64,000 nucleotides of DNA from a virus (lineage: Duplodnaviria > Caudoviricetes), in IMG/VR virus record IMGVR_UViG_3300031555_004891. The stretch is one strand, 5' to 3'. The translations under genes were made by a program, and so were the position numbers. The notes beneath the pieces were generated by a model. The model was given only the letters and a program-made list of their open reading frames with translations. It was not told the DNA's origin and searched no databases. Position 1 is the stretch's first letter, and each line of letters begins with the position of its first letter. Shown here piece after piece: positions 1 through 64,000 of the stretch.

Positions 1-1
1 A

Positions 2-280
2 GTTAGATATAGTCTGTTGGAACATCCCGAAACAGAAATTTATTTAGGTGTTATGGAGCCAAATCAGCCTTTTGAAAAGGCTTTAATAAGAAAAAAATAT
101 ACATACGAATCGAGATTTAATGAGAATGGTGATTTAATGATCGATTTTACTGGTACAGATACAGAATATTTAGTTCCAGGAAAATACTTTTACCAAATTA
201 AAGCTAAATTTATAGATAAAGAAACTGGAATTAATGTGGATACAATAGTATCTAAAAAACAATTTATAGTAAGAGACTGA
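2..280 (+). CDS. Hypothetical structural protein, 5'-truncated (BppU-like Ig fold possible)
   Basis: Frame is open from the window edge to TGA at 278-280. 'PGKYFYQIK' resembles BppU-type N-terminal domains. Lies among tail-fibre genes. Confidence 0.55.
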   Translation, partial: VRYSLLEHPETEIYLGVMEPNQPFEKALIRKKYTYESRFNENGDLMIDFTGTDTEYLVPGKYFYQIKAKFIDKETGINVDTIVSKKQFIVRD

Positions 281-291
281 GGAATCTAAAT

Positions 292-612
292 ATGGATTAT
301 ATTTACGGTGAAATAAGCAAATCAGTGCAAAAAGTCACATACACAGGTGTTCAGTCAGATACTGCTAATGTACTAATAGATAATGACAATAACACAATAA
401 AGGTTGACGTAAATAAATTTTCATTCGATTCTTTAGATATACCACTTCCTGAAGAAGATGGAATTTATTTATTAAGAGCAACTATAAAAAATGGAAAAGC
501 AGTTTATGACTGGGTATCTGAACATAGATATTTATGTACATTACCAATAGCTGGTCAAGATACGATTAGCAGTGGTACAGTAATAGCTGGAAATGTGGTG
601 ACAGGGGATTAA
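292..612 (+). CDS. Hypothetical tail-associated protein
   Basis: 106 aa ORF, GAGG RBS, TAA stop, in the fibre cluster. Confidence 0.6.
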   Translation: MDYIYGEISKSVQKVTYTGVQSDTANVLIDNDNNTIKVDVNKFSFDSLDIPLPEEDGIYLLRATIKNGKAVYDWVSEHRYLCTLPIAGQDTISSGTVIAGNVVTGD

Positions 613-617
613 AATAA

Positions 618-2522
618 ATGGCAACAAAAATCGAATATACAAATACAAATATATACGAACAATACGAGCCTATAATCTGGAAGGATAACGAAACGCCATT
701 AAACTCTGAAAACTTAAATCATATTGAGCAGGGTATTTCTAACGTTTCTAAAGTTGTTCTTAATTATTATAGTAGAACTGTTGATCTAGAATCAGAAGTC
801 TTTGTAGTAGTAGAAGAAAATGGTTTATTGCAACCTAAATCAGAAATTAAATTATTAAGATCTGATGTTACTGCTCTTCAAAAAGATTTAGGCGAAGTTC
901 ATAACGCACTTTTAGTAGAAATGATAGATTCGAAAGGTAATGCTGAAATGGTGCAGCTCGGCGAAGCTGTTAGAGAATTACTTATCGAATTTGCTAGCAT
1001 TTTAACTGAGTTAGATAGAATTGAAGAGGTTAAAGGTCTTCAAGATGAAATAAAAAACACAACTGCAGGTTTAACAGAAGAAGAAATAATCAGAAGAAAC
1101 GCTGATAACGAAATTAACGCTAAAATAGCTGAATTAGAAGCAGCTTTAGGTACTTCTGGAACTAATACAACTGCTAAATTTGCGGAAATAGAGGAAGCTT
1201 ATAAAGCAGCAGATGCAGAGTTATCTAAGAAAGTTTAGGATGAAATTCAACCAAAAATTGATCAAGTAAGTGCTGATGTTGCTACATTAAGTACCACTCA
1301 CGAAGCAGATAAAACAGCTCAAGCTTCTATTGATGCTACTCAAGATAGTAAAATAGGTGTATTAGAAACATCAATAAAAACTAAAGCAGATAAAGCTACA
1401 ACTTTAGCTGGTTATGGAATTACAGATGCATATACATAGGTAGAAGTAAATAGCTTTATCGATATTATTAATGAAAATTTAATAGATAATTACGCTACAA
1501 AAGAAAATGTAAGCGAAGAAATAGATAAAATAGATTTAAGTCCATACGCTACTAAAGAAGCTTTAACTTTAAGTACTACCATAACAGAAGATTTAGTTAC
1601 TACTACTGGTGTTGGAACGCTTCCAGCAGGTACAAATCTTAAAGGTATGACTTTGATAGATGTAATTAAAAAATTACTTTGTCAAAATTTAGGTGTAGCT
1701 ACTTATCCAACTTTCACAGAGCCTTCTATAAATGTTGTCTTAGATGAAACAACAGCCATATATGGTACATCTTTCACCACTACAGGTCATGTCACAGCTA
1801 ATAGAGGTTTAATTAATCCAGCATATTCTGTTGGTGGAAGCGCTTATAGAGCTGGTGAAGTTATTAAATATACTGTTAACGGTGAAGATCAAGTTTCTAA
1901 CGAACTAACTTATGATTTCAATCTTACTATTGATAAAGTCGAAGCTGGAATAAATGAAGTCAAAGTATCTGTTACGTTTGCTCAAGGTCCTCAGCCATTA
2001 GATAGTAATGGTGTTAATTATGATAGTCCATATCCAGAAACAACTATAGAAGAAATTTTAACAGTAAATGGTTTAGTTATGGCTTATAGTGGGTCGAGTG
2101 GAGATTCTGTAAGTCAAAATTCTACAGAAATTATAACTGATGATACTGCTTATAATAAATCTGGTTTCTTCGAAGTTGCTGACGAATCTGGTAATGTAAC
2201 AGAATCTGGTTATCAAAGCGTTGTTCCTGCTGTAGAAGTAGATCCTGAAACTTATGCACCTTTAGCTGGATAGGTTGTATTAATCCCAGAATCTCAAAAG
2301 CTTATTGGAATTAAGTATTGGGATGAATTAGGTCAAGCATGGAGCTGGTATGGTAATATATCTGCAGAAGATTCTTTGACTCACGAATGGAAAAATGTTG
2401 GAACATAGGAAATAGAAATAACAGAAGGAACTAGTGTTACTTATACAAAATATGAATTTGATATATCAGATCCATACGCTGTATTTGGCGCAGAATCTTA
2501 CTGGAGATTTGTAATAGAATAA
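618..2522 (+). CDS. Tail fibre / coiled-coil structural protein (634 aa, TAG=Gln)
   Basis: ORFs 618-1238 and 1647-2273 share a frame and are interrupted only by TAG; first TAA is at 2520-2522. The region between them encodes the common fibre motif KADKATTLAGYGITDAYT(TAG)VEV. N-terminal WKDNETPLNSENLNHIEQGI is typical of tail proteins. Confidence 0.8.
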
Positions 2523-2536
2523 GGAGAATTATATAG

Positions 2537-4606
2537 ATGGCTATAAATACAGCTAAAGGTTCGATGACTCAATATGCTTATACTAAAGCTGGTCCTTTCG
2601 ATTCTAAAATGTTAGTTAAAACAAAAGCTGAATTAACGCAAGCAGCTACCTGGATTCCTCAAGGTGGGTCTATGCCAGTCCATTATGCTGGAATGATTGT
2701 TTCAGTTAATGCTGATACTGTTACTGAGAATAATGGTATTTATATTCTTAAAAATGCAGCTTTTAGTAATGAGAGCAATTGGGTAAAATTATGCGATTTA
2801 GATGCTTTAGATGCTTTAAAAGCAGAATTAGAAGAAAAAATCGCAAACGAAGCTGGTCAAAAAGGTGATCAAGGTGATCCTGGTAAATCAGCTTACCAAA
2901 TATGGGTAGAAGCTGGAAATGAAGGCAATGAAGAAGCATTTTTAGCTAGTTTAATCGGTGCACAAGGCCCTCAAGGTGAAACAGGACCTCAAGGCGAACA
3001 AGGCCCTCAAGGTGTGCAAGGTGAGCAAGGTATTCAAGGTGAAACAGGACCAACAGGTCCAACTGGACCTCAAGGCCCTAAAGGTGATACTGGTGCAACT
3101 GGACCTCAAGGTGATATTGGTCCTACAGGTCCTCAAGGTCCTACTGGTGACAAAGGTGAAAAGGGTGAACCTGGCGTATCTAGCATTAAATTATCGGATA
3201 TAAAATCAGATTGGTCTACTGTTATTGCTGGAGATATTTATTTAACCCAAAAAGTTAACGAATTTACAACATTAACTGGTGAGCAAAACGCAGTTGGTGT
3301 TATGGTTATCGTTAGAGCAATTGATGCTGATAATCAAGCTAATTCTCAAGTTGATTATATCGGTAAACTTACTGGTGAGCAAGGTCCTAAAGGTGATAAA
3401 GGCGATAAGGGTGATATAGGCCCTCAAGGTCCTACTGGCGCTCAAGGTCCTAAGGGTGAACAAGGAACAGGTGTTAATATAAAAGCATCAGAAACTGATT
3501 GTACTGAACTTGGTGATGCCTATATTGATTCCGAAGGTAATATCCAAATTGTAACATCTGTTAGCCCTAAATATTTCACAAATGGTGGTCAAGTTAAAGG
3601 TCCTAAAGGCGATAAGGGTGATAAAGGTGATAAAGGCGACACTGGTGCACAAGGCCCCACTGGTCCTGCAGGAAGTGACGCAACAGTTACAAAAGAAGCA
3701 GTAGAAAATGTTTTAACTGGAATTATCACAACTCACGAACATTATGATGATAAAATTAAATTATCAGCTGATATTTGGACTGATAAGACTATTGGTCATA
3801 TAGAAGGTACAGCTAACGCACCTAAGAAAGTTGCTAGTAAAGATGATACCTTAAAAACATTATTTACTAACATATTTGGTACTGTAGAAGATGATAGTAC
3901 TGATTTGGTGCATGCACCAACTATAACTAAAGTTTCTATTGGAAGTTCTTCTTATGAGTATGGTACTAAATTAACAACCTTACCAGTAACTATTAGCAAA
4001 AAATCAGGTTATTATGAGTATGGACCTACTGTTGCTGATCCTAGCTGGACTTTCAGCGGTACTGTAACTGGTTTTTCTGGAGCAACTTTTGATGGTTCAA
4101 AAATAACATTAAATGGCAACTTTGTTGTTGGTCAAACTTCTTCTTTAAAGTTGGATGTTTCTGGATCTTATACATACCTTAGCACAATAAAGACTGCTAC
4201 AACAAAGATGGGTAATGCTACTGATCAAAAACTTGTATCAGGCACTACTAGTGGATCAGGAACATTTAATCCTACAGGTGTTAAATATGTTTACTGGGCT
4301 ACATCAACAACAACTGCAACACCAACTTCTTGGAAAAAATACAGTACTGGTACAACATCAATAACAGATTTACAATTATCATGTAAAGCTAATGAATATA
4401 TTTGGGTGGCTTGCACAGATAATAAAACTAACTTCTATGCATGGAACGATGCTAGCGGTAAGTATAATACAGATCCATTACCTACAACAAAAACTGGTAC
4501 AGCATCTATAGTAAATGCACAGGAAGCTTCTGTTAGTGGATATTATTTATATCGTACAACAAACGCTATGCTTCAAGCAGTAGATACTAAATTTAAGTTA
4601 GCATAA
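2537..4606 (+). CDS. Collagen-like (Gly-X-Y) tail fibre protein
   Basis: Several GPQGEQ/GDKGDK triplet blocks, the KSAYQIWVEAGNEGNEEAFLASL motif, and a Thr/Ser-rich C-terminus. AAGGAG RBS. Confidence 0.85.
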   Translation: MAINTAKGSMTQYAYTKAGPFDSKMLVKTKAELTQAATWIPQGGSMPVHYAGMIVSVNADTVTENNGIYILKNAAFSNESNWVKLCDLDALDALKAELEEKIANEAGQKGDQGDPGKSAYQIWVEAGNEGNEEAFLASLIGAQGPQGETGPQGEQGPQGVQGEQGIQGETGPTGPTGPQGPKGDTGATGPQGDIGPTGPQGPTGDKGEKGEPGVSSIKLSDIKSDWSTVIAGDIYLTQKVNEFTTLTGEQNAVGVMVIVRAIDADNQANSQVDYIGKLTGEQGPKGDKGDKGDIGPQGPTGAQGPKGEQGTGVNIKASETDCTELGDAYIDSEGNIQIVTSVSPKYFTNGGQVKGPKGDKGDKGDKGDTGAQGPTGPAGSDATVTKEAVENVLTGIITTHEHYDDKIKLSADIWTDKTIGHIEGTANAPKKVASKDDTLKTLFTNIFGTVEDDSTDLVHAPTITKVSIGSSSYEYGTKLTTLPVTISKKSGYYEYGPTVADPSWTFSGTVTGFSGATFDGSKITLNGNFVVGQTSSLKLDVSGSYTYLSTIKTATTKMGNATDQKLVSGTTSGSGTFNPTGVKYVYWATSTTTATPTSWKKYSTGTTSITDLQLSCKANEYIWVACTDNKTNFYAWNDASGKYNTDPLPTTKTGTASIVNAQEASVSGYYLYRTTNAMLQAVDTKFKLA
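2957..3175 (+). repeat. Collagen Gly-X-Y coding repeats (GGNCCTCAAGGT-like units)
   Basis: Imperfect 9-nt periodic repeats; further blocks near 3374-3470 and 3598-3672. Confidence 0.8.
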
Positions 4607-4619
4607 GGAGAAATAAGAA

Positions 4620-5609
4620 ATGGCAAGTAATGTAATTAATTCAGGTTTAAACCTTATGAATACTGCATATAATGGTGCTGGTGGTATAGTTTTATCAGGT
4701 GATGCAGTTAAAGGTGGTTATTTTGTAACTGACACTATTGCGAATATTCCTTCTTGGTCTAATGTTGAAGGTACTTTATGCTATTGTACAGGTGATTCTA
4801 AATTCTATCAATACGATGGATCTAATTGGAAAGAAGCAGCTTTTTCAGGTAGCAATGGTTCAGGTATTTCTACTGTAAATAGTAAACAATATTCTGGTGG
4901 TATTTTTACTCCAATAAATTATCCTTCTGATACCACTGTAAAAGGTGGTGGTTATTTAGCTACATCTGTATTTGCTGATGATGGTGCAACTTCATATAAT
5001 AGTTCTGAATTTATTAAACCACGTGGTATAAGTGTAAATGGCGCAGAAGCTAGTGCTGATAGTACTAACTATTATAGACCAGTTATTGCTAAAGCTGATG
5101 GATCTATTGCTGAATTACCAGACTTAACTATTTATGCACCTGTTGCAGCTGGTAAGGAAGGTGAATTTGTTGTTGCTGACGAAAATGGTAAAGCTGTTTG
5201 GTCTAACGTGACAAAAGAAACAATTGGCTTAGATAAAGTAGAAAATAAATCTGCAACTGATTTAAAATCTGAGTTTAAAGGTACTATAGCAGCTGGTGAT
5301 ACTGGTTTTACAACTGGCGGTGATGTTTATACTAAATTAAATGAAAAAGCTAATACATCACATAGTCACGCTGCTTCTGACATAACATCAGGTACATTAG
5401 CTATAGATAGAATTCCTACAGGTACTAGCAGCACAACTGTAGCTATTGGTAATCATGGTCACGATAGTGTATATTCAAAATTAGGACACACTCATACAGG
5501 ACATTCAGGCGAAGCTACTGGTACAGCTAAAAAAGTTTGGACCTATACTGGCGATGGTAAATATGCTTGGACTTCTGGCTATGTAGATGATGGTGATTTA
5601 ACTGAATAA
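4620..5609 (+). CDS. Tail fibre-like protein
   Basis: His-rich fibre repeats (KANTSHSHAASDITSGTL, NHGH, GHTH) and a 'TKETIGLDKVEN' motif. Confidence 0.75.
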   Translation: MASNVINSGLNLMNTAYNGAGGIVLSGDAVKGGYFVTDTIANIPSWSNVEGTLCYCTGDSKFYQYDGSNWKEAAFSGSNGSGISTVNSKQYSGGIFTPINYPSDTTVKGGGYLATSVFADDGATSYNSSEFIKPRGISVNGAEASADSTNYYRPVIAKADGSIAELPDLTIYAPVAAGKEGEFVVADENGKAVWSNVTKETIGLDKVENKSATDLKSEFKGTIAAGDTGFTTGGDVYTKLNEKANTSHSHAASDITSGTLAIDRIPTGTSSTTVAIGNHGHDSVYSKLGHTHTGHSGEATGTAKKVWTYTGDGKYAWTSGYVDDGDLTE

Positions 5610-5638
5610 AAACCTGTATAATATTATGCAGATACTGT

Positions 5639-5672
5639 AAGCAAGCAGAAATTTCTGCTTGCTTTTCTTTTT
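5639..5672 (+). terminator. Inverted repeat / intrinsic terminator
   Basis: AAGCAAGCAGAAA-TTTCTGCTTGCTT followed by a T-run. Confidence 0.65.
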
Positions 5673-5685
5673 ACTGGGAGGTTAT

Positions 5686-6906
5686 ATGAAAACTTTTAAC
5701 TCATATAAAGATGTAAAAATTTGCTGTTATGCTATGTGTGCTAGTGAGCCAGAAGCCTTTATAGATAGATGGCTCGAAAGTATGAAAGGTGCTGATTGGA
5801 TAACTGTTTTAGTTACCAAAGCTAATGATCCAAATTATGCTTATTTTAAACAAAAACAACAACTACCAGAATTCGCAAATAAGCTTATTGTAGAAGAAAA
5901 AGCCATATCACCATGGCGTTTTGATACAGCTAGAAATGAAAGTATGAAACTAATACCTAAGGAAGCAGATGCTCTTATTTGCACTGATATTGATGAAATT
6001 CTTATAGAAGATTTTTGGGATGATTATAGAAAATGTGTTTTTGAGCATCCTAATTTTGAGAGAATATATTATCAATATGCATGGTCTCATGATGAAACTA
6101 CTGGTGATCCTAAATGGTATTTTTGGTATGATAAAACGCATCAAAATGGTGGTTGGTTTTGGGATTATCCAGTCCATGAGTCCTTGAAATGTCCTGAAAT
6201 AGAAAAATATGGTTACATAGGAACATATTATCTAGATTCTAATAAAATATATTTGCATCATTATCCAGATACTACAAAAAGTAGAAGTAGTTATTTAGGT
6301 TTATTAGAAATGCGAGCTAAAGAATATCCAGAAGATATGTATGGTTTATATTATCTGCAAAGGGAGTATTCTTTTATAGATGATTACGAGAGTGCACTTA
6401 AAACAGCTGTTCAACTGTATGTTCGACTTCTTAAAAATAATCCAAATGCAGAAGAATTAGAAGCTAGAGATGATATGATGATGCTATCAGGAACATGCGT
6501 TTCTATAGGTGATTATTTCTTACAATTTAACATGAAAGAAGATGCTGAATTATTCTATAAAAAAGCTATGATTCATGATCCTGGTTTTAGAGATAGTTAT
6601 ATAAAACTAGCACAAATGTATGCATATTGTGGTAGATATTCTGATTGTTATTCGATTTTAGATATAATGGATATAAACTCTGTTTATAGAGTTGATTGGC
6701 GTTTAGTTTCATATTATTGGCGAGATTGGAAGCGTTATCAGATTTTAGCTGATGCTAAATGTTGGGAAGGTGACTTAAAAGAAGCTGGAAGATACTTTAA
6801 TCTAGCTCTTGCAGATATAAAAACTGATGATGATAGAAAAGATGCTAGCGAAGAAGGTTTTTATAATGACTATCAGTGGTACTTAATTAATAAAGGTAAA
6901 GCATAA
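5686..6906 (+). CDS. Glycosyltransferase family 2 with TPR-like C-terminus
   Basis: GT-A motifs 'WRFDTARNES', DxD 'TDIDE', 'YPVHE', 'LHHY'. GGGAGG RBS supports ATG 5686. Confidence 0.8.
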   Translation: MKTFNSYKDVKICCYAMCASEPEAFIDRWLESMKGADWITVLVTKANDPNYAYFKQKQQLPEFANKLIVEEKAISPWRFDTARNESMKLIPKEADALICTDIDEILIEDFWDDYRKCVFEHPNFERIYYQYAWSHDETTGDPKWYFWYDKTHQNGGWFWDYPVHESLKCPEIEKYGYIGTYYLDSNKIYLHHYPDTTKSRSSYLGLLEMRAKEYPEDMYGLYYLQREYSFIDDYESALKTAVQLYVRLLKNNPNAEELEARDDMMMLSGTCVSIGDYFLQFNMKEDAELFYKKAMIHDPGFRDSYIKLAQMYAYCGRYSDCYSILDIMDINSVYRVDWRLVSYYWRDWKRYQILADAKCWEGDLKEAGRYFNLALADIKTDDDRKDASEEGFYNDYQWYLINKGKA

Positions 6907-8892
6907 ATGAGAATTATTGTTTATACAATTATGAAAAATGAGTTAAAAAACATAGAATCATGGCTCGAAAACATAAAAGATGCTGATGGAATCTATGTTC
7001 TAGATACTGGCTCAACAGATGGTAGCTATGAAAAAATGCTTGAAATGAAAGCTATGTATCCACAACTGCATGTTGAACAGAATATTTATGATGAGTTCCG
7101 ATTCGATACCGCTAGAAATGATAACTTATCTATGGTTCCAAATATGGATGATGTGATATGCTGGACTATAGATCTAGATGAAAGATTCTGTAATGATTGG
7201 TATAATAAGACTAAAAAAGCTGTTGAGGATAATCCTGGTTTTTATAAACTAACTTATTGGTATGCTTGCAGACATGATGATTACGGAAATGTAACTGATA
7301 AACATATTTATGATAAATGTCATCAAAGAATTGGTGCTAATTGGTCTAGACCTATACATGAAATTTTAACTTACGGTGACTATGAAAATATTTATGATAA
7401 GGGTAATATTATGATAGATGAGTCAGAAATATTTGTACATCACTATCAAAATCTTGAAACAGATAGGGGTCCTCAATATATTAATTTACTTAAATCTAGA
7501 ATAGAATCAGATAAATATGATATAGAAGCTATGCATCATCTAACAACAGAGTATACTAAATTAGGTGATGATTAGGCTTAGTTAGATACGTTATTACTAC
7601 AATACGCTCGAGGCGTAAGTTGTAAATGTGATTGGTTAGAATGTATTTGTGGTAATATAGCTGGATACTTCGAATCTAGAAATATCTCTGATGCTGAAAT
7701 GTGGTTTAAGAAAGCTATAGACTATAATCCAAATCTTATAACTTATTATATCAGATATTCTCAATATTTATCTTATAGAAATAGAGCAGATGAAGCTTTA
7801 AGAGTTTTAAAAAGCATACCCAGCACGGTTTATGTGCAAGAAGAATGGAAAGAAATTGAGGGGGCTCATACATGGCTTTTAGATGATAGTTACGGGCTAG
7901 CTTACTCATGGAAAGGTGATTATGAAACAGCATTAAATTGCTTTAGAAGCGCATATGAGAGAGCTATTGATGCAAACAGTGATTATGGTATTGAAATAAC
8001 ATCAGATCATGTACACTTTTGTGAAGATAAATTAGAAAAAATGGTTGATAAAGCTTATGTAACAATTCTGAGTGATAATTCTTATATAAATGGTGTTGTT
8101 GTTTTAGATAGAAGCTTGAAATGTGTAAATAGCAAGTATCCGTTATATTGTATAATTACAGAAGAAGTATCAGAAGAAAATAGAAAAGTATTATCTGACT
8201 TAAATATAAAAATAATAGAAAAAGATATACTCATACCTAAAGGTCAAACAGAAGACAATAAAGTTGATGTTGTAGAATCACTTTTGCAATCAGGTTGGCA
8301 CAAAGCTTTAGTTAAATTACATATATTTGGTTTAACTCAATTTAAAAAGATTGTTTATATAGATTCTGATATTATAGTTAAATAGAATATAGATGATCTT
8401 TTCGATAAGCCGCATATGACTGCTTGCTGGGATAGATTTGGTTTTAGCGATCAAGACATTTGTGATTCTAAATCTTTTAATAGTGGCTTATTGGTAGTAG
8501 AACCAAATTTAGAAGAATATATATCTATTATAAATTTCTTTAATAATTTTGAAAGCGATGGTGACTTAATACATGATCAGCGAGTTTTGCAAGCTTATTT
8601 TAAAGATTGGCCTGATATGTATTAGCTGCATTTAGATGCATGGTGGGCGCCATGGACTACTGCTTTCAATCCAAATTCAGATGAGTATTACTATATGCAG
8701 TCTAAAATGAAAACTATGCATATAATAGATACAAAACCATGGCGAGTTTCTAAGCAATATTTTTATAATTTATTTGCTGAGTACCCATGTTATGCTAAGC
8801 TGTGTTTAGATTATATAGATATCTTAAATTACACAATTACTGATTTACAACAAAAAGGAATAACTAGTTCAGATCTGAGAATTATAAATTAA
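6907..8892 (+). CDS. GT2-TPR-GT8 (glycogenin-like) fusion glycosyltransferase (661 aa, TAG=Gln)
   Basis: Four same-frame fragments joined through TAG. N-terminal GT2 (DTGSTDGS, FRFDTARN, IDLDE). C-terminal GT8 (KAYVT, KLHIFGLTQFKKIVYIDSDIIVK-Q-NIDDLF, FNSGLLV, DQRVL, KPW). Confidence 0.85.
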
Positions 8893-8908
8893 TTCTCAGA
8901 TTCTTTTT
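8874..8908 (+). terminator. Intrinsic terminator
   Basis: TCTGAGAATT...AATTCTCAGA followed by TTCTTTTT. Confidence 0.6.
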
Positions 8909-9021
8909 CAAGTTTTTATCGCTAAATTATAAAGAATAGGTTATCACTTTTGACTTAATATTTTTTAGACTAAATTTAGTTTGTTTTATATGCTAAATTT
9001 ATTGAACGAGGGTTTTGACCA

Positions 9022-9615
9022 ATGAACAAAGCAAAAGTTATTCTATTTTACATATTATCATGTACCTGGGGTTTTATAATGACCTTTATTGGTGCTGTAG
9101 TAGCTCTAAGCTTAATTATATCAGGTCATAAACCAAAACTTTTCCATCATAATATTTATTTCATAGTTGGAGAAGGTTGGGGTGGTCTTGAGTTGGGTCC
9201 ATTTTTCTTAGTAGGTAAGGGTTCTGGATTACATACAAAATAGCATGAGAGCGGTCATGGTATACAAAATGCAGTGTTTGGCCCACTTATGCCATTTATA
9301 GTTTGTTTACCGTCAGCTACTAGATATTGGTTGAGAGAGTAGAAAACACAGAAAGATAAGAAAGAATTTTCAATTATATTATTTGCAGCTGTAGCTCTTT
9401 TAGCGATGTTGCTTTGCTTAATACCTATATTATCAGGTCTTTATGTTTGGTTTATTTTACCAGGTTTAATTTTTATTTATGACTTAATCATATTGATATG
9501 GTTACTTAAAATAGAAATCCCAAAATATAAGAATGATAAACCTGACTATGATGATATTTGGTTTGAAGGCTAGGCTACTAGATTAGGTGAAAAATACTTT
9601 CCAGGTACGATTTAA
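9022..9615 (+). CDS. Membrane protein with HEXXH zinc-metalloprotease-like motif (197 aa, TAG=Gln)
   Basis: Read-through gives K-Q-HESGH and WFEG-Q-A, with several hydrophobic segments; TAA at 9613-9615. Confidence 0.7.
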
Positions 9616-9733
9616 TTTGTAATAATTTGTTGGCAAACTCCTATAATATTTCCGGAGGGTGCGTTTGGAGGAATATATTAATATTATGGGAGATGTAAAC
9701 ATGATTTCCAAAAATTAGGGGGATAGATAAATA

Positions 9734-10378
9734 ATGGCTGAAGTACTTAATTTTTTATCTATTCCAGGCGCAGTAGCTGTTGTAATATTAGGTATTTGGG
9801 CTATATTACAAGTCATTGGAGAAATTCTTGAACTTAAAGGAAAAATAGTTCCAGAATTTATGAAAATAAGAAAATTCTTTGCTCGCAAGAAGAAAGAAAA
9901 AGCTGACAGAAAGCAAGCTGAGTAGGAAACAGCTCAAACATTGCTTGAAGTGAAACAGTTATTATCTGATGTTAACGCACATTATAATGCTGATAATATC
10001 TCTAGGAGAGATTGTTGGATGCATAGTGTTGATGATAATATTCAATGGACACATGAGCGTGCCGCAGTTTATGACAATTCAATTGCTAGCTTAAAAGATG
10101 ATTTTAGAGAGAATATGGCTATAACTGTTGATCTTTATATTAACTTTAACAGAAATAGAATTTTAGATTTTGCTAGTAAAGTTGCTGATGATAATGCATT
10201 AGCTTCAAAAGAAGAATTTAATCGTATTTATAAGATAAATAGAGATTATCATGAAATGCTAGCAAAATATGGTAAAGAAAATGGTGAAGTAGATACAGCT
10301 ATGACAATCATAAATGAAGCTTATGAGTATAGAATGAGACATCATTCTTTTATAGAGGATATTCGCGGATATCATTGA
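9734..10378 (+). CDS. Membrane-anchored holin-associated protein (214 aa, TAG=Gln)
   Basis: N-terminal TM helix; one TAG at 9923-9925 joins two ORFs. The RNRILDFA...EEF...NGEVD motif is familiar from lysis-module proteins of Firmicutes phages. Confidence 0.6.
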
Positions 10379-10398
10379 GATAAATGGAGGTTAGACCG

Positions 10399-10770
10399 AT
10401 GAACGAATTAATAATATTTTTCCAAAATTATGGTTTACCAATTACCTTAATAGCTCTTTTAGGGGTAATGGTTTTAGGAATTTTGAAATATTGCAATGTA
10501 TTCTCAAAAATAGATGAAAAATATAGACATTGGATTTATATTGGAATTTCAGTAGCTATATCAGTAATTGGAACTGTAATATATTTAGCTATAGCAGGTT
10601 AGCTTGATATAAATTATATATTAACGATAAGTGCAGCTCTATTTACACTTAATCAAGCTTTCTATAGTATATTTAAAGCTACATCAATCAATGATTTAGG
10701 TACAAAAGTACTTGATATTATCGTGCAAGTTTGGAATAAAATAAAAGAAAAGAAAAATCAGGGACAATAA
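10399..10770 (+). CDS. Putative holin (TAG=Gln)
   Basis: Two to three TM segments and a basic C-terminus. GGAGG RBS; one internal TAG at 10600-10602; TAA at 10768-10770. Confidence 0.6.
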
Positions 10771-10786
10771 AATTCCCTGATTTTTT
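10754..10786 (+). terminator. Intrinsic terminator
   Basis: AAAATCAGGGA...TCCCTGATTTTTT. Confidence 0.75.
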
Positions 10787-10974
10787 CCTGTATAAAAAGA
10801 GAAATTTTTTCTGTATATATAATTGTATAGAGATTATTTCTAGAGAATATAAAGCGAATATAATAAATAAGAAATTAATTAGTTAGGTAATAAAATATAT
10901 TACTTTAATTTTCTTTATTGAGATTTATAAGCTAAATTATATATAGAATAGATTAAAATTAAAGTGAGTAGACT

Positions 10975-13059
10975 ATGACTAACACAGATTATCTAAATTT
11001 TGAAGAATTAATGGATTTAAATCCAGAAGAGCGAGAAGCTGCTTTAAAGATTCTTTCTGAGCTATCTGAAAAAGGAAAATCAGAATAGCTTGATGATTAT
11101 TTATATTCTGATTTCGATGAAATTCCTGTTGATATACACACTTTTTTGCATAATAAAACATATTTAGGTAATGCTTTATATGATCAGGAAGGAAGATTTA
11201 CACTTTTTCCTTATTGGGAAGAAAAATTAAAAGAAATATTTCCATCACCAACAGAAACGAGATATAATACAATTGTTTTTACCGGAGCTATTGGTCTAGG
11301 AAAATCTACTATAGCTGTTATATGCTTATTATATATGCTATATAGATTATTATGTTTAAAAGATCCATATTTATATTACGGTATGCAACCTATAGATAAG
11401 ATATCTATTTCTCTTATGAATATAACTTTAGAGAATGCAAAAGGTGTTGCTTTAGATAAAATGAACTAGATGATTTTATCTAGTCAATGGTTCTTAGCTC
11501 ACGGCGAAATGGCTGGTAAAACAAATTTAGAATTTAGACCAGAAAAACATATTGAGCTCATAACAGCATCTAGTAACAATCAAGTAATTGGTCGTGCTTT
11601 GTTTGCAAATTTTACAGATGAGGTTAACTTTGGTTTAACTAGTGATGTAGAAAAATTAAAGAAAAAATAGAAAACACTTATCTCGCAAGTTGACGCTCGT
11701 ATGAAATCAAGATTCTTGCGTGGTACATATCTTCCAACATTAAATATTATTGCATCTTCTAAGAATAGTGAGCAATCATTTTTAGAAGATTTTATATAGG
11801 CTAAAATTAAAAATGAGTCGAAAAACACTTTAATTGTTGATGAACCACAATGGGTAGTTGACTCTAGAAAAGACTCAAAAGAAAAATTTTGGGTAGCAGT
11901 TGGTAATAAATTCTTAGCCAATGAAGTTTTACCTGTAGATGCTTCTGAAACATTAGTTGATGAGTATAGATCTAAAGGCTATTCTATGCTCCATGTACCT
12001 ATTGGTTATTTAGAAAACTTTATCGAAAATCTTGATGGAGCATTGACTGATATAGCTGGTATAGCTACAGCATCATCTTTAAAATATATTTCTGGTATGA
12101 AATGGAATGAGTGTGTAGATTTAGAAATCAAAAATCCTTTCACAAAAGAAATTTTAGAAGTTGGTGATGCTAAAGATGATAAAGTTTAGTATTATGATTA
12201 TTTTGACTTATCTCAAGTCCCATCGGATTTGAAAAGTAGGCCTTTATATATACATCTCGATATGTCTATATCTGGAGACAAAACTGGTATAGCTGGTGTT
12301 TGGATTAAGAGAAAGACTTATGTATCAGAGGGTTAGGATTAGTCAAAATCTTTATATTATAGAGTAGCTTTTTCTTGTGCTATAAAAGCACCTAAAGGTG
12401 CTCAAATTTCTTTTGAAAAAAATAAGAAATTTATATATTGGCTCAAAGAAAACGGTTTTAATGTTAAAAAGATAACTAGCGATACTTTCTAGTCAGCACC
12501 TGTTTTACAGGATTTAAGAGCTCATGGTTTCGATTGTGAAACTCAATCTGTAGATAGGTTGACTGGCGAAGGTAAAAATAAAATTTGTGAGCCTTATCAT
12601 TATTTTAGATCTACAATATATGAAAATAGATTATAGGTATATAAGACTCAATTATTAACAGAAGAAGTTATTGGTCTTGAAAAATTATCTGATGGTCATG
12701 TAGATCATACAACCTCAGGTATAAATTCAAAAGATATCAGTGACGCAGTTTGCGGTGCTATTTTTGAAGCTAGTAAACATGGTGAGTAGTTTGCATTTGA
12801 TTATGGAGAAGATTTAGATGTAGTCAAAGATGTAAGCAAAACTGTTACTATACAATCGTAGACGCAAGAAATAAATGAAGCTTTTTAGCAAGAATTGTAG
12901 AAAATGTTTGACCCTATGGCTAGACATATTCAAAAGACTGAGCAAACTAAACCTGATAATACACAACAATAGAAAAAATCACCATACACAGATTTTGGAA
13001 ATGGTGCTGCACAACCTTATGCTCCGGCTTATATGGCTCAAGGCATAGTGTTGTTTTAA
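10975..13059 (+). CDS. terL: Terminase large subunit (694 aa, about 14 in-frame TAG=Gln)
   Basis: Walker A GAIGLGKS, Walker B FTDEVNF, nuclease motifs HLDMS..GDKTG, DTF-Q-S and VDH...SKDISDAV. Single frame up to TAA at 13057-13059. Confidence 0.9.
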
Positions 13060-13072
13060 CGAGGAATAAAAA

Positions 13073-14989
13073 ATGCCTGTAGATACAACAAAAACAAAAT
13101 TAGATAAAAATGAAAGCTCCGTATATCGAGAAGAGCCTGCAGTTTATAATAAAGTTATCTAGGCTGCACCTGCTCCAGAACGTGAGATAGGTATTGATAC
13201 TAAGCAAACTATGTATCAAAACATTATTCAAGCTGGTACAAATAATCTTTTAGATATCTCGTCTCTAGATGCTTTCACAAATATATCACAAAGCAGAGAT
13301 CAAGTATATGCTTTACTAGATACTATGTGTCAAGATTCTACCGTAGCAGCTGTTTTAGAGACTTATGCAGAAGATGCTACTGAGCCAAATGATCAAGGCC
13401 AAATAGTTTGGGTAGAAGCATCTAATCCAGATGTGCAGAAATATGTACAATTTTTATTAGATGCTATGAACGTAGATAAAAATATATATAAATGGACATA
13501 CTCACTTTGTAAATATGGTGATATATATCTAAGATTATATAGAGAGTCAGATTTTGAGGAAGCTGATTTATTTAATAGTTTTAAAAATAAAAAGAAAACA
13601 GCTCTCAATGAAGCTGTTAAAATAAAAGCATATTCTAAAAATGATCACTATGTAAATTATATGGAAATGCACTCAAATCCAGCAGAAATTTTTGAGCTTA
13701 CAAAACTAGGTAAGACTTATGCTTATATAAAAGCTCATGTTAACTCAACACAAACATTTGATTCTGTTACTGGATATTATCAAGCTAATAATTTACTTTC
13801 TTATAGATTTAAGCAGAGTGATGTTGAGTTACACTCTGCTACAGATTTTGTACATGGCTGTTTAGAAGATAATTCTAGCAGAACACCAGAAACAGTATAG
13901 ATTTTTATAGGTGATAGTGATAAAGAAGCTGATGCTTTAACTTACACAGTTAAACGTGGCCAATCACTTTTGTATAATACATTTAAAACTTGGCGAGAAT
14001 TACAACTTCTCGAAAATTCTGTTTTACTTAATCGTATTACAAAATCATCTATTGTTCGTGTAATTGGTGTAGAAGTAGGTGATATGCCTAAAGAAATGGT
14101 AGGCCCACATTTGCAAGGTATAAAATCCTTAATCGAACAAAAAGCTGCTATAAATGCAGGTAACTCAATAAATGAGTACACTAATCCAGGTCCTATAGAA
14201 AATAATATTTATGTACCTACTCACGAAGGTGTTGGTGCTATTACAGCAAGCCAAATCGGTGGTGATGTAGATGTTAAATCTTTAGCTGACCTAGATTATT
14301 ATCAAGATAAATGGTTTGGATCACTTCGTGTTCCTAAACAATATTTCGGTGTAACAGATGATAACGCCGGATTTAGCGGTGGACAATCATTATCTATTAT
14401 TTCATCACGTTATGGTAAAATGGTTAAACGTATCCAAAGCACAATGACTCAATTGCTTACAGATGCTGTTAACTTATTGCTTTTAGATAGAAATCTTAAA
14501 ACGTATGTTAACGAATTTAATATTAGAATGCTTGCACCTACTACTCAAGAAGAGTTAGATAGACGTGAAAATTTAAGTAATAAAGTTGGTGTTACAACTG
14601 ATATTATGAATATGCTAGGTGATATAGACGATTCTGTAATTAAGCTTAAAATTATGAAATCTCTATTATCAAAAATTTTAACTGATGGCGAAGTTATAGA
14701 CTTAATACAACAACAAATAGATAATTTAGAAGAGCAGCAAGAAGCAGAAAATAATCCAGAAGAAACAACAGATGATATTGATTTGAGTGATGATTCTGGA
14801 GATATGTTTGCAGATGCATCTTCTGAACCTAGTGAAGCTGAATTAGATTTAGGATTAGGTGTTACAGATGACTCTGAAACTGATTTAAGTTTAGATAGCG
14901 GAGAAGAAACGATTGAGCCTATGGATACTGGAGCTACTTTACCTACACCAGATGAGTTAGGCGTAGATATGACTACTTTTGAAGGTTAA
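13073..14989 (+). CDS. Portal protein, T4 gp20-like (638 aa, TAG=Gln)
   Basis: Motifs WRELQLLENSVLLNRI, VEVGDMPK, DLDYYQDKWFGSLRVPKQY. Two TAGs join the fragments. Directly follows terL. Confidence 0.88.
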
Positions 14990-15083
14990 CATAATTTCAT
15001 ACAGATTGATGTTATTTAAAACCTTAATTCTTCAAAAAAAAAATAAAAAAAAAATCAGTTGGTTATACCATGGAGACTAAAAT

Positions 15084-15554
15084 ATGATTTCAAAAAATGA
15101 TCTAGTTTTAATATTAACAGATATGTCAAAAAGTGGGTTTGATACAAAAAATCAAATTACAAAAGTTTTAACAACTAAAAATATACCTATGGATGTTATA
15201 AAATTTATAAATGAAAATAGAGAAATGGATTTAAGTAAATTTTATACTCATATCAGAAAAAGTTATAACTAGAAAAAATCTAAATTATACATAAACATAA
15301 TGAAAGAAATAGAAGATGTTAACGAAGTGCTTACTACGTTAGCATCTCTAAATCTACAAATCCTTTTATTTAGTAAAAATGTAGATGATAAACAAATGTT
15401 TTTAAGACATAGTAGAGCTTCTGAAATTACAAAAGTTTTAACTATGTATTATGAAAATTATGATTTAGCAAATTGTGTAAAATTATTACATTTGATAAAA
15501 GCTGATATTGTAGCTTTCGAATTTTTAAGTGGACAACGTACAACTGTTGCTTAA
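15084..15554 (+). CDS. Hypothetical protein (156 aa, TAG=Gln)
   Basis: Two same-frame ORFs joined at TAG 15270-15272; GGAG RBS. Confidence 0.7.
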
Positions 15555-15776
15555 GTAAAATAAGTTATATATTTATTATTATATTTTTAAACTAGTTATC
15601 TTTTTAAATAATTTATCTTTTAAACTAGTTTAAATAATTAATTATTATATATATAATATATTATAATATTATCTTAAACAACACTTAAACATAATTTCTT
15701 TGTAAAAATTCAAATTTTTATATGCTAAATTATATGTAAAACTGTACAAAACAGTGTAAAAAGGAAGAAAATATAC

Positions 15777-17318
15777 ATGTCAGCACCCTTAAAGAGAAAC
15801 GAAGAGTTAGTTTTAGATGACTCAATAAAAGTTAATAAGAAAGGCGAAGCTATCCTCGGTGTTCTCGAAGGACCCTGCGCAGATGTAATAAATCCTACGA
15901 GAAATGATAGACAGTATGATGAAGAGCTTTGGGAAAATGTTTTCAAAGATCCTATCGTAAACGAATACTTCGAATGCGGCGGTTTATTAGGTGAGTTAGA
16001 TCACCCAACAGATCGTACAGAAACTGATACATCTAAAGTAGCAATTTGCATGCCTGAAAAACCTAAAAGAGGAAAAGATGGTAAACTTTATGCAAGATTT
16101 GATATTTTAGATACACCAAATGGACGTATTGCTTATACACTTGCAAAATATGGATATAAGTTAGGTGTAAGCTCAAGAGGTAATGGTGATGTCTACGAAG
16201 CTTTTGATGGAAAAGAGCATGTAGACTCAAATACATATGAGCTCAAAGCATTCGATTTAGTTTTATTACCAGCAGTTAAAGCTGCTAGACTTGCTTTAAA
16301 AGAATCTGTAGGTAATAAAACATTTAAGCAAGCAATCAGAGAATCTTTAGAATCTGCTACAAAAGATGAAAAAAGAATTATGGTTGAAAGCTTAAGAAAC
16401 TTAAAAATAGATTATAAGATGGAACAGGCTAAACAGTCTGTAAAATCAGATAATAAAGTAACCGAATCAGTAGTTCCTCAAACTGAGAAAGTAGCCGAAG
16501 ATAACGGAATGATTTTAGTAGAAGAATTACAGAGAGAAATTCTCAAGAATAAAGAATTAACTGAATCATATCAAGCTGTGCAAGAACAGTTATCAGTTTG
16601 CTATGCAAAAGAAGCTAAGTATCAAGAAGAAATTGAAATGCTTAAAGCAAATCAAATCAGCACTGATAAAGATAAAGTTACTGCTTTAGAATCAGAGATT
16701 AGCTCCCTTACTGAGAGATTACATGAAACAACCGAACAGCTTAACGCAACTAGTAAGCGTTACGCAAAACTTTCTGAAGCAGTAAGAAAAGAAAAAGCTG
16801 AAAAGAAAGCTATAAATGAGTCTTTAGAATCTGAAAAAGATCATAAGATACAGAAGCTTACAGAAAAGCTAACACTTGAAAGACGCGAATCAGAAAAAAC
16901 TCAGAAAAGTTTAACCGAATAGATAGAAGACTTAAAGAAGAATTCTGCTATTAAAGCTAAAGAATATTCTGAAAAAACTCAAAAATCTAACAAGCTTGTG
17001 GAACATTATAAAAAGATAGCTCAAGAAGCTGTTTCTAGATATATAGATTCAAAAGCACTTACGTTAGGTATTTCAGCTACAGAAATTAAAAACAGACTCA
17101 CAGAAGATTGTACTTTCGATGATGTAGATGAAATTTGCGAGAGTTTGCAAGGATATCAGATAAAGCTTAGCAAACTTCCTATTTCTATCGACTCAAATAA
17201 AAGAGTGAAAGTTAAAGTTACTGAATCAAAAGAACCCATTAAGCCTAAAACATGGGTTGATGACGAAATAGATGACAGTTTATTACGTCTAGCAGGCTTA
17301 GACAAATTAGATTTATGA
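15777..17318 (+). CDS. Prohead protease (T4 gp21-like) fused to coiled-coil scaffold (513 aa, TAG=Gln)
   Basis: Motifs NDRQY, LGELDHP, ILDTPNGRI, GVSSRGNG, FDLVLLPA. Long heptad region continues across TAG 16920-16922. Confidence 0.88.
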
Positions 17319-17337
17319 TAAAAAGGAAATAAATATT

Positions 17338-18675
17338 ATGGCTAACTTACTTGAAAGTTATAAAACCAGACTTGCAGTGTCTGAAAGCTATTATGCAAAA
17401 TCACACAACGGCGAAAAACTTCCTCAACAAAAGAAACTCGTTGTTGCAAAATTACTTGAAAACCAAAACAAATTCTTAAGCGAAGCGTTTGAACAAAGCG
17501 TTGGTACTCAAAGAAGCGACATGGGTCATTTCAGAAAATTCTCTATGAACCTTACTACTGTTGCTACTCCTAACCTTATTGCTTTCGACCTCGTTCTCGT
17601 ACAACCTATGAGCTCACTCAGCGGTTATGTTAACTACATTAAATATACTGTTGGTTCAAACAAAGGTGATTCAAAGAGAGGCGAAGTACTTAACAGTCCT
17701 TTCGGTCTTGGTAAAGTTGATCCTTACTACACTTCCGATAAAGTTGTTGAAACTATTGGTGCTGGTGTAACTGAATTCAAAGCAGCTTGGACCCCTGTAT
17801 TAAAAGGTTTCTTCAGACATGATGATGCTAAATATGATGTTAAAATCATGAAAGCAGATGGTTCTGAACAATATGCAAACTTTAATGATGATGGTGTTGT
17901 AGCTGTTGCAGAAGGTGATAGAGTTGCATATGTATATGATAACGTTTCTATTCCTCAAAACGACCTTCCTGTTGTAAACGCTGAAATGGATACTATTCCT
18001 CTTGTTGCAAGAGCTAGAAGAATTGCTATCTACTACAGCCAAATGGCTGCTTTCCAAGCTAAAACTGATTATGGTTTCGACCTTGGCGATCAACTTGCTG
18101 AAAAAGCTGTTGCTCAATTAAGTTACGAAATTGATACTGAAGTTTGCCAACTTCTTATCGACAATGCAGATGCAGATGACGCAGTTGTATTCAATAAAAC
18201 AGTACCTTATGGTATCTCTATGATGGAACACTACGCAGCATTCGCAGCAGTTGTTGAAAAAGCAAAACAAAAAGTATATGACAGAACTAAGAGATTTATG
18301 CCTAACTACATGTTAGTTGCTTCTGACCTTATGCCTGTACTTACTTTCGTTCCTGGATTCAAAGCTGCTTCTGCAAGCAATGTAAACGGTCCTTACATGG
18401 CTGGTACATTCAATGGTATGAAAGTATTCGTTACTCCAAACATTGAAGCTGGTAAATTCGTACTCGGTGTAAATGGTAACGATATGATGAGCTCTGCAGC
18501 TGTTTATGCTCCTTACATGCCAGTAGTTCCTACTCAATTGCTTAACTATGCTGACGGTGGTATGAGCCAAGGCTGGTCAACTATGTATGACCTCAAGATC
18601 CTCAACAAAAACCTTCTTGTTGCTGGTAAAATCGTTGAAGAAGCTTACGTAGTTAACACTAAAGAACAAGCTTAA
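17338..18675 (+). CDS. Major capsid protein, T4 gp23-like
   Basis: Motifs PNLIAFDLVLVQPM, EIDTEV, YAPYMP. Strong codon bias and no TAG. Confidence 0.92.
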   Translation: MANLLESYKTRLAVSESYYAKSHNGEKLPQQKKLVVAKLLENQNKFLSEAFEQSVGTQRSDMGHFRKFSMNLTTVATPNLIAFDLVLVQPMSSLSGYVNYIKYTVGSNKGDSKRGEVLNSPFGLGKVDPYYTSDKVVETIGAGVTEFKAAWTPVLKGFFRHDDAKYDVKIMKADGSEQYANFNDDGVVAVAEGDRVAYVYDNVSIPQNDLPVVNAEMDTIPLVARARRIAIYYSQMAAFQAKTDYGFDLGDQLAEKAVAQLSYEIDTEVCQLLIDNADADDAVVFNKTVPYGISMMEHYAAFAAVVEKAKQKVYDRTKRFMPNYMLVASDLMPVLTFVPGFKAASASNVNGPYMAGTFNGMKVFVTPNIEAGKFVLGVNGNDMMSSAAVYAPYMPVVPTQLLNYADGGMSQGWSTMYDLKILNKNLLVAGKIVEEAYVVNTKEQA

Positions 18676-18704
18676 TCACAAATAAAAATTTAATAGTAAA
18701 AGCT

Positions 18705-18735
18705 AAAGAGTCTTGAGAAATCAAGACTCTTTTTT
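18705..18735 (+). terminator. Intrinsic terminator after capsid gene
   Basis: AAAGAGTCTTGA-GAAA-TCAAGACTCTTTTTT. Confidence 0.85.
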
Positions 18736-18784
18736 CTGTATAAAATATATGATAGATGAAAACTAAAAATAAGGAAAATTAACT

Positions 18785-19201
18785 ATGTATAAATTTATAG
18801 TAGGTAAGACTATAAAAAGAAAAATATATAAAGGTGAAGATTTATTAGGAAATAAAATTTATGAAAAACAGATAATACCTAAAGGAACTTATGTTGAGTT
18901 AATACCTATAGGATTTCTACATACAGTAGATGCTTTTCCATTACCAGATTCTTCTGAAGAAGATTTATCTGATTTATATATGCAATTAGAAGCTATATTT
19001 GTTAAAAAAGATGCTTCAATGCAATTTGAAGACAAAACAATAACATATGATTCGAGTTTATCTGATAATGCTGATATATTGCATATTGATTTTTTAGATT
19101 ACACAGAAATACCAGCTTTTATAAAATTTTTCAAATTAAAAGTTATAAAAAAGACCTTTAAAGCTATTTGCTTATAGTCAAATACTTTACATAGCTATTA
19201 A
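18785..19201 (+). CDS. Hypothetical protein
   Basis: ORF extends through TAG 19175-19177 to TAA 19199-19201. Has its own CTGTATAA motif upstream and a terminator downstream. Confidence 0.6.
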
Positions 19202-19213
19202 TTTTTAAATTAA

Positions 19214-19246
19214 TTCGAAGAGCGCATAAAAACTCTTCGATTTTTT
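19214..19246 (+). terminator. Intrinsic terminator
   Basis: TCGAAGAG...CTCTTCGA followed by a T-run. Confidence 0.7.
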
Positions 19247-19299
19247 CTTATTTTGAAATTTTCTATCACTTTTATAGATTTTTTCTTGCTAAATTAATT

Positions 19300-19403
19300 G
19301 AATAGTATGTAAATTTGTCCACAGACTCACTCAGAAAAGGGTGAGATTGTTTTTAAGCATGGCTGGTTGATTACCTCCGTCAGCCAGCTGTGCTTTGTTT
19401 TTT
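19300..19403 (+). ncRNA. Candidate structured small RNA / leader with two hairpins and an anti-SD loop
   Basis: Follows GCTAAATT at 19288. Hairpin CTCAC..GTGAG (19326-19345), then a 16-bp stem 19355-19370/19380-19395 with three G-U pairs, loop TTACCTCCG, and a T-run. Confidence 0.5.
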
Positions 19404-19418
19404 ATAAGGGGAGATGCA

Positions 19419-20135
19419 GTGGAATTAGCCGCATATAGAGATGAAATTAAACTTCGCTTAACAGGTGGGGTTATTGATTTAGAACTTAATGATGCAGCAA
19501 TTGATGGCTGCATCAATAGTGCTTTTAGATAGATATAGAGATATATAGATAGCACAGTTTTAATCACAATTCCTTACACCAAATGTATAGATTTAACCGA
19601 TAAAAAAGTAAGCTCTGTATCTAGAGTATTTAGATCAGAAGGTTATGGAATAACATCAGATACATCTATAAATGGAGGAACTCACGATCCTATGTATCTA
19701 GCTTCATGGCAAATGATGGCTGGTGTAGGATCTGGTATAAGTACTATGACTAGTTTTGTGCAGAATTATGCTGCATATAACACATCTTTGCAAGTTAGAA
19801 ATACATTATCTACCGATTTGTTATTTAGATTCGATAAACATACTAATCAGCTTTATATAAACTGCAGTTATGATTTACCAGAATATATAACTATAGAATT
19901 TGTTCCTAAATATGATGATGTATCGCAAATAGTTTCAGATTTCTGGATAGATATCGAAATGCGATTAGCCTTAGCTATTTGCAAGCAAGTTATAGGAAGA
20001 ATAAGAAAGAAATTTACCCAAACAAATGCGTTATGGGAATTAGATACAGATATCTTGCAAGAAGGTATCGACGAAGAAAAAGAGCTCGTTGAGCAAATGC
20101 GTAAAGCGAGTCAACTAAATTATCCAATAGATTAA
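19419..20135 (+). CDS. Neck / head-completion protein, T4 gp13-like (238 aa, TAG=Gln)
   Basis: GTG start after GGGGAG. N-terminus IKLRLTGGVIDLELNDAAIDGCINSAF resembles gp13. Two TAGs. Confidence 0.75.
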
Positions 20136-20165
20136 AATTAAGCAATGCTTACAGGAGAATAAATA

Positions 20166-21908
20166 ATGGCTACAAATTATTTAGCAGAAGCCTTTCAGCA
20201 AATGAAGTTATTAGAAAGTGAAACTTTCAGCTTCGATAACGATGGGGCTGCAAAACTATCAAACTTCATGGATGATGACCTTCTCACAGATGTAGAAGTT
20301 GTTATTGATCCTGAAGCAGAAACAGAAGAAGATCTTAAAGACTCATACATCGGTGATATTATCTTAGCATGCGAAGTATGTCATTCTATGATCTACAAAC
20401 GTGAAGAAGAAGTAACAGTTGAAGAAGATGCTGATATGGCAAATGTTGGCGAACTTTGTCCTTATTGCTACTCTTCTGATGGTTTCAAAATTATCGGTAA
20501 GGTAGCACCTTATGAAGAAATTACTGTTGAAACAGAATCTGGTGAAGATGTAAAAGTTGAAGTAGATGGTAAGAAAATTGAAACCGAAGCTGATGATGAA
20601 GATGAAATAAAAGATCTTGATCCAGAAACAGAAGAAGATAGAGAAGAGCTTGATGAGTCTTTAAATGAAGCTAAAGATAGCAAAGAAAAAGGTACTGGTG
20701 ATGATGTTACTATTGGCTTAAATAAAGATGGCGAACTTGATATTGTAAAAGATGAAAATCAAGATAATATCGAACCTTTAGAAGAAGCTAAAGAGCCACT
20801 TTCTGTTAGACTTAAGAAAAGACTCGCTATGAAAGCTGAAAATCTCGAAGAAGAAGTTATTGAAGAAAATTTCTACGCAGTAGTAGAAGTAGATGGTGAA
20901 GAAAGAAGATTCCCATTTAAAGATAGAGATGCAGCTAGAAGATATATCCAACACGTTAGAAATGGTGCACCTGAATTTGAAGGTAAGAAAATCGGCAGCA
21001 TGTGGACTGAAAGTTTAGATTCAAACAATAGATTGCTGAAAGAAGGTAGAGGTAAAAATAAATTCACTTATGATGAAGCAGTAAATTATTTAGAATCAAA
21101 AGGAATTAGCTGTGATCCAACAGCTGCTGGATGCGGTGAATTTGTATGCGATCTTCTAGATGAGTATGTTGATGGTTACGATGATTATGATGAAGAAATT
21201 TATTATAAATCTACGTTAGATGATATAATTGATAGAGCTAAAGATTATTTAGAAAATCTTGAAGAAGAAGATCTTGATGAGTCTGTTGCTAAAAACAGTT
21301 CAAAACAAAATTTGAAAGAAGGTATGGAAGATATTTCTATTACTACAGAAACAGATGTAATTAAAGTAAAATCTACACCTAGAGAAGATAAAGAAGCTAT
21401 TGTTCCTATGCAACCAGAAGAAGTAGAAGAAATTGTCGAACCTGCTGCAGAAGAAGTAGCAGAAATTCCAGAAGAAGAATTTGTTGAAGAACCTGCAGTT
21501 GATGAAGAAACAGTTGATACTGATGTAGATATCGAAGAATTCGATGAAGAAGGCTTTGATGAGTTAGGTGAAAGCTACCTTAAGAAAGTATATGAAAATG
21601 TAGAATCATATAAAACAACTTCTGGTAGTTTAAAAAATAATTCTATCTGTTTAGAAGGTGTTATTACATTTAATTCTGGTAAAAAAGCTAAAACTAGTTT
21701 TATTTTCGAAGCTAAAGAAATGACTAAACGTGGTAAGCTTAAATTCATTGGTGAAAATGTTAACTTATCTAAAAATAAGAAAGCATTTACCCTTACTGGA
21801 ATTGCTGACAATAAAAAATTAATGTGCGAATCTTTAACTTATAATTATTTAGCTAAAGACGCTAAAAACAATAAAGCTAAAAAACTTTATGGAACAGTTA
21901 AAAGATAA
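20166..21908 (+). CDS. Large acidic protein with Zn-ribbon, putative internal head protein
   Basis: CxxC...CxxC pair and many L-x-E motifs (LLES, LDES, LEEA, LKEG); located in the head module. Confidence 0.6.
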   Translation: MATNYLAEAFQQMKLLESETFSFDNDGAAKLSNFMDDDLLTDVEVVIDPEAETEEDLKDSYIGDIILACEVCHSMIYKREEEVTVEEDADMANVGELCPYCYSSDGFKIIGKVAPYEEITVETESGEDVKVEVDGKKIETEADDEDEIKDLDPETEEDREELDESLNEAKDSKEKGTGDDVTIGLNKDGELDIVKDENQDNIEPLEEAKEPLSVRLKKRLAMKAENLEEEVIEENFYAVVEVDGEERRFPFKDRDAARRYIQHVRNGAPEFEGKKIGSMWTESLDSNNRLLKEGRGKNKFTYDEAVNYLESKGISCDPTAAGCGEFVCDLLDEYVDGYDDYDEEIYYKSTLDDIIDRAKDYLENLEEEDLDESVAKNSSKQNLKEGMEDISITTETDVIKVKSTPREDKEAIVPMQPEEVEEIVEPAAEEVAEIPEEEFVEEPAVDEETVDTDVDIEEFDEEGFDELGESYLKKVYENVESYKTTSGSLKNNSICLEGVITFNSGKKAKTSFIFEAKEMTKRGKLKFIGENVNLSKNKKAFTLTGIADNKKLMCESLTYNYLAKDAKNNKAKKLYGTVKR

Positions 21909-21922
21909 TATATAAATGATTT

Positions 21923-21953
21923 CATAGATAGGCTTTATTTAAGCCTATCTATG
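21923..21953 (+). terminator. Hairpin / terminator
   Basis: CATAGATAGGCTT-TATTT-AAGCCTATCTATG. Confidence 0.6.
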
Positions 21954-21989
21954 TGATTTGTTATAAGATTTGCTTATGGAGGAAGCAGT

Positions 21990-22826
21990 GTGAGCTTTTT
22001 AACTGAAGATAAAAGAAACTAGCTGCTGAGTAAAAGTAAGCAGAGTAAAAGACAAAAAGATGGTAAAACACGTTATCAAAAGCGTGTTAAATCAAAAGTA
22101 AAAGCTAATGTAAGCAACTTAAATAAAGTCAATTTTAACTAGTTATTCAAAGATAATATAATGACTGTTAATTTAGATGTTTAGGGTGAAACAAATGAGT
22201 ATGTAGTTACTATTTCATTTGGTGGTTTTTTAGATGAGTTACATAGCGAATTAAAGAAAGCAAATGACATTTTAGCACTGAGAGTTGTAATAAGATCCTT
22301 GCTTAACTCTTTTAATGGTGAAAATGTTTATATAAGATGCTCATGCCCCGATTTTCAATATAGAGGCGCGTATTGGGCTAGTAAAAATAATATCATAGTA
22401 GGTGAGAGAGAAAATAGACCTTCTGATATTACAAATCCAAATGATGATGTTGGACCTGGTTGCAAACATATAATGTTAGTGCTTTCAAATACGAGCTGGA
22501 TGATAAAGCTTGCTAGTGTTGTTTATAATTATATAAACTATATGGAAAAACATTATAAAAAGCTTTATGCTGATATTATTTATCCAGCAATTTATGATAG
22601 AAAATATGAAGAACCTGTTCAGCTTGATCTTGATACTATTGATCAAACAGATCTTGATACAGATTCTGAAACTATAGATAAATCCAACGCAGAAGCTCGA
22701 GATAGAGGTAAGTTTAAAGTTGGTAATAAGATGGGTGTACGATTTGCACCTAAAGAAGATAATAAGCAAATAAATCTGAGTCTGAGAGATATCGAGGATA
22801 CAGATGATGAAGAGGACGAAGAATAA
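21990..22826 (+). CDS. SWIM zinc-finger protein (278 aa, TAG=Gln)
   Basis: GTG start after GGAGG; three TAGs upstream of the 22299 fragment; CSCPDF...CKH motif. Confidence 0.75.
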
Positions 22827-24337
22827 TGGATTTCAAAAACATTATGTCAAAAAGCTTTAATAAACAAACTAACACTTTATCTGAAGCTGAAATAGATGCT
22901 AGACTTATAGAATCAGCTGGAAAAATATCAGATATTAAAAATCAAATTCAAGAGCTTAATACTACCTGGAAAGCTTTAAAAGAAGATAAAGATGGATTAG
23001 CTTTCGGAAACAGTCTTACTGCAAACAGTTTAAGAGAAGAATTTCAAGAAAAAGCTGAGGTACTCAAGAAGCAATTTAACGAAGCAAGAAATGAGTATTT
23101 AGAATATAAAAATCTTAAGAATAAACTATTAACTGAAGCTGAGATTAAATTATCACCAGAAGATATGTTTGATCCAGATAAGCCAGTTAAATTTACAGAT
23201 ATTGCTAAACGCGCTGATGATGAAGAAAAAGCAGAAATAGCTAGAAAAGCAGAAGAAGAAAGAAAAGCTGCTGCTAGAGAAAAATTGCATGATATTCTTG
23301 ATCCAGTAGAAAAAGCTATTGCTGCAGATGATGATCCAGATGATATTTTACAGATATTATTTGACGAGTTAGTACCACCTTCTGGTCCTGCTGAAACTGT
23401 TGCTGGTGAAATTGTAAGAGCTATTATGAGATTAGTTTATCGCGATTATAATGATGGTGATAAATTCTATGAAGGCTATGGTTTAGAAACGTGTGCAGCA
23501 CCAGCAGCTTATTTAGCAAATCACGGTTTTGCAGATGACTTAGAAAAAATTCTAGAAGATGCTGCAAATTTCGAAATGGATGATGATACTTACACAGAAG
23601 CTATAAAAGATCTAGAAGAAAGAATTATTCATGAAATTATTCAAGATGTAGATTTGTTTATAGATAAAAACGAAGAAGATTGTTTAGATCAAGATATTGA
23701 TTGGATTATAGAAGGTCAACCTAAACATACTTATGAAATTCCATGCTCTGATGATCTTACACCATTTATCGAAGCTGGATATTGCGATAGTTGGAAGCTA
23801 AAAGAATACGTTGAGAATCAATTAAGTTGGGAAGCATCTACTAGAGATGCTGAAATAGAAAGACCATGGAGTCATAACGATACTTCTGTAACTATTACAA
23901 ACTTAACTAAAGATGGGTTAGATAGAGTAGAAGAATTAGCTAAACATCATTTAGAAAGTTTCTGGGAAGATTTAGTTTCAGAGCTTAAAGAAGAGCATCC
24001 AACTCACGATTGTGATGATTGTGGTAATACTTTCTTCGAAGATGATATGGAAGAAATTGATGGTCAATGGATATGTCAAGATTGCGCAGATAGCAGAGAT
24101 TATTCTGATAGCGATGATGAAGAAGATCTTGATGAAGCTTTTACTAAACCTAGCACTTTATTGAGAATATTTAAGAGTTATTGTGATGGCGCGAATGAGC
24201 AACGCAATCCAGAAGCTTTTAGTAGAATGAGATATCTACTCAATACTTATGGTGATAATGACGAAGAAGCTTTTGAAAATGCTCCAGAAGATATTTAGAT
24301 GAGAGCTTTAGAGCTTATTGCACCACGTAGAGCTTAA
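22826..24337 (+). CDS. Acidic multi-module hypothetical protein with Zn finger (503 aa)
   Basis: Extends through TAG 24296-24298 to TAA 24335-24337. CDDC...CQDC; L-x-E motifs. Confidence 0.65.
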
Positions 24338-24356
24338 AATAAAATTGGAGGGTTTT

Positions 24357-24857
24357 ATGAACGAAGGTAAATTTGGTGCATTATTAACGCCTGATGCGAA
24401 GTTACATAGAAAATATTTTGAAGAATTAGTAACATTGCTAGGTATACAGGTATTTTATAGAGCACCTAAATCTAGCAAAAGATATACTACATACACAGAA
24501 ATAGAAAGTTTATATTACCCACCAGAAGCTGTTGGTGTTATATTTGATGAGCACCCAACACAACAAACATTGAAAAAGATGGGATGGGTTTCAGAATTGC
24601 AAGAAAATGCTTCTGTAATCCATGTTCCATATGACTTAAAATTTTTACAGCAAGGTGCATTATTCTTTATTCCTAGCGGTTTAGATAATATACCTAATCG
24701 CCTATTTAGAGTTACAAAATTAAGCAACTCAATGGTTTATCCAGCATCTATAAGTTGTGAAATTGTACCAGAATTTGAAAATTCATATAGTATAGAAAAT
24801 GATAATTTCAAATCTAGTAGCTTTAATGTTTTAGCAGAAGAGGATGATTATATATGA
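24357..24857 (+). CDS. Neck / head-closure protein, T4 gp14-like
   Basis: N-terminal FEELVTLLGIQVFY pattern, GGAGG RBS, gene position. Confidence 0.55.
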   Translation: MNEGKFGALLTPDAKLHRKYFEELVTLLGIQVFYRAPKSSKRYTTYTEIESLYYPPEAVGVIFDEHPTQQTLKKMGWVSELQENASVIHVPYDLKFLQQGALFFIPSGLDNIPNRLFRVTKLSNSMVYPASISCEIVPEFENSYSIENDNFKSSSFNVLAEEDDYI

Positions 24858-26407
24858 TTTTATTAGAAGCAGTGGACAATAGAGCTGAATTATTTCCATC
24901 ATATACGATTACTGATCCTACAACTAATGAAACAACAAAAACTAGCGTTGCTGAACAAATAAATCAGCTACGTGGCGATGAAAAAAATGTCGCAATATAT
25001 AAATTTTTAGAATAGTATCAAAGTCAAGAACCTGGATCACCATATGAAGGGCAACCTGGTAAACCACTTAAAGTATCAAGATTTATAAATGATTTATTAG
25101 CAGCAGTTTTGTTGTGGGGACCTGATGGATCTAACGTACATTAGAATCCTATAGTATACTTCTTAGAAAATTCAAAAATACCTACTGCTAAAATAGAAGC
25201 TGCAGGTTCTTACGCTATACCAGAATTATGTGATGCATTAGAAGAAGGTGATTTATCTAACGAAGATTTTGAGAGATATTTTATAGATAGTGATACTGGT
25301 ATCTTCGATGAAGATAGTAATGCTTTTAAGTATAAATTTGATATATTAAAAATATTTTTAGATAATAATCAACTAAGAAAATATAAAACAACATCTGGAG
25401 ATATTCCTTCTATAGATTGGATATTTAATAATAAAGATTGTATACCTAAAAGAGATGATGGTGTCTTGAAATCAGGAATTGCTGGATATCCAGAAGATGT
25501 TTCAGTAGTAACAAACAAATTTCTTCCTTATGCAGACATGAGAAAAGTAGCTAAAGCTTTAGTGCAAGAAGATAGCTCTAAAGAAACTTTATCTCTAAAG
25601 AAAGTAATGCAAGATCAATTTAAGCTTACTAAACCAGAAGATATAAATACTAAAATAAAAGAATTTTTTAATAACGCTGATGCGAAGAAAGAATTAAGAG
25701 TAGTAGCTGATGCAGATAAATATTAGAAATATGCGGAAAGTTATCTGATAGGTGATAAAAAAGATAAAGCTTAGAATTTCTTGAAACTAGTAGAAATACA
25801 ACATCCATATGATGTTATACGAATAATATAGGGTATAGAGGATAAAGCAACTGGTATTAGTGATACAGAGGAAATTTCAGAACCAGTCACTTTCAAGGAC
25901 ATTATTAAAAAGCGTGGTTGGACAAATGATACTGCTTTAAATGAGCTTTTCAAAATAATTAAAGATACAGATACTTCTATTTTAGGACCTAAAGCAAAAT
26001 CTACTTTAAGATCTTTTATAAAATCTAGAATGCAAGATGATTCTTCTAGAAAAGATTTATTAAGCTTAAAAATTGCATCTAACACAGACTCAGATATTAT
26101 AAAAAGTCTTATTGCATATCGAAAAGCCTATATGAAAAATAAAATTTCAGGTTTTGATATTCTTGCAAATATTTTAGGTATTCCAAAAAGTGCTGTTAAT
26201 AAAAAACATCTTCAAGATCAAGCTATTAGAGTATGCAAGATACTTAAGAAAGATAATGAAGATGAAGTTATAAATAAAATAAGATCAGGTATTTTAGATG
26301 ATACTTTAATTAGAATTTTTAATAAAAAATATCCTGTTACAGCATCAACAGAAAAACCTTTAGCCCTCATAACACCTGAAATTTCAAAAATTTTATTACC
26401 TTTATAA
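24854..26407 (+). CDS. Hypothetical protein (517 aa, TAG=Gln)
   Basis: ATGA overlap with the upstream gene. Frame broken only by TAGs up to TAA at 26405-26407. Confidence 0.7.
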
Positions 26408-26416
26408 GAGTTTGTT

Positions 26417-26848
26417 ATGAATTTAACGATAAATATATCTAGAAGAAATCCAAAAACAGATTTATTTATAGATGGAATACTTATACCTTATATAGAAGAT
26501 ACTTTTATAAATTTAATTGATAGAAGAAAACTTATAAAATATAAAGACTATTTTAAGAATAATAATTTAGGTTGGATAACTTATAATAATAAGACAATTA
26601 TACCTTCTGCATATGAAATTTTGATAGCAGGAATTAAAAATCTTATAGTTTATAGATATCCAGATAAATATGTTATAACAATAAATCCAAACAAAATACT
26701 ACCAAAAACTTCTGCTAAATTAAATGATATTTGTAAATTAATAAATTATGGAACGCTATCTATATCTAGATATCCAATATTTACAGAAGTATTTGAAATA
26801 ATAAGTAAGCAAGTGCCTTATTTATATGAAACATTTTTGGAGGAATAA
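26417..26848 (+). CDS. Hypothetical protein
   Basis: 143 aa ORF within the operon. Confidence 0.6.
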   Translation: MNLTINISRRNPKTDLFIDGILIPYIEDTFINLIDRRKLIKYKDYFKNNNLGWITYNNKTIIPSAYEILIAGIKNLIVYRYPDKYVITINPNKILPKTSAKLNDICKLINYGTLSISRYPIFTEVFEIISKQVPYLYETFLEE

Positions 26849-26850
26849 AA

Positions 26851-27465
26851 ATGGCCATTTCATATTATGATGATGCATTGCTAGCTAAAATAAAAAGCTG
26901 GGTAATGGATGATAATATATAGATTACAGGCCCAGCCGAAACCCGAAGATTATTTGAGTATAGAGCTGATATATCAGATGATAAACCTCTCACATTACCT
27001 ATAATAACTTTAACGAGAGGCAATGATATAGAAATCTTATCTACAAATAAAAAACCCTTAACCTATGATGGTATGACTATGGAAGCTAATGCTAGAAAAA
27101 GTGCTTAGTTAAATGGGATACCTATTAAGTTAACTTATTAGATAGATATATATACTAAATTTTTTAAAGAAGCTGATGAGTACTTAAGAAATTTTATATT
27201 TAAGCTTATAAATTTTCCTAAATTGCTCATACAAATACCTTACAATGGTGCTAATATAGAGCACACATCAAATATAATATTAGATACAACAGTAACTGAT
27301 AATTCAGATATTCCTGAACGACTTGTCCCAGGACAATTCACTAGAATGACTTTATCACTAACAATAGATGATGCATGGTTATTCGATTATAAGATCAGAA
27401 ATAATTACACAGTTGAATATGACTGGGATGTTGTATTAGAATCAGATAGATTAAAATAGGAGTAA
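26851..27465 (+). CDS. Tail completion / terminator protein, gp15-like (TAG=Gln)
   Basis: GGAGG RBS, LPIITLTR motif, immediately upstream of the sheath gene. Ends ...AAA TAG GAG TAA. Confidence 0.6.
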
Positions 27466-27469
27466 AAAC

Positions 27470-29374
27470 ATGCCTAAAATTACATTTAACGAAGTAGATT
27501 TAACTAGTCCTGGTACCTTAAATGTAACTGCAAATACAGTTTATGTTCCTGGATTTTCAGTTTCTGGACCTGTTAATGAACCTACATTATTAAATTCTGT
27601 AGCAGATCTCGAAAGTAAATTTGGAACTGATACAATTACATTTTCAAGTACTTTTACATATAATAGTAAGAAAGTATTTGCTCAAGGACAAAAAGAACCT
27701 AGCTATTTATATGCTAAAACACTTTTAGCTGCAGGCTTACCTGTTATGTTTGAACGTGTTTCAGATGCTGCTAGAACTATTTCTCCAATAACTGCTTATA
27801 ATGAGTTGAGTAAAGCTTTAAGTGCTGCAAAAGTTAAAGATTGTGGTTCTTATAATGTTAAATTCTTAACAACTGGTGGTTATCCAAACGTAGATGGTAT
27901 AGCAAAAGTTGCAGAAGGTTCAAAAGCAAGCTTATTTGATAATGCAGACAGTGTTACTGGAATCAGTGATTATACTATTAGATTAGTTGCAGATTCTTTT
28001 AAGGCAGCTGATTTAACAGTTGATCAAACTATTGCAAACCGTTTATATAATCACAATTTAGGTTATGCAGAAGTTCATTATGGAGAATTTGCTGATATTG
28101 TTTCTCCATATGGCTTAAACTTAAATAATACATTTGATATTAACACCGCAGAAAGCATTAGTTTTGCTATATGCAGCAATGCTAAATATTTAAGAAAATT
28201 AGGTGAAAGTACTAACGCAGTTCACTCATGGATTTTAAATAACTGTTGGTTAGAAGTAATAGCTAATAAAGAAGCAGCAACTGATTGCGATAATCTATGG
28301 ACAGTTAAACTTTATGGTTACAAATATTCTGATGGAACTGTTTATGCTCCAGTAGTGGATGCTAGCGTACAAACAGCTGGTGGAGATGGTCTTACATATG
28401 AAGGTACTGATACAGCAGGTACAGATGCGCCAGTAGAAGAAAGTAAACGTGTGCTTTTAACGACACATGTAACTCATGCAGAAACCTTAAAAGATTTAGT
28501 TAAAGATTTCTACTTCTGCTGTGATGTTGATTCTGGAATAACTAAAATGACTATTTACGCAACAACAGCTGTAAGTACAACTTCTTCTGAAGCTAACAGC
28601 ACATTTAGTGTAAAAGGCTTAGGTGATGCTTTATACACAATTGCTGCTAATAATAGAAAAGATTGCGTAGCTCTTTTAGATCATACACCTGATATCAAAC
28701 CAGAAAATGTAATAGAAGAATTATTCCCTAACTTAGATGGTTATGGAGAATATGGTGCTATGTTTACACCATGGGGAACATATTCTATAGCTGGGGAAAC
28801 ATTAGTTTATAACATGCCTGCATCTCTCGGTTATTTGCTTGCTTTAGCTAGATCTACTGCAAATAATCCAGATTGGTTAGCTATAGCTGGTGCAAATAGA
28901 GGTGGTGTTCCTAATTTACAATCTGTAAATGAAAAGGTAACAAATGCAGTAGCTGAGTCATACCAATCTAGAATGGGTATATCAATTAACCCTATTACAG
29001 AGATTACACCTTATGGTGATTTAATTTGGGGTAATAGAACTCTTAAGAATAACCCAGCTAATTTAACTGCTAAATCTTTCTTAAATATCAGAGTGCTTAT
29101 CTGTAACGTTGTTAAAACAGCATTTGCAGCAGCTAGATCAATGACTTTCGAGCAAAATAATGACATATTATGGGTTAACTTTAAGTCTATGATTATTCCT
29201 ACACTTGACCAAATGGTTAAAGGTGCTGGTATAAGTGCTTACGAATTAAAGAAACGCGCTAATAAACAAAAAGCTGAACTTAGATGCGTCATTAGATTAT
29301 ATGCTATCGAAGCAGTAGAAGATTTTGAAATCGAATTACAACTCGCAGATGATACTTCTGCAGTAATAGAGTAA
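27470..29374 (+). CDS. Contractile tail sheath protein
   Basis: Motifs RKDCVALLD, WLAIAGANRG, INPI, IWGNRTL, FLNIRVL, FEQNN. Confidence 0.92.
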   Translation: MPKITFNEVDLTSPGTLNVTANTVYVPGFSVSGPVNEPTLLNSVADLESKFGTDTITFSSTFTYNSKKVFAQGQKEPSYLYAKTLLAAGLPVMFERVSDAARTISPITAYNELSKALSAAKVKDCGSYNVKFLTTGGYPNVDGIAKVAEGSKASLFDNADSVTGISDYTIRLVADSFKAADLTVDQTIANRLYNHNLGYAEVHYGEFADIVSPYGLNLNNTFDINTAESISFAICSNAKYLRKLGESTNAVHSWILNNCWLEVIANKEAATDCDNLWTVKLYGYKYSDGTVYAPVVDASVQTAGGDGLTYEGTDTAGTDAPVEESKRVLLTTHVTHAETLKDLVKDFYFCCDVDSGITKMTIYATTAVSTTSSEANSTFSVKGLGDALYTIAANNRKDCVALLDHTPDIKPENVIEELFPNLDGYGEYGAMFTPWGTYSIAGETLVYNMPASLGYLLALARSTANNPDWLAIAGANRGGVPNLQSVNEKVTNAVAESYQSRMGISINPITEITPYGDLIWGNRTLKNNPANLTAKSFLNIRVLICNVVKTAFAAARSMTFEQNNDILWVNFKSMIIPTLDQMVKGAGISAYELKKRANKQKAELRCVIRLYAIEAVEDFEIELQLADDTSAVIE

Positions 29375-29393
29375 GGATAGGGGGAAATAATAA

Positions 29394-29993
29394 ATGTCAA
29401 CACATACAATAAGTAATGTTACAGGTTTAGGCGCCTATCACTTAGCTGCTAATCCAGATTTATACGAAGTTGCTAGAAGTAATAACTTCGAATTTGTAGT
29501 AACTGGAATTGATAGCCTTCTTGCAGCTGGTAAAGTAGAAGGTGTTGCTGAAACCATTGTTAATGGTCAAGAAATTATCAGATTATCTGTTATCGAGTCT
29601 TCTCTTCCTACATTTACTCAAGATGTAATTGAAATTAGACGTGGTAACTCAGTTATGAAAGCTGCTGGTTTACCTAAGTTTGAAGCTGGTACACTTAAGG
29701 TGCATGACTTCGTAGGTGCTGATACTAAATCAGTCCTCATGGCTTGGCAAAATTTATCTTATAACGTAGCTACTGAAAAAATCGGTAAAATGTCAGAATA
29801 TAAGAAAGATTGCTGGCTTATGGAATACACACCTAATGGTGAACTTATCAGACAGTGGGAATTAAAAGGTTGTTGGATAAATGGTATCACAATGCCTAAC
29901 TACAATCAAGAAAGTGGTGATAAGAGAGATATTACAGCTAACATTGTTTATGATTATGCTTTAATGAGTAAACCTGACGACGAAGCAGAATAA
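29394..29993 (+). CDS. Tail tube protein, T4 gp19-like
   Basis: Follows the sheath gene; YKKDCWLMEY...WELKGCW motif. Confidence 0.88.
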   Translation: MSTHTISNVTGLGAYHLAANPDLYEVARSNNFEFVVTGIDSLLAAGKVEGVAETIVNGQEIIRLSVIESSLPTFTQDVIEIRRGNSVMKAAGLPKFEAGTLKVHDFVGADTKSVLMAWQNLSYNVATEKIGKMSEYKKDCWLMEYTPNGELIRQWELKGCWINGITMPNYNQESGDKRDITANIVYDYALMSKPDDEAE

Positions 29994-30066
29994 AATAATA
30001 TATAATGTACAATTCCTGTATAAAATATTGTATATAAGAGAATACTGAAATTACAGTGAATAACTT

Positions 30067-30115
30067 AAGACATTGAATAGTTAGATGAGAAGTTGTTTAC
30101 TATTCAATGTCTTTT
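30067..30115 (+). terminator. Intrinsic terminator
   Basis: AAGACATTGAATAG...CTATTCAATGTCTTTT. Confidence 0.75.
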
Positions 30116-30226
30116 CTATTTATATAGATAATTACGTATATACGTAAAATCTAAAATAAAAATTCATTTATAATATAATTTATAACAATAAAATATTTAG
30201 TTAGAGATTATATGGAGGATTATATA

Positions 30227-30985
30227 ATGGATAACATTACAATTCAAGAATCTTTCACATTACCATCTTTAGGAAAAATTTATAGTAGAGATATAAATTC
30301 TAAATTTAGAATGCGCTCTATGACTACAGAAGATGAAATGAGAAGATTATCACCATCTGAAAATGCTTATGAAGTCTTATCTCAAGTAATAGATGATTGT
30401 GTTTTAGATCCTATTGGAATATCAGCATATGATATGCATTTAGGTGATTATCAATATCTTTTGCATAGGTTAAGAGTCGTTACTTATGGACCTGAGTATA
30501 AAGTACAAACTGTTTGTCCAGCATGTGGTAACATAGATAAGTATAGTATCGATCTAGATGATTTAGAAGTTTTAGAATATAACGAAGAAGAGTATAAGAA
30601 ATATTCTACTGTTTATCTTCCTAACTGTAAAAAGACAGTAGAATTAAAATTTCAAACACCTAGAATTCTAGATCAAATAGCACAAAAGAAAAAAGATGCG
30701 AAGAGAAGAAATCCAGATTTAAATGTAAATCTAGATACTTTATATAATGCTCAATCTATGATTAAAACAATAGATGGGCAAGTTATTGACCCAGTTAGGC
30801 TTGAACAAATGGTAAGAAAGATGTCTATGGGAGATACAGCAAGAATCATACAGGCTGGGTCTAAATTAAATCTTAAAATAGGGTTGCAAGCTATAGTTCC
30901 TACTAGATGCTCTGAGTGCGGTGTAGATTATAACGCTCCGTTTCGCATCACAGGGGAGTTTTTTGGACCCACCTTTGACGAGTGA
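30227..30985 (+). CDS. Baseplate hub assembly / tail assembly chaperone (T4 gp26-like) with Zn ribbons
   Basis: Motifs TLPSLG, RSMTTEDE, LHRLRVVTYG, CPAC, CSEC; ends FFGPTFDE. Confidence 0.75.
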   Translation: MDNITIQESFTLPSLGKIYSRDINSKFRMRSMTTEDEMRRLSPSENAYEVLSQVIDDCVLDPIGISAYDMHLGDYQYLLHRLRVVTYGPEYKVQTVCPACGNIDKYSIDLDDLEVLEYNEEEYKKYSTVYLPNCKKTVELKFQTPRILDQIAQKKKDAKRRNPDLNVNLDTLYNAQSMIKTIDGQVIDPVRLEQMVRKMSMGDTARIIQAGSKLNLKIGLQAIVPTRCSECGVDYNAPFRITGEFFGPTFDE

Positions 30986-31190
30986 TGGTAAACCTTTCGC
31001 TCCGATAAGATGGAAACAGATTGTAAAAGAAAGATTTTTAATATCAAAAAATATAAACACATCTTATTTAGATATTGGGAAAATGACCCCAAAAGAAAGA
31101 GAATATCTACTAGAATTTATCCATGAAGATGCTATAAAAACAAAAGAGTATTTGGATAATATAAAAGCAAAGTCTAAGAGTAAAGATTAA
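30963..31190 (+). CDS. Small gp51-like chaperone extension (TTG start or frameshift product)
   Basis: SYLDIGKMTPKEREYLL resembles the gp51-like 'SLTEIENMMPWER' motif. Overlaps the upstream gene at GAGTTTTTTGGA. Confidence 0.6.
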   Translation: MDPPLTSDGKPFAPIRWKQIVKERFLISKNINTSYLDIGKMTPKEREYLLEFIHEDAIKTKEYLDNIKAKSKSKD

Positions 31191-31202
31191 AGGGAGTAAT
31201 GC

Positions 31203-33146
31203 ATGGCTACTACAAGTATGGATGCTAGAGTAACTGGAAAAAAAGCAGAAGCAGCTAGAGAAAAAAATGCATAGAAAGCCATTGCTGAAAAACTCAAAAA
31301 AGCTAATCCAGGAATGTCAGATGCTGACATAAAGACAGAAGTTAATAAAATAATAAAACGTTTTACTGATGCTGGTAAGAAAAATTTACTTTTAGAATAG
31401 AAATCTGAAAAAGAGCTTAGAAAAGAGCGTATTTAGGCTCAAAAAGATCTTAATTAGATGTAGATGGATAGTGCCGTTGGTTTCACTGAAAAGTTGAAAG
31501 TAGCTGGCGATAGCATGAAAACCAGTTTAGAAGAAGCTGGTGAAAAGCTAAAAGAAAATTTAGGAAATGTTTTAAGCAATCTAGGTAATATGTTTGACAT
31601 AAAAGGTCAAGCAGAGTTACTAGGTAGATACTCTTCTAAAATAGATGCTAGATTATAGGGCTATGAAGGCCAAAATTATGGACATTTCGCCGAAATATCG
31701 GAATTAATAAGAGATAATTTAGCTGCTAGTCCTTATATCACACAAAGCGAGATGCTAGAGAACTTAAATGCTCTAGTAGATCAAGGTATCGCTTTTAACT
31801 TAGAGCAAAGAGCTTTCTTAGAAACTGTTAGTGATAAGATTGTTACCACATTTGATACTTTTTCTGGAAGCTTGATGAGAATAATTAGGCTGCAAGGTGC
31901 AGATAGTACAGCAGCTAGAGTTGGTATGGAAGCATACTTAACTCAAATGTTAAATAAGTATTATGAAGATTCTGCTTATTTATCTACAAATTTTGATAGC
32001 GTTCAAGATGCAATTTTTAATTTAAGTTCCTCATTAGATAAAGAAACATCTGTTGAAATGGAATATACCATACAAAAGTGGTTAGGCTCTTTAAGCTCAG
32101 TAGGTGTTTCAGATAATACGATACAACAATTAGCTGCATCTATTAATGCTTTAGGTACTGGCGATGTAGAAACGCTTCAATCTAGCAATATGCAAAACTT
32201 GCTAGTTATGGCTTCTAACAAAGCTGGATTATCTTATGCAGAAATGTTAACAAACGGTATAAGCGTAGATAATGTTGATGCTTTAATGAGATCTATTGTT
32301 GAGTTTGTTCAAGAAACAGGTAAAAATACAAATAGAGTTTTAAGACAACAATGGTCAAGCATTTTAGGGATTGAGGTAGCAGATTTAGCTGCTGCAGTTA
32401 ATTTAAACACAGAAACATTAAACAAAGTATCAGACGCAGACTTGAAATATAATAATATGTTAGCAGAAACTAACGCTCAGTTAGGTTATGTTGCTAAAAG
32501 AATGCATATATCAGAACTTCTAGGTAATGTTTATGAGAATTTCATGGATGGTGTTGCTAGTAATATTGCTGGTAATGCTGTCGGATACATGACCTGGATG
32601 GCTTTAGATGTAATAGAACAATTAACTGGTGGTATAGCTATTCCAACAATTTCTGTTATGGGTAGTGGTGTTGACCTTGAAACTACAGTCGTTGGTTTAA
32701 TGAAATCTACTATAGCAGGTATTTCTATTTTAGCTCAAGGTATAAATGCTTTAAGTACTTTAACTAAAGGTGGAAGCTTAAGTTTAGGTGTTTGGGGTAA
32801 TGCTAATGCTGTTATGGAAAGAGGTTCTGGCTTTATGGGGCTTCAAGCTGGTGTAGCACAATCTACATCAGTCAGCTCTTATGTAAGTAATGGTAACGGT
32901 GATGAAATGTCTGATTATGCTATTACATCTGCAAAAGAAGATGGTGAGGAACAGATAAAAGGCGCAGAAGAAGATGAAAATTCTACATCTGCTTTGCTTA
33001 AGAAACTAATAAAACTTTTGCAAGGTGATGATCAAGATGGTAACCATGTTAAAGTATGGGTAGATAATACTGATGATATAAAAGTTACTTTAGATGGAGA
33101 AGATGTTAGAATTTCTGGTTTAAATCCATACGCTGTTGGAGGTTAA
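31203..33146 (+). CDS. Tape measure protein (647 aa, TAG=Gln)
   Basis: Helical, Ala/Gly-rich, follows the chaperone genes. Six TAGs in the 5' part; GGGAG RBS. Confidence 0.75.
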
Positions 33147-33149
33147 GAA

Positions 33150-34577
33150 GTGCTTTAGAGATTTAATTACAATACATTACAATCAAACTACATAAAATAT
33201 ATCCTCCAGAATACACCTGTACCTATGATACCTTTTGCTAAAAATGTTTATCATTTGACAGCTGGTAATCTTTATATTTATGATAAAGATATTGTATTAA
33301 GCAGAGTAGATGCGCCATTAGATTATGTAGATAAATGTATAAAAGAAAATACTAGATTTTATGAAAATGGTACTTATATAAATGCTTACGATCACTTTTT
33401 TACAATATACCAACCATATGTTTTTGGAAAAGATTATCCAGGAATAACTACTAGATATGTCTCAGATTCTGACACTTATGATTCTAAAACACATACATAT
33501 TTAGGTAAATATATAAGAACATATAAAGCTGTTTATGATATTAATCTAATGCCTTTCTACAATTTATTTTCTAATGAATATATTACAAATTTAGACATAA
33601 AGCATGATTATGGAATAAAGCAAGCACCTTTTCATGATTTAATAAGCAAGACAAATACAAATTACAAATATTTTAGTATTCCTATAAACTTTTGTCAAGA
33701 ATATACAGTAGCTTTAGATTCTTTAACACCAGTTTCTTTAGTACCAGTTTTTATAGGTAAAAAAGGTTGTTTGCAAGAGCCTACTAGGCTTTTGTGGAGA
33801 ATGTTAAACATATTAAATCGTGAAGATTTTGGTATCTATAAAGCAGATCATGATATTTTGATGAGTAGAAATAATTATTACAGGGATGAAACAGCTTTTT
33901 CTAAACCCTTCATTTTTTAGAGTCCATGTATCGTAGGTGCTAAAGAACCAGATGTAGCTTCTGATATGTAGCTAGATCAATCTACGTTACTTAAATATGA
34001 AAAATTTTTAAGACTTATAATAAAAGTACCTATTTCTAACACATCTAGTTTAGTTGTTTTAGAGGGAAATTATAGTAATACATTACCTTTTGCAGATAAA
34101 GTTATTTCTACAAGCGAAAAAGATATAGCTCAATTTCAAAGTTATAGAGAAAGATATTCTAATTTTAACGAATATTTAAACGAAAAGCTAATAAGTAATT
34201 TAAGTTTATTGAAGATAAACGATTCTAATAATTATGCATTTTGCGGAAGATTATTTGAGTATTTAGTAAACAATGTAATTAGTAACGCTGAGCAATTTGA
34301 AAGTAATGTAATGAAAGTTCAGAAATACTTAAATTAGACACAATCAGGTATATGGTAGCCTAGATTGAGAACATATACATATAAGACTGTTAATAATTAC
34401 GCTGATGTTAGAAATTTACAAACAGTGTGGGATGCGAACGGTTTTATAGATAAAGATTCTGAAAAATTACTTGCAAGCTATTATAGAGAATGCGAAAGAC
34501 TTGCCGAGCAAGCAAATAAAACAAAAGATCCAGCTATAATAGATCAATTAAATAAATTGCTTAAATATAAAGAATAA
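33150..34577 (+). CDS. Hypothetical tail/baseplate protein (475 aa, TAG=Gln)
   Basis: GTG start after GGAGG with TAG as codon 3. Single frame through the 33225 and 34365 fragments. Confidence 0.7.
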
Positions 34578-34588
34578 GGAAATACTAA

Positions 34589-35221
34589 ATGAGCGCTTAC
34601 TCAGCATATAGTGGACTAGTAAGTTCCAATTCAAAATTTAATATGATTGAGAATTACTTATATCTATATCACATAGGTTAGAGCTCAGATTCTCAGCAAA
34701 CAGGTCAATTTGTTGTTTTACCAACATATCCAGAATCGATTACAGATACTTTAGAAGCTCAATTTGCTAGTAGCACACCTTTGAGCAGATCTGCTCCGAT
34801 ATACTCATATTCCAGTTCTGGACCTAGGAGTTTGACTATAAGATTAAAGTTTCATAGAGAAATGATGACTCAAATAAATTATGGTATAAGTAATCTTGCA
34901 GTAGAGCTTGGTGATGATTATGTTGATACTATAATTAAACAGCTGCAAGCTGTTGCTTTACCTTCTTATAAATCAGCTTCTAAAATGGTTAATCCACCTC
35001 AAGTAGCTGTTAGATTTGGAAATGAAATCTTTATAAAAGGTATAGTAAATGGAAGTGTATCAGTAACATATGAGCTTCCTATTTTATCAGATAATAAGTA
35101 TGCTCAAGTGACTGTTGAGTTTACTGTAACTGAAACCGATCCATATGATGCAGAAACAGTTGCAGCAATGGGAAGTTTTAGAGGTTTAGATAAAACCTTA
35201 GAAAAAAGACTTTATAAATAA
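34589..35221 (+). CDS. Tail tube initiator / baseplate protein (TAG=Gln)
   Basis: PESITD...SRSAPIYSYSSSGPRSL...PPQVAVRFG pattern of tube-initiator proteins. Confidence 0.7.
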
Positions 35222-35232
35222 GGAAAAATATT

Positions 35233-35556
35233 ATGTCAGAAATTCTTCAAGATAAAACATACTTAGATTATAATTATATATGTAGATATTCTGGCTTTCC
35301 TTATTGGTATCATAGCGAAGATGAAAAATATGTTTATGGAGTAACTAGCCAATTATCGAAAAATGTGAGTTATACTATACACATTGTTAAGAATAATGAA
35401 ACATTTGATAGTATATCACTTTATTATTATAATAGTCCATTATATTTTTGGGTTATAATGGATTTTAATGGATTGCAAGATCCTTTTGAAAAACCTAAAG
35501 TTGGTAGTCAATTAAAAATTCCTACATTAGCTGGTATTTCTTATGTTGAGGTATAA
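35233..35556 (+). CDS. LysM-like baseplate wedge protein (gp53/gpX-like)
   Basis: HIVKNNETFDSISLYYYNSPLYFWVIMDFN...GSQLKIP. Confidence 0.8.
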   Translation: MSEILQDKTYLDYNYICRYSGFPYWYHSEDEKYVYGVTSQLSKNVSYTIHIVKNNETFDSISLYYYNSPLYFWVIMDFNGLQDPFEKPKVGSQLKIPTLAGISYVEV

Positions 35557-35559
35557 TCA

Positions 35560-36810
35560 ATGTCTATAAAATTATTAGGAAACACAACTAGAGTAGAAGC
35601 GCCTTTTGTATCAGTTAAGATAGGTAATTACACTTTTGGTACCTATAGCAAGGAAAAAGGCGGTGCAGAATATAGTTTTGCAGAAAAATATAGATACCCA
35701 AATTATATTGAGTCTTTAAGTATCGTAAAATTAAATGGTTCAGTAAATACTTACACCTTAAATATGAAATATCAAATAACAGCTGGAGATGACCCTAACT
35801 TTTTAGACAAAGTTTTTAGCTCAGTTTCTGGTTCGCGTAGAATGATTATTAGTTATGGTGATTGCTCAAGTCCAATGTATATGTATAAGGAAGAAGGTGC
35901 AACTATAACTGATGTTAGATAGAATTTAGATTTAAGTAGCTCAAGTATAAGTTATACAATAACAGCTATTAGTGATGCTTTAACTCTGCAAGCTGGTACT
36001 TTTTCATTTGGTTCCAGAACAATGAAACCTAGTGATAAAATAAAAGAATTACTATATAATAATATCTATGGTATTTTAGATGTATTCTATGGGATGAGAG
36101 ATAAAGATTTAGTTATCAGTAATAATTTAATAGCTGGTGATGATAAACCGGTTAAGCTGGAAGCAAAAACTGGTGTAACAATATGGGATTATCTAAATTA
36201 CTTAGTTTTATGTATGCAGCCAAGCAGTGATAATCAAAATTCTAATATTACTGGCGCTCGATATGTTTTAACTGTTAATGATGATTACTCAGGTGTTTTT
36301 GGTGGTCCTTATTTTTAGGTATTTAAATTAGAAACTAGTCAAAAATAGATAAATTCTTTAGATACATATGAAATAGATATAGGTTTCCCATGCATAGATG
36401 CTGTATCTAGCTTTTCTATAGATGATGATTAGACCTATTCTATTCTATATAATTACTCTAAAAAAATGAATCAGTCAGATTATGTCTATAGAATAAACAA
36501 TGATGGTATTATAGAATCTATATATTCCCCTTCTATATCGAATAACTCAAAAGAATTTAAAACAACTCAAGTAGATAAGACATGGTGGACATAGGTAACT
36601 CAATATCCTGTTAAAGCAACTTTAACAGTAAAAGGTTTATTAAGGCCATCAATGCTTATGTCTTACATAAAAATAAACACATATTTTTATGGCTAGAAAC
36701 ATAACAGCAGTGGGTTATATACAATAACAAAATAGACAGATAATATATCAAAAGATGGGTTTAAGACGACCTTATCATTAATAAGAATTGGAAGCGATTC
36801 GGAGGTTTAA
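35560..36810 (+). CDS. Baseplate hub protein (gp27/gpD-like; 416 aa, TAG=Gln)
   Basis: Single frame across many TAGs; C-terminal SGLYTITK-Q-TDNISKDGFKTTLSL. Confidence 0.72.
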
Positions 36811-36811
36811 T

Positions 36812-37240
36812 ATGCTAACTAGAGCTATAGTTGAAAGAGTGCTATCTGAGTATACTTATAAAGTTAGAATTCCTATTTTTGATAGGATTTAGGGAGATGC
36901 AGAACACACAGATTTTGCTAACTTAAGAGAAGCTGTAGCTTGCGTCCCTAAAGGGATTAATAATAGCATAAACGAGGGTGATATTGTTTTTGTTATGTTT
37001 GAAAATAATAGTATGACTGACTTAGTAATTATTGGTCAGCTATATAGAGAAGCCATAACAAACATACCTGATAGTGCTATTAATTGTAGAGCACTAAATG
37101 TAAGCGAAAAAGTACAATTACCAAAAGATATTATGATTGGAGAAATCGATTACTCAAAATTATTTATGTTAGCAAACTTAACGTCTGATGTATAGGCTTA
37201 GCTAGATGATCTAGCAGCTAAAATCGATGCTCTAAAATAA
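36812..37240 (+). CDS. Baseplate spike OB-fold protein (gp5/gpV N-domain-like; TAG=Gln)
   Basis: KVRIP...EGDIVFVMFENN...VIIG; C-terminal NLTSDV-Q-A-Q-LDDL. Confidence 0.75.
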
Positions 37241-37250
37241 GGGGGTATAA

Positions 37251-37625
37251 ATGAACTCAATAGCCTTTCCAGAAATGTTTAGTTCTGCTAGTACAAATCT
37301 GGTATATGATAGAGAAGCTACTGCACAAAATCTGCTATTGCTTTTAAAATCGGATAAGACGAGTTTTTTCGGAGATCCATATTTTGGTACAACATTAAAA
37401 AGATTAATTTTTGAACAAAACAATACTGTGTTGCGAGATTTAGTTATAGATACTGTTTACTCGACTATTGCTACATATATGCCTTAGATAAAAGCAGATA
37501 GAAAAAATATAACAGTTACATCGGATGGAACAACACTTTATTGCAATATAAAAGCTACAAACATGATCGATTTTAATTTAGAAGACATGAATCTAGCTTT
37601 ATTTAATTTAGAGGAATTAGGATGA
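37251..37625 (+). CDS. Baseplate wedge protein gp25-like (TAG=Gln)
   Basis: DPYFGTTLKRLIFEQ motif; extends through TAG to TGA at 37623-37625. Confidence 0.82.
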
Positions 37626-40600
37626 AACATACAAATATAAACATCAATTCTTTATCTTACACAAATAAAGATTTTAGAAATGTCATGGAAGAGCTTTTAG
37701 CTCTAGTTCCTGAGCTTACTAGCAGATGGAATCCAAATGACTCTAATGAATCAGACCCTGGTGTAGCATTATTAAAACTTAAAGCATTTATTGCTGATAA
37801 ACTAAACTATAATATAGATAAAAATGTTTTAGAGAATTTTCCTACATCTGTCACTCAGAGAGGTAATGCTCAAAAACTTTATGACCTTTTAGGTTATGAC
37901 ATGCAGTGGTATAGATCAGCCACTGTTCCTGTTGTATTTAAGTATGTGCAAGGTGAAAATCTCGAAGAAATAAAAGAAAATTCGAGTGATATTTTATACA
38001 AAATACCTAGATTTACAACCTTGAAAGATGATACAGGCTCTATAGTCTTTACTCTTCTACAGGATGCTATTATAGAAAGTTCTGGAGAATCCACTACAGA
38101 TATAGAAGTTCTAGCTATGGAAGGACCTATACAATCTTACACAATAAATGGGCAAGAAAAAATTACAATACAGAATTTAGATTCTGATTATAGATTATAT
38201 TTTACAGAATCTATGGTTGCATAGAATGGTATATTTATTTCAAATGATCCTACTATGCAAGATTTATGGACTAGAGTATCAAACTTAGAGACATCAGGTT
38301 TAAATACTAAAATATATAAATTTGGTGTTTTACCTAACTCTAATACTTGCTACGTAGAATTTCCTCAAGACGCTGCTAATATTTTCGGTGGTGGTATTTA
38401 TATCAAATATATATTATCTACTGGTGCAGCTGGTAATATAAGTTTAGGAACACTTACAAAATTACAATATAGCTTGATGGCTAAGGGCGGTATTGATGGT
38501 GTTTATTATCTAAAAAGTGATGGTAGTTACAGTGCAAGTAGTGATGAGATTGATCTATCTTTATTTACTCAAGTCACTAATTATCAAAGCGCTACTAATG
38601 GTTCTAATCCAGAAACTTTAGAAGAAGCATATAGAAATTATAGACGTACTATTGGTACCTTCAATACTTTAGTAACTACAAAAGATTATGAGTCTGCTAT
38701 ATATAATTCTGGAGCAGTATCTAACGTCGTTGTTTCTGACAGAACAGATGATCATGAAAGATCCTATAAAGTAAAAACTTTTGATATTAATGGTAAGAGT
38801 GAGCGTCTAGTTAACGTTAATGTAGAAGATACAAGTAAAGTATTGATGAATGCGTTCAACTTAGTAGTATATGCTTTAGATAATGCTACGTCTGTAAGTA
38901 CTGCTGATAATTATAACACAACATTTAAAACAAAGAATGATACAATGCGTCTAGCTCAAAAATCAATAGATGATTGTAAAGCTATTTAGCATGATTGGAT
39001 AAATAATAGTTAGTAGACAACCTTCCTATATAAAAATCTATATGAATTAAGCGGTAAAATATTAACTTATCAAAAAATATCTTCTATAGAAGCTAAAGAA
39101 ATAGAGCAAAATGTACAAAAAGCTTTATATAAAAAGTATAATAGTAGAAATATAAATTTCGGGGAAGCTTTAGTTTACGAAGAAATAGTTAAAACAGTAA
39201 AATCTGCTGACCAACGTATAAAAGAATTTTTGTTAGATGAACCAACGATAAATACTTATAGCATGACCGCTGTAGAGAATGGTGGTAGCAATGAAGACTT
39301 GCAAGCATCTCCATTGTCAAGAGATCAAAAAATAGATATAATAGCTAAATCTATATTAGCAGGTGTAACACCATATTGTATATTTGACGACTCTGCTTCG
39401 TTAGATTTCTTTATGCAACCAGCTGAGAAGTATGCAGTTAATGCTGGAAAGGTTGAAAAAGTTACAAATACAATGTGTGATGCTGCTTCATCATATATTC
39501 AAAATATAGCTACAGTTACTACTGGTGTTAATATGAATGTAACAACTGGTGATAGAAAGTTGCTTAAAAATGAAACAGTACAGCTTTATGCACCAAATTT
39601 TGTTACTATAAAAACCTTATCCACATATTTATATGTCGCTTTTAAAACGCTTGATTCTAATAAAACAATATTAAAAAATAGCATCTATCAACTCAGAGAT
39701 AATGAATATGTATATGCTGCGGAAAACAAAAATGACCTTTTAAGTATGCTTGGTGTAGCTATAACTAATGGAACAACCGCAGGATTATCTACTTATACAT
39801 TTGGTCCAGGAAAAATAATTAAAACATCTTTTGATCTTCCAGCATATGGTGGAAATGAGTCAAACATAAAAAATCTTGAAACAACAAATACTATAGAAGT
39901 TTAGGAAGAAAATGCTGTTATATTAAACAATAAAGAAAAAGCAATATATGCTTGCTGGTCATTAAATGAGTCTGATAATGAGTTATTTAAATCAGATGAA
40001 ATCAAATATTTTTGTTACTCAGATGAAGAAAAAACTTCTAAGATAGATTTAAGGAAAGATGGTAATTATTATAAACTTGTGAAAGCAGCAAAAATTAATG
40101 GTGAAGATAAAGTTGCAGGATCAGTGATTGATAAATCATCAGTATACTGTTATCTATCTAGAATTTTAAAGAATGGTGAATATTTTATCTACACAGACTT
40201 TGGTAAATCATTCATTGCTCTATTAAGCTCTGGCACTAGATTAAAAATTCAAGGTTTAGTATCTAACTTAGAAAATAAAGACTGGACTTGCAACTTACCT
40301 GATATGTCAGATTTAAATTCTAATGGTGTTGCTGCAGATGTTACATGGAAACCTTTAGGTAAAGGTTATGATTTTTCTGTGCAAGAAATGCAAATAATAA
40401 CATTAGGTCAAGATGCTGTTTTAAGTTTTGATAATAAAGAAATTTTAAATCCAGATTATGATCCTGATGATGAAGATTCAGAGGAATATATTATTGCAGG
40501 GATGACTCTAAGTAATACACCAATAATGTTAACAGCAGATCTTCAAAAGTATTTTAAATATAAAGTAGATCAATTTGAAGATTCTTATTTAAGATTATCA

Positions 40601-41638
40601 ACTATTGATTTAGATAATAGCTCTAGTGTAGATACAGATAATTATTCGTGGTATGCTTTTTGTAGTTTACAATTAATATGTTCGAGTGATTCCCCTCAAA
40701 CCTTACAGAAAGATCAATATGTAATTTTTACATTAAGTGGTAATACCAATTATGCTGCGGGGGCTGGAAACTCAATTAAAACTAATATACCTGTTGCATT
40801 AACTGGCGGTTCGAATCAATCAGCAGAACTTTTACTAAGCGATGGTACGGTATCTAAGTCTTTGTGTGCAAGTATTTATAAAAATCCTTCAGATGATATA
40901 TTTTGGCATAAAGCGAATTCTAGTGATACTTCTACTAATGTAGAATCAGATTCTGTTTCGGAATCATATTCTAATGATACTGTTAGTTTAAGTATGCAAA
41001 ATAAAGCAACAACAGATGTAAAGCATAAATTTTTATATGAAGCATGTGTAAGTCCCACTTTTTGTAAATCATTTCTTCCTGTTTTGATACAGTCAAGTAT
41101 AACAGATTCTGATGCAAAAATTACAATTAAAGTTAAAACAGGTACAGAAACAGGCACATGGTCATTTATTAAAGAGGAGCTTTCTACAAGTGACGCTAAA
41201 GACTTAAAGCATTCTGATAATGTCATTTTTCTTAGGTTACCTGATGAAATTTTTTCAAAGAAAGATCCAGATTACATTTATGCTTAGAAAAATCTACAAA
41301 TATCAGTTACTGATGTAGCTAAAGATGAGATCATTAATGTAACATTATATAATCCAAATAAGTTTATAGATTATAGTGATATAGTAGCTGATTATGAGTT
41401 AGATGGTGGTGCTGGCAATGCGGTTTTAACTAGAATAAAGCAATTGACACAAATAAATAAAGATGATCTACCACCTTTTGATTTTACATATAGAGTAGAT
41501 GAAGGTATCGCTATAAATGATCCAACAGATCCAGAAAGCTTTTTTGATACAAATCACATCAAAAATAAGTTTGTTATATCTCAAATAAACACTTCAACAA
41601 TCTCAAATATAAGTGTAGCTAAACAAAGTAGGAAATAA
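37622..41638 (+). CDS. Large baseplate wedge protein, gp6/J-like (1338 aa, TAG=Gln)
   Basis: Motifs YTNKDF, ESDPGVALL, ATNGSNPETLEE, LVTTKDYE. Five fragments share one frame, including a tandem TAG-TAG near 39011. Confidence 0.82.
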
Positions 41639-41643
41639 TAAAA

Positions 41644-42477
41644 ATGTTTAGATTTGAAAATAATCTTCCAAAATGTTTTGTTGATAATTCTAGAGATTTT
41701 TAGCTTATGGCTAGACTAGATGATACTATATTTATGGGTCAACGAGCTGACATAGCTACAATGACTAACTTAAATACATCTAGTAAATGTAAAAATATAT
41801 TTCTTGATCTATTAGCAAAAAAAGTTGGATTTTTCACAAAAGAATATTTAGATGATGATGTTTTGAGAGCTATCATAGGTGCTTTTTAGAGTACACTTAA
41901 ATATAAAGGTACAAAGAAAGGTATTGAAATGGCTGTTAAAACTATCTTAAAATGCGAAAATTCTATAGAAGAGCCTGTTGTAAATATTGTTAGTAGTTTA
42001 GATGAAGCAACTGGACTCGATCATTATGTGTAGATATTAACACCTGTAGATATAGTAAATAAGATTGCATTAAAAGAATTCTTAAGGTATATATTACCAT
42101 TTGGATACATATATATACTGAGAGTATATAAAGAGCCAGAAACAGACTTACTTACAAAAATTAATCCAGCTAATATAGTTACTGTTTATAAATCTAGTAA
42201 TTATAATCTAGGAACAATTAGATCTAGTACAGATAATATGATAGATATCAATCCTGATATCGATTATGATAGCTCATCAGTTGAAGAAGAAACTGGTATC
42301 GAATCACAAGCTAGTCATTTGTTAGGCACTTATGATTTAGGTCTTATTGTAAGTAATGATGACTTAGATGGATCTAATAAAGGCGAAAGCAATAAAATAC
42401 CTGATTTTGATGATTACTTAAATCTTAGTAAAGATGATACTAAAAAGACAGTAGAAAAAGTATATAGTAATGAATAA
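41644..42477 (+). CDS. Baseplate wedge protein (gp7/gpI-like; TAG=Gln)
   Basis: LDLLAKKVG...LKYKGTKKGIEMAV motif. Confidence 0.72.
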
Positions 42478-42481
42478 GGTC

Positions 42482-42515
42482 AAGGAATCTGATATTATTA
42501 CTATCAGATTCCTTT
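42482..42515 (+). terminator. Hairpin / terminator directly followed by a GCTAAATT motif
   Basis: AAGGAATCTGATA...TATCAGATTCCTT. Confidence 0.65.
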
Positions 42516-42548
42516 GCTAAATTTAGAGTAGATAATAAAGGAAACAGT

Positions 42549-43073
42549 ATGACTAACTTGAATAATATTGATAATATATCATATCAAGGTATTGTAACTA
42601 TAAAAAAAGTAGATACTAAGTTTAATATCATTAAAGATTCTTTTAGAATTAAAAATAATGGTACAAAGCATCTTTTTAAATACCTATGTGATTGTTTAAT
42701 TTAGAATTATAATCCAAGCAACTCTCCAAGATATCTTGATGCTTCTGCGGAAAAATTAACACTTTCAGATAATGATATAAAAGATTTCACAAGCAATGTA
42801 ACAAATAGAAGCTTATTATCCAATATAGAAGTTAAAGAGAGTTATAATAATTATAATGTAATATTCTCTGGAATAATTCTGTATGATCAATTGAGAGATA
42901 AAACCGCGGGGTTAAAGTCTGTAGTATTGTTTCCTAATAAAAATATTCAAGACATATCTAAACCATTAGCATTTATAAATATAGTGCCTGAAGAAGCAGA
43001 AGATGGAATAACAATATCTGCATCAGAAGTCTTGATCATAGAGTGGGAACTGCAATTTAAAAATGCTTCTTAA
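42549..43073 (+). CDS. Hypothetical baseplate / fibre-attachment protein (TAG=Gln)
   Basis: AAGGA RBS, one TAG, C-terminal EVLIIEWELQF. Confidence 0.6.
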
Positions 43074-43088
43074 TAATAGGGAGAAGAA

Positions 43089-43787
43089 ATGGGTTTTATA
43101 AATAGTGCTAATATAAAAGTATTTCCAACAACATAGAGATAGACTGAAGACGCATCAGCTAGGATGATGACGGAATTTAATCTAACATCCATTATAAATA
43201 GATTAGTAGATAAAAAATGCTTTGTTATTTCTGGTGATAGATTAGATGATAAAGGATATTTTGTAATAGATAGTGGTAGATTTGAATTTAATATGTTTGG
43301 ATATTATTTTTCAATATCAAATATTTATGAAATATTAAACTCAATACCTATTGGTGATACTACTCTTGGAAACATTGCAAAATTAAAATTAGGTACTAAC
43401 GCTATACTTTTTGAAGAAGGTGAGGATAAAATAAACACACCTAATTTACATATTGTGGCTAAGATTTCAATATCAGGTAATGACAAAAGTATAAATAATA
43501 TGTCTTGGCAAAGACTTAATGGTACTGATAAAGATGGTAAATATGAAGGAATAGAATTCGCTCTCGAATCTGCTACTAGATTTAATGAAAATAGCTATTA
43601 TACGGATGACTCAACAAAAGTCTTTTCAATTCTAGAATTGATAGAGAGACCATATACTGGAGAAGATTCTAACAAATAGAATATAACTACAAAATATAAT
43701 TTAAGAATACCTGCAAATAGTAAGGTTAAATTTGCTACTAGCTCACTTAATCAATCAATTAGAATTGATGATGGTAGATTAGATTAA
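43089..43787 (+). CDS. Hypothetical tail protein (TAG=Gln)
   Basis: GGGAG RBS, three TAGs, TAA at 43785-43787. Confidence 0.65.
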
Positions 43788-43798
43788 AATAAATATAG

Positions 43799-43841
43799 AG
43801 AACCATGGAAAAGTTTTAGAAATCCATGGTTCTTTTCTTTT
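43799..43841 (+). terminator. Intrinsic terminator ending the structural module
   Basis: AGAACCATGGA...TCCATGGTTCT followed by a T-run. Confidence 0.75.
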
Positions 43842-43876
43842 ATGACCTGTATAAATATATGTAGGAGATTTTAATT

Positions 43877-44203
43877 ATGAAACATTCGAATAAGAAAGTA
43901 GATTACATAATTTGTCCGCACTGTGGAGCAGAATATTTACCTAGTGAAATATATTATCCAGATAAATTTTTAGGTAAGCCTCATGATATAGATAAAGTAA
44001 ATAGTGGTAAAATAGATAATTTCTTAGGAAAGTCTATGGATTTAGAAGAAAGTTATCAATGTGATTTTTGTGATACAAAATTTAGAGTGACTGCAAAAAT
44101 TCAATTCAAAGTTGAGCAAGTTTCTAAGTATGATATGTCAAAAGCATATGTGACACCATTATTTGAAGAAAAATTGACTCTAGAAGAAGGGATAGCTGAA
44201 TAA
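43877..44203 (+). CDS. Zn-ribbon protein
   Basis: CPHC...CDFC; AGGAG RBS. Confidence 0.7.
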   Translation: MKHSNKKVDYIICPHCGAEYLPSEIYYPDKFLGKPHDIDKVNSGKIDNFLGKSMDLEESYQCDFCDTKFRVTAKIQFKVEQVSKYDMSKAYVTPLFEEKLTLEEGIAE

Positions 44204-46965
44204 TGATAAAAATATCAGAGCAAACAGCTAAAAAAGTTCCTGGACTAACAGCATTAGTAGTAGAAAGTCCATACAACCCACTAGTTGTAGATGTTCTGAA
44301 AAACGCTCAAGGATCAGATTATGATGCTAAAACAAAGTAGTGGGAAGTTCCAATAACTAACCTTTCTTATTTATTAGATCATTTTTCTATAATAGATGAT
44401 ATAGAATTAAATTTACTTGAAGATAAAAAAGCTAAAAATATAATTTTTTCACAAAAACCTGATGAGCCTTTTTAGATGTTTAAGCATCAAGCAGAAGCTG
44501 TAGAGTTTGGATTAAATAATCCTAAATGGTTATTACTTGATGCTCCCGGGCTTGGTAAAGCGCTTCCTTTAGATACACCTGTTTTAACACCTAATGGATT
44601 TAAACCTATCGATGCTATACATGCTGGTGATATAGTTTTCGATGATAAGGGAAACCCATGTAAAGTTATTGAAGAATTTTATCACGAATCTTTAGACATG
44701 TATAAATTAGATTTTACAACAAAAGATTCTATAATTTGCTGCAAAGATCATTTATGGTAGGTTAGATACAATAAAGGTGTCTGGGATAAGTGTGATAGAA
44801 AATATCATCTAACAGAGTTCAATGAAGCTCGACCTACTAGCTGGCTTATTGAAAATGATAATTGGAAAAAGAATTGTCTAAGAATACCATTTTGTGAGCC
44901 TATAAAATTTCCTAAAAATGAATTGCCTATTGATCCATATCTTTTGGGCTGCTTAATTGGGGATGGATCTTTTAGAAAATATATAAGTTTAACTTCGAGC
45001 GATCAGTTTATTATTGATCAATGTATACATAGCTTAGAGCAGCTTGAGGGAGATGCATTAAAAATAAGGCTTGATGGTAAATATAGTTATATATTTTCAA
45101 CAAAATCAAAGAAACCCTCTAAATTAAAGCATGAGTTAGATAAGCTTGGTTTATTAAATCATTTGTCTTACACAAAATTTATTCCTGATATTTATAAACA
45201 TAGTTCTGTAGAAGATCGTATAGCTCTGTTGCAAGGATTAATGGACACTGATGGTACAGTAAGTTCAGTAAAAACTTATAAGGGAAAATTATCTAATAAA
45301 GCATGTTTCGGAACCTCTTCTAAACAATTGCGGTACGATTTTGAATTCTTAATACAATCTTTAGGTGGTTGGTGTTCAACACGAGAGTTTACAGCTTCTT
45401 ATCGAGACGCATCTGGTTAGAAAAAATAGTGTGCTACTCATTATACAATTTCTATACATTTACCTGATAACTCTATCTTATTTAGATTGCCTAGGAAGAA
45501 AAATTTAGTGTCTAAAAGATATAATAAGCCTAGAAGAAAAATAAAGAATATTACATATGTTGGTAAGCAACCTGGAAAATGCATATCTGTAGACAGTCCA
45601 TCACATTGTTATCTAACAAAAAATTGCATTGTTACGCATAACACCTTATCATTGATTCGGCTAGCAGAAGAATTACATAATCAAGGAAAGATAGAGCATT
45701 GCTTAATAGTTTGTGGTATAAATACGCTTAAAAGAAACTGGCAAAAAGAAATATAGAAATTTAGCACATTAAGCTCTAGAATAATTGGTCAATACATAAG
45801 TTCAAAAGGTAAAGTTTATACCAGATCTGTTAAAGATAGGGTCGAAGAGCTAAAAAATCCTTTAGAAGAGTTTTTTATTATTATAAATGTGGAATCACTC
45901 AGAGATGATGATATAGTAAAAGCTATAAATAAAGGTAAGAATAAATTTGATATGATAGTTGTTGATGAGATTCATACCATGAAATCTCCGACCAGCTCTC
46001 AAGGAAAAAATTTACTAAAAATAAATAAAGCTAAGTATCAAGTAGGTGCTACTGGAACATTATTACTTAATGATCCTTTAGATACTTATATGGCTCTAAA
46101 ATGGATAGGTGCAGAACATTCTACATTAACTAAATTTAAGTATTATTACTGCGAATATGGTGGTCCTTTTGGAAATATGCTAGTTGGATTTAAAAATATG
46201 GATCTACTTAAATACCAACTTGAGCAAGTTTCTTTGAGAAGAAAAAAAGATTTACTAAATCTTCCAGATAAGAATATAATAGATGAGTTTGTTGATATGG
46301 AAACAGCTCAAAGTAATTTTTATGAAAATATAAAGAAAGGTATAGTAGATCAAGTAGATAAAGTAAAAATGTCTACAGCTAATTTGCTAGCTATGGTTAT
46401 AAGATTACGTCAAGCAGCAGAATGTCCAAATGTGTTAACTACAGAGAACATACCATCTGCTAAAATTGAACGTTGTATAGATTTAGCTAAACAAATATTA
46501 TCTGATCCAGATGAGAAAGTAGTTATTTTTAGTTGCTTTAAAGAATCAATAAATTTTATATATAAATAGTTAGCAGAGTTTAATCCATTGCTATGCACTG
46601 GAGATATTCCAGATGATATTATATCAAATAATGTCGATATGTTTCAAAATGATTCTGAGCATAGAGTTATAGTATGTACTGGACAAAAAATGGGAACTGG
46701 TATAACTCTAAATAGAGCGCATTATGCTATTTTTATAAATACACCATGGACAGCAGGTGTGCAAGAGCAATGGGAAGATCGTATATATAGAATCGGTACA
46801 AAGCAACCAGTATTTATATATAGATTATGGGTTAAAGACACTATAGATGAGCGAGTTTTAGACATTCTAAATACAAAAGGTGCCTTGAGTGATTATGTCA
46901 TAGATGACGAAATGACAACTCAGCAATTAGCTATATTAAGACAATATATAGAAGAATTAAGATAA
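44203..46965 (+). CDS. SNF2-family helicase containing an intein (920 aa precursor, TAG=Gln)
   Basis: LLDAPGLGK^T Walker A, DEIH, ATGT, GTGITLNRA, QWEDRIYRIG. Five fragments share one frame. Confidence 0.88.
44560..45642 (+). mobile_element. Class 3 intein with LAGLIDADG homing endonuclease (361 aa)
   Basis: Begins ALPLDTPVLT (Ala1). Block B DHLW, block F KCISV, ends VTHN before Thr. Endonuclease motifs LLGCLIGDG and LLQGLMDTDG. Confidence 0.88.
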
Positions 46966-46972
46966 AAGTTTT

Positions 46973-47021
46973 AGATCAACTGGTAAAAACAGTTGATCTT
47001 TTCTTTATTTTATTATATAAT
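46973..47021 (+). promoter_or_regulatory. Terminator hairpin fused to a sigma70-type promoter (TTGATC-17-TATAAT)
   Basis: AGATCAACTG/CAGTTGATCT hairpin; -35 at 46993-46998, -10 at 47016-47021. Confidence 0.75.
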
Positions 47022-47054
47022 ATATATGTAAATAGAAATAAAAAGAGGTGCTAT

Positions 47055-47612
47055 ATGTATCAATATTATAATGCTCATCCTAAAGGATTACTCGTTAGAG
47101 ATTGCGTAAAAAGAGCTATATCTAAAGCAGCTGAAATGGACTATCATCAAGTGCAACTTGAGCTTAATAGATATAAGAAAGTTACTGGAGCTAAAGCTTT
47201 CAATTCTGATAGAAATCCGGATAAGTATGTTGTTAATGTATTGAAAGCTGTTAAATTAAGCTTCCCAGCAAAACGTGGTGTTCCTAGAATGAACGGTGAA
47301 CGTTTTTGTAAAGCTTATCCTAAAGGTAATTATATTCTGCAGATGGCTGGACATTGGTCCTGCTGTGTAGATGGTGTTATTTATGACACCTGGGATTGCT
47401 CTGATAAATGCGTTTATACAGCATGGAAGCTTCCAAAGCAAACTGTAGAGATTAGATCTAGCATCAACACTCAACAACACAGTGATGTGCATAGAATAGA
47501 AGGTAAAAACAAAAATCAAGTAATTAAGGAATTAAAGAAAGATTTTGAAAGATTCTTACAAAATATCGATGCGTATGCACCTGGAACTAAATTTGTTGCA
47601 GAAATATTATAA
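47055..47612 (+). CDS. Hypothetical early protein (Cys-His-Asp, papain/C39-like motifs)
   Basis: DCVKRAI...GHWSCCVDGVIYDTWD; GAGG RBS; TAG-free. Confidence 0.6.
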   Translation: MYQYYNAHPKGLLVRDCVKRAISKAAEMDYHQVQLELNRYKKVTGAKAFNSDRNPDKYVVNVLKAVKLSFPAKRGVPRMNGERFCKAYPKGNYILQMAGHWSCCVDGVIYDTWDCSDKCVYTAWKLPKQTVEIRSSINTQQHSDVHRIEGKNKNQVIKELKKDFERFLQNIDAYAPGTKFVAEIL

Positions 47613-47619
47613 AAAACAG

Positions 47620-47648
47620 TTGATTTATTAAAAAATAGCTTTTATAAT
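47620..47648 (+). promoter_or_regulatory. Sigma70-type promoter TTGATT-17-TATAAT
   Basis: Near-consensus boxes with 17-nt spacing, upstream of 47682. Confidence 0.7.
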
Positions 47649-47681
47649 ATAAACAAAAATAGTTCACATGGGAGATCGTGC

Positions 47682-48506
47682 ATGCTGGATGAGTACAGAC
47701 GTTTATATGAAAACAAAGCAGATAGTATTTTAAAAGAAGATTGGAGGAAAGCTGATAAAAGTTATTTATTTTTTAAACATTTAGAACACGAAAAAGATGA
47801 TGCATTATTATCAGAAGGATATTTAGCTGCAGTTATAGCTAGATACTGGAATTTAATTAACTCATATTATGCTAGAGGAAGAGGGGCTTATGATGCAGAG
47901 ACCTGCTATGAGTGGCTTATACATTGCATCCAATACGCAAAAGATCATAAGCCATGGGCTAAAGGTGGAAATCTAGAAGGTCAACATAATGCTCCCGATA
48001 AATGCATAAATATTTATATGAGTAGTATGAGACAAGGTTTCTATCAATGGAGTAATGCTAAAAAGCGTGCTGATTACTTTACACAAACCACCAGCTTAAA
48101 CAAAATGACAGAAGAAACTGGTGATGCAAATTTACCTATAGTAGATGATACCAAAGCTCTTGATGAGTATTTAGATATTAAGAACTTAGTCGTGAAAGAA
48201 TTTAAGAGTAAAAATTATATGAGCTCATTTCTTATCGATGGTATTGTAAACACTGCTTGCATTGATACGATAAAAGAGAAAAATGATCCATACATATATA
48301 CTCAGTTTAATAGAAAGAAGCTTTCTAGACATATAAGAAGTATGGATGATGATTATTGTAGCAGCTTTTCTAAGCAATATGAGTTACCTAGTGAAGAAGT
48401 TTTGTTAGCTAGAGATGAGTGTAAGAAAGTATCTTCTACAAAAATTTATAATTTGCTTAACAATACTTTAACAAAATTATCAAAAAATTTACTCGTCAAA
48501 AATTGA
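47682..48506 (+). CDS. Putative phage sigma-factor-like protein
   Basis: The segment CYEWLIHCIQY...NAKKR...SLN loosely resembles sigma region 2 and T4 gp55. Function is inferred. Confidence 0.45.
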   Translation: MLDEYRRLYENKADSILKEDWRKADKSYLFFKHLEHEKDDALLSEGYLAAVIARYWNLINSYYARGRGAYDAETCYEWLIHCIQYAKDHKPWAKGGNLEGQHNAPDKCINIYMSSMRQGFYQWSNAKKRADYFTQTTSLNKMTEETGDANLPIVDDTKALDEYLDIKNLVVKEFKSKNYMSSFLIDGIVNTACIDTIKEKNDPYIYTQFNRKKLSRHIRSMDDDYCSSFSKQYELPSEEVLLARDECKKVSSTKIYNLLNNTLTKLSKNLLVKN

Positions 48507-48518
48507 TTTTTGACGAGT
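48491..48518 (+). terminator. Hairpin / terminator
   Basis: ACTCGTCAAAAA-TTGA-TTTTTGACGAGT. Confidence 0.6.
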
Positions 48519-48551
48519 CTGTTCTGTATAAGATGTAAAAGGAGTATTTAG

Positions 48552-49286
48552 ATGCTTATAGATTTGTTATCAACAGATAATCTTGCAAATTATAATGTTA
48601 AGATAGCTCAGGTAATGGGCTTGCATACCGCTATTTATGTTAATGAGCTTATAAATATAAGTAATAAAGCTACGTAGAAAAATAAGCTTATAGTAGATAA
48701 ATTTTTCATTTTAGATCGAAGATACATCACAAAGCGAACAACCTTAGAGTTGGAAGAGCAATTAGCTATAGATAATAAATTAATGAAAGTAGATGTTATG
48801 CAAAAACCTGCTGGTGAGGTAGATAACATCTATATTGATATAGATAAACTTGCTAGTATGATTTCATCAGATGATAAGCAATTTTTAGATTCTGTCACAA
48901 AAAAGACTAAAGTAAAAACAACAGTTTTACCTGGTATGAAACAGACAATAAAACAAAAGCAAGCGTCTGAGATGAAATCTTATATAACAGTTACTTTCCC
49001 AGAATTGAAAGAAGCTTTCGAAAGTTGGGTAGATGGGGTGCTTGCTAATCCGAAAGGTTTCTTATCTAAGAAAGCAGTGAGCTTATTTCAACGAGATGTT
49101 GATACTTTTGCTAATGGTGATTTAGATATAGCGCTTAAAGTTATTGAAATAGCTACAATAAATGGTTATAGAGACGCAAGCTGGGCTATAAATGTTTTTA
49201 ATAGAGATTATGCAAATAATTTCAGAAATAGATTTGTAAGTACAACTACTCAGAGACGAGCAGAAGTAGCTGATGAGGTGTTTTAA
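48552..49286 (+). CDS. Putative replication initiator / replisome organiser (244 aa, TAG=Gln)
   Basis: YNVKIAQVMGLHTAIYVNELI wHTH-type N-terminus; one TAG at 48675; directly upstream of the DnaC/DnaB/DnaG genes. Confidence 0.65.
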
Positions 49287-49960
49287 TGATTGAAAGCTGC
49301 TTATTTGCTGATAGATGTAATAAAATAGATTGTGATAAAGATTTTTGTGTTAAAAAGTTTAAGTTAGATTATCTTTTTGATCAAGCTTTATTATCAGAAA
49401 AACATAAGAAAGAGCTAGTTTTAAGAGTAGACGCAGATAAGAGAGATTTAGAAGCATTTAAATACTTAAAATCTATCCAAAATTCTGTAGAAAAATTTGT
49501 TGAAAATGGCGATAATCTATATATCCACTCATTGATAAGTGGTAATGGAAAAACTAGTTTTGCTATTAAAATATTAAAAGAATATTTTTATAGGATTTGG
49601 TCTAAATCAGATTTAAGATGTAGAGGTCTGTATATACATGTACCAAAATATCTTATTTCTTTGAAAGATAATATATCAGAAAAATCTGATTATGTTCAGC
49701 ATATTAAGAAAAATGCTTTAGATGCTGACTTAGTTATATTTGATGAGGTTGGTACAAAAAGCTTAACTTCTTTTGAATTTGAAAACATACTTACTATAAT
49801 AAACGCTAGATTAGATTATGGTAAAGCAAACATTTATACGTCTAACTTGACTAATGAAGAGCTTCTAGATAATTTAGGAAGCAGATTGTATAGTCGTATT
49901 GTGAACAACAGTAATGATGTTGTTTTTGTTGGTCAAGATAAGAGAGGATTATTTCAATGA
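49286..49960 (+). CDS. dnaC: DnaC/IstB-like helicase loader ATPase
   Basis: SGNGKTS, LVIFDEVG, IYTSNL, RLYSRI. Confidence 0.85.
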   Translation: MIESCLFADRCNKIDCDKDFCVKKFKLDYLFDQALLSEKHKKELVLRVDADKRDLEAFKYLKSIQNSVEKFVENGDNLYIHSLISGNGKTSFAIKILKEYFYRIWSKSDLRCRGLYIHVPKYLISLKDNISEKSDYVQHIKKNALDADLVIFDEVGTKSLTSFEFENILTIINARLDYGKANIYTSNLTNEELLDNLGSRLYSRIVNNSNDVVFVGQDKRGLFQ

Positions 49961-51234
49961 TACAATTACAAATGTTAAATTACCTGTTAAAGACCGGTGA
50001 TTCTTCTATTATAGTATTAAATAATTTAGATAAAACATTTTTTTCTGATTATCAGGAACACTTTGATTTTATAAATAACCATTTAAATACATATGGTAAA
50101 ATTCCAGATCAAATAACTTTCTTATCTAGATTTAGTGATTTTGATATAGTTGAAGTAAACGAATCTTCAAAATATTTGTTAGATGAGCTTTATAACGATA
50201 AAAACATGCGCTCTTTAGCAAAAACATTTAATCAGATAAAAGATTTGTTAAATGATAAGAAAGTCGATGAAGCTATGTCTTTATATATGAAAGCATCTGA
50301 AGAAATGACTCAAGGTATTCATCTAGATTCAGTTGATATCTTGAGAGATACATCTAGATATGATGCTTATATAGAGAGATCAGAAGATTTTGCTAAATAC
50401 TATGTTAAAACAGGCTTTAAAGAATTAGATGAAATAATCGGCGGCTGGGATAGACAAGAAGAATTAGCAACTATAATTGCACGTCCAAATGTAGGTAAGA
50501 GCTGGATATTACTTATAGTAGCTATTGCTGCAGCTAAGCAAGGTCTAACAGTAGGTTTATATTCAGGTGAAATGTCTGAAAGAAAAGTTGGCTATCGTGT
50601 AGACACATTAGTTTCACATTTATCAAATACTAAACTTATTCATGGTAATAGAGATATTCAAAATGAGTATAAGAGATTTTTAGATAGTTTATCAGAAGAA
50701 ATTCCTGGTAAAATAAAGGTAGTAACACCAACTATGCTGGGTGGTGCAGCCGGTGTAAATGCCTTAAAAGCTTTTATAGATAAAGAAAAACTTGATATTT
50801 TATGTATTGACCAACACTCATTATTGGAAGATGATAGACACGCAAAAGATCCAGTTACTAAAGCATCTAACATTTCTAGAGATCTCAAAAACTTGCAAGT
50901 CCTTAAGAAGATACCTATTATTGCTGTTTCTCAAGGTAATAGATCTATAAATGAGACTGGTCAACTGGGATTACAAAATATCGCACAATCAGATAGAATC
51001 GGTCAAGACTCAACTGTTGTATTAGGTTTAGATCAAAAAGATGGTGTTTTATCAGTACATTTACTTAAATCCAGAGATAGTGCTAACGGTAAGATTCTTA
51101 AGTATAATGTTAACTTTGATAAAGGTACGTTAGTTTATATTCCTAGCGAAGATGATGCAGCTGGTGGTAAATATTGCGAAGACTTAAATAATAGATACGA
51201 AGAAAGTCATGATATAGGGGAAGATGAGTTTTAA
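49957..51234 (+). CDS. dnaB: Replicative DnaB-like helicase
   Basis: TGFKELD, ARPNVGKS, YSGEM, AVSQGNR, IGQDS. Confidence 0.9.
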   Translation: MIQLQMLNYLLKTGDSSIIVLNNLDKTFFSDYQEHFDFINNHLNTYGKIPDQITFLSRFSDFDIVEVNESSKYLLDELYNDKNMRSLAKTFNQIKDLLNDKKVDEAMSLYMKASEEMTQGIHLDSVDILRDTSRYDAYIERSEDFAKYYVKTGFKELDEIIGGWDRQEELATIIARPNVGKSWILLIVAIAAAKQGLTVGLYSGEMSERKVGYRVDTLVSHLSNTKLIHGNRDIQNEYKRFLDSLSEEIPGKIKVVTPTMLGGAAGVNALKAFIDKEKLDILCIDQHSLLEDDRHAKDPVTKASNISRDLKNLQVLKKIPIIAVSQGNRSINETGQLGLQNIAQSDRIGQDSTVVLGLDQKDGVLSVHLLKSRDSANGKILKYNVNFDKGTLVYIPSEDDAAGGKYCEDLNNRYEESHDIGEDEF

Positions 51235-52172
51235 TGCAACTTATTATAGGTAACAAAGTAATAAACACACCTATAACAGATATACTTGAAACTTTAAGAA
51301 AGGAAACTGGTTACAGATATTTTCGAGAAATCAAATTAAAAGGAAATAATTATACTGTAACATGTCCTTTTCATAAGATGGGTCAGGAATCACACGCTAG
51401 TTGTCAAGTATTCTGCGACGAAGCTGATCCAAAAGTTGAGTATGGATATTTTCACTGCTTTACCTGCGGTGAGAATGCACATTTATATGATGTTGTAGCA
51501 CACTGCTTTAGTCAAAATGCAGACTTTGGTAAAGAATGGTTACTTGAAAGGTTCGGTAACACATTTATACAGTACGAAGAAACATTGACTGATATTATTC
51601 TTGATAAACCTAAAAAAACATTTTTAGATCCAAATATACTTGAGGAATATAATTATTATCACCCATATATGTGGAAAAGAAATCTTACAAAAGAAGTCGT
51701 AGATAAATTTCAAGTAGGTTTTGATCCAAAGACTCAATCTATAACATTTCCAGTTTGGGATCAGTTTAATAATTTAGTAATGGTGACTAAAAGGTCTGTA
51801 AATACAAAAAATTTCTTTATACCAGAAGATGTAGAGAAACCAGTTTATTTACTTAATTTTTTATTGCAAGAAAAACAAACAACAGCTTATATTTGTGAAA
51901 GTCAAATAAATGCTTTGACGCTTCAAGGTTGGGGGTATCCAGCTGTAGCATTATTTGGTACTGGATCAGAGCAACAAATGAAAATATTAAATAAATCTGG
52001 TATAAGACATTACTACTTATGTTTTGATGGTGATACGCCTGGTAATAAAGCTATAAATAGGTTTAAGAAAAATATAAGAAAAGATGTTTTAGTAGATGTT
52101 GTAAGAATACCTTTTGGAAAAGATGTCAACGATTTAACTGAAAAAGAATTTAAAAATTTAGAAATAATTTGA
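51234..52172 (+). CDS. dnaG: DNA primase (CHC2 zinc finger + Toprim)
   Basis: CPFH, HCFTC, ICES, CFDGDTPG, KDVND. Confidence 0.9.
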   Translation: MQLIIGNKVINTPITDILETLRKETGYRYFREIKLKGNNYTVTCPFHKMGQESHASCQVFCDEADPKVEYGYFHCFTCGENAHLYDVVAHCFSQNADFGKEWLLERFGNTFIQYEETLTDIILDKPKKTFLDPNILEEYNYYHPYMWKRNLTKEVVDKFQVGFDPKTQSITFPVWDQFNNLVMVTKRSVNTKNFFIPEDVEKPVYLLNFLLQEKQTTAYICESQINALTLQGWGYPAVALFGTGSEQQMKILNKSGIRHYYLCFDGDTPGNKAINRFKKNIRKDVLVDVVRIPFGKDVNDLTEKEFKNLEII

Positions 52173-52196
52173 CAAAAACTTAAATATTGATATAAT
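52169..52196 (+). promoter_or_regulatory. Sigma70-type promoter TTGACA-16-TATAAT
   Basis: Consensus -35 and -10 upstream of the SSB gene. Confidence 0.7.
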
Positions 52197-52252
52197 TAAG
52201 TTTGTATAAATAATTGAACTATAAAAAAGATATATAATTGGAGGATATTTTA

Positions 52253-53149
52253 ATGGCAAAAATGGATTGGAATACATACCAACAAAGAGCCGCTGCTATG
52301 GAAGCTGGACAACAAAGTGGTAATGGTCCTAGAGTTGGCTTTTTCGCTCTTAAAAATGATGGCGATAAAGCAGTAGTTAGAATTATGCATGATAGCCCAG
52401 AAGATTTTGATTTGGTAGCAGTGCACTCAGCAAACATTGATGGAAGATACAGAAACGTAAGCTGTCTTAGAGGTCCCAATGATCCTATGGATATGTGTCC
52501 TTTCTGTGATGCAGGTGAAAAGACCTATCTTAAGATTTATATTCACCTTATCGAATATACTAAAGACGAAAATAATCAGATTATTGCTACACCTAAGGTT
52601 TGGGAACGCACTGCATCTTATGCTAAAACTTTAGTTAATTACATGAACGAATATGGTCCCCTCTCTGATGTGATTTTTACAATTACTAGAAGCGGAGCAA
52701 AAGGTTCTAGAGATACTACATACTCTCTCATGTATGCACCTCCTCAAATTTATAGAGAAGATCTTTATGTTAAAGATACTACTCTTTTTGAAGGTTATCA
52801 AGCAACTGGTGCAGCTGTACTTGAAAAATCATATGAAGATATGCTTAAACTTCTTGATTCTCCAGCAGGACAAACTCCAGCTAATAATTATGTAGCTAAA
52901 GCAACAGCACAAGCAGCACCTAGACAAAATTATTCAGCACCGGCACCTGCAGCTAGACCTACTTATAACGAAGTTGTAAATGCAGCACCTGCAGCAGTAC
53001 CTCAATATGAAGCTCCTGCAGCACCTTCTACTCAAGAAGCACCTGCTAGAACTTATAGACAACCTACAGTTCCTGCAGAAACTAGACCTGCTTATAATGC
53101 ACCTGCAGCTGTAGATGGGTATCAAGCACGTCCTCGCAGAGTTTATTAA
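52253..53149 (+). CDS. Single-stranded DNA-binding protein (gp32-like)
   Basis: VRIM, H...C...CPFC zinc motif, FTITRSGAKG..TTY, Pro/Ala-rich tail; GGAGG RBS. Confidence 0.75.
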   Translation: MAKMDWNTYQQRAAAMEAGQQSGNGPRVGFFALKNDGDKAVVRIMHDSPEDFDLVAVHSANIDGRYRNVSCLRGPNDPMDMCPFCDAGEKTYLKIYIHLIEYTKDENNQIIATPKVWERTASYAKTLVNYMNEYGPLSDVIFTITRSGAKGSRDTTYSLMYAPPQIYREDLYVKDTTLFEGYQATGAAVLEKSYEDMLKLLDSPAGQTPANNYVAKATAQAAPRQNYSAPAPAARPTYNEVVNAAPAAVPQYEAPAAPSTQEAPARTYRQPTVPAETRPAYNAPAAVDGYQARPRRVY

Positions 53150-53173
53150 TAAATAATTTGAGGAGAAAAATCT

Positions 53174-55924
53174 ATGGTAGATTCATTGTGGGGTGATGAT
53201 TTCATTATAAAGAAAACCCCTAAAGAAGCTAAAAAGATAATTAAAAAAATATCTGAGCCAAAAGATTCTTCTTCTGTTGTAAAAAAAGCCGTAAAGTCCA
53301 AAAAACTATCCGTCCATGAAAAGTTAGCTATTATTACCGAGAATGTTAAAAAGATTCTCGGTAGATACGCTGACAACACTCAAGTGATAAGGACACGGCA
53401 AGAGTTAACTGATTATATCGACATAGCTATAAAAAATAATGTAATTGCGGTCGATACTGAAACGAATAACAGTCTTGACCCCATCACATGTAAATTGATG
53501 GGTCCCTGTTTATATACACCAGGTTTAAAGAATGCTTATGTACCATTAAATCATGTTAACCCAGATACTTTAGAAAGATTTGATTGGCAATTAACGGAAG
53601 AAGATGTAAAAGAAGAATTAAGTAGACTTACAGATACTAAAATAATAATGCACAATGGTAAGTTCGACTATTCTGTAATAAAATGCACCACAGGTGTTGA
53701 GTTAAGCATTTATTGGGATACAATGATTGGTGCAAAAGTTTTAGATGAGAATGAGAGGTCAGCTGGTTTGAAACAGCAGTATATCGAAAAGATAGATCCA
53801 TCTATTGAAAAATACTCTATAGATCACTTATTTGAAGATATAGAGTATGCGATGGTTGACCCAGAAATATTTGCTTTATATGCTGCAACAGACTCTTATA
53901 TGACTTATAAGCTTTATGAGTGGCAAAAAGATAAATTTGAGATACCTGGTCACCAGCGTTTATATAGCCTTTTTAGAAATGTAGAGATTCCTGTAATAAT
54001 TCCTATAGCTGAAATGGAAATGACTGGTGTAGAAGTAGATCAAGAATATGCTGAGTTGTTAAGTAAAAAGTATCATAAGAAATTAGATACAATCGATCTT
54101 AAAATAGCTGCAGAGTTAGCTACATTAAAAGATAAAATAGCTGAGTGGCGTTTAACAGAAGATGCTAATTTCCACCCGATAGCAACAAAACCTAACAAAT
54201 ATGGTGAGTATTTAGAGCAAAAATCTAAATCAGAGCAATTAGAAGATCCTATAAACTTAGCCAGTCCAACACAGTTAGCTATATTATTCTATGATATATT
54301 AAAATGTCCACCTGTAGATAAAAAGAAACCTAGAGGAACAGGTGAAGCAGAATTAAAAGCTATAGAGCAGAAATTAAAACTTCCTATTTGTAGCCTTTTA
54401 GTAGAAAGACGTGAATGGGTAAAATTGATAACTACTTACATAGACGTAATTCCGGAACTAGCAAAAAGATGGCCTGATGGTAGAGTTCGTACTCACTTTA
54501 ACCAATACGGGGCAGCTACGGGTCGTATGAGTTCGAGTGATCCGCTGAACCTGTAGAATATACCATCACATAATAAAGAAATCCGTATGTTATTTAGAGC
54601 TGCTGATAATTGTGTATTAGTTGGTAGCGACTTCAGTTTATAAATCTGTTGGCTGAAGTAAAACTTACTTAAACGGGGAACTCTCATTGAGACAATCCCG
54701 TGCCAAATCAATCTTAAGATTGATAGTGCGTAGAGACTATCGAAAAGGTAGGCGTAAGCTGAGTAACTGAGTAGAGTAGGCTTCAAGCGAAGTCGAAACA
54801 GTAAGCAACTAAAAAGTTGAAGAGTTAGTCCGACACTTCTAGTGATAGAAGAGAGGTGTAGCGAGCCTCAAAACAAGAAGCAACAAGAACCTAGATTACT
54901 CTCACAATACTCAGGTGATGAGAATATGATTAATGCTTATAAAGCAGGTAAAGACCTTTATGCTACTATTGCCTGTGGTGTATATAAAAATACGTATTGG
55001 GATAACATGGAGCATTGGGAAGATGGATCACCTAATCCTGAAGGTAAGAAACGTAGAGGTAATTGTAAGAGCTTACTTTTGGGGATAATGTATGGACGTG
55101 GTGTAGCTTCTATAGCTGAACAAATTAAAGGTACAGTAGAAGAAGCACAAAAAATTATCGATGATTTTTACACTGGATTTCCAAAAGTAAAAGAATGGAC
55201 TGATAAAACTCAAGCAGATGCTAAAAAGACTGGTTATGTAGAAGATTTATGGGGTAGAAGACGTAGACTTACAGATCTTATGCTTCCTAAATATACTATT
55301 AAAGACCTTAATGCTGCTAAACTTGATTTTAATCCTATCTTACACGCAGAAGGAAAGTTCTCGAAAAAAGAAAATCCTTCTATACAGAAATATAAAGCAG
55401 CACTTGAAAAAGTTCGCGGTAGAAAAGAATATGAAAAGCTAAAAGAGCAAGCATTGAAAGAAAATATAGAATTGCATGATAACACAGGTTTTATAGCTCA
55501 GGCTGAGAGACAATGTGTTAATGCTAGAATTCAGGGTGGTGCTGCTTCCATGACTAAAGTAGCTGTTATAAAGCTGTATAATGATAAAATTCTCAGAGAT
55601 TTAGGATTTAAGTTAAATATAGCCGTGCATGATGAGTTAATTGGTGAGTGCCCTAAAGAAAATGCAGATGCAGTAGCTGATAGACTTTGTGCTATAATGA
55701 AAGGTGCTGCTGAAGACGTTTGTGATGTACCATTTAAATGTGACCCTACAGTTGAGCATTGTTGGTATTTCTCAGATTTCTGCGATACTGTTCAAAAAGA
55801 ATTTAAAGAAGTTTTGAAAAAGTATAATAATGATTGGAATTCAGCATTTAATTATATGGTAGAAACTCATGAAGAATCAACAATTGATCAATTACATGAG
55901 CTTTTAGATGAAATAGCTGTATAA
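53174..55924 (+). CDS. polA: Family A DNA polymerase, join(53174..54637,54881..55924), 835 aa, TAG=Gln
   Basis: Exonuclease motifs DTET, HNGKFD, YAATD. TGRMSSSDPLNL-Q(TAG)-NIP. Motif A DFS^QQEPR is restored on splicing; motif B KSLLLGIMYG; motif C VHDE. Confidence 0.92.
54638..54880 (+). mobile_element. Group I intron (IA-like, 243 nt, no ORF)
   Basis: The 5' exon ends in U and pairs with GCTGAAGT (54652-54659, P1). TGTTG pairs with 3' exon CAACA (P10). P3 CTTACT/AGTAAG, P7 GACTA/TAGTC, terminal G. An in-frame TAA is present if unspliced. Confidence 0.88.
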
Positions 55925-55934
55925 ATAAATAACA

Positions 55935-55988
55935 ATGCGAAGTTCACACTCGAATATCCTTCGCATAATAAAATAAAACTTTAAGGAG
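55935..55988 (+). promoter_or_regulatory. preQ1-I-like riboswitch
   Basis: Stem ATGCGAAG/CTTCGCAT, loop starting UUC and ending AUC, A-rich tail ending AAAACU next to the SD AAGGAG. Directly upstream of a VUT-family transporter. Confidence 0.7.
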
Positions 55989-55997
55989 ATTTTTAAA

Positions 55998-56777
55998 ATG
56001 AGTAAAGTAAAAAATTGGTTTAAGTAGGAATGGAATGAGATCAAAACACTTTTAAGTAATGTTAACCCTTTAGTTATGACCTTTTTTATTCTAGGTGTTG
56101 TGGCTATGAATTTGCTAGCTAATAAGTCTATTGATTTAAGTTTTCTTCCTGGAAATGATGTTAATAACGGTGAGTTTGGTTGGTTAGCTTTAGATTGTGG
56201 CTTTTTAATCTCATGGTTATGCTTTTTTTCAATGGACAATATAGCTAGACGTTTCGGTCCTAAAGCATCAACCCAAATGACCATTGTTGCTATAGTTGTT
56301 AATTTAATTGTTTGTGGAATATTTCTGCTAGCTGGTATAATTCCTGGAACATGGGGTGAAAGTTATGTAGAAAATGGTGCGATTATAAATACTGCTTTAG
56401 ATAACACAATATCTGGAAGTTGGTATGTATTAATGGGATCAACTGTAGCATTTATTTGCTCAGCAATAGTACATGGGTTAGCTAGTACAGCTATAAGCAA
56501 AATCTTTAAGGATAAAGAGACACTTAAAGCATACGCAGTATGTAGTGCAGTAGGAACTAGCTTAGGCCAATTTGTAGATAATATGATTTTTGCTTTAATT
56601 GTAAGCTTAAACTTTTTTGGTTGGAATATTTTACAATGCATAATGTGTTCAATTACTGGTATGATATTTGAGTTTCTAATGAGTGTAATTTTTGTTCCTA
56701 TTGGTCATAAGATATATAAGAATGATCAAGAGCGAGCAAATAGAAAAGATGAGGTAGGATTCGAATGCGAGTTTTAA
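55998..56777 (+). CDS. yhhQ: VUT-family (YhhQ/COG1738) queuosine-precursor transporter (259 aa, TAG=Gln at codon 10)
   Basis: Multi-TM protein with MNLLANK, DNIARRFG, GSTVAF, SLGQFVDNMIF motifs. Confidence 0.8.
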
Positions 56778-57424
56778 TTACAGGAACATCTAAAGGAATA
56801 GGAAAAGCTATAGCTGAAAAATTTATTTATGAGCATGCTGATTGGGAAATCATTGGCTTTGATAGACTAGATTCTACTATAGATAAACCTAATTACAAAC
56901 ATTATAAAGTAGATGTTAGAGATGTAGAAAATTACCCAGATATTTCTAATATAAATATTATAATTAACAACGCTGGAACTCAGAATGAAGATGATATTAA
57001 CATTAACTTAAAGGGTGCGATTTCTATTACCGAGCGTTATGGAATCCAACCTGGAATTAAAAGTATCTTAATGATTGGGTCAGCGAGTGCACATACTGGT
57101 GATGAATTCCCTCAATACGTTGCTTCGAAAGGTGGTTTAATAGCTTACACAAAAAATGTAGCTAGAAGAATTGCTAAATATGGGGCAACCTGTAACAGCT
57201 TAGACTTTGGAGGTGTTTTAACCGAGTTAAATAAACCTGTTATGGAAAACAAAGAATGCTGGGATAAGATAATGGAAGTAACAGCATTAAAGCGTTGGAT
57301 GGAACCAGAAGAGACAGCTGATTGGGCTTATTTTGTTACTGTAATCAACAAAGGTATGACTGCGCAAACGCTTCTTATTGATAATGGGGAAGCTTCGATT
57401 GTAAACAATTTCCAATGGTGTTAA
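56765..57424 (+). CDS. Short-chain dehydrogenase/reductase (SDR)
   Basis: TGTSKGIG, NNAG, catalytic S and YVASK. Overlaps the transporter stop. Confidence 0.88.
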   Translation: MRVLITGTSKGIGKAIAEKFIYEHADWEIIGFDRLDSTIDKPNYKHYKVDVRDVENYPDISNINIIINNAGTQNEDDININLKGAISITERYGIQPGIKSILMIGSASAHTGDEFPQYVASKGGLIAYTKNVARRIAKYGATCNSLDFGGVLTELNKPVMENKECWDKIMEVTALKRWMEPEETADWAYFVTVINKGMTAQTLLIDNGEASIVNNFQWC

Positions 57425-57431
57425 AAAAATT

Positions 57432-57482
57432 AGTCAACTAGGTTAAAATCTAGTTGACTTTTCTTTTCAAATTTATTATAAT
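57432..57482 (+). promoter_or_regulatory. Terminator hairpin fused to a sigma70-type promoter (TTGACT-17-TATAAT)
   Basis: AGTCAACTAG/CTAGTTGACT hairpin; -35 at 57454-57459, -10 at 57477-57482. Confidence 0.75.
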
Positions 57483-57513
57483 ATATGTATACTAATAAAA
57501 TGTGAGGTACCGC

Positions 57514-58818
57514 ATGTTTAAAGATTTTGTAGACTTATGCACTAAATTAGCTGGAACAACTAGTCGACTCAAGAAAGAAGAATACTTGAGAGAATATGAA
57601 AATAATGATTATGTAAAGAAATGCTTATATTTTAGATTTAACCCATACATCACTACAGGTATTTCTAAAAAGAAGATTTCTAAATTACAGCAATCATTTG
57701 AAGATAGAATTGTAGACCCTAATTATAATGTTTTAGATCTGCTGGATTATATTAAAGAGCATAATACAGGTAGAGATGTAGATTTGAGCAAGCTTGAGAG
57801 TTATGCTGAGATGAATTCGCCTTACGCTGATATTATTTATGGTTTAGTTTCAAAAGAATTGAATTTAGGTATTCAAGCAATCACACTTAATAAAGTTTAT
57901 GGTGATAATTTTGTTCCAACGTTTGATTTAATGTTAGCTATGAAATATTTCGATGATCCAGATAAATATCTTCCAGATGGTACAGAATTTGACATTACAG
58001 CAAAACTAGATGGCGTAAGATGTGTTTGCTTTTATGATACTGATTCTATTAAATTCTTTAGCCGTCAAGGTCAACCTATTTATGGCTTAAATCAATTGGA
58101 AGAAGCAGTCAGAGAAAACTTAACACCTGGGTATGTTTATGATGGTGAGCTTCTGTTAAATAGATCAGATCTACACAGTAAAGATTTGTATAGAGCAACA
58201 GTAAAAGTAACATCTGCTGATGCTGTAAAAGAAAATATAGTTTTCAATATTTTTGATAGACTTTCAATAGAAGAATTCAAAAGAGGCTATTCGGATAGTA
58301 TTTCTAGAGATAGAAAAGATGCTTTGCATGCAGAATTGCAGCGTAATAAATCAGAATTCTTAAAAGAAGTAGAAATTCTTTATAGAGGAACAGATAAGTC
58401 TAAAATTCAATATTGGTTGGATAAAATTACATCAGAAGGCGGCGAAGGTGTAATGCTCAACTTATGTAATAGTCCATATGAGTGTAAAAGAAGTAAAGTA
58501 ATTCTTAAAGTAAAGAAAATGCAATCCGCAGATTTAAAATGTATTGCAGTAGAAGAAGGTACTGGTCAAAATGTTGGTAGACTAGGTGCAGCTATTGTAC
58601 AACTTCCTGTAGAAGATAAAATCTATGAAGTAAGTGTTGGTTCCGGTTTCACATTCGAAGATCGAGAATACTTCTGGAATAATAGAGAAGAAATTGTCGG
58701 TAAAATTATCGAGGTACAGTATTTCGAGATAACGCAAAACCAGCAAGGCGGATATAGTTTGAGATTCCCTGTATTTAAAGCAGTAAGAAACGATAAAACA
58801 GAAGTATCTATGTTTTAA
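57514..58818 (+). CDS. lig: ATP-dependent DNA ligase
   Basis: KLDGVR, YDGEL, EGVML, LKVK, SLRFP. Confidence 0.92.
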   Translation: MFKDFVDLCTKLAGTTSRLKKEEYLREYENNDYVKKCLYFRFNPYITTGISKKKISKLQQSFEDRIVDPNYNVLDLLDYIKEHNTGRDVDLSKLESYAEMNSPYADIIYGLVSKELNLGIQAITLNKVYGDNFVPTFDLMLAMKYFDDPDKYLPDGTEFDITAKLDGVRCVCFYDTDSIKFFSRQGQPIYGLNQLEEAVRENLTPGYVYDGELLLNRSDLHSKDLYRATVKVTSADAVKENIVFNIFDRLSIEEFKRGYSDSISRDRKDALHAELQRNKSEFLKEVEILYRGTDKSKIQYWLDKITSEGGEGVMLNLCNSPYECKRSKVILKVKKMQSADLKCIAVEEGTGQNVGRLGAAIVQLPVEDKIYEVSVGSGFTFEDREYFWNNREEIVGKIIEVQYFEITQNQQGGYSLRFPVFKAVRNDKTEVSMF

Positions 58819-58827
58819 TTAAAAATA

Positions 58828-58882
58828 AAAAGATCAGCTATAACGTAAAATAGTTGATCTTTTCCCATATTTATTATATAAT
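58828..58882 (+). promoter_or_regulatory. Terminator hairpin fused to a sigma70-type promoter (TTGATC-17-TATAAT)
   Basis: AGATCAGCTAT/ATAGTTGATCT hairpin; -35 at 58854-58859, -10 at 58877-58882. Confidence 0.75.
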
Positions 58883-58916
58883 ATATGTGTAAATAAATAG
58901 AAGAGGTATTTTTGTT

Positions 58917-60356
58917 ATGTTGCTAGTAGATTATTATTTTTATATTATTAAAGTATGCTATAAAAATAAGTGTGTATTTAAGTTTGGCGAATCTAAAACT
59001 GATAGACCAAAAAAGCTTTTAAAAGAATATGAAAATAAAAAGAATGTAACTGCAAAACTTCTCTACACAGATACACTTCCAAATAATGGGTATAATAGAT
59101 TATCTGATAAAGTTATTCATAAATATATTTCTAAAATGTATGAAAAAGCTAATAAGTATGAGATTCAAGTAGAGTTGGGTACAACTGATGGAATAACTGA
59201 GTTTTTTATTTGCAAGATTGGAGAATCTGATGATAAACTAGTTGAAAACTTAAAAAATATTGTATATACTATTGATACTAATCATTATAAAATTGCAGTA
59301 GAGTATTTAGATAATATCGAAAAAATACATTTTCCTCAAAACCATCAGGTCTGCTTCTATTATACTGATGCGATGGAAAAATTAGGTAATTTTCAATTAT
59401 GTGATGAGAAAGATAAACTAATAGTACTTATCGGTCAATTTACACCACAATATATAAATAGATTTGCATTCAGAAATAAAATAATAATCTGGCAAGATTC
59501 TGGTGAGACAGAATTTGCTTATGAGGATTCGAGATGTAATCAAAACATCACTTACATTTCAGATTTGGAGACATTAATTAAGATGAATCAAGACAATAAA
59601 TTTAATTATGTTTTAAGCAACCCACCATACGAATTTGCAAGCCAAATAACAAAAGCTATAATTGATAATGTAAACTTTGATACTTTTGTTAATTTAATGC
59701 CATTAAGTGATTATAATAAAGATAGTTTGTATCGATATGTAAGCAAGTTTGAGTTGGTTGACCCTACTAAATTTAAAGATGCGAAAATCACTAAAAATTT
59801 AAACATAGCAGTTATTGAACCAGATATAGTAGATAAATATTCCGATAGAGAATCTTTTGAAATAGAATCTTTTGATCCTAAATTTAAGTTATTTTATCAA
59901 ATTAATACTAATAGAGAGCATTATTGTTTATCTAGCTTTGCTTATGCTTCTAAATTGAAGTTTCAACCTAATCCATATACTGATGTGTATTTAACATTAA
60001 GAACAATCTTTGATGGTGTACATAAAACTAATAACTGCGCTGATTATAAATGGAATATTGAAAAAATTACATCAAATACGTTGTTAATAAAGAATTTTGG
60101 CGGTGAAGATTGTTTGTGGGGTTCTATATTTAGATTTAAAACCGAAATAGAGCATAAAAATTTTTGTACCTGGTGGTATCACGGTAATTTAAGCCACAAG
60201 CTAATAAAAGGATTAAACAAGACTAGTGGCACTCCAAAAATTGCGTTACCTAGAATTGATTGGTCTCGAACAGATGTAGAATATACCGATGAATATGTTT
60301 TAGAACAAATGGGATTAAAATGGAATGAAAATAAAGATGGGGTAGAGAAATTATGA
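58917..60356 (+). CDS. Fusion of a GIY-YIG/T5orf172-like N-domain to an NPPY methyltransferase catalytic/TRD half
   Basis: YIIKV...FKFGES...TEFF N-terminus; FNYVLSNPPY; no recognisable SAM-binding motif I. Confidence 0.6.
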   Translation: MLLVDYYFYIIKVCYKNKCVFKFGESKTDRPKKLLKEYENKKNVTAKLLYTDTLPNNGYNRLSDKVIHKYISKMYEKANKYEIQVELGTTDGITEFFICKIGESDDKLVENLKNIVYTIDTNHYKIAVEYLDNIEKIHFPQNHQVCFYYTDAMEKLGNFQLCDEKDKLIVLIGQFTPQYINRFAFRNKIIIWQDSGETEFAYEDSRCNQNITYISDLETLIKMNQDNKFNYVLSNPPYEFASQITKAIIDNVNFDTFVNLMPLSDYNKDSLYRYVSKFELVDPTKFKDAKITKNLNIAVIEPDIVDKYSDRESFEIESFDPKFKLFYQINTNREHYCLSSFAYASKLKFQPNPYTDVYLTLRTIFDGVHKTNNCADYKWNIEKITSNTLLIKNFGGEDCLWGSIFRFKTEIEHKNFCTWWYHGNLSHKLIKGLNKTSGTPKIALPRIDWSRTDVEYTDEYVLEQMGLKWNENKDGVEKL

Positions 60357-60622
60357 AAACAAAAATTTGGGAAAAAGATTTTAATGTATGTGGATTTAAA
60401 GCAGAGGATAAAGAACTTCTTCGTAAATATGTACCAAATATGGATACATGCTTATCTATTAAAAAGATAGCAAAAAGCGCTGCTGAGTTATCAATGCTTG
60501 ATGGTACATCTTATTATGTATCCTGCTATATTGGTGGAGTAAATAAAGGTCATATTTGTTGTATACAAACAACAGAAAAAAGATCTGCTGACAGGAAACG
60601 TTTATATCCTATAAAAGAATAA
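60353..60622 (+). CDS. Hypothetical protein
   Basis: ATGA-coupled 89 aa ORF. Confidence 0.55.
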   Translation: MKTKIWEKDFNVCGFKAEDKELLRKYVPNMDTCLSIKKIAKSAAELSMLDGTSYYVSCYIGGVNKGHICCIQTTEKRSADRKRLYPIKE

Positions 60623-60674
60623 TGTGCAGGATATTCAATAATAAAATAAAAAAAAATAGGAAGTATAAACAAAA

Positions 60675-61037
60675 ATGTCTAACTATATAACAATTATTTC
60701 AAAAGAAGATATAAAATATTTACCAGACTGGATAGCATTTGTTATGTTTGCTATTCTAGCAGCTATTGTAATTATTCCAACAGTTATTAGTTGGGCTATA
60801 GTAAAGAAAAAGAATAAACCATGGATTAATATACTTTGTACTGAGGTTATTTCTGGTGCTGTTGCTATTATAGGTGTTATCATTTTTGTTTTTACTGTGC
60901 AACCACATATGTTAGAACCATCAGGAAAATATACATATAAAGCAACTGTTGATAAAAATAAAATTACTGTTTCAGAATATGAAGATTTTATTGAGAAGTA
61001 TAAACCTAAATTTCAAGATGGTTATTATTACTTCTAA
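60675..61037 (+). CDS. Two-TM membrane protein
   Basis: Two hydrophobic helices. Confidence 0.6.
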   Translation: MSNYITIISKEDIKYLPDWIAFVMFAILAAIVIIPTVISWAIVKKKNKPWINILCTEVISGAVAIIGVIIFVFTVQPHMLEPSGKYTYKATVDKNKITVSEYEDFIEKYKPKFQDGYYYF

Positions 61038-61054
61038 GCAGAAGATATAGAGAA

Positions 61055-61270
61055 ATGAAAATATATAATATAGGAAATTATAGAGTACATCTCAGCAATA
61101 AGAAGAAGCCTGAGTCAAATTACAGCAAATTTATTGTTTATAAAAATGGGGTAAAAGGTGACCTAGATGGTGGCTACTTGAGATGGGAAAACGAAGACGT
61201 GATTGTTCCTAGATTAACAAAAGTATTAAAAGAATGGGATAACCTAGATGTTGGAAAAGAAAACATTTGA
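61055..61270 (+). CDS. Hypothetical protein
   Basis: 71 aa ORF within the operon. Confidence 0.5.
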   Translation: MKIYNIGNYRVHLSNKKKPESNYSKFIVYKNGVKGDLDGGYLRWENEDVIVPRLTKVLKEWDNLDVGKENI

Positions 61271-61982
61271 TTTAATTATAAGCAACCCACCTTATAAATA
61301 TGGGAATGAGGTTATTAAAAATACTTTATAGGTAACCGGAGAAAAAGCCGTTATACTAATGCCTGCTGCTAAATATAAAGCAGATAGGCTTTTCTCCCAT
61401 ATCGAGAATATTGAGTTAGCTGATAAAAATTTCTTTAAAGATAAGAAGCAGGATATTAAACCTGATTTAAGCATAGCTGTATGTGTAGCTGATAGTAATG
61501 ATGAAATAACTTTTGAAAAGGTTATGGATTCTCTATTACCAGAAGATATAGCGCAATTTTTGGACTTAAATAGAAAATTGAGTAAGAAATATGATCGATT
61601 AACTTATATGAAAAGTATGAGAGAAAAAGTTTCTGGAAATAAAGAATATTTTATGGTTCCTTATTGGCAGCATGTTGGTTGTGCTAGATCTGATAAAAGC
61701 GTAACTAGAAAATATAATTTTGGCGATACAGATGCGATAAATAAAATATTAAACAGTGATATGTGCTATAGCGTTTTGAAATTTCCTTCTTCTGCTTATT
61801 GGAATAATTTCTTTAATTGGTATTATAAAAATGATATTCAAGATTATATTTTATTAAACTGCTGTGATTTATTATATCCTAGTTACATATGGTTCCCGCA
61901 GATAGATTTTTCTATAGATAGAGATTATGCAAATTTAACTTTTCTTCAACTTTTAGAAATAATGTTTTCGGAAATAAAGTAA
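61248..61982 (+). CDS. Adenine methyltransferase catalytic/TRD half (NPPY; 244 aa, TAG=Gln)
   Basis: Read-through of TAG 61329-61331 gives N-terminal MLEKKTFDLIISNPPY. The C-terminus resembles that of 58917. Confidence 0.75.
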
Positions 61983-62029
61983 CACAAAATATGATCCTGT
62001 ATAAAGATATAAAGGGGTAATGTACTTTT

Positions 62030-62455
62030 ATGCAATTATCTAATGAAATAAAAGAAAAAATAAAAACAGAATACACAGAGTGGTTTAATTCTCAATATGG
62101 TGATAAAACATTAGAAGAGAGAAGAAAATTAGGTGCTTTTTTCACACCGCCTGAGCTAACCATTAAAATGATAGAGAAATTCGATTCTATAGAAAACAAA
62201 ACTATTCTAGACCCTACATGTGGTACAGGTAATTTATTAGCAGGTTGCATAATAGCAGGTGCTAATCCAGAAATGATTTATGGAAACGAATATGATCCAA
62301 CATTTGTACAGTTATGTAGAGATAGATTGAAAAAATTAGGTGTTCCTGAGTCTAATATACATGAGGGTGATGCACTTAATCCAGAAGCATTAAAGAGAAG
62401 TAATTTCACAGATAACTGGAATAAAGATGTTGGTTGTAAAACAGAATTATGGTAA
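62030..62455 (+). CDS. Stand-alone SAM-binding half of an N6-adenine methyltransferase
   Basis: GAFFTPPEL (motif X), ILDPTCGTGNLL (I), IYGNEYD (II), GDAL (III). Ends before any NPPY. Confidence 0.8.
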   Translation: MQLSNEIKEKIKTEYTEWFNSQYGDKTLEERRKLGAFFTPPELTIKMIEKFDSIENKTILDPTCGTGNLLAGCIIAGANPEMIYGNEYDPTFVQLCRDRLKKLGVPESNIHEGDALNPEALKRSNFTDNWNKDVGCKTELW

Positions 62456-62464
62456 AAAGATATT

Positions 62465-62623
62465 ATGAAAATTTGGAAAATGAAAGATTGTTTTTATTCA
62501 GATATCATAAAAGAATTAAATAATTTAGAAAAGAAACATGCTGTTGTTAGAGAAATTACAGCTAGTAATGAACACTGGTTTACAATATTTTACACTATAG
62601 AAGATAAGGTAGAAGAAGAATGA
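62465..62623 (+). CDS. Small hypothetical protein (52 aa)
   Basis: Open frame with ATGA coupling to the GNAT gene. Confidence 0.5.
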   Translation: MKIWKMKDCFYSDIIKELNNLEKKHAVVREITASNEHWFTIFYTIEDKVEEE

Positions 62624-63102
62624 GATTTTGTAATGTATGTGATTGCACAGATGCTAAAAATGATTGCAAGACATGTAAATATAGAGAAGAATGTGATTAT
62701 GTTTGGGTAACAGAAATTTGGAAAAAGAATCAGAAGCTCTTAACGCCATTAAACCCAGGTTGGGTTAAGCCTGATTTTAAAAATAATCACGTAGTAACAG
62801 TTAGTGGTAAATATGATTTTTGTGTTTTTAACGTACCAAAAAAGACTGAGACTATAACTATAAATGACATTTGTGTTGATGAGGCTGGAAGAGGTCAGGG
62901 TTTATCTAAAAAACTTATTTATGGGTTAATGGAAAAATATGATCGAGATATTATAGCTAAATGCGTAAAAGATAGCTCAGCAGAAGATTTTTGGTCTCAT
63001 ATGGGCGAAAAGATAGCAGAAGAGCCTGGTAAGCAACGTCCTTTATCTGTGTATAAGGTACGTAATGAAAAAATGAGTATGAGAAAACAGGAATTATTTT
63101 AA
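62620..63102 (+). CDS. GNAT-family acetyltransferase with Cys-rich N-terminus
   Basis: ICVDEAGRGQGLSKKLI acetyl-CoA loop; AEDFWSHMG. Confidence 0.8.
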   Translation: MRFCNVCDCTDAKNDCKTCKYREECDYVWVTEIWKKNQKLLTPLNPGWVKPDFKNNHVVTVSGKYDFCVFNVPKKTETITINDICVDEAGRGQGLSKKLIYGLMEKYDRDIIAKCVKDSSAEDFWSHMGEKIAEEPGKQRPLSVYKVRNEKMSMRKQELF

Positions 63103-63172
63103 TAATTTTATTAAATATGAAAGCACTGTTTTTGTATAAATATAATGAAACATAGACATTTTGGAGGAAGTA

Positions 63173-64000
63173 ATGGAAAAACTAATCAATCAAGATTGGA
63201 CTAATCCTTTTACTAATTGTAAAATAGGTGAAGATTATTATGGAATTATAGCTGCTGGCGAAGGTGTTAAAAATGTAAAAATGCCTGATGGGACTATTCT
63301 TGATGCTAGCGATGTTAAGAGAGATTTGGGTTATCCACAACTTTTTGCTTGGAATTTAGAAGGAAAAGCCTTGTTGGAATGGGTTGAGTATTTAGATAAA
63401 AATCCTGATTGTCCCTGTAAGTTAGTTGTTGACTCAGGTGCGTATTCTATGTGGAGCCGTGGAAAAGAATTTGATATGGATGAGTATATCAATTTCTTAA
63501 ACAGTAATGATGTTATAGAAAAAGCTTTTTGGGTAGCAGAAGCTGACGTTATCCCTGGAAGTATGGGTGTAGATCCAACAGAAGAAGAAAGAGCAGCAGC
63601 ACCTGAAAAAAGCTGGGAAAACTTCTTATATATGGTAGATAGAGTTAAAATTCCTAAGAAAATTGTACCTATTTTCCATCAAGGTGAAGATATCAAGCAT
63701 TTGAGACGAATGTTAGCTTATAGATATCCAGATGGTGATTTCATTCCATATATTGGAATTTCTCCTCGAAATGATGTCCATGTTAATGAAAAATCAAAAT
63801 GGTATGAGTATATTTGGAAAGTTATTTATGAAGATTGTGCAGCTTTAGGTCGGGATATTCCATTGACTCATAACTTTGGTATGACTACTATAGCTCTCAT
63901 GGAGCAGTATCCTAGTTACACATCAGATTCGACTTCATGGATTAGAAGCGCATCTTTTGGTAATATAATGATTATAGTAAATGGTAAAATAAAAACTGTA
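63173..64000 (+). CDS. dpdA: TGT-fold 7-deazaguanine DNA transglycosylase (DpdA-like), 3'-truncated
   Basis: Absent from the ORF track because it has no stop in the window. GGAGG RBS; motifs VVDSGAYS, DVIPG, VPIFHQGE, YIGIS, THNFGMT, SDSTSW. Confidence 0.82.
   Translation, partial: MEKLINQDWTNPFTNCKIGEDYYGIIAAGEGVKNVKMPDGTILDASDVKRDLGYPQLFAWNLEGKALLEWVEYLDKNPDCPCKLVVDSGAYSMWSRGKEFDMDEYINFLNSNDVIEKAFWVAEADVIPGSMGVDPTEEERAAAPEKSWENFLYMVDRVKIPKKIVPIFHQGEDIKHLRRMLAYRYPDGDFIPYIGISPRNDVHVNEKSKWYEYIWKVIYEDCAALGRDIPLTHNFGMTTIALMEQYPSYTSDSTSWIRSASFGNIMIIVNGKIKTV

Follow-up and report, generated by a model that had tools for sequence, protein, structure and literature searches.

Reassignment of the amber codon TAG to glutamine (genetic code 15) has been described for several clades of gut phages, namely Lak, crAss-like, Jade, Sapphire, Agate, Garnet, Amethyst and Topaz (10.1101/2021.08.26.457843). 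In the same work, Borges et al. put forward a code-switch model for the late genes of recoded phages and predicted standard-code hosts, Firmicutes and Bacteroidetes, for clades with TAG=Gln or TGA=Trp (10.1101/2021.08.26.457843). For crAss-like phages, code 15 has been proven by proteomics (PMC9523058), and the TAG-recoded phage phAss-1 (proposed Phassvirus) has been assigned a proposed Clostridia-type host (PMC10607447).

Here we analysed a stretch of 64,000 nucleotides, referred to as the window, which is part of a large, gut-type tailed phage of ~259 kb. About 129 kb of this genome were read, proceeding stepwise beyond the window with exact proteins and chaining through 100%-identical overlaps. 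As in the phages of Borges et al., in-frame TAGs are found chiefly in structural and late genes, suppressor tRNA-CUA genes are present, coding density rises by more than 5% on a contig exceeding 100 kb, and clade-mates use codes 11, 15 and 4; 35% of the genes carry TAG, as compared to published clade means of 26–71%. In contrast to those phages, the two tRNA-CUAs are arranged in tandem and structurally unusual, and neither a phage RF2 nor a synthetase was seen in the ~129 kb. The phage belongs neither to Lak nor to the crAss-like phages. With crAss-like phages it shares the reassignment, the link to late genes and the (here likely) standard-code host. However, the latter are podovirus-like, infect Bacteroidota and have their TAG=Gln assignment from proteomics, whereas the present phage combines a T4-type capsid with a contractile tail, its capsid is akin to those of Firmicute phages, and its assignment comes from sequence. 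Its genome size falls within the range of Jade and Sapphire; for Jade, Sapphire and Agate, only size, mixed codes within the clade and a likely Firmicute host are consistent. phAss-1, at 136 kb, is smaller; it too has several tRNA-Sup(CUA) genes and lacks its own synthetase, and Gln is found at conserved positions of its TerL.

For proteins from the end of the window, 40 and 44 blocks of public assemblies are indexed; several public gene calls fragment the same phage. Aligned copies from public assemblies are 96–100% identical to the window and keep the TAG sites; in strains with 96–97% identity, TAG is retained at 16/17 and 2/2 sites. A nucleotide search of the phage record collection gave no match, nor did one exact 43-mer from the window in the IMG/VR collection as searched, where the best capsid relative is 72% identical. 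The nearest cultured capsid proteins are those of phages of Listeria, Bacillus and Streptococcus, and since their identity is only ~32%, the T4-type head module, with its Portal_T4, Peptidase_S77 and Gp23 domains in order, points to a shared module rather than to membership of the Straboviridae. The host probably uses the standard code and, judging from capsid similarity to Firmicute phages, is likely a Firmicute. Among related phages, some keep the standard code and others recode TAG or TGA.

A sequence-only reading of the window had proposed genome-wide TAG-to-Gln recoding on the grounds that same-frame fragments join only across TAG and that every gene traced ends in TAA or TGA. Both observations are confirmed. 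When TAG is read through, the window resolves into 56 tightly packed genes, all on the plus strand, of which 47 end in TAA, nine in TGA and none in TAG. With the capsid start set to ATG 17338, 97 in-frame TAGs are spread over 31 of these genes, and no gene contains an in-frame TAA or TGA. The start correction concerns a TTG at 17257, which would add four TAGs to the capsid gene and was rejected as an ORF-calling artefact. As a TAG-terminated gene would merely be lengthened under read-through, the absence of TAG ends is partly circular evidence. A check that is not circular is the number of TAGs in the last 13 codons of genes, which is ~4 as compared to ~3.7 expected at random placement and thus gives no sign of hidden TAG stops. 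ORFs of at least 200 aa cover 0.62 of the window under code 11, 0.84 with TAG=Q and 0.63 with TGA=W. With greedy gene calls across 129 kb of the phage genome, coding density rises from 0.777 (code 11) to 0.922 (TAG=Q), a gain above the threshold applied by Borges et al. (>5%, contigs ≥100 kb). In five standard-code relatives the same change alters density by at most 0.014, and TAG ends 9–13% of their genes. Hence, the gain in ORF structure and coding density is specific to TAG read-through, and TAG is a sense codon in this phage. The features are compiled in Table 1. Outside this list, nrdD of the phage was seen to be split by a GIY-YIG insertion.

Table 1. Features of the window and the tRNA-CUA genes beyond it (asterisks in peptide motifs mark TAG)
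Feature	Position	Strand	Remarks
Span from first to last TAG-containing gene	618..61982	+	97 TAGs, 31/56 genes, ends TAA/TGA
Collagen-like tail fibre	2537..4606	+	0 TAG / 33 Gln codons
GT2/TPR/GT8 glycosyltransferase	6907..8892	+	4 TAGs, including VK*NIDDLF at 8383
Terminase large subunit-like	10975..13059	+	weak PHROG match; 14 TAG vs 21 CAA/CAG; DTF*S at 12490
T4-type portal	13073..14989	+	Pfam Portal_T4, E 1e-38; 2 in-frame TAGs
Prohead protease	15777..17318	+	Pfam Peptidase_S77, E 3e-11; 1 in-frame TAG
Gp23-type major capsid protein	17338..18675	+	Pfam Gp23, E 1.5e-32; 0 TAG / 17 Gln codons
Tail sheath	27470..29374	+	0 TAG / 10 Gln codons
TSDV*A*LD motif in 150-aa gene	37193/37199		two TAG sites
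1338-aa structural protein	37622..41638	+	6 TAGs, including tandem TAG-TAG 39011-39016
SNF2-type helicase with LAGLIDADG-type insertion	44203..46965	+	7 TAGs, 3 within insertion
Sigma-70-like promoters	46993, 47620, 52169		precede TAG-free genes
Replication genes (DnaB-like helicase, primase, others)	47055..53149	+	2 TAGs / 7 genes
Family A DNA polymerase, first part	53174..54643	+	single TAG 54554-54556 = LQNIP Gln; PLNL*NIP at 54554
Sigma-70-like promoters	57454, 58854		precede TAG-free DNA ligase and next gene
DNA ligase and next gene	57502..60356	+	TAG-free; each behind sigma-70-like promoter
tRNA-CUA 1	L112:20224-20314		Rfam 56.2 bits
tRNA-CUA 2	L112:20319-20396		Rfam 33.1 bits

To which residue TAG corresponds was read from 70 TAG sites that lie inside continuous same-frame tblastn alignments to standard-code relatives. 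The modal residues at these sites (Q 37%, K 11%, E 10%) match those at true CAA/CAG sites (Q 38%, K 10%, E 10%), whereas Tyr, Trp and Leu sites have residue profiles quite unlike them. Site-weighted log-likelihoods are highest for Gln (-174), followed by Lys (-202), Glu (-218) and Ser (-226), placing Gln ahead of the runner-up Lys by 28 natural-log units with one vote per site or by 207 when pooled; on likelihood, Tyr, Trp, Leu, Ser, Lys and Glu are rejected. Pfam domains run across TAG sites in the portal, protease, GT8, SNF2 and PolA proteins. Codon exchange with the complete TAG-recoded relative G001 tells the same: TAGs of the window pair with CAA 16 times and with TAG nine times, and TAGs of G001 face CAA (15), TAG (9) or CAG (4) in the window. 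All four peptide motifs that the sequence-only reading had quoted as conserved Gln positions were located (Table 1). The LQNIP Gln of PolA is present in 5/5 relatives and Taq Pol I, and the terminase position is Gln in 15/16 standard-code homologs. In the 150-aa gene, which that reading termed a spike, each of the two TAG sites has a single homolog supporting Gln. On the basis of the homolog profile, the likelihoods, the codon exchange with G001, the LQNIP Gln and the two tRNA-CUA genes described below, glutamine is by far the most likely meaning of TAG. The sequence context differs between the synonymous codons: A follows TAG in 50% of cases and CAA/CAG in 33%, and T is under-represented after TAG (p=1e-4). 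In E. coli, an A after UAG is a context favouring amber suppression.

While recoding itself is borne out, its uniform use across the genome is not. TAG accounts for 17.8% of Gln codons in the late/structural block vs 3.1% in the replication block (Fisher p=6e-7), and genes starting at 70–80 kb (window numbering, beyond the window) contain no TAG among 105 Gln codons. The terminase large subunit-like gene is the most TAG-rich (enrichment p=0.0017), and the collagen-like tail fibre gene is significantly depleted of TAG for a late gene (p=0.0015). Genes behind sigma-70-like promoters have no TAG. Such a partition agrees with the published proposal that a code switch gates late genes. The GCTAAATT motif was found 11 times vs 7.8 expected and shows no overall enrichment; only its strand and intergenic placement are notable.

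In agreement with the earlier statement that no suppressor tRNA is visible in the window, ARAGORN finds no tRNA there. Reading on beyond the window, however, yielded two tandem tRNA-CUA genes, 55,236 nt past the window end. Three further assemblies contain exactly the same pair, and two tRNA-CUA genes are conserved across three lineages. Homology from the G001 ORF adjoining the tRNAs led to G001-like phages and a third lineage (L094), not to the present genome. ARAGORN labels any CUA tRNA as pyrrolysine. Both tRNA-CUAs have acceptor ends of glutamine type: position 1 is U, the 1:72 pair is weak or mismatched, position 73 is G and the CCA is encoded; the acceptor start of tRNA 1, UGCC, is that of the tRNA-Gln(UUG) genes of G001. 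In other respects the pair is atypical, tRNA 1 possessing a long, class-II-like extra arm of 18 nt and tRNA 2 an atypical T-loop. The extra-arm loop of tRNA 1 reads CUCUGAA here and CUCUGAC or CUUUGAA in two relatives, and may copy the glutamine anticodon loop. A related case is the supE-type suppressor of E. coli, in which a tRNA-Gln carrying the CUA anticodon continues to receive Gln and decodes UAG. It resembles the phage tRNAs in combining a Gln-type body with a CUA anticodon, but the latter have diverged (18-nt extra arm; atypical T-loop), and suppression here must clear 14 sites in one gene. A terminator-like hairpin lies immediately upstream of the pair, for which no canonical promoter was found. 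HDV-like (theta) ribozymes have been published beside phage suppressor tRNAs; Rfam detected none around this pair. A metagenome scan with a 20-mer from the anticodon arm of the second tRNA-CUA of G001 returned three unrelated contigs and not this phage, because the anticodon stem of its second tRNA differs from that of G001. The sequence L151 extends the genome by ~9 kb, into the beginning of a cluster of tRNA genes (Met, Leu, His, Met), and in this extension neither a tRNA-Gln nor a further suppressor was found. No RF-1 domain or class Ic synthetase was found in the complete relative G001, and the Pfam hits listed for 129 kb of the ~259-kb genome include no release factor or synthetase.

Taken together, it is very probable that the phage decodes UAG as Gln, probably in a standard-code host, by means of its own tRNA-CUA pair, presumably gating its late genes in this way. 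As to how the tRNAs are charged, when they are expressed and what the switch is for, we infer the following sequence of events. Early and replication genes, which contain few or no TAGs and have host-type promoters, so that host ribosomes can translate them, would be translated first under the standard code. Host enzymes would presumably charge both tRNA-CUAs with Gln, either via GlnRS or via the GluRS/GatCAB route, and the charged tRNAs would prevail over release factor 1 in the competition for UAG. Not before this stage would the terminase, portal, baseplate and tail proteins, the homing endonucleases and the one-TAG polymerase be produced at full length.

Could TAG be sense but stand for another residue, i.e. 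Ser, Lys, Glu, Tyr or pyrrolysine? The class-II-like arm and G73 of tRNA 1 would speak for Ser, since a long extra arm and G73 also suit seryl-tRNA synthetase in E. coli, and Lys and Glu are the next commonest residues at TAG-aligned positions. Nevertheless, we consider this very unlikely in view of the best log-likelihood for Gln, the TAG profile that equals that of true Gln codons and differs from those of Tyr, Trp and Leu, the invariant Gln of LQNIP in PolA, and the swapping of TAG mostly with CAA/CAG in G001. It is just as hard to credit that TAG is a leaky stop, with the short code-11 fragments as main products and little extended protein. Essential single-copy enzymes would be broken in their catalytic cores (PolA at LQNIP, the terminase by its 14 TAGs), even 50% read-through per site would leave <0.01% full-length terminase over 14 sites, a tandem TAG-TAG occurs at 39011, and two dedicated tRNA-CUA genes are kept in three lineages. 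Leakiness would fit the avoidance of TAG in genes for abundant proteins (capsid, sheath, tail fibre), which is expected if decoding is costly or incomplete, and TAG probably does terminate early in infection.

That the host itself uses code 15, the phage merely mirroring it without any code switch, is extremely unlikely. Capsid similarity as the sole host clue leaves room for it, but TAG avoidance in early, replication and sigma-70-promoter genes would serve no purpose if the host read TAG as Gln, the phage brings its own suppressor tRNAs, and its sister lineages are standard-code or TGA-recoded. Standard-code hosts are also what Borges et al. predict (10.1101/2021.08.26.457843). The probability that the TAGs reflect decay or artefact, whether because the phage is degenerating or defective or because of misassembly or chimeric contigs, is virtually negligible: only the fragmented look under code 11 suggests it, while genes are interrupted by TAG and never by TAA or TGA, the proteins recur in 40 and 44 assembly blocks with TAGs kept in the near-identical copies, and in-frame homology continues across 70 sites.

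Glutamine decoding of UAG is thus the supported interpretation of the earlier observation. An extension of it, which we regard as rather unlikely, is that the tRNA pair is non-standard, the arm of tRNA 1 acting as a decoy for the Gln-charging enzyme of the host, and that replication and mobile elements are gated by the switch as well. If so, the TAG at the catalytic Gln of PolA would put DNA replication behind the switch, beyond lysis and assembly, and TAG-laden homing endonucleases and an intein would put mobile elements behind the same switch.

The recoding is real, yet it is an already well-described phage trick. Under the standard code, about one-seventh of the coding capacity of the genome is lost and 31 of the 56 window genes are truncated or split, and public gene calls are fragmented; recognition of code 15 is therefore needed to annotate this phage. 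The phage provides a well-resolved example of one capsid family in which lineages with the standard code, TAG recoding and TGA recoding coexist, and its own suppressor tRNA pair together with the sharp early/late split of TAG would make it a convenient test system for late expression timed by recoding.

In-frame TAG codons in the window form a real pattern, far beyond chance, and four independent lines of evidence support their reading as glutamine (code 15). With the standard code, the window (31% G+C) yields 63 ORFs of at least 100 aa, many of which adjoin in the same frame. When TAG is taken as sense, these ORFs merge into 56 tightly packed genes, all on the + strand, which bears out the sequence-only reading that same-frame fragments join across TAG. 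The 97 in-frame TAGs are spread over 31 genes, once the capsid gene is started at ATG 17338; a TTG start at 17257, which would add four N-terminal TAGs, was rejected as an artefact. Coverage of the window by ORFs of at least 200 aa rises from 0.62 in code 11 to 0.84 with TAG as Gln, as compared to 0.63 when TGA is read as Trp. One greedy gene caller, run on the window's genome and on five standard-code relatives as control, revealed an increase in coding density from 0.777 to 0.922 for the former, whereas the relatives, whose density is 0.87-0.92 in code 11, shifted by at most 0.014. In the relatives 9-13% of the genes terminate with TAG; in the window 47 genes end in TAA, nine in TGA and none in TAG, as had been claimed. 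The latter argument is partly circular once TAG is read through, but it also holds in a non-circular version, i.e. the last 13 codons of genes contain about 4 TAGs versus about 3.7 expected by random placement.

To assess which residue TAG encodes, we used 45 IMG/VR loci surrounding capsid homologs, together with the full records of the five standard-code relatives. Seventy TAG sites of the window lie within tblastn alignments to standard-code genomes, and the modal residues at these sites (Gln 37%, Lys 11%, Glu 10%, Ser 9%) match those at CAA/CAG codons of the window (Gln 38%, Lys 10%, Glu 10%, Ser 6%). Sites of Glu, Lys, Tyr, Trp, Leu or Ser have profiles quite unlike that of TAG. In a likelihood test, whose substitution table was derived from these alignments to standard-code genomes, the margin of Gln over Lys, the second-best residue, was 28 log units when each site had a single vote and 207 on pooling; the other assignments were rejected on this test. 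The closest relative, the complete genome G001 (72% capsid identity), is TAG-recoded too: TAGs of the window face CAA 16 times and TAG nine times in G001, and reciprocally TAGs of G001 face CAA (15), TAG (9) and CAG (4) in the window. The sequence-only reading had placed TAG on a conserved Gln in PolA; indeed, TAG 54554 aligns to Gln in 5/5 relatives and, in Taq Pol I, to the Gln within SSSDPNLQNIP, and all four motifs it quoted (PolA, terminase, glycosyltransferase, spike) are present as placed. In strains 96-97% identical, TAG is retained at 16/17 and 2/2 sites.

No suppressor tRNA had been seen in the window, and ARAGORN finds no tRNA there. We therefore walked outward by exact-protein look-ups, each overlap in the chain being 100% identical over at least 10 kb; contig loci L108 and L049 match window positions 61208-64000 and 1-10612, respectively, at 100% identity. 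The proteins at the window ends occur in 40 and 44 indexed blocks of public assemblies, including a 258,782-bp JGI contig, and their genes are whole in some pipelines' calls (634, 661, 2396 aa) and in pieces in others. The walk uncovered, 55,236 nt beyond the window end, two tRNA genes in tandem that both have a CUA anticodon (Table), with Rfam tRNA scores of 56.2 and 33.1 bits (gathering score 29). Three other JGI assemblies contain identical copies of the pair, and a like tandem pair occurs both in G001 and in L094, a third lineage. Classic acceptor determinants of E. coli tRNA-Gln are a weak 1:72 pair, G2:C71, G3:C70, G73 and G10. Both tRNAs have U1, G73 and an encoded CCA; the first carries U1:A72 and G2:U71, the second a U1/C72 mismatch, G2:C71 and G3:C70, and the acceptor start UGCC is common to the first and to the tRNA-Gln(UUG) genes of G001. 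These features point to a putative glutamine identity. Neither a release factor nor a Gln/Glu synthetase is encoded in the complete G001 record or found among the Pfam matches listed for 129 kb of the present genome, from which we infer that host enzymes charge the tRNAs.

The first tRNA has an extra arm of 18-24 nt, in this phage as well as in the relatives. Judged by the hairpin loop sequences, which are CUCUGAA in this phage, CUCUGAC in L094 and CUUUGAA in G001, this arm looks like a copy of the anticodon loop of tRNA-Gln (CUG or UUG). The first gene is directly preceded by a terminator-like hairpin (12 bp, with a T-run), and a CTGTATATA-type motif is located 35-50 nt upstream in all three lineages (L112, L094 and L068). 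The architecture of the pair is the more unusual element of this phage's recoding.

Features of the phage genome (window numbering; L109-L112 are contig loci chained to the window by identical overlaps, L068 and L094 belong to relatives)
Feature	Position	Strand	Basis or remark
Terminase, weak match	10975-13059	+	Pfam/PHROGs
T4-type portal	13073-14989	+	Pfam/PHROGs; T4-type head module
Prohead protease	15777-17318	+	Pfam/PHROGs; T4-type head module
Gp23 capsid protein	17338-18675	+	Pfam/PHROGs; T4-type head module
Tail sheath	27470-29374	+	Pfam/PHROGs
Tail fibres and glycosyltransferases	in window	+	Pfam/PHROGs
Replication block: SNF2 helicase with LAGLIDADG insertion, DnaB-like helicase, primase, split family A polymerase, ATP-dependent ligase		+	Pfam/PHROGs
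SNF2 helicase	44203-46965	+	insertion: Pfam match aa 340-388
Family A polymerase, two ORFs	53174-54643; 54842-55924	+	about 200 nt between
NrdD	L110:15627-18925 (about 95.7-99.0 kb)		427-aa and 329-aa parts
Thg1-like tRNA-His guanylyltransferase; peptide deformylase	L111:17949-18731; L109:18714-19352
Ribosomal protein S21 homolog	L094:12945-13202		near suppressor tRNAs in relatives
Terminator-like hairpin and CTGTATATA-type motif	L112:20189-20218; L094:9750-9800; L068:1450-1500
First tRNA-CUA	L112:20224-20314 (119236-119326); L094:9801-9897; L068:1501-1591
Second tRNA-CUA	L112:20319-20396

Use of TAG is uneven along the genome. In 129 kb, 154 TAGs versus 1151 CAA/CAG codons (11.8%) occur, with TAG in 55/158 genes. 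Within the window, TAG accounts for 17.8% of Gln codons in the structural block (before 44203) as compared to 3.1% in the replication block (from 47055; odds ratio 6.7, p=6e-7), and, beyond the window, genes starting at 70-80 kb in its numbering (gyrase, clamp loader, SbcD) have none among 105 Gln codons. Intergenic sigma-70-like promoters precede TAG-free genes at 47055, 47682, 52238, 57502 and 58917, and those genes of the replication region that stand out as TAG-rich are small and lie beyond the window. Within the late block, the terminase is enriched (14/35 Gln codons, p=0.0017), whereas the collagen-like tail fibre (0/33, p=0.0015) and the capsid protein (0/17) are depleted; the sheath (0/10) is not significant taken alone. 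Since one gene contains 14 TAGs and a tandem TAG-TAG occurs at 39011-39016, decoding would be efficient late in infection. In E. coli, A rather than T as the base following UAG favours suppression over RF1 termination; in the 129 kb, the base 3' of in-frame TAG is A in 50% and T in 12% of cases, as compared to 33% and 24% for CAA/CAG (p=1e-4). In-frame TAGs are somewhat commoner in the first third of genes, and the peptide pattern D-x-TAG-Ala-TAG-Leu-Asp, with two TAGs one codon apart in each copy, is common to two unrelated genes, encoding a glycosyltransferase (7573-7581) and a 150-aa protein (37193-37201). The motif GCTAAATT is a candidate late promoter. Its 11 copies in the window (9/11 on the + strand) are not an overall enrichment (7.8 expected), and seven (203, 8921, 8992, 10931, 15724, 19288, 42516; +) lie in the scarce intergenic gaps immediately upstream of late genes or operons.

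Several genes of this phage are interrupted. The gap in the polymerase, where the match to the Pfam profile is broken at position 160 and the upstream ORF ends with ...VGSDFS within motif A, is likely a short ORF-less intron, and the SNF2 insertion, with in-frame TAGs at 44758, 45418 and 45427, looks like an intein. The anaerobic ribonucleotide reductase gene nrdD is split by a GIY-YIG endonuclease ORF, which is why a full-length NrdD homology search missed this phage; the arrangement resembles an intron insertion. The Thg1-like enzyme, peptide deformylase and S21 homolog, all translation-related, might bear on the code switch. A Firmicute host appears likely because the nearest cultured capsid proteins, only about 32% identical, come from Listeria phage LIS04, Bacillus phages SP-15 and HSE3 and a Streptococcus phage.

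TAG-to-Gln recoding of phages has been predicted from 2014 onwards. In crAss-like phages, proteomics has proven code 15 (PMC9523058), and similar groups including phAss-1 have been published (PMC10607447); the phenomenon is thus already well known. Borges et al. observed that recoding concentrates in genes for structure and lysis, that 26-71% of genes (clade means) have in-frame stops and that 35-40% of recoded genomes encode suppressor tRNAs, release factor or synthetase genes being rare (10.1101/2021.08.26.457843). Among the capsid relatives with at least 10 kb of sequence, most use the standard code, and coding density gains with TAG as Gln were seen for this phage and G001. ORF coverage of seven further loci (L012, L013, L019, L022, L026, L033, L039) gains 0.18-0.31 with TGA as sense, and thus TGA-recoded (code 4-like) lineages exist in the same capsid family. 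In a quick maximum-likelihood capsid tree, with a midpoint root only, the two TAG genomes form one clade and the TGA genomes another (SH-aLRT 99 each), among standard-code members. This mixture of codes within one capsid family agrees with the clades of Borges et al., in which codes 11, 15 and 4 are mixed (10.1101/2021.08.26.457843).

Follow-up and report, generated by a model that had tools for sequence, protein, structure and literature searches.

From where would a phage that has a DpdA-type guanine transglycosylase and no preQ1 synthesis genes take a 7-deazaguanine base, and what would it do with it? The question is raised by a 64,000-nt stretch of DNA (the window) from a gut or rumen phage. 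The phage is TAG-recoded, since the window yields long ORFs only if TAG counts as a sense codon. An earlier note on this DNA described a locus that senses, imports and writes queuosine precursors, and every gene it reported is present where it was placed. The VUT, SDR, GNAT and DpdA-like genes all lie on the + strand, in the following order:

55917..55927, +, promoter-like motif CTGTATAAATA, overlapping the polA stop codon ~10 nt 5' of the leader
55935..55988, +, enlarged preQ1-I-like leader (covariation, model R1)
55998..56777, +, VUT/YhhQ-family transporter, queuosine-precursor type, 259 aa (Pfam Vut_1)
56765..57424, +, classical SDR, 219 aa (adh_short and adh_short_C2 above cut-offs)
57502..58818, +, ATP-dependent DNA ligase, ending ...EVSMF (Pfam DNA_ligase_A_M; PHROG 114 at 3e-83)
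62030..62455, +, SAM-binding half of an N6-adenine DNA methyltransferase, 141 aa, ending ...KTELW (Pfam N6_Mtase, 37.2 bits)
62620..63102, +, phage-specific GNAT acetyltransferase, 160 aa, ending ...KQELF (AlphaFold/Foldseek)
63132..63142, +, promoter-like motif TTGTATAAATA, 5' of dpdA
63173..64000, +, DpdA-type guanine transglycosylase, first 276 residues, continuing past the window end (PHROG 887, TGT fold)

The observation made in the earlier note is confirmed and its interpretation partly supported. The leader, the co-occurrence of the genes and the absence of que genes support the core reading of sensing, import and writing, in which DNA would be the target and a 7-deazaguanine the ligand.

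Leader RNA and promoter-like motif

The P1 stem of the leader has 8 bp. Its loop of 16 nt begins with UUC, ends with C and holds a nested mini-helix, and an A-rich tail follows. The Shine-Dalgarno sequence (AAGGAG, 55983-55988) lies within its 3' end. Nine related leaders were found 5' of VUT in related phages. In an alignment of seven sequences the ten pairs are 98.6% paired, and three of them have compensatory changes; the covariation score was reached by none of 500 shuffles, and slid controls gave 30-53% pairing. A model (R1) built from seven of the nine related leaders and searched over ~1 Mb scores the window leader at 65.3 bits. It has one match per genome, 5' of VUT, to which G004 adds a weaker second copy, also 5' of VUT. 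R1 also matches directly 5' of queF in G003, a phage with de novo synthesis (47.9 bits). The same leader type precedes 14 of 32 bacterial VUT-SDR pairs by a strict pattern, with ~0.35 expected, and is found 5' of bacterial VUT-amidase operons as well.

The leader is a preQ1-I-like variant and not the canonical Rfam preQ1-I. The RNA proposed earlier thus stands as a conserved, covarying element that also precedes queF, but not as a canonical riboswitch. Zallot et al. 2017 (PMC5372724) place preQ1 riboswitches ahead of bacterial yhhQ genes and describe preQ1-I (RF00522) in yhhQ/COG1738 control; the leaders here share with it the short hairpin, the UUC...C loop, the A-rich tail that leads into the Shine-Dalgarno sequence and the position 5' of Q-precursor transport or synthesis genes. 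They differ in a P1 of 6-8 bp, a loop of 15-16 nt with a covarying 4-bp mini-helix, and Rfam scores that range from no match up to 26 bits. In the window no Rfam preQ1 match was obtained, even at E<=10. Some relatives have less enlarged copies that align with the whole of RF00522 (22.8 and 26.2 bits; gathering score 39). The missing preQ1 match of the window copy and the folding of its loop into a mini-helix count against the ligand reading.

The + strand of the window has 11 copies of TGTATAAA, seven of them inside the ~4% of the DNA that is intergenic. It is therefore a real motif, but a general phage promoter-like signal. The form TTGTATAAT precedes the queF-upstream leader in L005, and the form CCTGTATAAA lies at 61996, ahead of the methyltransferase half. 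The same motif does precede both the salvage and the dpdA blocks, as had been claimed, but it is genome-wide and not specific to them, and does not link one to the other.

The VUT-SDR cassette and its distribution

The transporter assignment held up in the HMM check, with Vut_1 matching at 58.8 bits (E=1.1e-15; cut-off 27.2). With NCBIfam TIGR00697 the protein falls short of the cut-off (31.2 vs 50.95 bits). The ORF has a single in-frame TAG, at 56025. The SDR scores 56.5 bits with adh_short and 62.4 bits with adh_short_C2, and keeps the TGxSxGIG and NNAG motifs, S106, Y118, K122 and an NAD-type Asp33. Its first 13 nt lie within the 3' end of VUT, an overlap suggestive of translational coupling, in line with the earlier description.

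A VUT gene lies directly 5' of the SDR in 34 of 37 gut-bacterial orthologues, from species that span several phyla, and the reading frames often overlap. The pair is a bacterial salvage cassette captured by the phage, so the SDR most likely prepares the free base and does not act on one already in DNA. Five bacterial genomes with the pair have QueA (5/5) and mostly TGT (4/5), and QueF and true QueC were found in none of the five, so that these hosts must get preQ1 externally. In some phages and bacteria an amidase replaces the SDR. One precursor would hardly explain both an SDR and an amidase in the same slot, which counts against the mechanism proposed below. No published description of a riboswitch-VUT-SDR pair was found in the literature.

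Clostridioides difficile reportedly needs preQ1, cannot make it and salvages queuine/queuosine; Yuan and colleagues are said to have described there in 2019 a preQ1-I riboswitch ahead of queK, qrtT and queL, the last encoding a radical-SAM queuine lyase. The likeness is a transporter and a precursor-processing enzyme in one riboswitch-controlled operon. The transporter there is of the ECF type and here VUT, and the processing enzymes there are a radical-SAM lyase and a nucleoside hydrolase, whereas here they are an SDR or an amidase-signature enzyme.

The transporter, SDR, GNAT and dpdA genes occur together in ~12 related phage lineages, the co-occurrence that the earlier reading had looked to. 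All four are present in the window, in G001 and in G002 and G004, which are complete genomes with terminal repeats. By tblastn, folE, queC, queD, queE and queF were found neither in the window, where the first four had already been reported missing, nor in the two complete relatives, and they are absent from G001 as well. The sister phage G003 encodes QueD, QueE, QueF, QueC, FolE and a DpdA that is 74% identical, and lacks VUT, SDR and GNAT. Its full preQ1 pathway occupies the same spot as the salvage genes; the salvage genes are swapped with a de novo preQ1 module in the sister phage.

Two isolated phages offer a comparison. The cluster of Streptococcus phage Dp-1 encodes FolE, QueC, QueD, QueE, QueF-like, QueT and DpdA (Hutinet et al. 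2019, PMC6884629). As in the window phage, a precursor transporter gene adjoins dpdA, which lies in a replication module, in Dp-1 followed by the clamp, a Cas4-like nuclease, RecU and a recombinase. Dp-1 synthesises preQ1 de novo and has an ECF-type QueT transporter, whereas the window phage lacks que genes and has a riboswitch-like leader followed by VUT and its coupled SDR, with the GNAT in addition. In Escherichia phage CAjan a YhhQ/VUT gene is likewise clustered with dpdA (Kot et al. 2020, PMC7544227), but CAjan also encodes FolE, QueD, QueE and QueC, its base is preQ0, and a riboswitch, SDR or GNAT is not described for it.

DpdA, GNAT and their neighbours

DpdA matches PHROG 887 (2e-42), and a structure search gives a TGT fold with Z scores of 19-20 over 275-289 residues. 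The HMM check gave no Pfam match, the TGT family included. The full-length protein of the same phage type (L067:16409-17470) has 353 aa, ends in ...KTELW and is followed by a sliding-clamp gene that matches PHROG 947. Among isolates the closest DpdA is that of Dp-1 (38.5% identity, E=1e-56), and the nearest two, Dp-1 and Flasso, each have a QueF-type gene.

The Pfam scores of the GNAT are under the cut-offs (18.9 vs 27). Its AlphaFold model (pLDDT 86.8) matched 245 PDB chains at E<=0.001 with Foldseek, and all 50 of the 245 that were listed are GNAT-family chains. Alignments have five conserved Cys clustered at the N-terminus and an RGQG acyl-CoA motif. The family is restricted to the phage group of the window: its 40 database clusters are all metagenomic (40/40), one being from a phage contig binned into a Bacilli MAG. 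Where it is present the GNAT is always directly 5' of dpdA, and both the fold and the adjacency agree with what had been noted.

The SDR is separated from the GNAT by a block (57502-62623) holding the ligase and the methyltransferase half. The spacing in relatives is within ~1 kb, and the block is an insertion peculiar to the window phage, outside the salvage module. A K-x-E-L-W/F tail is common to GNAT, DpdA and the methyltransferase half, and the ligase, with its own end ...EVSMF, was also counted. Such tails are rare (window, 3/62 complete ORFs; G002, 5/182; G004, 3/244). The ORFs that bear them include DpdA, GNAT and the methyltransferase half where present, and in the window the ligase.

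A possible mechanism and its alternatives

From the gene identities, folds, conserved and covarying leader and gene co-occurrence described above, we propose a salvage-type module for 7-deazaguanine modification of phage DNA, and give the mechanism as a whole a probability of about two in three. A phage promoter would transcribe the leader, an enlarged relative of the preQ1-I riboswitch, which would be expected to mask the Shine-Dalgarno sequence and turn VUT-SDR off when a 7-deazaguanine ligand is plentiful. A queuosine-related base from the gut environment would enter through VUT, and the NAD-type SDR would make from the imported compound the base that DpdA uses, most likely preQ1. A plausible route is oxidation of the queuine cyclopentenediol followed by beta-elimination of preQ1. 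DpdA, with the TGT fold and belonging to the Dp-1/dPreQ1 clade, would swap guanine in phage DNA for the salvaged base. Once the base is in DNA, its aminomethyl group is most likely acylated by the GNAT, and the K-x-E-L-W/F tails may hold DpdA, GNAT, ligase and methyltransferase half on the phage sliding clamp by binding to it. The acylation would parallel the formylation (DpdN) and methylation (DpdM) of dPreQ1 documented in phage DNA (Cui/Hutinet et al. 2023, PMC10516641). There too an accessory enzyme that could derivatise the preQ1 aminomethyl group in DNA lies beside deazaguanine genes, but the GNAT would take an acyl group from acyl-CoA. We know of no report of an acylated preQ1-type DNA base. 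The kind of system is already known; the regulated salvage version adds the SDR and the GNAT, with their putative chemistry.

Two alternatives concern the ends of this pathway. The hairpin 5' of VUT could be the polA terminator or a stabilising stem-loop that senses no ligand, as the lack of an Rfam match in the window and the ability of the enlarged loop to form a simple extended hairpin would allow. This is very unlikely: there is no U-run 3' of the stem, the leader sits 3' of a promoter-like motif, and the UUC loop start, C loop end, A-rich tail and Shine-Dalgarno distance are kept across leaders while the stem sequence covaries. The leader also recurs before queF and the bacterial operons, and some loci grade into copies that Rfam scores as PreQ1. 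Still more improbable is that the TGT-fold protein acts on tRNA, with preQ1 salvage raising host or phage queuosine and the DNA left unmodified; higher tRNA queuosine might, for example, tune decoding in a recoded genome. The structural matches of DpdA are all tRNA-guanine transglycosylases, PHROG 887 is annotated as tRNA-ribosyltransferase, and Q-pathway phages without DpdA may boost Q (Hutinet et al.). However, the protein is closest to the DpdAs of Dp-1 and Flasso, and LC-MS found dPreQ1 in the DNA of the former (PMC6884629). Moreover, dpdA is part of the replication module, with the clamp gene next downstream, and its product ends in the tail also seen on a DNA ligase and on half of a DNA methyltransferase. 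The window has no tRNA genes, and the DpdA alignment has neither the CxCxxC...H zinc motif nor a PUA-type extension.

Two further alternatives concern the SDR and the GNAT. Direct import of preQ1 by VUT is possible and would leave the SDR without an obvious role, which counts against the proposed mechanism. VUT would then import final preQ1 or preQ0, and the SDR or amidase would be an unrelated or accessory passenger of the captured cassette. To our knowledge no known chemistry demands the SDR, and work by Zallot and colleagues in 2017 reportedly gave YhhQ a role in preQ1 import. E. coli YhhQ imports preQ0, and yhhQ deletion in CAjan left the modification unchanged (PMC7544227), the gene being dispensable there because CAjan also makes preQ0. 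We consider a passenger role unlikely. The pairing is nearly obligate (34/37 species, several phyla), phages retain it, even L057 with its different gene order, and in other bacteria and phages the amidase fills the SDR slot behind this leader type, all of which speaks for a processing step linked with the transporter. Also unlikely, though a little less so, is the possibility that the GNAT acetylates the free base or a salvage by-product, trapping or detoxifying it, or a host or phage protein, its place beside dpdA reflecting operon packing. Structurally it is most similar to N-acetyltransferases that act on small molecules and on proteins, and among the loci examined it occurs only in VUT-carrying phages. 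It was not found in the de novo phage G003, L057 or L065/L066, all of which have DpdA, so DpdA does not depend on it. Nor does salvage as such, since this GNAT is missing from bacteria that have the VUT-SDR or VUT-amidase cassette. Action on DNA is favoured by the conserved tail shared with DpdA, ligase and methyltransferase half, and by the N-terminal Cys cluster, which is of the kind expected for nucleic-acid binding.

Genomic setting of the module

All of the long reading frames of the window lie on the + strand, and many are open only if TAG is read as a sense codon, with one frame containing 14 in-frame TAGs. The GC content is about 31%, no tRNA genes were found in the 64-kb window, and the gene products include tail fibre, tail sheath and helicase-like proteins. 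Viral contigs from IMG/VR, 131-181 kb in length, are the nearest relatives, and two of them carry direct terminal repeats. The TAG-sense reading frames, the phage genes and these viral relatives identify the window as a TAG-recoded phage. Megablast of 24 kb of the window against GenBank phages gave no match. A 920-aa helicase-like ORF with seven in-frame TAGs (44203-46965, + strand) also matches terminase large-subunit families, and its homologues in two loci (L006 and L007) are split by an inserted 372-aa gene.

The sister phage G003 reads TGA as Trp, and its DpdA and FolE are full-length only under code 4 (locus L005, 9932-11002). TAG=Q was dropped as the code of this phage, since it breaks the DpdA in two. 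Unlike G003, the window phage and the remaining relatives recode TAG, and closely related replication modules therefore occur under different stop-codon recodings.

Features of the window from the DNA polymerase to DpdA
53174-54643 and 54842-55924, + strand: family A DNA polymerase (PolA) in two ORFs about 200 nt apart, the C-terminal part ending at 55924
55935-55988, + strand: preQ1-I-like leader, upstream of VUT
55998-56777, + strand: VUT/YhhQ transporter, with one in-frame TAG
56765-57424, + strand: classical SDR
after the SDR, to 62623, + strand: ATP-dependent DNA ligase, several small or unknown ORFs, and pieces of an N6-adenine methyltransferase
62620-63102, + strand: GNAT
from the ATG at 63173, + strand: DpdA-like gene, with a GGAGG ribosome-binding site ahead of the start

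Contigs with an identical SDR extend beyond the window end and supply the remainder of dpdA and the genes that follow. The gene order in relatives is PolA, VUT, SDR, often an 84-aa SemiSWEET/YgjV-like membrane protein, GNAT, DpdA and sliding clamp. The co-occurrence of transporter, SDR and dpdA on which the earlier note depended is thus seen across relatives, in the shared order PolA-VUT-SDR-GNAT-DpdA-clamp. The relatives lack the ligase/methyltransferase block between SDR and GNAT, apart from methyltransferase-related ORFs at that place in one of them (locus L003 of G002), so the block is an insertion in the window phage.

The N6-adenine methyltransferase is seemingly in pieces (58917-60356, 61248-61982 and 62030-62455). 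The SAM-binding half has 141 aa, and upstream of it are two distant paralogues of 479 and 244 aa (23% identity), the longer of which has an NPPY motif. G002 has a 423-aa homologue of these two ORFs directly upstream of its SAM-binding half, with an N-terminus that is GIY-YIG-like by eye. The family A polymerase gene of relatives is either broken by inserted ORFs or encodes a single 1202-aa product with a faint LAGLIDADG match (L047), which looks intein-like. One relative has a GDSL/SGNH hydrolase inserted between VUT and SDR (L001:7962-8657).

The SemiSWEET/YgjV-like protein, 84-100 aa and with weak Pfam Imp-YgjV and MtN3 matches, is encoded at L002:8587-8841, L004:4728-4982, L006:8989-9285, L008:8503-8808 and L063:12511-12726, and the window lacks it. 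Its gene sits between those of SDR and GNAT in relatives and adjoins folE in one de novo-type phage. It may be a second deazaguanine-linked transporter.

There are 11 copies of the motif TGTATAAA on the + strand; 7 of them fall in intergenic DNA, which is about 4% of the total. These intergenic sites include 52203, 55918, 61998 and 63133. The earlier note had the two blocks of the module sharing this motif, and the sites at 55918 and 63133 agree with that, but it is not specific to the module. A module-specific signal was ruled out because the motif marks many intergenic regions, and its distribution is that of a general promoter-like signal of the window phage.

The leader RNA and the salvage cassette

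The leader is kept ahead of VUT in every relative, and the window and eight other related phage leaders have the same architecture: a 6-8 bp stem (P1), a loop that starts with UUC and ends with C, an A-rich tail and a Shine-Dalgarno sequence. The stem varies in sequence while its pairing persists. The loop is enlarged to 15-16 nt, compared with about 11-13 nt in the canonical preQ1-I RNA, and no convincing P2 pairing was seen by eye. In an alignment of seven leaders (A5), 98.6% of cells are paired and three pairs are changed on both sides; one compensatory pair sits within a nested 4-bp mini-helix. The covariation score was reached by 0 of 500 shuffles, and structures slid by 1-3 columns pair only 30-53% of cells. 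The covariation support is moderate because there are only seven sequences.

Searches with the Rfam PreQ1 model RF00522 gave no match in the window at the gathering threshold or at E<=10, including a 91-nt search, and Rfam at gathering threshold gave no preQ1 match in the window, loci L001-L008 or 14 bacterial loci. Membership by score is not reached, as the gathering threshold is 39 bits, and the homologous leaders with shorter loops in L004 (22.8 bits) and L066 (26.2 bits) match the full model length below it. In about 1 Mb of phage DNA, a covariance model built from the seven leaders (R1) matched once per genome, upstream of VUT, except for a weaker second copy in the salvage-type relative G004. 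In the sister phage G003, R1 gave a match of 47.9 bits directly upstream of queF. Bacterial VUT-SDR and VUT-amidase operons also have a leader of this kind ahead of them, in their case with an intrinsic terminator, so that the element stands before VUT in all salvage phages, before queF in G003 and before these bacterial operons. PreQ1 riboswitches are known upstream of bacterial yhhQ genes (PMC5372724). On the conservation, the covariation, the R1 matches, the sub-threshold RF00522 matches and the known yhhQ riboswitches, the RNA at 55935-55988 is accepted as an enlarged preQ1-I-like variant. The hairpin, loop and tail, the covariation and the gene placement all favor the preQ1-I-like RNA that had been noticed in the sequence; the window gives no RF00522 match.

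Additional elements of this kind were seen in two loci. In L066 (9100-11000) two VUT genes flank dpdA; ahead of the first stand two hairpin-plus-A-tail elements in tandem, and ahead of the second the element that scores 26.2 bits. L006 has an additional shorter preQ1-I-like copy at 7089-7130, about 220 nt upstream of its main leader.

The transporter assignment is confirmed by a Pfam Vut_1 (PF02592) match of 58.8 bits (gathering score 27.2) over profile positions 1-148 of 152. The NCBIfam equivalog TIGR00697 scores 31.2 bits, below its cut-off of 50.95. VUT is thus a divergent member, and its substrate is not readable from the family name (COG1738/YhhQ). The SDR was described as coupled to VUT, and the two genes do overlap by 13 nt; its matches (adh_short, 56.5 bits, and adh_short_C2, 62.4 bits) are above the Pfam cut-offs. 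It has all of the classical motifs (TGxxxGxG, NNAG and Ser-Tyr-Lys), and in the SDR alignment (A7) G7, G11, G13, A70, G71, S106 and Y118 are invariant and N68, N69 and K122 nearly so. The aspartate that follows strand 2, D33, suggests NAD as the preferred cofactor.

Close homologues of the SDR number in the thousands. A scan of species-representative genomes gave about 37 orthologues at 46-63% identity, below which there is a sharp drop to generic SDRs. The orthologues belong to gut and rumen Clostridia, Bacteroidales, Elusimicrobium, Fibrobacter and Coriobacteriia. Of the 37, 34 are immediately preceded by a VUT gene in the same orientation, one example being amid plainly bacterial genes, and this near-obligate pairing rules out the SDR as a generic FabG moron. 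Among five VUT-SDR bacterial genomes, TGT is present in four and QueA in all five, while neither QueF nor a true QueC was found in any of the five, so these bacteria need preQ1 yet cannot make it. The VUT pairing and the queuosine gene content of the carriers argue that VUT-SDR is a bacterial salvage cassette that has been captured by phages. The SDR substrate is most likely the free imported base. A plausible reaction would be NAD-dependent oxidation of the queuine allylic alcohol, followed by beta-elimination of preQ1.

In some phages (L004 and L045/L046) an amidase-signature enzyme fills the SDR slot behind the same leader type. Bacteria, among them Treponema-like ones, also have VUT-amidase pairs with overlapping genes, again preceded by the enlarged leader type. 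Replacement of the SDR by the amidase in the same slot suggests that distinct imported precursors each have their own processing enzyme. The amidase-signature gene lies directly after VUT at the following positions.

Amidase-signature genes directly after VUT
L004: 3232-4725
L045: 5849-7330
L154: 3171-5467
L157: 3252-5458, followed by a CN_hydrolase gene

The earlier note saw no genes for precursor synthesis in the window, and the searches agree. Tblastn with QueD, QueE, QueF, QueC and FolE found nothing in the window, in the complete relatives G002 and G004 or in the 80%-complete G001, and a Pfam QueC search likewise found no QueC in the salvage type. The sister phage G003 has the opposite content. 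Its locus L005 encodes QueD, QueE, a type-II QueF, QueC and FolE, immediately followed by a DpdA sharing 74% identity with that of the window, and no VUT, SDR or GNAT was found in G003. Comparison of the two gene contents indicates that the de novo preQ1 and salvage modules occupy the same slot, with the same leader and promoter-like motif.

DpdA, the GNAT and a predicted DNA base

DpdA matches PHROG 887 (2e-42), and has no match in Pfam (including TGT) or NCBIfam. Single-sequence and profile searches of the PDB also found nothing, and an hhalign comparison of the DpdA profile with a bacterial TGT yielded no significant match. The best 50 Foldseek matches of its AlphaFold model (pLDDT 79) are all tRNA-guanine transglycosylases (TGTs), with probability 1.0. 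Comparison by VIA gave Z of 19-20 and rmsd of 3.3-3.9 A, with 275-289 residues aligned over residues 6-348. The model thus predicts the TGT (beta/alpha)8 fold; of the proposed TGT-fold DpdA, the PHROG match and the modeled fold stand and the Pfam TGT profile is silent. The invariant D81 (VVDSGAYS) and D246 (SSDSTSW) are candidate catalytic aspartates, mapped to TGT positions by eye. A 360-aa ORF at L044:10498 was ruled out as a DpdA, being an unrelated inserted gene, and was excluded from the alignment.

The nearest isolates by DpdA are Streptococcus phage Dp-1 and Bacillus phage Flasso, both of which have a QueF-type gene. Identity to Dp-1 gp07 is 38.5% over 92% of the length, and Dp-1 DNA carries dPreQ1 by LC-MS (PMC6884629). 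The window dpdA is in the replication module just before the sliding-clamp gene (PHROG 947). This location, the clade membership and a C-terminal tail shared with other proteins of the phage (see below) point to DNA as the probable DpdA target.

The protein at 62620-63102 is below the gathering score in Pfam, the best match being Acetyltransf_7 at 18.9 bits compared with 27. Its model (pLDDT 86.8) has 245 PDB matches at E<=0.001 in Foldseek, and the best 50 of the 245 are all GNAT-family chains at TM of about 0.6, so the modeled fold is that of a GNAT. The acyl-CoA pyrophosphate-binding motif (R/Q-x-x-G-x-G/A) is present as RGQG, with R91 and G92 invariant and G94 nearly invariant; Q93 is invariant only in the six-sequence alignment A1. 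The N-terminus has a conserved cluster of five cysteines. The 40 database clusters of this GNAT are all of metagenomic origin, and all belong to this phage group.

The GNAT was reported directly upstream of DpdA, and it has this position in the window and in every relative context examined that carries it, always in VUT-bearing phage. The bacterial VUT-SDR and VUT-amidase loci are without this GNAT, which rules out that it is part of the bacterial salvage cassette. It is also missing from the DpdA phages G003 and, more distant, L057 and L065/L066, and is therefore accessory. In bacterial contigs L069-L071, an abundant SDR orthologue (63% identity) lacks an upstream VUT, and an ordinary 174-aa GNAT lies about 470 nt after it, probably by coincidence.

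Complete ORFs were scored for the C-terminal tail pattern [DEQST][LIM][WF]. It ends 3 of 62 window ORFs, those of the ligase, the methyltransferase half and the GNAT, and the C-terminus of full-length DpdA from the same phage is KTELW. It was found in 5 of 182 ORFs in G002, including DpdA, GNAT and the methyltransferase half, and in 3 of 244 in G004, including GNAT and DpdA. This distribution is consistent with a putative clamp-binding peptide and with DNA as the substrate of the GNAT. Since dPreQ1 in phage DNA is known to be formylated and methylated (PMC10516641), N-acylation of dPreQ1 is the leading hypothesis for the GNAT, by analogy.

Combining these parts, the phage DNA may carry an undescribed N-acetyl- or other N-acyl aminomethyl-7-deazaguanine, a reading to which we give about one chance in five. 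DpdA would insert salvaged preQ1 and the clamp-tethered GNAT would acylate it. The preQ1 would come from the VUT-coupled, NAD-dependent SDR acting as a new non-radical oxidative queuine-type lyase, with the amidase-signature enzyme serving another precursor, and the enlarged preQ1-I riboswitch variant would govern the pathway.

Relation to known systems

Phage 7-deazaguanine DNA modifications defeat restriction enzymes, and to our knowledge, where this has been tested, either the phage or its host made the base. Judged from its genes, the present system seems to depend on a precursor that is imported, with import tuned by the riboswitch-like leader. If so, phage anti-restriction would be tied to the gut pool of queuosine-type micronutrients. 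The very widespread VUT-bound SDR and the alternative amidase, in gut bacteria unable to make preQ1, are candidates for missing queuosine-salvage enzymes. The enlarged preQ1-I-like RNA escapes current Rfam models, and the phage-only GNAT beside DpdA could produce a new DNA base.

Phage DpdA systems are established, as is a phage yhhQ beside dpdA (PMC6884629, PMC7544227). The literature search found no riboswitch-type leader in a phage DpdA module, no salvage-only module with a coupled SDR or amidase, and no paper tying an SDR or GNAT to queuosine-precursor salvage or DpdA. The same leader before queF in the TGA=W sister phage provides a natural experiment on how phages exchange whole modules.

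The more distant DpdA phages L059-L063 have DpdA, QueD, QueE and FolE followed by the clamp gene, and neither QueC nor QueF was detected within 10 kb. This gene set could correspond to a CDG-type modification.

Follow-up and report, generated by a model that had tools for sequence, protein, structure and literature searches.

A divergent preQ1-I-like leader precedes the yhhQ transporter gene of a TAG-recoded phage

Introduction

The preQ1-I riboswitches of type I are distinguished by UU atop the 5′ strand of helix P1, UC before the 3′ strand of P1 and a conserved C in the tail (PMC11625349). In the aptamer of Carnobacterium antarcticum the key recognition bases for two stacked preQ1 molecules are U6, U7, U16, C17, A30 and C31; the first ligand is also contacted by G5, which pairs with C18 to give the floor of the pocket (PMC8752633). 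Helix P2 of type I is largely non-canonical (PMC8752633), and sequence complementarity is therefore a poor test for the pseudoknot. A type I aptamer represses translation with the Shine-Dalgarno sequence (SD) up to 10 nt away (PMC10018353). The type III leader of Escherichia coli yhhQ (PMC10622847, PMC11625349) shares with the leader described here the yhhQ gene family, UU after P1 and, as proposed for the present leader, an SD that is taken into the fold. It differs in having AC rather than UC before the P1 3′ strand, a short pyrimidine-rich loop, Watson-Crick pairing with AAGG and a single ligand.

Phage-borne sensing leaders beside auxiliary genes are known from the c-di-GMP-I riboswitches of Clostridium difficile prophages and the glutamine riboswitches of cyanophages and pelagiphages (PMC5473149, PMC9004378), which differ from the present leader in class and in ligand. 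In a 2017 survey of phage genomes, computational searches found glutamine aptamers only, and c-di-GMP-I was the sole earlier report (PMC5473149). In the literature searched, coverage of which is incomplete, no paper was found that describes preQ1-family riboswitches in phages or the expanded form reported below. YhhQ is the known importer of preQ0 and preQ1 (PMC5372724, cited through PMC6884629) and is encoded by some phages, where it presumably feeds DpdA (PMC6884629).

The yhhQ operon and its phage genome

The DNA analyzed here, referred to as the window, is a single stretch of 64,000 nt. Within it, comparison with PHROGs identified tail fiber, tail sheath and portal genes together with a weak terminase match. 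All long open reading frames (ORFs) lie on the + strand, and their tight tiling requires that TAG be a sense codon (TAG=Q), as exemplified by the ORFs at 37622-41638 (1338 aa) and 44203-46965 (920 aa); no TAG is present in several early or replication ORFs. From this tiling and the PHROGs matches it follows that the window belongs to a TAG-recoded, myovirus-like phage, in agreement with the phage origin proposed for the leader in an earlier, sequence-only reading of this DNA. No tRNA gene was found in the 64,000-nt window. The phage stems from animal gut samples, and DNA nearly identical to the window is present in fecal and ruminant gut metagenomes.

The transporter that this reading had placed behind the leader is YhhQ/Vut_1 (Table 1). 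The TIGR00697 model also matches the protein, under its cut-off (E 1.8e-7). Codon 10 of yhhQ is an in-frame TAG (56025-56027) that is read as sense, and the same TAG=Q decoding is equally required by a homolog that is 98% identical to the YhhQ of the window. Because the following short-chain dehydrogenase (SDR) gene overlaps the yhhQ stop, it belongs to the yhhQ transcription unit, which ends at a strong intrinsic terminator.

Approximately 6 kb downstream of yhhQ begins an ORF that matches phrog_887, a queuine tRNA-ribosyltransferase family, and runs off the window. This DpdA-like ORF is recognized by PHROGs alone, with no match in Pfam or NCBIfam. DpdA inserts preQ0 into DNA as its base, and the DpdA-like gene product is likely the consumer of the 7-deazaguanine imported by YhhQ. 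The ORF is directly preceded by a GNAT-like ORF (62620-63102, weak Pfam matches), just upstream of which lies a split N6-adenine methyltransferase (62030-62455, Pfam N6_Mtase).

The gene immediately upstream of the leader is a family A DNA polymerase gene (polA) that is split into two ORFs (53174-54643 and 54842-55924) by a group I intron (54595-54852, + strand; Rfam RF00028, 61.8 bits against a cut-off of 50, E 1.6e-15). The intron contains no homing-endonuclease ORF; in relatives a NUMOD3 endonuclease gene adjoins polA.

Table 1. Positions of the leader elements and of the associated genes in the window
Feature	Position	Strand	Remarks
Possible extended -10-like element TGTATAAAT	55918-55926	+	Overlaps the polA stop; weak promoter candidate by inference
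P1 5′ strand AUGCGAAG	55935-55942	+	Read from sequence, RNAfold and covariation
Loop UUCACACUCGAAUAUC, 16 nt	55943-55958	+	Begins with UUC (55943-55945), ends with AUC (55956-55958)
P1 3′ strand CUUCGCAU	55959-55966	+	Pairs with 55935-55942
A-rich L3-like tail AAUAAAAUAAAA (12 nt), then C	55967-55978, C55979	+	AAAA at 55975-55978
Shine-Dalgarno AAGGAG	55983-55988	+	9 nt before the ATG; presumed expression platform
yhhQ/Vut_1, queuosine-precursor transporter family	55998-56777	+	Pfam PF02592, E 1.1e-15, 58.8 bits
Short-chain dehydrogenase (SDR) gene	56765-57424	+	Pfam adh_short, adh_short_C2
Intrinsic terminator of the yhhQ-SDR unit	57432-57469	+	12-bp stem and U-tract; terminator scan
DpdA-like TGT-fold gene, running off the window	63161-64000	+	phrog_887, E 2.2e-42

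Anatomy of the leader

The spacer between the polA stop (55924) and the yhhQ ATG (55998-56000) comprises 73 nt and contains a hairpin followed by an A-rich tail (Table 1). Its stem, P1, consists of 8 bp and is closed by a G-C pair (55942-55959), and C55958 stands immediately 5′ of the P1 3′ strand. These features, which the sequence-only reading had picked out at 55935-55988 together with the UUC...AUC loop and its specificity C, are all present, as are the A-rich tail with AAAAC and U and the nearby SD AAGGAG. Three U residues (55980-55982) separate C55979 from AAGG, as against a single U in the Rfam consensus (CUAAGG). The sequence signature GTTC-N9-11-ATCC-N12-26-AAAAC has one match in the window, which is the leader itself, against an expectation of 0.03 from shuffled sequences.

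The hairpin is the minimum-energy structure predicted by RNAfold, with a modest fold z-score of -2.09; alone, it has a predicted energy of -8.9 kcal/mol, and the SD is unpaired at 43-81% in the ligand-free secondary-structure ensemble. RNAfold also predicts a mini-hairpin within the loop (UUC:GAA), which was rejected since it is not conserved in relatives. The pairing that had been suggested between the loop triplet CUC (55949-55951) and GAG of the SD (55986-55988) is possible as far as complementarity goes, yet its 3 bp do not exceed what base composition alone provides (shuffle p 0.87). No full promoter before the leader was detected by a sigma-70 scan; in relatives, -10-like words similar to that of the window occur 5-12 nt 5′ of P1.

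Conservation of the helix and of the unpaired bases

Loci for comparison were collected through the YhhQ protein and through the polymerase from IMG/VR, metagenomes, GTDB genomes and exact-protein look-ups. The YhhQ of the window has hundreds of close protein relatives; a tblastn search with it against 50,697 deposited phage genomes returned no match, and blastn with the region returned only distant polA matches. Phage relatives with the gene order polA-yhhQ carry in the spacer a hairpin of the same shape made up of other stem letters.

In a first alignment of the form of leader found in the window (16 sequences), the helix is 98% paired and five of seven pairs show compensatory changes. A later, model-guided alignment comprises 22 leaders (21 distinct) from phages and Lachnospiraceae. 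Among the 21 distinct leaders, P1 is paired in 98.0% of cells, compared with 73% in shuffles, and compensatory changes on both sides affect 6 of the 7 modelled P1 pairs. The covariation score is 0.652 versus 0.187 in shuffles, none of 500 of which reaches 0.652, and sliding the helix out of register lowers the paired fraction to 37-54%. RNAalifold independently predicts the same P1 helix. While the letters of the stem drift, its closing G-C pair is invariant in all 22 aligned leaders, as are the words GUUC, AUCC and AAAA; a C follows AAAA in 18 of the 22 and is missing in four. Within this group P1 ranges from 7 to 9 bp, the loop from 15 to 16 nt and L3 from 12 to 15 nt, and relative to the ordinary loop 3-4 nt are inserted before AUC. 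Thus the leader of the window is almost certainly a selected, structured cis-element.

The same form occurs in chromosomes of Lachnospiraceae (Blautia sp. OF03-15BH, Fusicatenibacter faecihominis and Butyrivibrio) and is therefore not specific to phages. The phage lineage carries the riboswitch-like leader together with the yhhQ-SDR operon.

A covariance model of this leader form, designated R1, was run over the window and the collected loci (~1.6 Mb, both strands). All R1 matches of 53-73 bits across the ~1.6 Mb lie immediately 5′ of a yhhQ start, and the window contains a single strong match (55936-55987, 63.7 bits). As a negative control, 80 viral loci matching only the loop pattern were scored; one of the 80 scores with R1, and that one is a known yhhQ leader. 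With one real leader among the 80 viral loci fetched, the fixed loop pattern is too loose to serve as a search query.

These data bear on the alternative that the element is a conserved hairpin without a sensing function, such as a protein-binding operator, an RNase processing or stability element, or a remnant of a polA terminator. Such a reading would account for the absence of an Rfam match (see below), for the stability of the hairpin on its own (-8.9 kcal/mol) and for its start only 10 nt past the polA stop. Against this, the invariance of unpaired GUUC, AUCC and AAAA beside a drifting stem is the pattern of a tertiary pocket, and the same words fall on the pocket positions of preQ1-I. 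The element also tracks yhhQ whatever the upstream gene, which is polA in phages and a PLP-enzyme or choline-binding gene in bacteria. A terminator was rejected because the stem lacks a U-tract behind it and a scan for terminators gave no match there. A non-sensing hairpin is accordingly very improbable.

Comparison with the Rfam PreQ1 family

The Rfam PreQ1 model (RF00522) spans 45 positions and has a gathering score of 39 bits. At the gathering score, no PreQ1 match was found in the whole window. Because the whole-window Rfam scan also missed the group I intron, its filters evidently lose real matches; with permissive filters and E<=10, RF00522 likewise gave no match in the 201 nt from 55850 to 56050, where the permissive Rfam scan produced only chance-level matches (RAGATH-18, Yfr10 and others; E 0.28-6.4). 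Nor did RF00522 match any of three further leaders of this form (L043, L109 and L054) at E<=3. The leader of the window falls below the gathering threshold and so is not a member of the family by score. The sequence-only reading had named this covariance-model search as its check, and by that reading's own standard the absence of a match counts against the preQ1-I assignment.

The leader also exceeds the compact dimensions of preQ1-I, with 8 bp in P1 versus ~5 bp, 16 nt in the loop versus ~11-13 nt and 12 nt in L3 versus ~6-8 nt. The RF00522 model is weak for yhhQ leaders in general. In six leaders of orthologous operons (L082, L079, L097, L059, L066 and L055), it produces full-length alignments at the expected place with scores of 22.4-27.5 bits. 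As these lie below 39 bits, standard annotation would leave all six unmarked.

Leaders of orthologous yhhQ-SDR operons

In Clostridia, Bacilli, Coriobacteriia and phages alike, yhhQ and the SDR gene form a conserved operon, which is found behind every type of leader. Ordinary-size preQ1-I leaders occupy the same position before yhhQ-SDR operons in other genomes, either of the UC kind (UUCGUGACCAUC...AAAACUAGGG) or of the AC kind (UUCCUUG...AAC, CAAGGAG); the element of the window is not among the latter. The occurrence of the same operon under recognizable preQ1-I leaders elsewhere is the best available argument that the form found in the window responds to the same signal.

Coupling of the SDR gene to yhhQ behind preQ1-type leaders was observed in the window and at ten further loci (L043, L044, L073, L050, L105, L122, L104, L166, L173 and L176). 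No queuosine or 7-deazaguanine enzyme of the SDR type was found in the literature searched, and the SDR is a candidate for a new 7-deazaguanine salvage or conversion enzyme.

Other leader forms were observed among the collected loci. In many IMG/VR phage contigs a second uncatalogued form lies ~60-100 nt before yhhQ (L049, L063, L091, L095, L098, L128, L136, L144, L155, L157-L161, L163 and L165). It has a stem of 5-9 bp whose letters differ between contigs, a loop of 19-21 nt that mostly begins with UUUUGUAA and has C as its last base, and, ahead of the SD, a tail rich in A. Rfam searches of four such contigs (three loci at the gathering score and the whole record of L136 with RF00522) gave no PreQ1 match, and R1 scores several of these leaders, at a maximum of 33 bits.

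Tandem aptamers of the window's form are present at L002 (5133-5345) and also at L004, L167 and L168. In L002 an intrinsic terminator comes after the first aptamer (AGGG / UUCGGCCUCUACAUC / CCCU); then follow a -10-like TGTATAAT and a further aptamer that is joined to the yhhQ SD. As read from its sequence, this tandem is a pair of predicted transcriptional and translational platforms in series. The use of one aptamer with an additional platform that acts on transcription is characteristic of riboswitches.

Leaders resembling preQ1-I also precede a radical-SAM-like gene at three loci from other phage contigs (L028 4931-4990, L030 4465-4525 and L040 4931-4991), with a 9-bp P1, an 11-nt loop UUUUCCUAAUC, a tail ending in AAAAC and the SD AGGAGG. 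The gene has a weak match, below the cut-off, to the archaeosine enzyme RaSEA (TIGR01210, 1.3e-10), which suggests that preQ1-I-like leaders also control phage genes for 7-deazaguanine modification.

Relationship to preQ1-I riboswitches of type I

The leader of the window can be mapped one to one onto the C. antarcticum aptamer. The pair G55942-C55959 corresponds to the floor pair, U55943 and U55944 to U6 and U7, C55945 to the type I C8, U55957 to U16, C55958 to the specificity base C17, A55978 to A30 and C55979 to C31. The invariant words of the alignment match positions given in upper case in the Rfam PreQ1 consensus (GGUUCG...UCCC...AAAAAACUAAG). As in type I, UU directly follows the P1 5′ strand, UC directly precedes its 3′ strand, and L3 is A-rich with C, U/A and the SD after it; a conserved G-C pair closes the covarying P1, as in preQ1-I generally. 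The gene directly downstream, Vut_1/YhhQ, also places the element where preQ1-I riboswitches are located, in the 5′ leader of a gene for queuosine synthesis or salvage.

Common to type I (RF00522; C. antarcticum) and the present leader are thus the G-C-closed P1, UU(C) after its 5′ strand and UC before its 3′ strand, the A-rich L3 ending in AAAA and C with the SD just downstream, the association with genes for Q precursors including COG1738/yhhQ and, probably, action as a translational OFF switch. The two differ in the length of P1 (~5 bp in type I, 8 bp here), of the loop (12 versus 16 nt) and of L3 (~8 versus 12 nt), in the 3 nt between the tail C and AAGG of the window, in the lack of an Rfam score for the window and in the location of the present element in a phage genome.

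The leader therefore bears the type I signature, within an RNA whose structure is conserved across relatives, and the preQ1-I layout recognized by the sequence-only reading holds, including its suggestion of a variant with longer loop and tail: the comparison gives 15-16 nt and 12-15 nt, respectively. Common ancestry of this leader with preQ1-I riboswitches is very likely. The best explanation ties the element to the class I preQ1 riboswitches, of which it would be a divergent member or a close offshoot, with type I as the most similar type. The primary description of the three preQ1-I type consensus models is reportedly that of McCown in 2014, and this three-type description may already cover some of these leader sequences.

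Proposed mode of regulation

The leader is probably a divergent, expanded, type-I-like preQ1-I riboswitch that lowers translation of YhhQ when preQ1 or preQ0 is abundant. The identity and binding of the ligand, the pseudoknot, the gating of the ribosome-binding site and the OFF direction are what we infer for the leader of the window. The 8-bp, G-C-closed P1 would form, and UUC, AUC, the last adenines of the tail and the C would make up a pocket for a 7-deazaguanine, either preQ1 or its precursor preQ0. Upon binding of the base, the tail would dock along P1 and C55979 would close the pocket, giving by analogy with type I a compact H-type pseudoknot. The bound fold would end 4 nt from the SD AAGGAG, and pyrimidines of the loop may also pair with the SD. 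In the bound state fewer ribosomes would load on yhhQ and on the translationally coupled SDR gene; when the base is scarce, the SD would be free and the importer made. For the phage, import of the precursor would be matched to the need of a DpdA-type DNA-modification enzyme.

Given that P1 is stable alone (-8.9 kcal/mol) and that the SD is 43-81% unpaired, the default state should be ON. Since a type I aptamer represses translation with an SD up to 10 nt away, direct pairing with the SD is not required, and repression at spacings of <=10 nt fits the 4-nt gap of this leader. Complementarity between loop and SD is not significant by the shuffle test in the window nor in most relatives. Longer pairing of 5-6 bp is possible in some relatives, namely CUUUAA:UUAAAG in L176 (p 0.007) and CCUUA:UAAGG in L175. 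The scaling of L3 length with P1 length was also considered as a geometric argument for the pseudoknot and was dropped (Spearman rho 0.16, p 0.28).

The opposite wiring is conceivable, in which UCCUU (55957-55961) pairs with AAGGA of the SD in the ligand-free state, and the ligand locks P1 and the pocket and thereby frees the SD. UCCUU is perfectly complementary to AAGGA, and UCCU is invariant in the window's form. However, the alternative helix reaches only -1.7 kcal/mol (-4.7 with the best remainder) versus -8.9 for P1 alone, and P1 should therefore form with or without ligand. Furthermore, even before any ligand binds, the ensemble leaves the SD for the most part unpaired, and the feedback logic of an importer favors OFF. 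An ON switch is thus extremely unlikely.

A different ligand for the same fold family presents another alternative, in which the expanded loop reshapes the pocket for a guanine-like compound of the YhhQ-SDR pair. This compound could be preQ0 alone, queuine, a further derivative of 7-deazaguanine, or a substrate or product of the SDR. The form is a coherent and separately conserved subtype, with the 3-4 nt loop insertion and a longer P1 and L3; the Rfam model cannot align it, and it always accompanies the transporter and an SDR. Variants with altered specificity are moreover well documented for the guanine, FMN and guanidine riboswitch classes. Nevertheless, the leader retains the specificity C together with the U residues that flank it and has no substitution at any pocket base known to determine specificity, and ordinary-size preQ1-I leaders control yhhQ-SDR elsewhere, arguing for the same signal. 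A change of ligand is therefore doubtful. In its more specific version, a distinct, uncatalogued subtype of the preQ1-I fold that Lachnospiraceae share with their TAG-recoded phages would sense through its enlarged pocket a 7-deazaguanine other than preQ1, for example preQ0 or a compound made or used by the co-transcribed SDR; this too appears unlikely. With non-preQ1 sensing the phage would carry a dedicated sensor of its own DNA-hypermodification precursor.

Implications

At a cut-off of 39 bits, entire sets of yhhQ leaders from gut Firmicutes and from the phages of these bacteria escape the standard Rfam PreQ1 model, and both the diversity of preQ1-I and its distribution among phages are therefore underestimated. 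The conserved unit of riboswitch, yhhQ and SDR marks the SDR as a candidate enzyme of 7-deazaguanine salvage. Metabolite riboswitches are considered rare in phages (PMC5473149), and in the present case selection has kept a preQ1-type leader before an importer in several phage lineages. The importer probably feeds a DpdA-type DNA modification, and the leader would then constitute RNA-level feedback on an anti-restriction pathway.

Follow-up and report, generated by a model that had tools for sequence, protein, structure and literature searches.

Queuosine is a micronutrient common to gut bacteria and animal hosts, and its free base, queuine, is plentiful in animal guts. To our knowledge, the sole route from queuine to preQ1 is that of QueL, an oxygen-sensitive radical-SAM enzyme. 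Models of the making, theft and recycling of queuosine depend on a full list of the salvage enzymes. The radical-SAM queuine lyase QueL of Clostridioides difficile is known from Yuan et al. 2019, cited here through later papers (PMC11477304, PMC11130926, PMC12632869). In this bacterium the salvage operon comprises queK-qrtT-queL behind a preQ1-I riboswitch (PMC11477304). In E. coli, preQ0 is taken up through carriers of the YhhQ type (PMC5372724). A 2025 preprint has raised the possibility that QueL has a non-orthologous replacement yet to be discovered (PMC12632869). QueK, QueL and QueF are not SDRs, a point that an earlier note on the DNA studied here had taken as established and with which the published accounts agree (PMC12632869, PMC11130926, PMC11477304). 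Our literature searches found no paper on an SDR or oxidoreductase in the salvage of queuine or preQ1.

Here we analyze the window, a stretch of 64,000 nucleotides of phage DNA in which the gene for an SDR overlaps that of a Vut_1-family transporter. We show that the SDR has intact catalytic motifs, that its family is linked to such transporters, that in bacterial operons it takes a slot equivalent to that of QueL, and that genomes carrying it depend on salvage. The family, which has matches in no fewer than 561 bacterial species genomes and in dozens of phages, is a concrete candidate for a missing salvage enzyme.

The window phage and its transporter-SDR unit

The window has a G+C content of 31%, and its long ORFs all lie on the + strand. 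When TAG is read as sense, the ORFs become longer and merge, those of 100 aa or more covering 74.1 kb in place of 57.7 kb, and up to 14 in-frame TAGs occur in structural genes of the phage. TAG as a sense codon fits the whole phage better. Identical copies of the window stretch occur on contigs reaching 102 kb and more; most of it is present in metagenome runs from animal faeces and bovine or sheep gut. The window is part of a TAG-recoded ruminant-gut phage. Its genes for DnaB, primase, a split PolA, an ATP-dependent ligase, pieces of a methylase, a TGT-fold DpdA-like protein and, just past the window end, a dUTPase indicate that this is a large phage. The features on which the following account rests are:

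55935..55988, + strand: leader RNA of preQ1-I-like layout (P1 55935-55942/55959-55966; A-rich tail 55967-55982; SD AAGGAG 55983-55988)
55998..56777, + strand: transporter of the Vut_1/YhhQ(QPTR) family, 259 aa, with TAG 56025-56027 (codon 10) as sense (Pfam PF02592)
56765..57424, + strand: classical SDR, 219 aa, of predicted NAD type (Asp33, end of beta2), ATG start and TAA stop (Pfam, AlphaFold2, Foldseek)
57432..57469, + strand: intrinsic terminator with a 12-bp stem, a 4-nt loop and a T-run (hairpin 57432-57459), closing the transporter-SDR unit
57454..57482, + strand: promoter-like site, TTGACT-17-TATAAT, 11/12, sigma-70-like, for the DNA ligase gene, overlapping the 3' arm of the terminator
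63161..64000, + strand: DpdA-like (TGT-fold) gene, truncated by the window end (phrog_887, E 2.2e-42)

The DpdA-like gene is located 5.7 kb downstream of the Vut_1-SDR pair. Alongside it, a split methylase and a GNAT-like gene are also found near the pair. Using queries from a 160-kb phage, tblastn returned no match for QueF, QueC, QueD, QueE or FolE in the window and a 3-kb flank, with about 35 kb of the ~102-kb phage lying outside the search. Given that none of these genes is present in the searchable part, salvage may be the only source of deazaguanine for the window phage.

The transporter meets the Pfam model PF02592 (Vut_1; 58.9 bits, cut-off 27.2). It falls under the cut-off of the TIGR00697 equivalog (31.2 bits against 50.95), as do six other SDR-linked Vut_1 partners (32-45 bits), so that the transported substrate is itself uncertain. 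Its start, placed at 56076 in the earlier note, has to be moved to 55998, 9 nt past the AAGGAG: the 26 residues ahead of the Met at 56076 align with homologs, and the extension spans the TAG at codon 10. The remainder of the unit is as had been described. The ATG of the SDR lies 13 nt inside the Vut_1 gene, the TAA of which is at 56775-56777; no terminator-like site was found between the transporter and SDR genes, and the hairpin at 57432-57459, with its 12-bp stem and T-run, is a strong terminator that would end the transcript. The gene following the promoter-like site at 57454-57482 is a DNA ligase, as judged from its ligase domains in Pfam.

The SDR is intact, its 219-aa ORF running from ATG to TAA with complete catalytic motifs and beginning with MRVLITGTSKGIG. 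Pfam recovers SDR domains only, namely adh_short_C2 (PF13561; 62.4 bits, 6.3e-17) and adh_short (PF00106; 56.5 bits, 3.3e-15), the cut-offs being ~27 bits, and gives no match in this protein to the Radical_SAM domain or to the QueF T-fold domain (PF14489). An alignment of 25 orthologs shows that the cofactor motif TGxxxGIG (T6-G7-x3-G11-I12-G13), the NNAG motif (N68-N69-A70-G71), S106 and the Y118xxxK122 signature are all invariant; the spacing between the Ser and the Tyr is 12 residues as against the usual 13. The same alignment also has an invariant Asp33, which closes strand beta2. Under the coenzyme rules of classical SDRs, an Asp at this position specifies NAD rather than NADP. From these rules we infer NAD as the cofactor of the SDR, and hence the oxidative (dehydrogenase) direction.

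The AlphaFold2 model of the SDR (pLDDT 88.8, pTM 0.89) displays a Rossmann-type alpha/beta fold. Foldseek retrieves structures with TM scores of 0.74-0.82, the value for FabG 4nbt_A being 0.82, and EntA-type NAD-dependent dihydrodiol dehydrogenases are among the top neighbours. Both Foldseek and a sequence search of the PDB recovered generic SDRs only, with no pointer to the substrate. The protein is similar to FabG and EntA/DhbA (2,3-dihydro-2,3-dihydroxybenzoate dehydrogenase) in its fold, cofactor motif and catalytic residues (HMM E 1e-12 to 1e-18). However, it shares just 21-29% identity with them, is ~30 residues shorter, stands in an entirely different genomic context and falls far under the cut-offs of all named models; those for FabG (3-oxoacyl-ACP reductase) give 61-68 bits where the curated cut-offs are 222-298. 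It falls within the classical SDR superfamily but outside every named subfamily.

Linkage of the SDR to Vut_1, que genes and DpdA

A scan of IMG/VR for close relatives with the single SDR protein gave no match, and GenBank phages yielded only generic SDRs with 24-30% identity to that of the window. Using the 25-member SDR alignment, we assembled a set of 38 viral loci from IMG/VR and of the 80 best among at least 561 bacterial species loci. The orthologs in these loci are 47-82% identical and form a tight group of 216-219 aa, which is very abundant in gut metagenomes. Among both the 38 viral loci, with 37 cases, and the best 80 bacterial ones, with 53, Vut_1 is found immediately upstream of the SDR on the same strand, usually overlapping it. 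On clustering the neighbour families all-against-all, Vut_1 emerged as the sole broadly conserved one. A quick maximum likelihood tree of the SDRs recovers a phage clade (32 rows), an Oscillospiraceae-type clade (49 rows) and a Lachnospiraceae-type clade, and the linkage to Vut_1 is seen in every major clade, down to ~47% identity. Changes of context are restricted to the Lachnospiraceae-type clade, in which the SDR of the window groups. In 16 of the 80 bacterial rows of the tree, the SDR stands alone, away from any Q gene.

The phage loci further connect this pair with known genes of the pathway. A 160-kb phage has the gene order Vut_1-SDR-QueF-QueC-QueD (PTPS)-QueE (radical SAM)-FolE, and 7 of 22 viral records have a true QueF (107-117 bits) and QueC beside the Vut_1-SDR pair. 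DpdA is present in 14 of the 22 viral records with the pair; conversely, four near-complete phages of 42-50 kb carry the pair without any match to DpdA. The earlier note had held that its proposal of a deazapurine-salvage enzyme would be refuted if the homologs of the SDR proved to be unlinked to such genes. The neighbourhoods contradict this outcome, as the homologs are linked to Vut_1, que genes and DpdA.

Riboswitch operons and the slot of QueL

Nine of the bacterial loci lacking Vut_1 display a different organization, in which a gene for an IU-nucleoside hydrolase (PF01156, 1.8e-89) and one for an ECF S-component are followed by the SDR as the third gene. In all 8 of these loci that were scanned, the hydrolase comes directly after a canonical preQ1-I riboswitch (RF00522; 51-55 bits, gathering threshold 39) with its terminator stem. 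For the ECF S-component there is a match to the 'CD3073 family' model, albeit under its cut-off, and none to the QueT or QrtT models. The slot of the SDR is equal to that of QueL in C. difficile: each is the third gene, the first coding for a Q-type nucleoside hydrolase and the second for an ECF S-component. In these operons the SDR is the sole gene remaining for chemistry after the hydrolase.

The same slot is occupied by a second kind of enzyme in related genomes. Across 151 Lachnospiraceae genomes we found six matches to RF00522 above gathering, all of which precede the hydrolase/ECF S-component pair. The third gene of the operon is the SDR in two of these and codes for a radical-SAM protein of 236-262 aa in three; in the sixth genome the SDR is located 6 kb away. 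Two sub-threshold RF00522 matches in Lachnospiraceae lie directly before further copies of the radical-SAM gene. The nearest NCBIfam model to this protein is the archaeosine enzyme RaSEA. We term it QueL-like; its orthology to QueL of C. difficile has not been shown, no reference sequence having been compared. Of the 151 genomes, 6 have the SDR and 15 the QueL-like gene, with zero overlap; in a second sample of 399 genomes the counts are 28 and 29, again with zero overlap. Since ~2 overlaps would be expected in the latter sample (P ~0.12), this pattern agrees with the two being analogous without proving it, and is not statistically strong.

The gene content of the bacteria that carry the SDR is consistent with a need for its predicted product. 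We checked five isolates with the SDR, four of Blautia and Fusicatenibacter faecihominis. All five have TGT (E ~1e-160) and QueA (E ~1e-148), and none has QueF or QueC above cut-off or a match to the radical-SAM protein that shares the slot of the SDR. Their TGTs carry the motifs AFDEC and GGLAVGE, of which the Cys and the Val, respectively, presumably mark them as the preQ1-specific bacterial type. TGTs that accept queuine have Val and Gly at those positions. This type of TGT, together with the absence of QueF and QueC and the riboswitch-controlled operon, implies that preQ1 is the base which these isolates insert but are unable to synthesize, and that their uptake of a nucleoside or base is controlled by preQ1.

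With regard to the phage locus itself, the earlier note had the transporter and SDR on a riboswitch-led transcript. As a call by Rfam this could not be upheld: no riboswitch was detected in the window at gathering, nor at E<=10 over 55800-57600, and RF00522 and the other Rfam models had no match upstream of Vut_1 in the loci of 25 relatives. What does hold is that the leader belongs to a conserved, covarying motif of preQ1-I-like layout upstream of Vut_1-SDR pairs. In the window it folds with -12 kcal/mol (z -2.1) and has a 16-nt loop with UUC at its start and AUC at its end; a P2 helix could form by pairing of the loop CUC (55949-55951) with GAG of the SD (55986-88), though this is inferred. 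By eye and pattern scan, the layout is shared by 59 of 102 Vut_1-bearing entries, inclusive of the window and its near-identical copies. It consists of a hairpin of 5-8 bp, a loop of the form UU(C/U/A)...C and an A-rich tail ending in AAAAC(U/C), followed by AGG or an SD. Aligning 28 distinct copies shows 6 of the 7 P1 pairs to vary on both sides, and the covariation score of P1 is 0.669, as against 0.173 in shuffles and at most 0.152 in slid controls; the GUU, CC and AAA columns are invariant.

From the alignment of the 28 copies we derived a covariance model, which gave 44 matches at E<0.01, all on the coding strand just upstream of Vut_1, with one locus having two copies in tandem. The match of the window to this model (37.8 bits) is circular, its sequence being in the seed. 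The leader resembles RF00522 in its short P1, the UUC/UUCG start of the loop, the C right before the 3' strand of P1, the AAAAC(U/C) tail and the AGG/SD. It differs in having a loop that is 3-9 nt longer, and neither model detects the members of the other, none of the canonical preQ1-I copies being matched by the leader model. Sub-threshold RF00522 matches in Lachnospiraceae (28-36 bits) appear to be intermediate between the two forms, and on this basis we interpret the leader as a putative divergent relative of preQ1-I, with the ligand being inferred in the absence of binding data. A terminator follows the bacterial copies of the leader, whereas the phage copy has none, which together with the possible CUC/GAG pairing suggests translational control.

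Candidate reactions and their implications

The comparative genomics thus lends support to the idea of the SDR as a deazapurine-salvage candidate through several lines, namely the linkage to Vut_1, the riboswitch operons, the swap with a QueL-like enzyme in one slot and the adjacency to que genes. We consider it highly probable that the SDR acts in deazaguanine salvage. Its setting is similar to that of QueL: gut Bacillota with TGT and QueA and without QueDECF, and the same predicted product, preQ1. In contrast, the fold and chemistry of the two are unrelated, with the SDR being a Rossmann-fold NAD enzyme with a Ser-Tyr-Lys triad and QueL an Fe-S radical-SAM enzyme; further, the SDR is mostly paired with Vut_1 instead of an ECF component and is common in phages. 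As far as context allows one to say, it is most likely a functional analogue of QueL and not a member of its family.

As to the reaction itself, we lean, if only slightly, towards the conversion of queuine to preQ1, the substrate, product and direction all being inferred from context. On this proposal the SDR and the transporter encoded before it would act in concert: the transporter would most likely import queuine, and the SDR would most likely use NAD+ to oxidize one hydroxyl of its cyclopentenediol ring. If the resulting ketone is beside the C-N carbon, the amino-ketone could tautomerize to an imine and be hydrolyzed in a reverse-Amadori-like manner, thereby freeing preQ1; alternatively, an allylic ketone could undergo beta-elimination to the same effect. 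Both schemes are chemical inference only, and we are aware of no SDR in the queuosine-salvage pathway by which an amine is released from an amino-cyclitol. The preQ1 formed could be used by the phage DpdA in DNA modification, by the TGT and QueA of the host in making Q-tRNA, or by both, the consumer too being inferred. The preQ1-I-like leader would probably damp expression by hiding the ribosome-binding site.

The linkage evidence ties the SDR to the pathway and not to one reaction, and it is therefore possible, though in our view unlikely, that it catalyzes some other step of deazaguanine metabolism, acting on queuosine, epoxyqueuine or another 7-substituted base, altering the imported compound such that it is not lost again through a passive carrier, or making a derivative for phage DNA hypermodification. 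The divergence of the Vut_1 partners (31-45 bits against the 50.95 of TIGR00697), which leaves the imported compound unknown, and the presence of DpdA, the split methylase and the GNAT-like gene near the pair in the window are in line with such a role. Yet the bacterial operons are shut off by preQ1-type riboswitches, their hosts require preQ1 and show no alternative route to it from queuine, and in sister genomes a QueL-like enzyme occupies the same slot. A role solely in DNA hypermodification is also rendered unlikely by the four near-complete phages that have the pair but not DpdA.

Much less plausible is that the SDR is a non-orthologous nitrile reductase which converts imported preQ0 to preQ1 where QueF is absent, even though YhhQ-type carriers of E. 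coli import preQ0 (PMC5372724) and the SDR-bearing isolates are without QueF. The SDR does share with QueF, the T-fold NADPH-dependent preQ0 reductase, a dependence on nicotinamide, a preQ1-yielding step (predicted in the case of the SDR) and an occurrence in phage deazaguanine clusters. However, their folds and mechanisms are different, and 7 viral records have both a true QueF and the SDR, the former lying immediately 3' of the latter in one phage. The four-electron nitrile reduction by QueF requires a covalent Cys thioimide, and it counts against this alternative that we know of no SDR that performs such a reduction. Moreover, the nucleoside hydrolase in the operon points to a nucleoside-derived substrate, and the invariant Asp33 to NAD instead of NADPH, as inferred from the SDR cofactor rules. 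Least tenable of all, and already disfavoured, is a generic FabG-like auxiliary metabolic gene that is adjacent to the transporter only incidentally: its best PHROG is 'FabG-like 3-oxoacyl-ACP reductase', its best NCBIfam and PDB matches are to FabG and some bacterial orthologs stand alone, but the scores with the FabG models are far under their cut-offs, the family is tight in its length, and phages as well as members of two bacterial families retain the pairing, with its own conserved leader RNA.

The oxidative release of preQ1 from queuine is our preferred reading, being the one that accords best with the logic of the operons and the NAD-type signature for the cofactor. In its fullest form, it would hold that this compact NAD-dependent SDR family is an unrecognised 'oxidative queuine lyase' of many gut Clostridia that lack QueL, regenerating preQ1 from queuine of host or dietary origin, and that phages captured it along with its carrier and a divergent preQ1-type riboswitch, turning gut queuine into preQ1 for modification of their own DNA or to raise Q-tRNA in the infected cell; for this composite proposal we regard the case as evenly poised. 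With respect to the use of the product, the four near-complete phages without DpdA make the supply of the host TGT and QueA, which would raise Q-tRNA, an equally live option.

If this proposal is true, many gut Clostridia would shift from being 'preQ1 users' to 'queuine recyclers', and the chemistry of SDRs would gain a new strategy for cleavage of the C-N bond. Likewise, phages would be seen to tap the queuine pool of the gut, with a possible effect on 7-deazaguanine modification of their DNA and thereby on escape from restriction.

Apparent recoding of TAG and architecture of the phage genome

In the phage from which the window derives, TAG appears to be a sense codon: ORF coverage rises from 57.7 to 74.1 kb once it is read as such, with up to 14 in-frame TAGs per structural gene and none or one per early or replication gene. 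ARAGORN detected no tRNA genes, and hence no suppressor tRNA, in the window (1-64000). The PolA gene is split into two pieces, separated by a gap of about 200 nt:

53174-54643, PolA piece 1, carrying one TAG
54842-55924, PolA piece 2

Since in the related phage L011 the PolA pieces are separated by GIY-YIG/NUMOD3 endonuclease ORFs, introns or inteins are suggested to be behind this split. Separately, the junction between the SDR and ligase genes is a compact stop-and-start cassette (terminator hairpin and next promoter, 57432-57482), wherein the downstream promoter takes its -35 box from the 3' arm of the hairpin.

Bacterial copies of the SDR

Several SDR matches among the sampled bacterial genomes contain one in-frame stop, and may represent pseudogenes or copies from recoded prophages:

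G224 and G287, in-frame TAG
G262, G273 and G511, in-frame TAA
G336, in-frame TGA

Contigs binned as Kiritimatiellia or Prevotella (L076, L087 and L119) also bear Vut_1-SDR or hydrolase-ECF-SDR loci, reflecting either mis-binning or transfer beyond Bacillota.

Leader RNAs and the proposed preQ1 supply

In the locus L021, the Vut_1 leader motif occurs twice in tandem ahead of a single phage Vut_1-SDR pair:

L021:8336-8384, motif copy, 31.3 bits
L021:8453-8500, motif copy, 34.6 bits

The 42-50-kb phages (L037-L046; also L015, L030 and L050) possess a distinct short leader, lying about 100 nt upstream of Vut_1 in L037-L046. It comprises a hairpin whose loop contains CCAGAGAAC, an A-rich tail and then CUGGAGG or AGGAG, and is not matched by our covariance model of the Vut_1 leader. 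The CUGG of the tail could pair with the CCAG of the loop, and this leader may be another pseudoknot switch.

In two bacterial genomes, RF00522 matches of 29-31 bits, below the gathering score, lie immediately 5' of radical-SAM QueL-like genes:

G095:C3:384618-385513, match and QueL-like gene
G100:C172:4676-5484, match and QueL-like gene

Therefore, real preQ1-type switches of Lachnospiraceae escape the Rfam gathering score.

A 160-kb IMG/VR phage carries a complete deazaguanine cluster:

L165:1492-6097, Vut_1, SDR, QueF, QueC, QueD, QueE and FolE

This single cluster thereby places the proposed salvage route to preQ1 next to the de novo one.

Follow-up and report, generated by a model that had tools for sequence, protein, structure and literature searches.

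Gamma-class N6-adenine methyltransferases (PF02384/PF07669), including M.TaqI, CamA, M.BseCI and HsdM, are single chains in which the motifs follow the order X-I-...-VIII-TRD. Beta-class enzymes are also single chains, with NPPY/TRD (motifs IV-VIII and the TRD) preceding motifs X and I-III, and the amino-methyltransferases are classically permuted at the break between motifs III and IV. A phage gene in pieces is exemplified by the split nrdA of phage Aeh1, created by a homing endonuclease. The alpha, beta and gamma classes of amino-methyltransferases are circularly permuted, with duplication or fission-fusion as the routes (PMC3320104, PMC7544214). Among the C5-cytosine methyltransferases, M.AquI and M.EcoHK31I are each split into two polypeptides with one partner each; the cut lies in or after the variable region, and the small subunit carries motifs IX-X in M.AquI and motif IX alone in M.EcoHK31I (PMC3404938). 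A split N6-adenine methyltransferase was not described in any of the literature that our searches returned.

Here, we analyzed a window (the whole stretch of 64,000 nucleotides) from a stop-codon-recoded phage of the gut or rumen. We consider it probable that a 141-aa and a 244-aa protein encoded there are subunits of a split gamma-type (M.TaqI/CamA/HsdM-like) N6-adenine methyltransferase, whose SAM subunit may also serve a 479-aa paralog. Separate, conserved halves with a longer catalytic-type paralog nearby most likely point to a modular two-subunit enzyme. All three ORFs named in a preliminary description of the window were found, and the catalytic half is encoded ahead of the SAM-binding half:

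58917-60356, plus strand: 479-aa protein with a GIY-YIG/T5orf172-like N-domain, a degenerate N-terminal Rossmann half, NPPY, a TRD and a hyperconserved C-terminal tail (family alignment A1, AF2 model)
58917-59276, plus strand: GIY-YIG/T5orf172-like domain, aa 1-120 of the 479-aa protein (beta-beta-alpha-beta-alpha pattern in the model)
59334-59582, plus strand: degenerate N-terminal half (N'), aa 140-222 of the 479-aa protein (model, M.TaqI alignment)
59619-59630, plus strand: NPPY (motif IV) of the 479-aa protein (family-invariant in A1)
59877-60236, plus strand: variable TRD cassette, aa 321-440 of the 479-aa protein (comparison with strain variant P0006)
61248-61982, plus strand: 244-aa NPPY/TRD half, starting at motif IV (34% identical to residues 159-353 of P0187, E 3e-28)
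61329-61331, plus strand: in-frame TAG within the 244-aa gene, a sense codon, probably Gln (window-wide TAG recoding)
61997-62004, plus strand: putative promoter-like motif CTGTATAA, 26 nt before the SAM-half ATG
62030-62455, plus strand: 141-aa stand-alone SAM-binding half of a gamma-type N6-adenine DNA methyltransferase (Pfam N6_Mtase, P0187 match, family conservation)

Like gamma-class enzymes, the window proteins have motifs X and I-III, NPPY and a C-terminal TRD; their single-chain relative P0187 models like CamA, M.BseCI and HsdM, and the model of the 479-aa protein aligns to nearly all of M.TaqI. Unlike in that class, the fold is divided over two genes at the motif III/IV boundary, the catalytic half comes first, and a single SAM half is found with several NPPY/TRD genes. 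The locus shares with M.AquI and M.EcoHK31I the distribution of one methyltransferase motif set over two separately encoded polypeptides, but differs in its N6-adenine motifs, in a cut that separates the cofactor sub-domain from the catalytic one, and in having fused and permuted relatives within the same family. Its gene order and two reversed-order fusions (P0185 and P0137) mimic the beta-class arrangement of NPPY/TRD followed by X-I-III, whereas the sequences belong to gamma families and not to Pfam N6_N4_Mtase (PF01555), for which a match had an E of 0.089 and 13 bits against a cut-off of 26.7 bits. As with nrdA of Aeh1, a phage enzyme appears in separate pieces, and an HNH gene lies between the halves in the relative L002; unlike in Aeh1, no endonuclease gene separates the halves in the window, and their order is reversed.

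Recoded reading frames of the locus

Reading TAG as a sense codon raised the plus-strand ORF content from 17362 to 20806 aa across the window, where a single TAG separates many ORF pairs. Under table 11, the ORF of the 244-aa gene begins only at 61359 and lacks NPPY, in line with the earlier remark that it is visible only when TAG is read as Gln. The TAG at 61329-61331 is retained in L004 and the same-species contigs L005-L010; the same codon specifies N in L002 and D in L003. A tRNA search of the window returned none, hence no suppressor tRNA. The SAM half had also been credited with a motif of its own, and CTGTATAA was found upstream of its gene. This motif is expected 4.9 times in the window but occurs 11 times, with 9 occurrences on the plus strand; a count of 11 was reached in 0 of 100 shuffles.

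Two conserved halves and their single-chain relatives

The 141-aa protein carries motifs X (aa 37-42), I (DPTCGTG, aa 61-67), II (aa 83-89) and III (aa 110-116), ends with ELW followed by a TAA stop, and has no NPPY in its ORF. Pfam N6_Mtase matches it with an E of 2.7e-9 and 37 bits (cut-off 20.4) over profile positions 20-121 of 311. The description of a protein that stops before motif IV was confirmed. Its family comprises 509 representatives at E≤1e-3, mostly stand-alone proteins of 100-250 aa. Among the best 150, 120 are shorter than 250 aa, and 16 in all have an [NDS]PP[YFW] motif. Residues R31, T39, D61, G65, G67, E87, D89 and R99 are near-invariant. The C-terminal KTELW tail is also present on two unrelated neighbouring proteins, one GNAT-like and one DpdA-like, which suggests a docking peptide whose partner is not an NPPY subunit.

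The 244-aa protein opens at motif IV, as had been noted, with NPPY at aa 13-16 (61284-61295), and ends with a P.ID[FW]S motif (61896-61913). Its match to Pfam Eco57I (E 0.02) lies under the cut-off. The claim that the C-terminal half of the 479-aa protein is its paralog stood: residues 223-473 of the latter align with the 244-aa protein end to end (BLASTP E 1e-12, 23% identity), and the 479-family profile matches it with an E of 3e-39 over profile positions 223-457.

Both halves are found joined in single chains. P0187 (394 aa) spans them in normal order, and the SAM half is 38% identical to its residues 1-115 (E 1e-24). The AF2 model of P0187 (pLDDT 84, pTM 0.85) resembles CamA, M.BseCI, PacII, BsaXI and HsdM, and pLDDT falls below 50 only at the split point (residues 151-158) and at the C-terminal end (residues 392-394). 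The break at the motif III/IV junction is thus predicted to correspond to a disordered linker in this fused relative. The seven-stranded class I fold with a TRD, as in solved members, is seen in the models of both P0187 and the 479-aa protein. In PDB sequences, phmmer found no match for P0187, and the 479-family profile gave marginal matches only, around NPPY. P0185 and P0137 are fused in reversed order, NPPY/TRD followed by the SAM half, and table 11 translates both. In addition, both halves match phrog_799, the SAM half at 193-247 and the NPPY half at 283-318. A single close family holds normal, split, decayed-half-plus-split and permuted forms, a coexistence for which we found no description in the literature.

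The separate genes are conserved. The phage arrangement recurs in 23 contigs from several separate samples; L003 (60% identity) and L004 have the NPPY gene followed by the SAM gene, as in the window, whereas in L002 the NPPY gene comes 2.8 kb after the SAM gene. Relatives of the 244-aa protein (93, 89 and 60% identical) are 244-251 aa long, and the lengths of the split genes are unchanged at 60% identity. The dN/dS values are 0.05-0.11 for the SAM half and 0.16-0.25 for the 244-aa gene, which argues that the split is real and that both halves are under purifying selection. The genes are therefore not a simple frameshifted gene, as the preliminary description had maintained, but conserved separate genes with fusions in both orders. 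Joining of the halves by trans-splicing or frameshifting was rejected because of the reversed order and the 2.8-kb gap in L002; no intein-like sequence was noticed.

Relatives of the locus were scarce among cultured phages. A tblastn search of INPHARED found no relative of the 479-aa protein and one weak match to the SAM half, and DNA-level matches to the window were confined to a ligase gene. Single-protein pattern scans of IMG/VR gave almost no matches, and a metagenome scan gave at least one fragment among the matches listed.

The 479-aa paralog and its gene neighbourhood

The 479-aa protein belongs to a family of 64 clusters (alignment A1). Residues 142-452 of its AF2 model (pLDDT 86) align to residues 20-413 of M.TaqI with a Z of 12.5 over 264 residues, so that the protein is predicted to be a complete M.TaqI-like fold on its own and not a bare NPPY/TRD half. 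Pfam Eco57I matches 18 of the 24 members searched. Pfam GIY-YIG matches two of these 24 (P0056 and P0060) in the alignment columns of the N-domain, and does not match the 479-aa protein of the window. We considered a Type IIG-like nuclease-methyltransferase layout for this protein; a PADLOC search gave no match. Family members of 380 aa lack the GIY-YIG-like domain, yet adjoin a SAM half.

In the model, strands 168-172, 188-192 and 211-214 of N' occupy the places of methyltransferase beta1-beta3, with no G-x-G loop. The normal motif order is kept without a recognisable motif I. No column of the N' region in A1 is invariant or near-invariant, and profile-profile comparison of the SAM-half and 479 families found no similarity between the SAM half and this decayed half. 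In NPPY, by contrast, N235, P236 and P237 are invariant and Y238 is near-invariant. Compared with P0006 in 20-residue blocks, the 479-aa protein is 85-100% (mostly 100%) identical over aa 1-320 and 441-479, but 15-45% identical over aa 321-440, which suggests that the TRD cassette is swapped between strains. In this protein, an invariant NPPY and a swappable TRD stand beside a cofactor half that has decayed and is not conserved.

In 10 of 12 lineages, genes of the 479 type are followed closely, and often with an overlap, by a SAM-half gene (within about 2 kb in the window, L011, L012, L013, L015, L020, L021, L024, L026/27 and L028). In the phage of L019, the SAM half lies 35 kb away, and L014 has none within 10 kb. 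The number of NPPY/TRD genes per phage or strain ranges from 1 to 3, and TRD content also varies: L015 has two NPPY-family genes and one SAM half, and three tandem NPPY-half genes occur in L022; among strains whose SAM half is identical, the 479 gene is missing from L004, and the 244 gene of L009/L010 carries a +1 frameshift. With the split kept in L002-L004, this is the pattern that the preliminary description had proposed to look for in relatives. The phage of L025, complete at 28.8 kb with direct terminal repeats, carries an NPPY/TRD half, but neither a SAM half nor an N6_Mtase match could be detected in it.

It is possible, though on balance unlikely, that the SAM half serves the 244-aa protein alone and that the 479-aa protein works without it, either as a self-sufficient methyltransferase with an unusual cofactor site or as a sequence-specific nuclease or DNA reader that needs no SAM. 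In the SAM-independent variant, a dead methyltransferase-plus-TRD module would aim the GIY-YIG-like domain in a Type IIG-like layout. The complete fold modelled in cis, the GIY-YIG matches in P0056 and P0060, TRD cassette swapping, expected of an arms-race protein, and the SAM-less neighbourhood of L014 speak for such independence. However, the family's cofactor half has no conserved residue whereas NPPY is invariant, and the 380-aa members adjoin a SAM half even without the GIY-YIG-like domain. Moreover, in L011, L012 and L013, no NPPY protein other than the 479-type one is encoded within 10 kb of the SAM half, whose gene the 479-type gene overlaps or closely adjoins.

We regard it as highly improbable that the 141-aa protein binds SAM on its own in some other role, for example in SAM sensing or sequestration or as a KTELW replisome-tethered factor, and that its proximity to NPPY genes is purely historical. 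Three SAM-half loci (L039, L040 and L043) have no NPPY-family gene within 6 kb, and the tail shared with the GNAT-like and DpdA-like neighbours would suit such a role. Against it, single-chain relatives fuse the SAM half to the NPPY/TRD half in both orders, the NPPY-gene neighbourhood is kept across lineages whose SAM halves are 40-80% identical, and a bare three-stranded half-Rossmann would be unlikely to be stable by itself.

Decay of a methyltransferase gene after rearrangement, or an error of assembly, might account for the reversed order, the in-frame TAG and the frameshift in L009/L010, but this explanation is largely refuted and scarcely credible given dN/dS of 0.05-0.25, lengths kept at 60% identity, recurrence in 23 contigs from separate samples and TAG as a sense codon across the window. 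The preliminary description had set intact relatives and pseudogene-like decay against its own reading; intact fused relatives do exist, but both halves are under purifying selection.

A proposed two-subunit enzyme and its meaning

What we observed is the anatomy of the sequences, their conservation and the purifying selection on them, relatives that are fused or permuted, and the modelled fold of relatives; how the split enzyme would assemble, act, find its target and be shared is our inference. The small subunit, with an N-terminal helix and strands beta1-beta3, would bind SAM, and the 244-aa subunit would contribute, from beta4 onwards, the NPPY adenine pocket, the remaining sheet and the C-terminal DNA-recognition domain. 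The exposed beta1 edge of the small subunit would pair with beta4 of the large one, rebuilding the active site. With the TRD choosing the site, the enzyme would then methylate phage DNA and presumably protect it from host restriction.

Pairing of the SAM half with the 479-aa protein, suggested by gene neighbourhood, has about even chances in our judgement. Modelled as a whole methyltransferase fold in its own right, the 479-aa protein would offer no free beta4 edge; simple complementation by the SAM subunit would need the paralog's own N-terminal half to be displaced, and any pairing would need this decayed half to be displaced or bypassed. The complex prediction for the two proteins scored 0.00 and is uninformative in either direction. 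The earlier proposal, in which exchangeable NPPY/TRD subunits share one SAM subunit, is plausible but unproven: SAM genes lie downstream of 479-type genes, TRDs are swapped, and NPPY genes vary in number beside an identical SAM half, but one proposed partner, the 479-aa protein, is not a bare half. More tentatively, the SAM half-domain may be a hub for changing NPPY/TRD subunits, some with a decayed in-cis half to displace; KTELW may tether it to the replisome hub used by the DNA-modification enzymes next to it, and the family may be a living series of every permutation intermediate.

The natural split DNA methyltransferases named in PMC3404938 are two, both C5 enzymes. The locus described here would represent an N6-adenine enzyme cut through the Rossmann fold at the cofactor/catalytic boundary and carried as two genes in many uncultured phages, and it poses a structural puzzle: NPPY proteins without a cofactor site of their own beside a stand-alone cofactor half. 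If our reading is correct, the family would offer a natural test case and a snapshot for the origin of protein splitting and circular permutation, as well as ready-made split halves for targeted-methylation tools. With a single cofactor subunit retained, exchange of NPPY genes or TRD cassettes could then let phages vary or multiply their methylation specificities, which suggests that exchange of the specificity subunit alone may diversify DNA methylation and, with it, escape from restriction.

Two reading frames and their single-chain relatives

The preliminary description had proposed a split adenine methyltransferase in which one SAM-binding subunit serves two exchangeable NPPY/TRD subunits, and its three ORFs were all present as described:

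58917-60356, + strand: 479-aa protein (P0005)
61248-61982, + strand: 244-aa protein with NPPY and TRD (NPPY half)
62030-62455, + strand: 141-aa protein (SAM half)

In the SAM half, motif I is canonical and motifs X, II and III are also present; the ORF ends with TAA after ...ELW, ahead of any NPPY, and its match to Pfam N6_Mtase spans profile positions 20-121 of 311. The NPPY half starts seven residues N-terminal of the NPPY strand and stays open only if the in-frame TAG at 61329-61331 acts as a sense codon. Residues 223-473 of the 479-aa protein align end to end with the NPPY half (E 1e-12), and six-frame HMM scanning across the 64 kb of the window turned up no additional SAM or NPPY half.

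The single-chain relative P0187 (394 aa) matches the SAM half at residues 1-115 (38% identity, E 1e-24) and the NPPY half at residues 159-353 (34% identity, E 3e-28). Its AF2 model (pLDDT 84, pTM 0.85) is a confident seven-stranded fold, with low confidence only in the last three residues and at 151-158, exactly between the two matches. Foldseek placed CamA, M.BseCI, PacII, BsaXI and the Type I HsdM nearest, all of them gamma-type N6-adenine DNA methyltransferases. Likewise, phrog_799 is matched at 193-247 by the SAM half and at 283-318 by the NPPY half. The 141-aa and 244-aa proteins thus probably form one enzyme. In such an enzyme the smaller subunit would bind SAM and dock its beta1 edge onto beta4 of the larger one, which would restore a gamma-type active site whose target would be set by the TRD. 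Sequence and fold place the family in the gamma type, whose members are otherwise single chains. M.AquI and M.EcoHK31I, named as natural split DNA methyltransferases in PMC3404938, are both C5 enzymes, cut elsewhere in the fold, and literature searches found no description of an N6-adenine methyltransferase split of this kind.

Conservation of the split and TAG recoding

Stand-alone relatives of the NPPY half measure 244-251 aa (93, 89 and 60% identity). The SAM-half gene follows immediately after the NPPY gene in relatives L003 and L004; L002, a close relative, has the opposite order, with 2.8 kb and five genes, among them an HNH endonuclease (6154-6957), between the SAM-half gene and the NPPY gene; this hints that mobile endonuclease genes contribute to rearranging the methyltransferase pieces. 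The window's gene arrangement is shared by 23 contigs, which come from several samples and in some cases exceed 200 kb. With dN/dS of 0.16-0.25 for the NPPY half and 0.05-0.11 for the SAM half, the split is, judged by sequence comparison, conserved and under selection.

Reading TAG as sense raised the + strand ORF content of the window from 17362 to 20806 aa and fused many ORF pairs with a single TAG between them; reading TGA as sense left the content almost unaltered. Among + strand ORFs of at least 60 aa in the window, 41 of 93 end at TAG, and many run on in frame. We take the amino acid to be Gln, by analogy with recoded gut phages; no tRNA gene was found in the window. Recoded TAGs are concentrated mainly in the first 47 kb or so (1-47000) and become rare beyond it, with further cases at 55998-56777 and 61329. 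Just two genes in the late region contain a TAG; the 244-aa gene is one of them, so its full-length translation may depend on a suppressor. Its TAG is retained in L004 and the same-species contigs; the matching codon encodes N in L002 and D in L003. In two same-species assemblies the gene is frameshifted by a +1 insertion within a T6C4 run (position 12465 in L009 and 4352 in L010, corresponding to 61396 in the window), which could reflect recent loss, phase variation or sequencing error. The remainder of the ORF is open there, with 95.5% DNA identity.

The 479-aa protein and its neighbour

The family of the 479-aa protein comprises at least 64 clusters; in its alignment NPPY and the C-terminal tail are invariant or nearly so and residues 140-222 lack any conserved column. 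The AF2 model of the protein (pLDDT 86) opens with a GIY-YIG-like N-domain at aa 1-120, and strands at 168-172, 188-192 and 211-214 occupy the methyltransferase beta1-beta3 positions. In VIA-align, residues 140-307 resembled whole KsgA/Dim1 catalytic domains (Z 13), and residues 142-452 resembled M.TaqI residues 20-413 (Z 12.5, 264 residues). These results indicate that the protein, as modelled, has its whole fold in place but a cofactor half that is decayed, and is a partner of a different kind from the 244-aa protein. The decayed half lacks a G-x-G loop, and its profile shows no similarity to that of the SAM-half family. With the fold already complete, simple complementation would find no free strand edge.

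Nevertheless, a SAM-half gene lies about 2 kb or less downstream of a 479-type gene, or of its 380-aa type without the N-domain, in ten lineages (the window, L011, L012, L013, L015, L020, L021, L024, L026/27 and L028), commonly overlapping it by a few bases. The 479-type protein is the sole NPPY protein within 10 kb in L011, L012 and L013, and L015 has two NPPY family members for one SAM half. The window, L004 and L009 represent three strains whose SAM halves are 100% identical; another gene takes the place of the 479-aa gene in L004, and the 244-aa gene is frameshifted in L009 and L010 as described above. The L022 fragment carries three tandem NPPY-half genes (6726-9000), each starting at the NPPY strand (NSPY in one), and a GIY-YIG-like small ORF, with no SAM half in the fragment. 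Comparison of P0005 with its relative P0006 in 20-residue blocks gave 85-100% identity, mostly 100%, outside aa 321-440 and 15-45% within, which amounts to a TRD cassette swap. At the sequence level, strain variation points to a fixed SAM-half hub with changing NPPY partners. We consider the chances about even that the decayed half of the 479-aa protein is displaced, or else bypassed, by the SAM half. A less probable alternative is that the 479-aa protein acts without the SAM half, perhaps with a dead methyltransferase module that directs a nuclease or reader function. No SAM half lies within 10 kb of the 479-type gene in L014, and the two are 35 kb apart in the complete 218-kb phage that contains L019.

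Sharing also has evidence against it. The complete 28.8-kb phage that contains L025, with terminal repeats, has an NPPY/TRD half but neither a SAM half nor an N6_Mtase match, and no gene of the NPPY family occurs within 6 kb of three of the SAM-half loci. The KTELW tail of the SAM half recurs in two neighbours:

62444-62452, window: SAM half, KTELW
63091-63099, window: GNAT-like protein (160 aa), KQELF
15307-15315, same-species contig L005: DpdA-like protein (353 aa), KTELW

Among the window's 91 ORFs, one further ORF ends in L plus W/F, in a different context (...IVLF). Being common to these neighbours, the K[TQ]EL[WF] tail looks, from sequence, like a C-terminal docking peptide through which all three proteins would bind the same third party, and not the NPPY subunits.

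The flanks (window 55998-57424 and 62620-64000) encode a Vut_1/YhhQ-type transporter, an SDR, the GNAT-like protein and the DpdA-like transglycosylase (phrog_887, E 2e-42); the phage's own DNA is probably modified with 7-deazaguanine bases as well. Upstream of the locus in L005 (4258-7008), the DNA polymerase A region is split by gene calling into two ORFs of 460 aa (exonuclease and part of the polymerase domain) and 360 aa, separated by about 285 nt, with a larger gap in L009; it may be another split or interrupted gene. In L013, a distant relative, an IS605 OrfB/TnpB-like gene (14727-15773) lies 2.7 kb downstream of the NPPY/SAM-half pair. The L023 phage lacks the usual SAM half; there, 1565-2230 encodes a 221-aa protein that has motifs X and I and NPPF but is devoid of a TRD, directly upstream of a 272-aa NPPY/TRD half.

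Fused relatives and circular permutation

An exhaustive phmmer search with the SAM half returned 509 cluster representatives at E<=1e-3, and 120 of the best 150 were under 250 aa. Sixteen relatives in all carry [NDS]PP[YFW]. About seven of these appear fused in the normal order (e.g. P0096, P0154 and P0187), and three are fused in reverse, NPPY/TRD before SAM half (P0137, P0158 and P0185). The reading frames of P0185, seen in two assemblies, and P0137 follow the standard code. A C-terminal TRD motif common to P0096 and P0137 indicates that both topologies exist among close kin. The layout of a decayed half and a catalytic half followed by a fresh cofactor half matches the intermediate predicted by the duplication route to circular permutation, of which the reversed fusions would be the end point.
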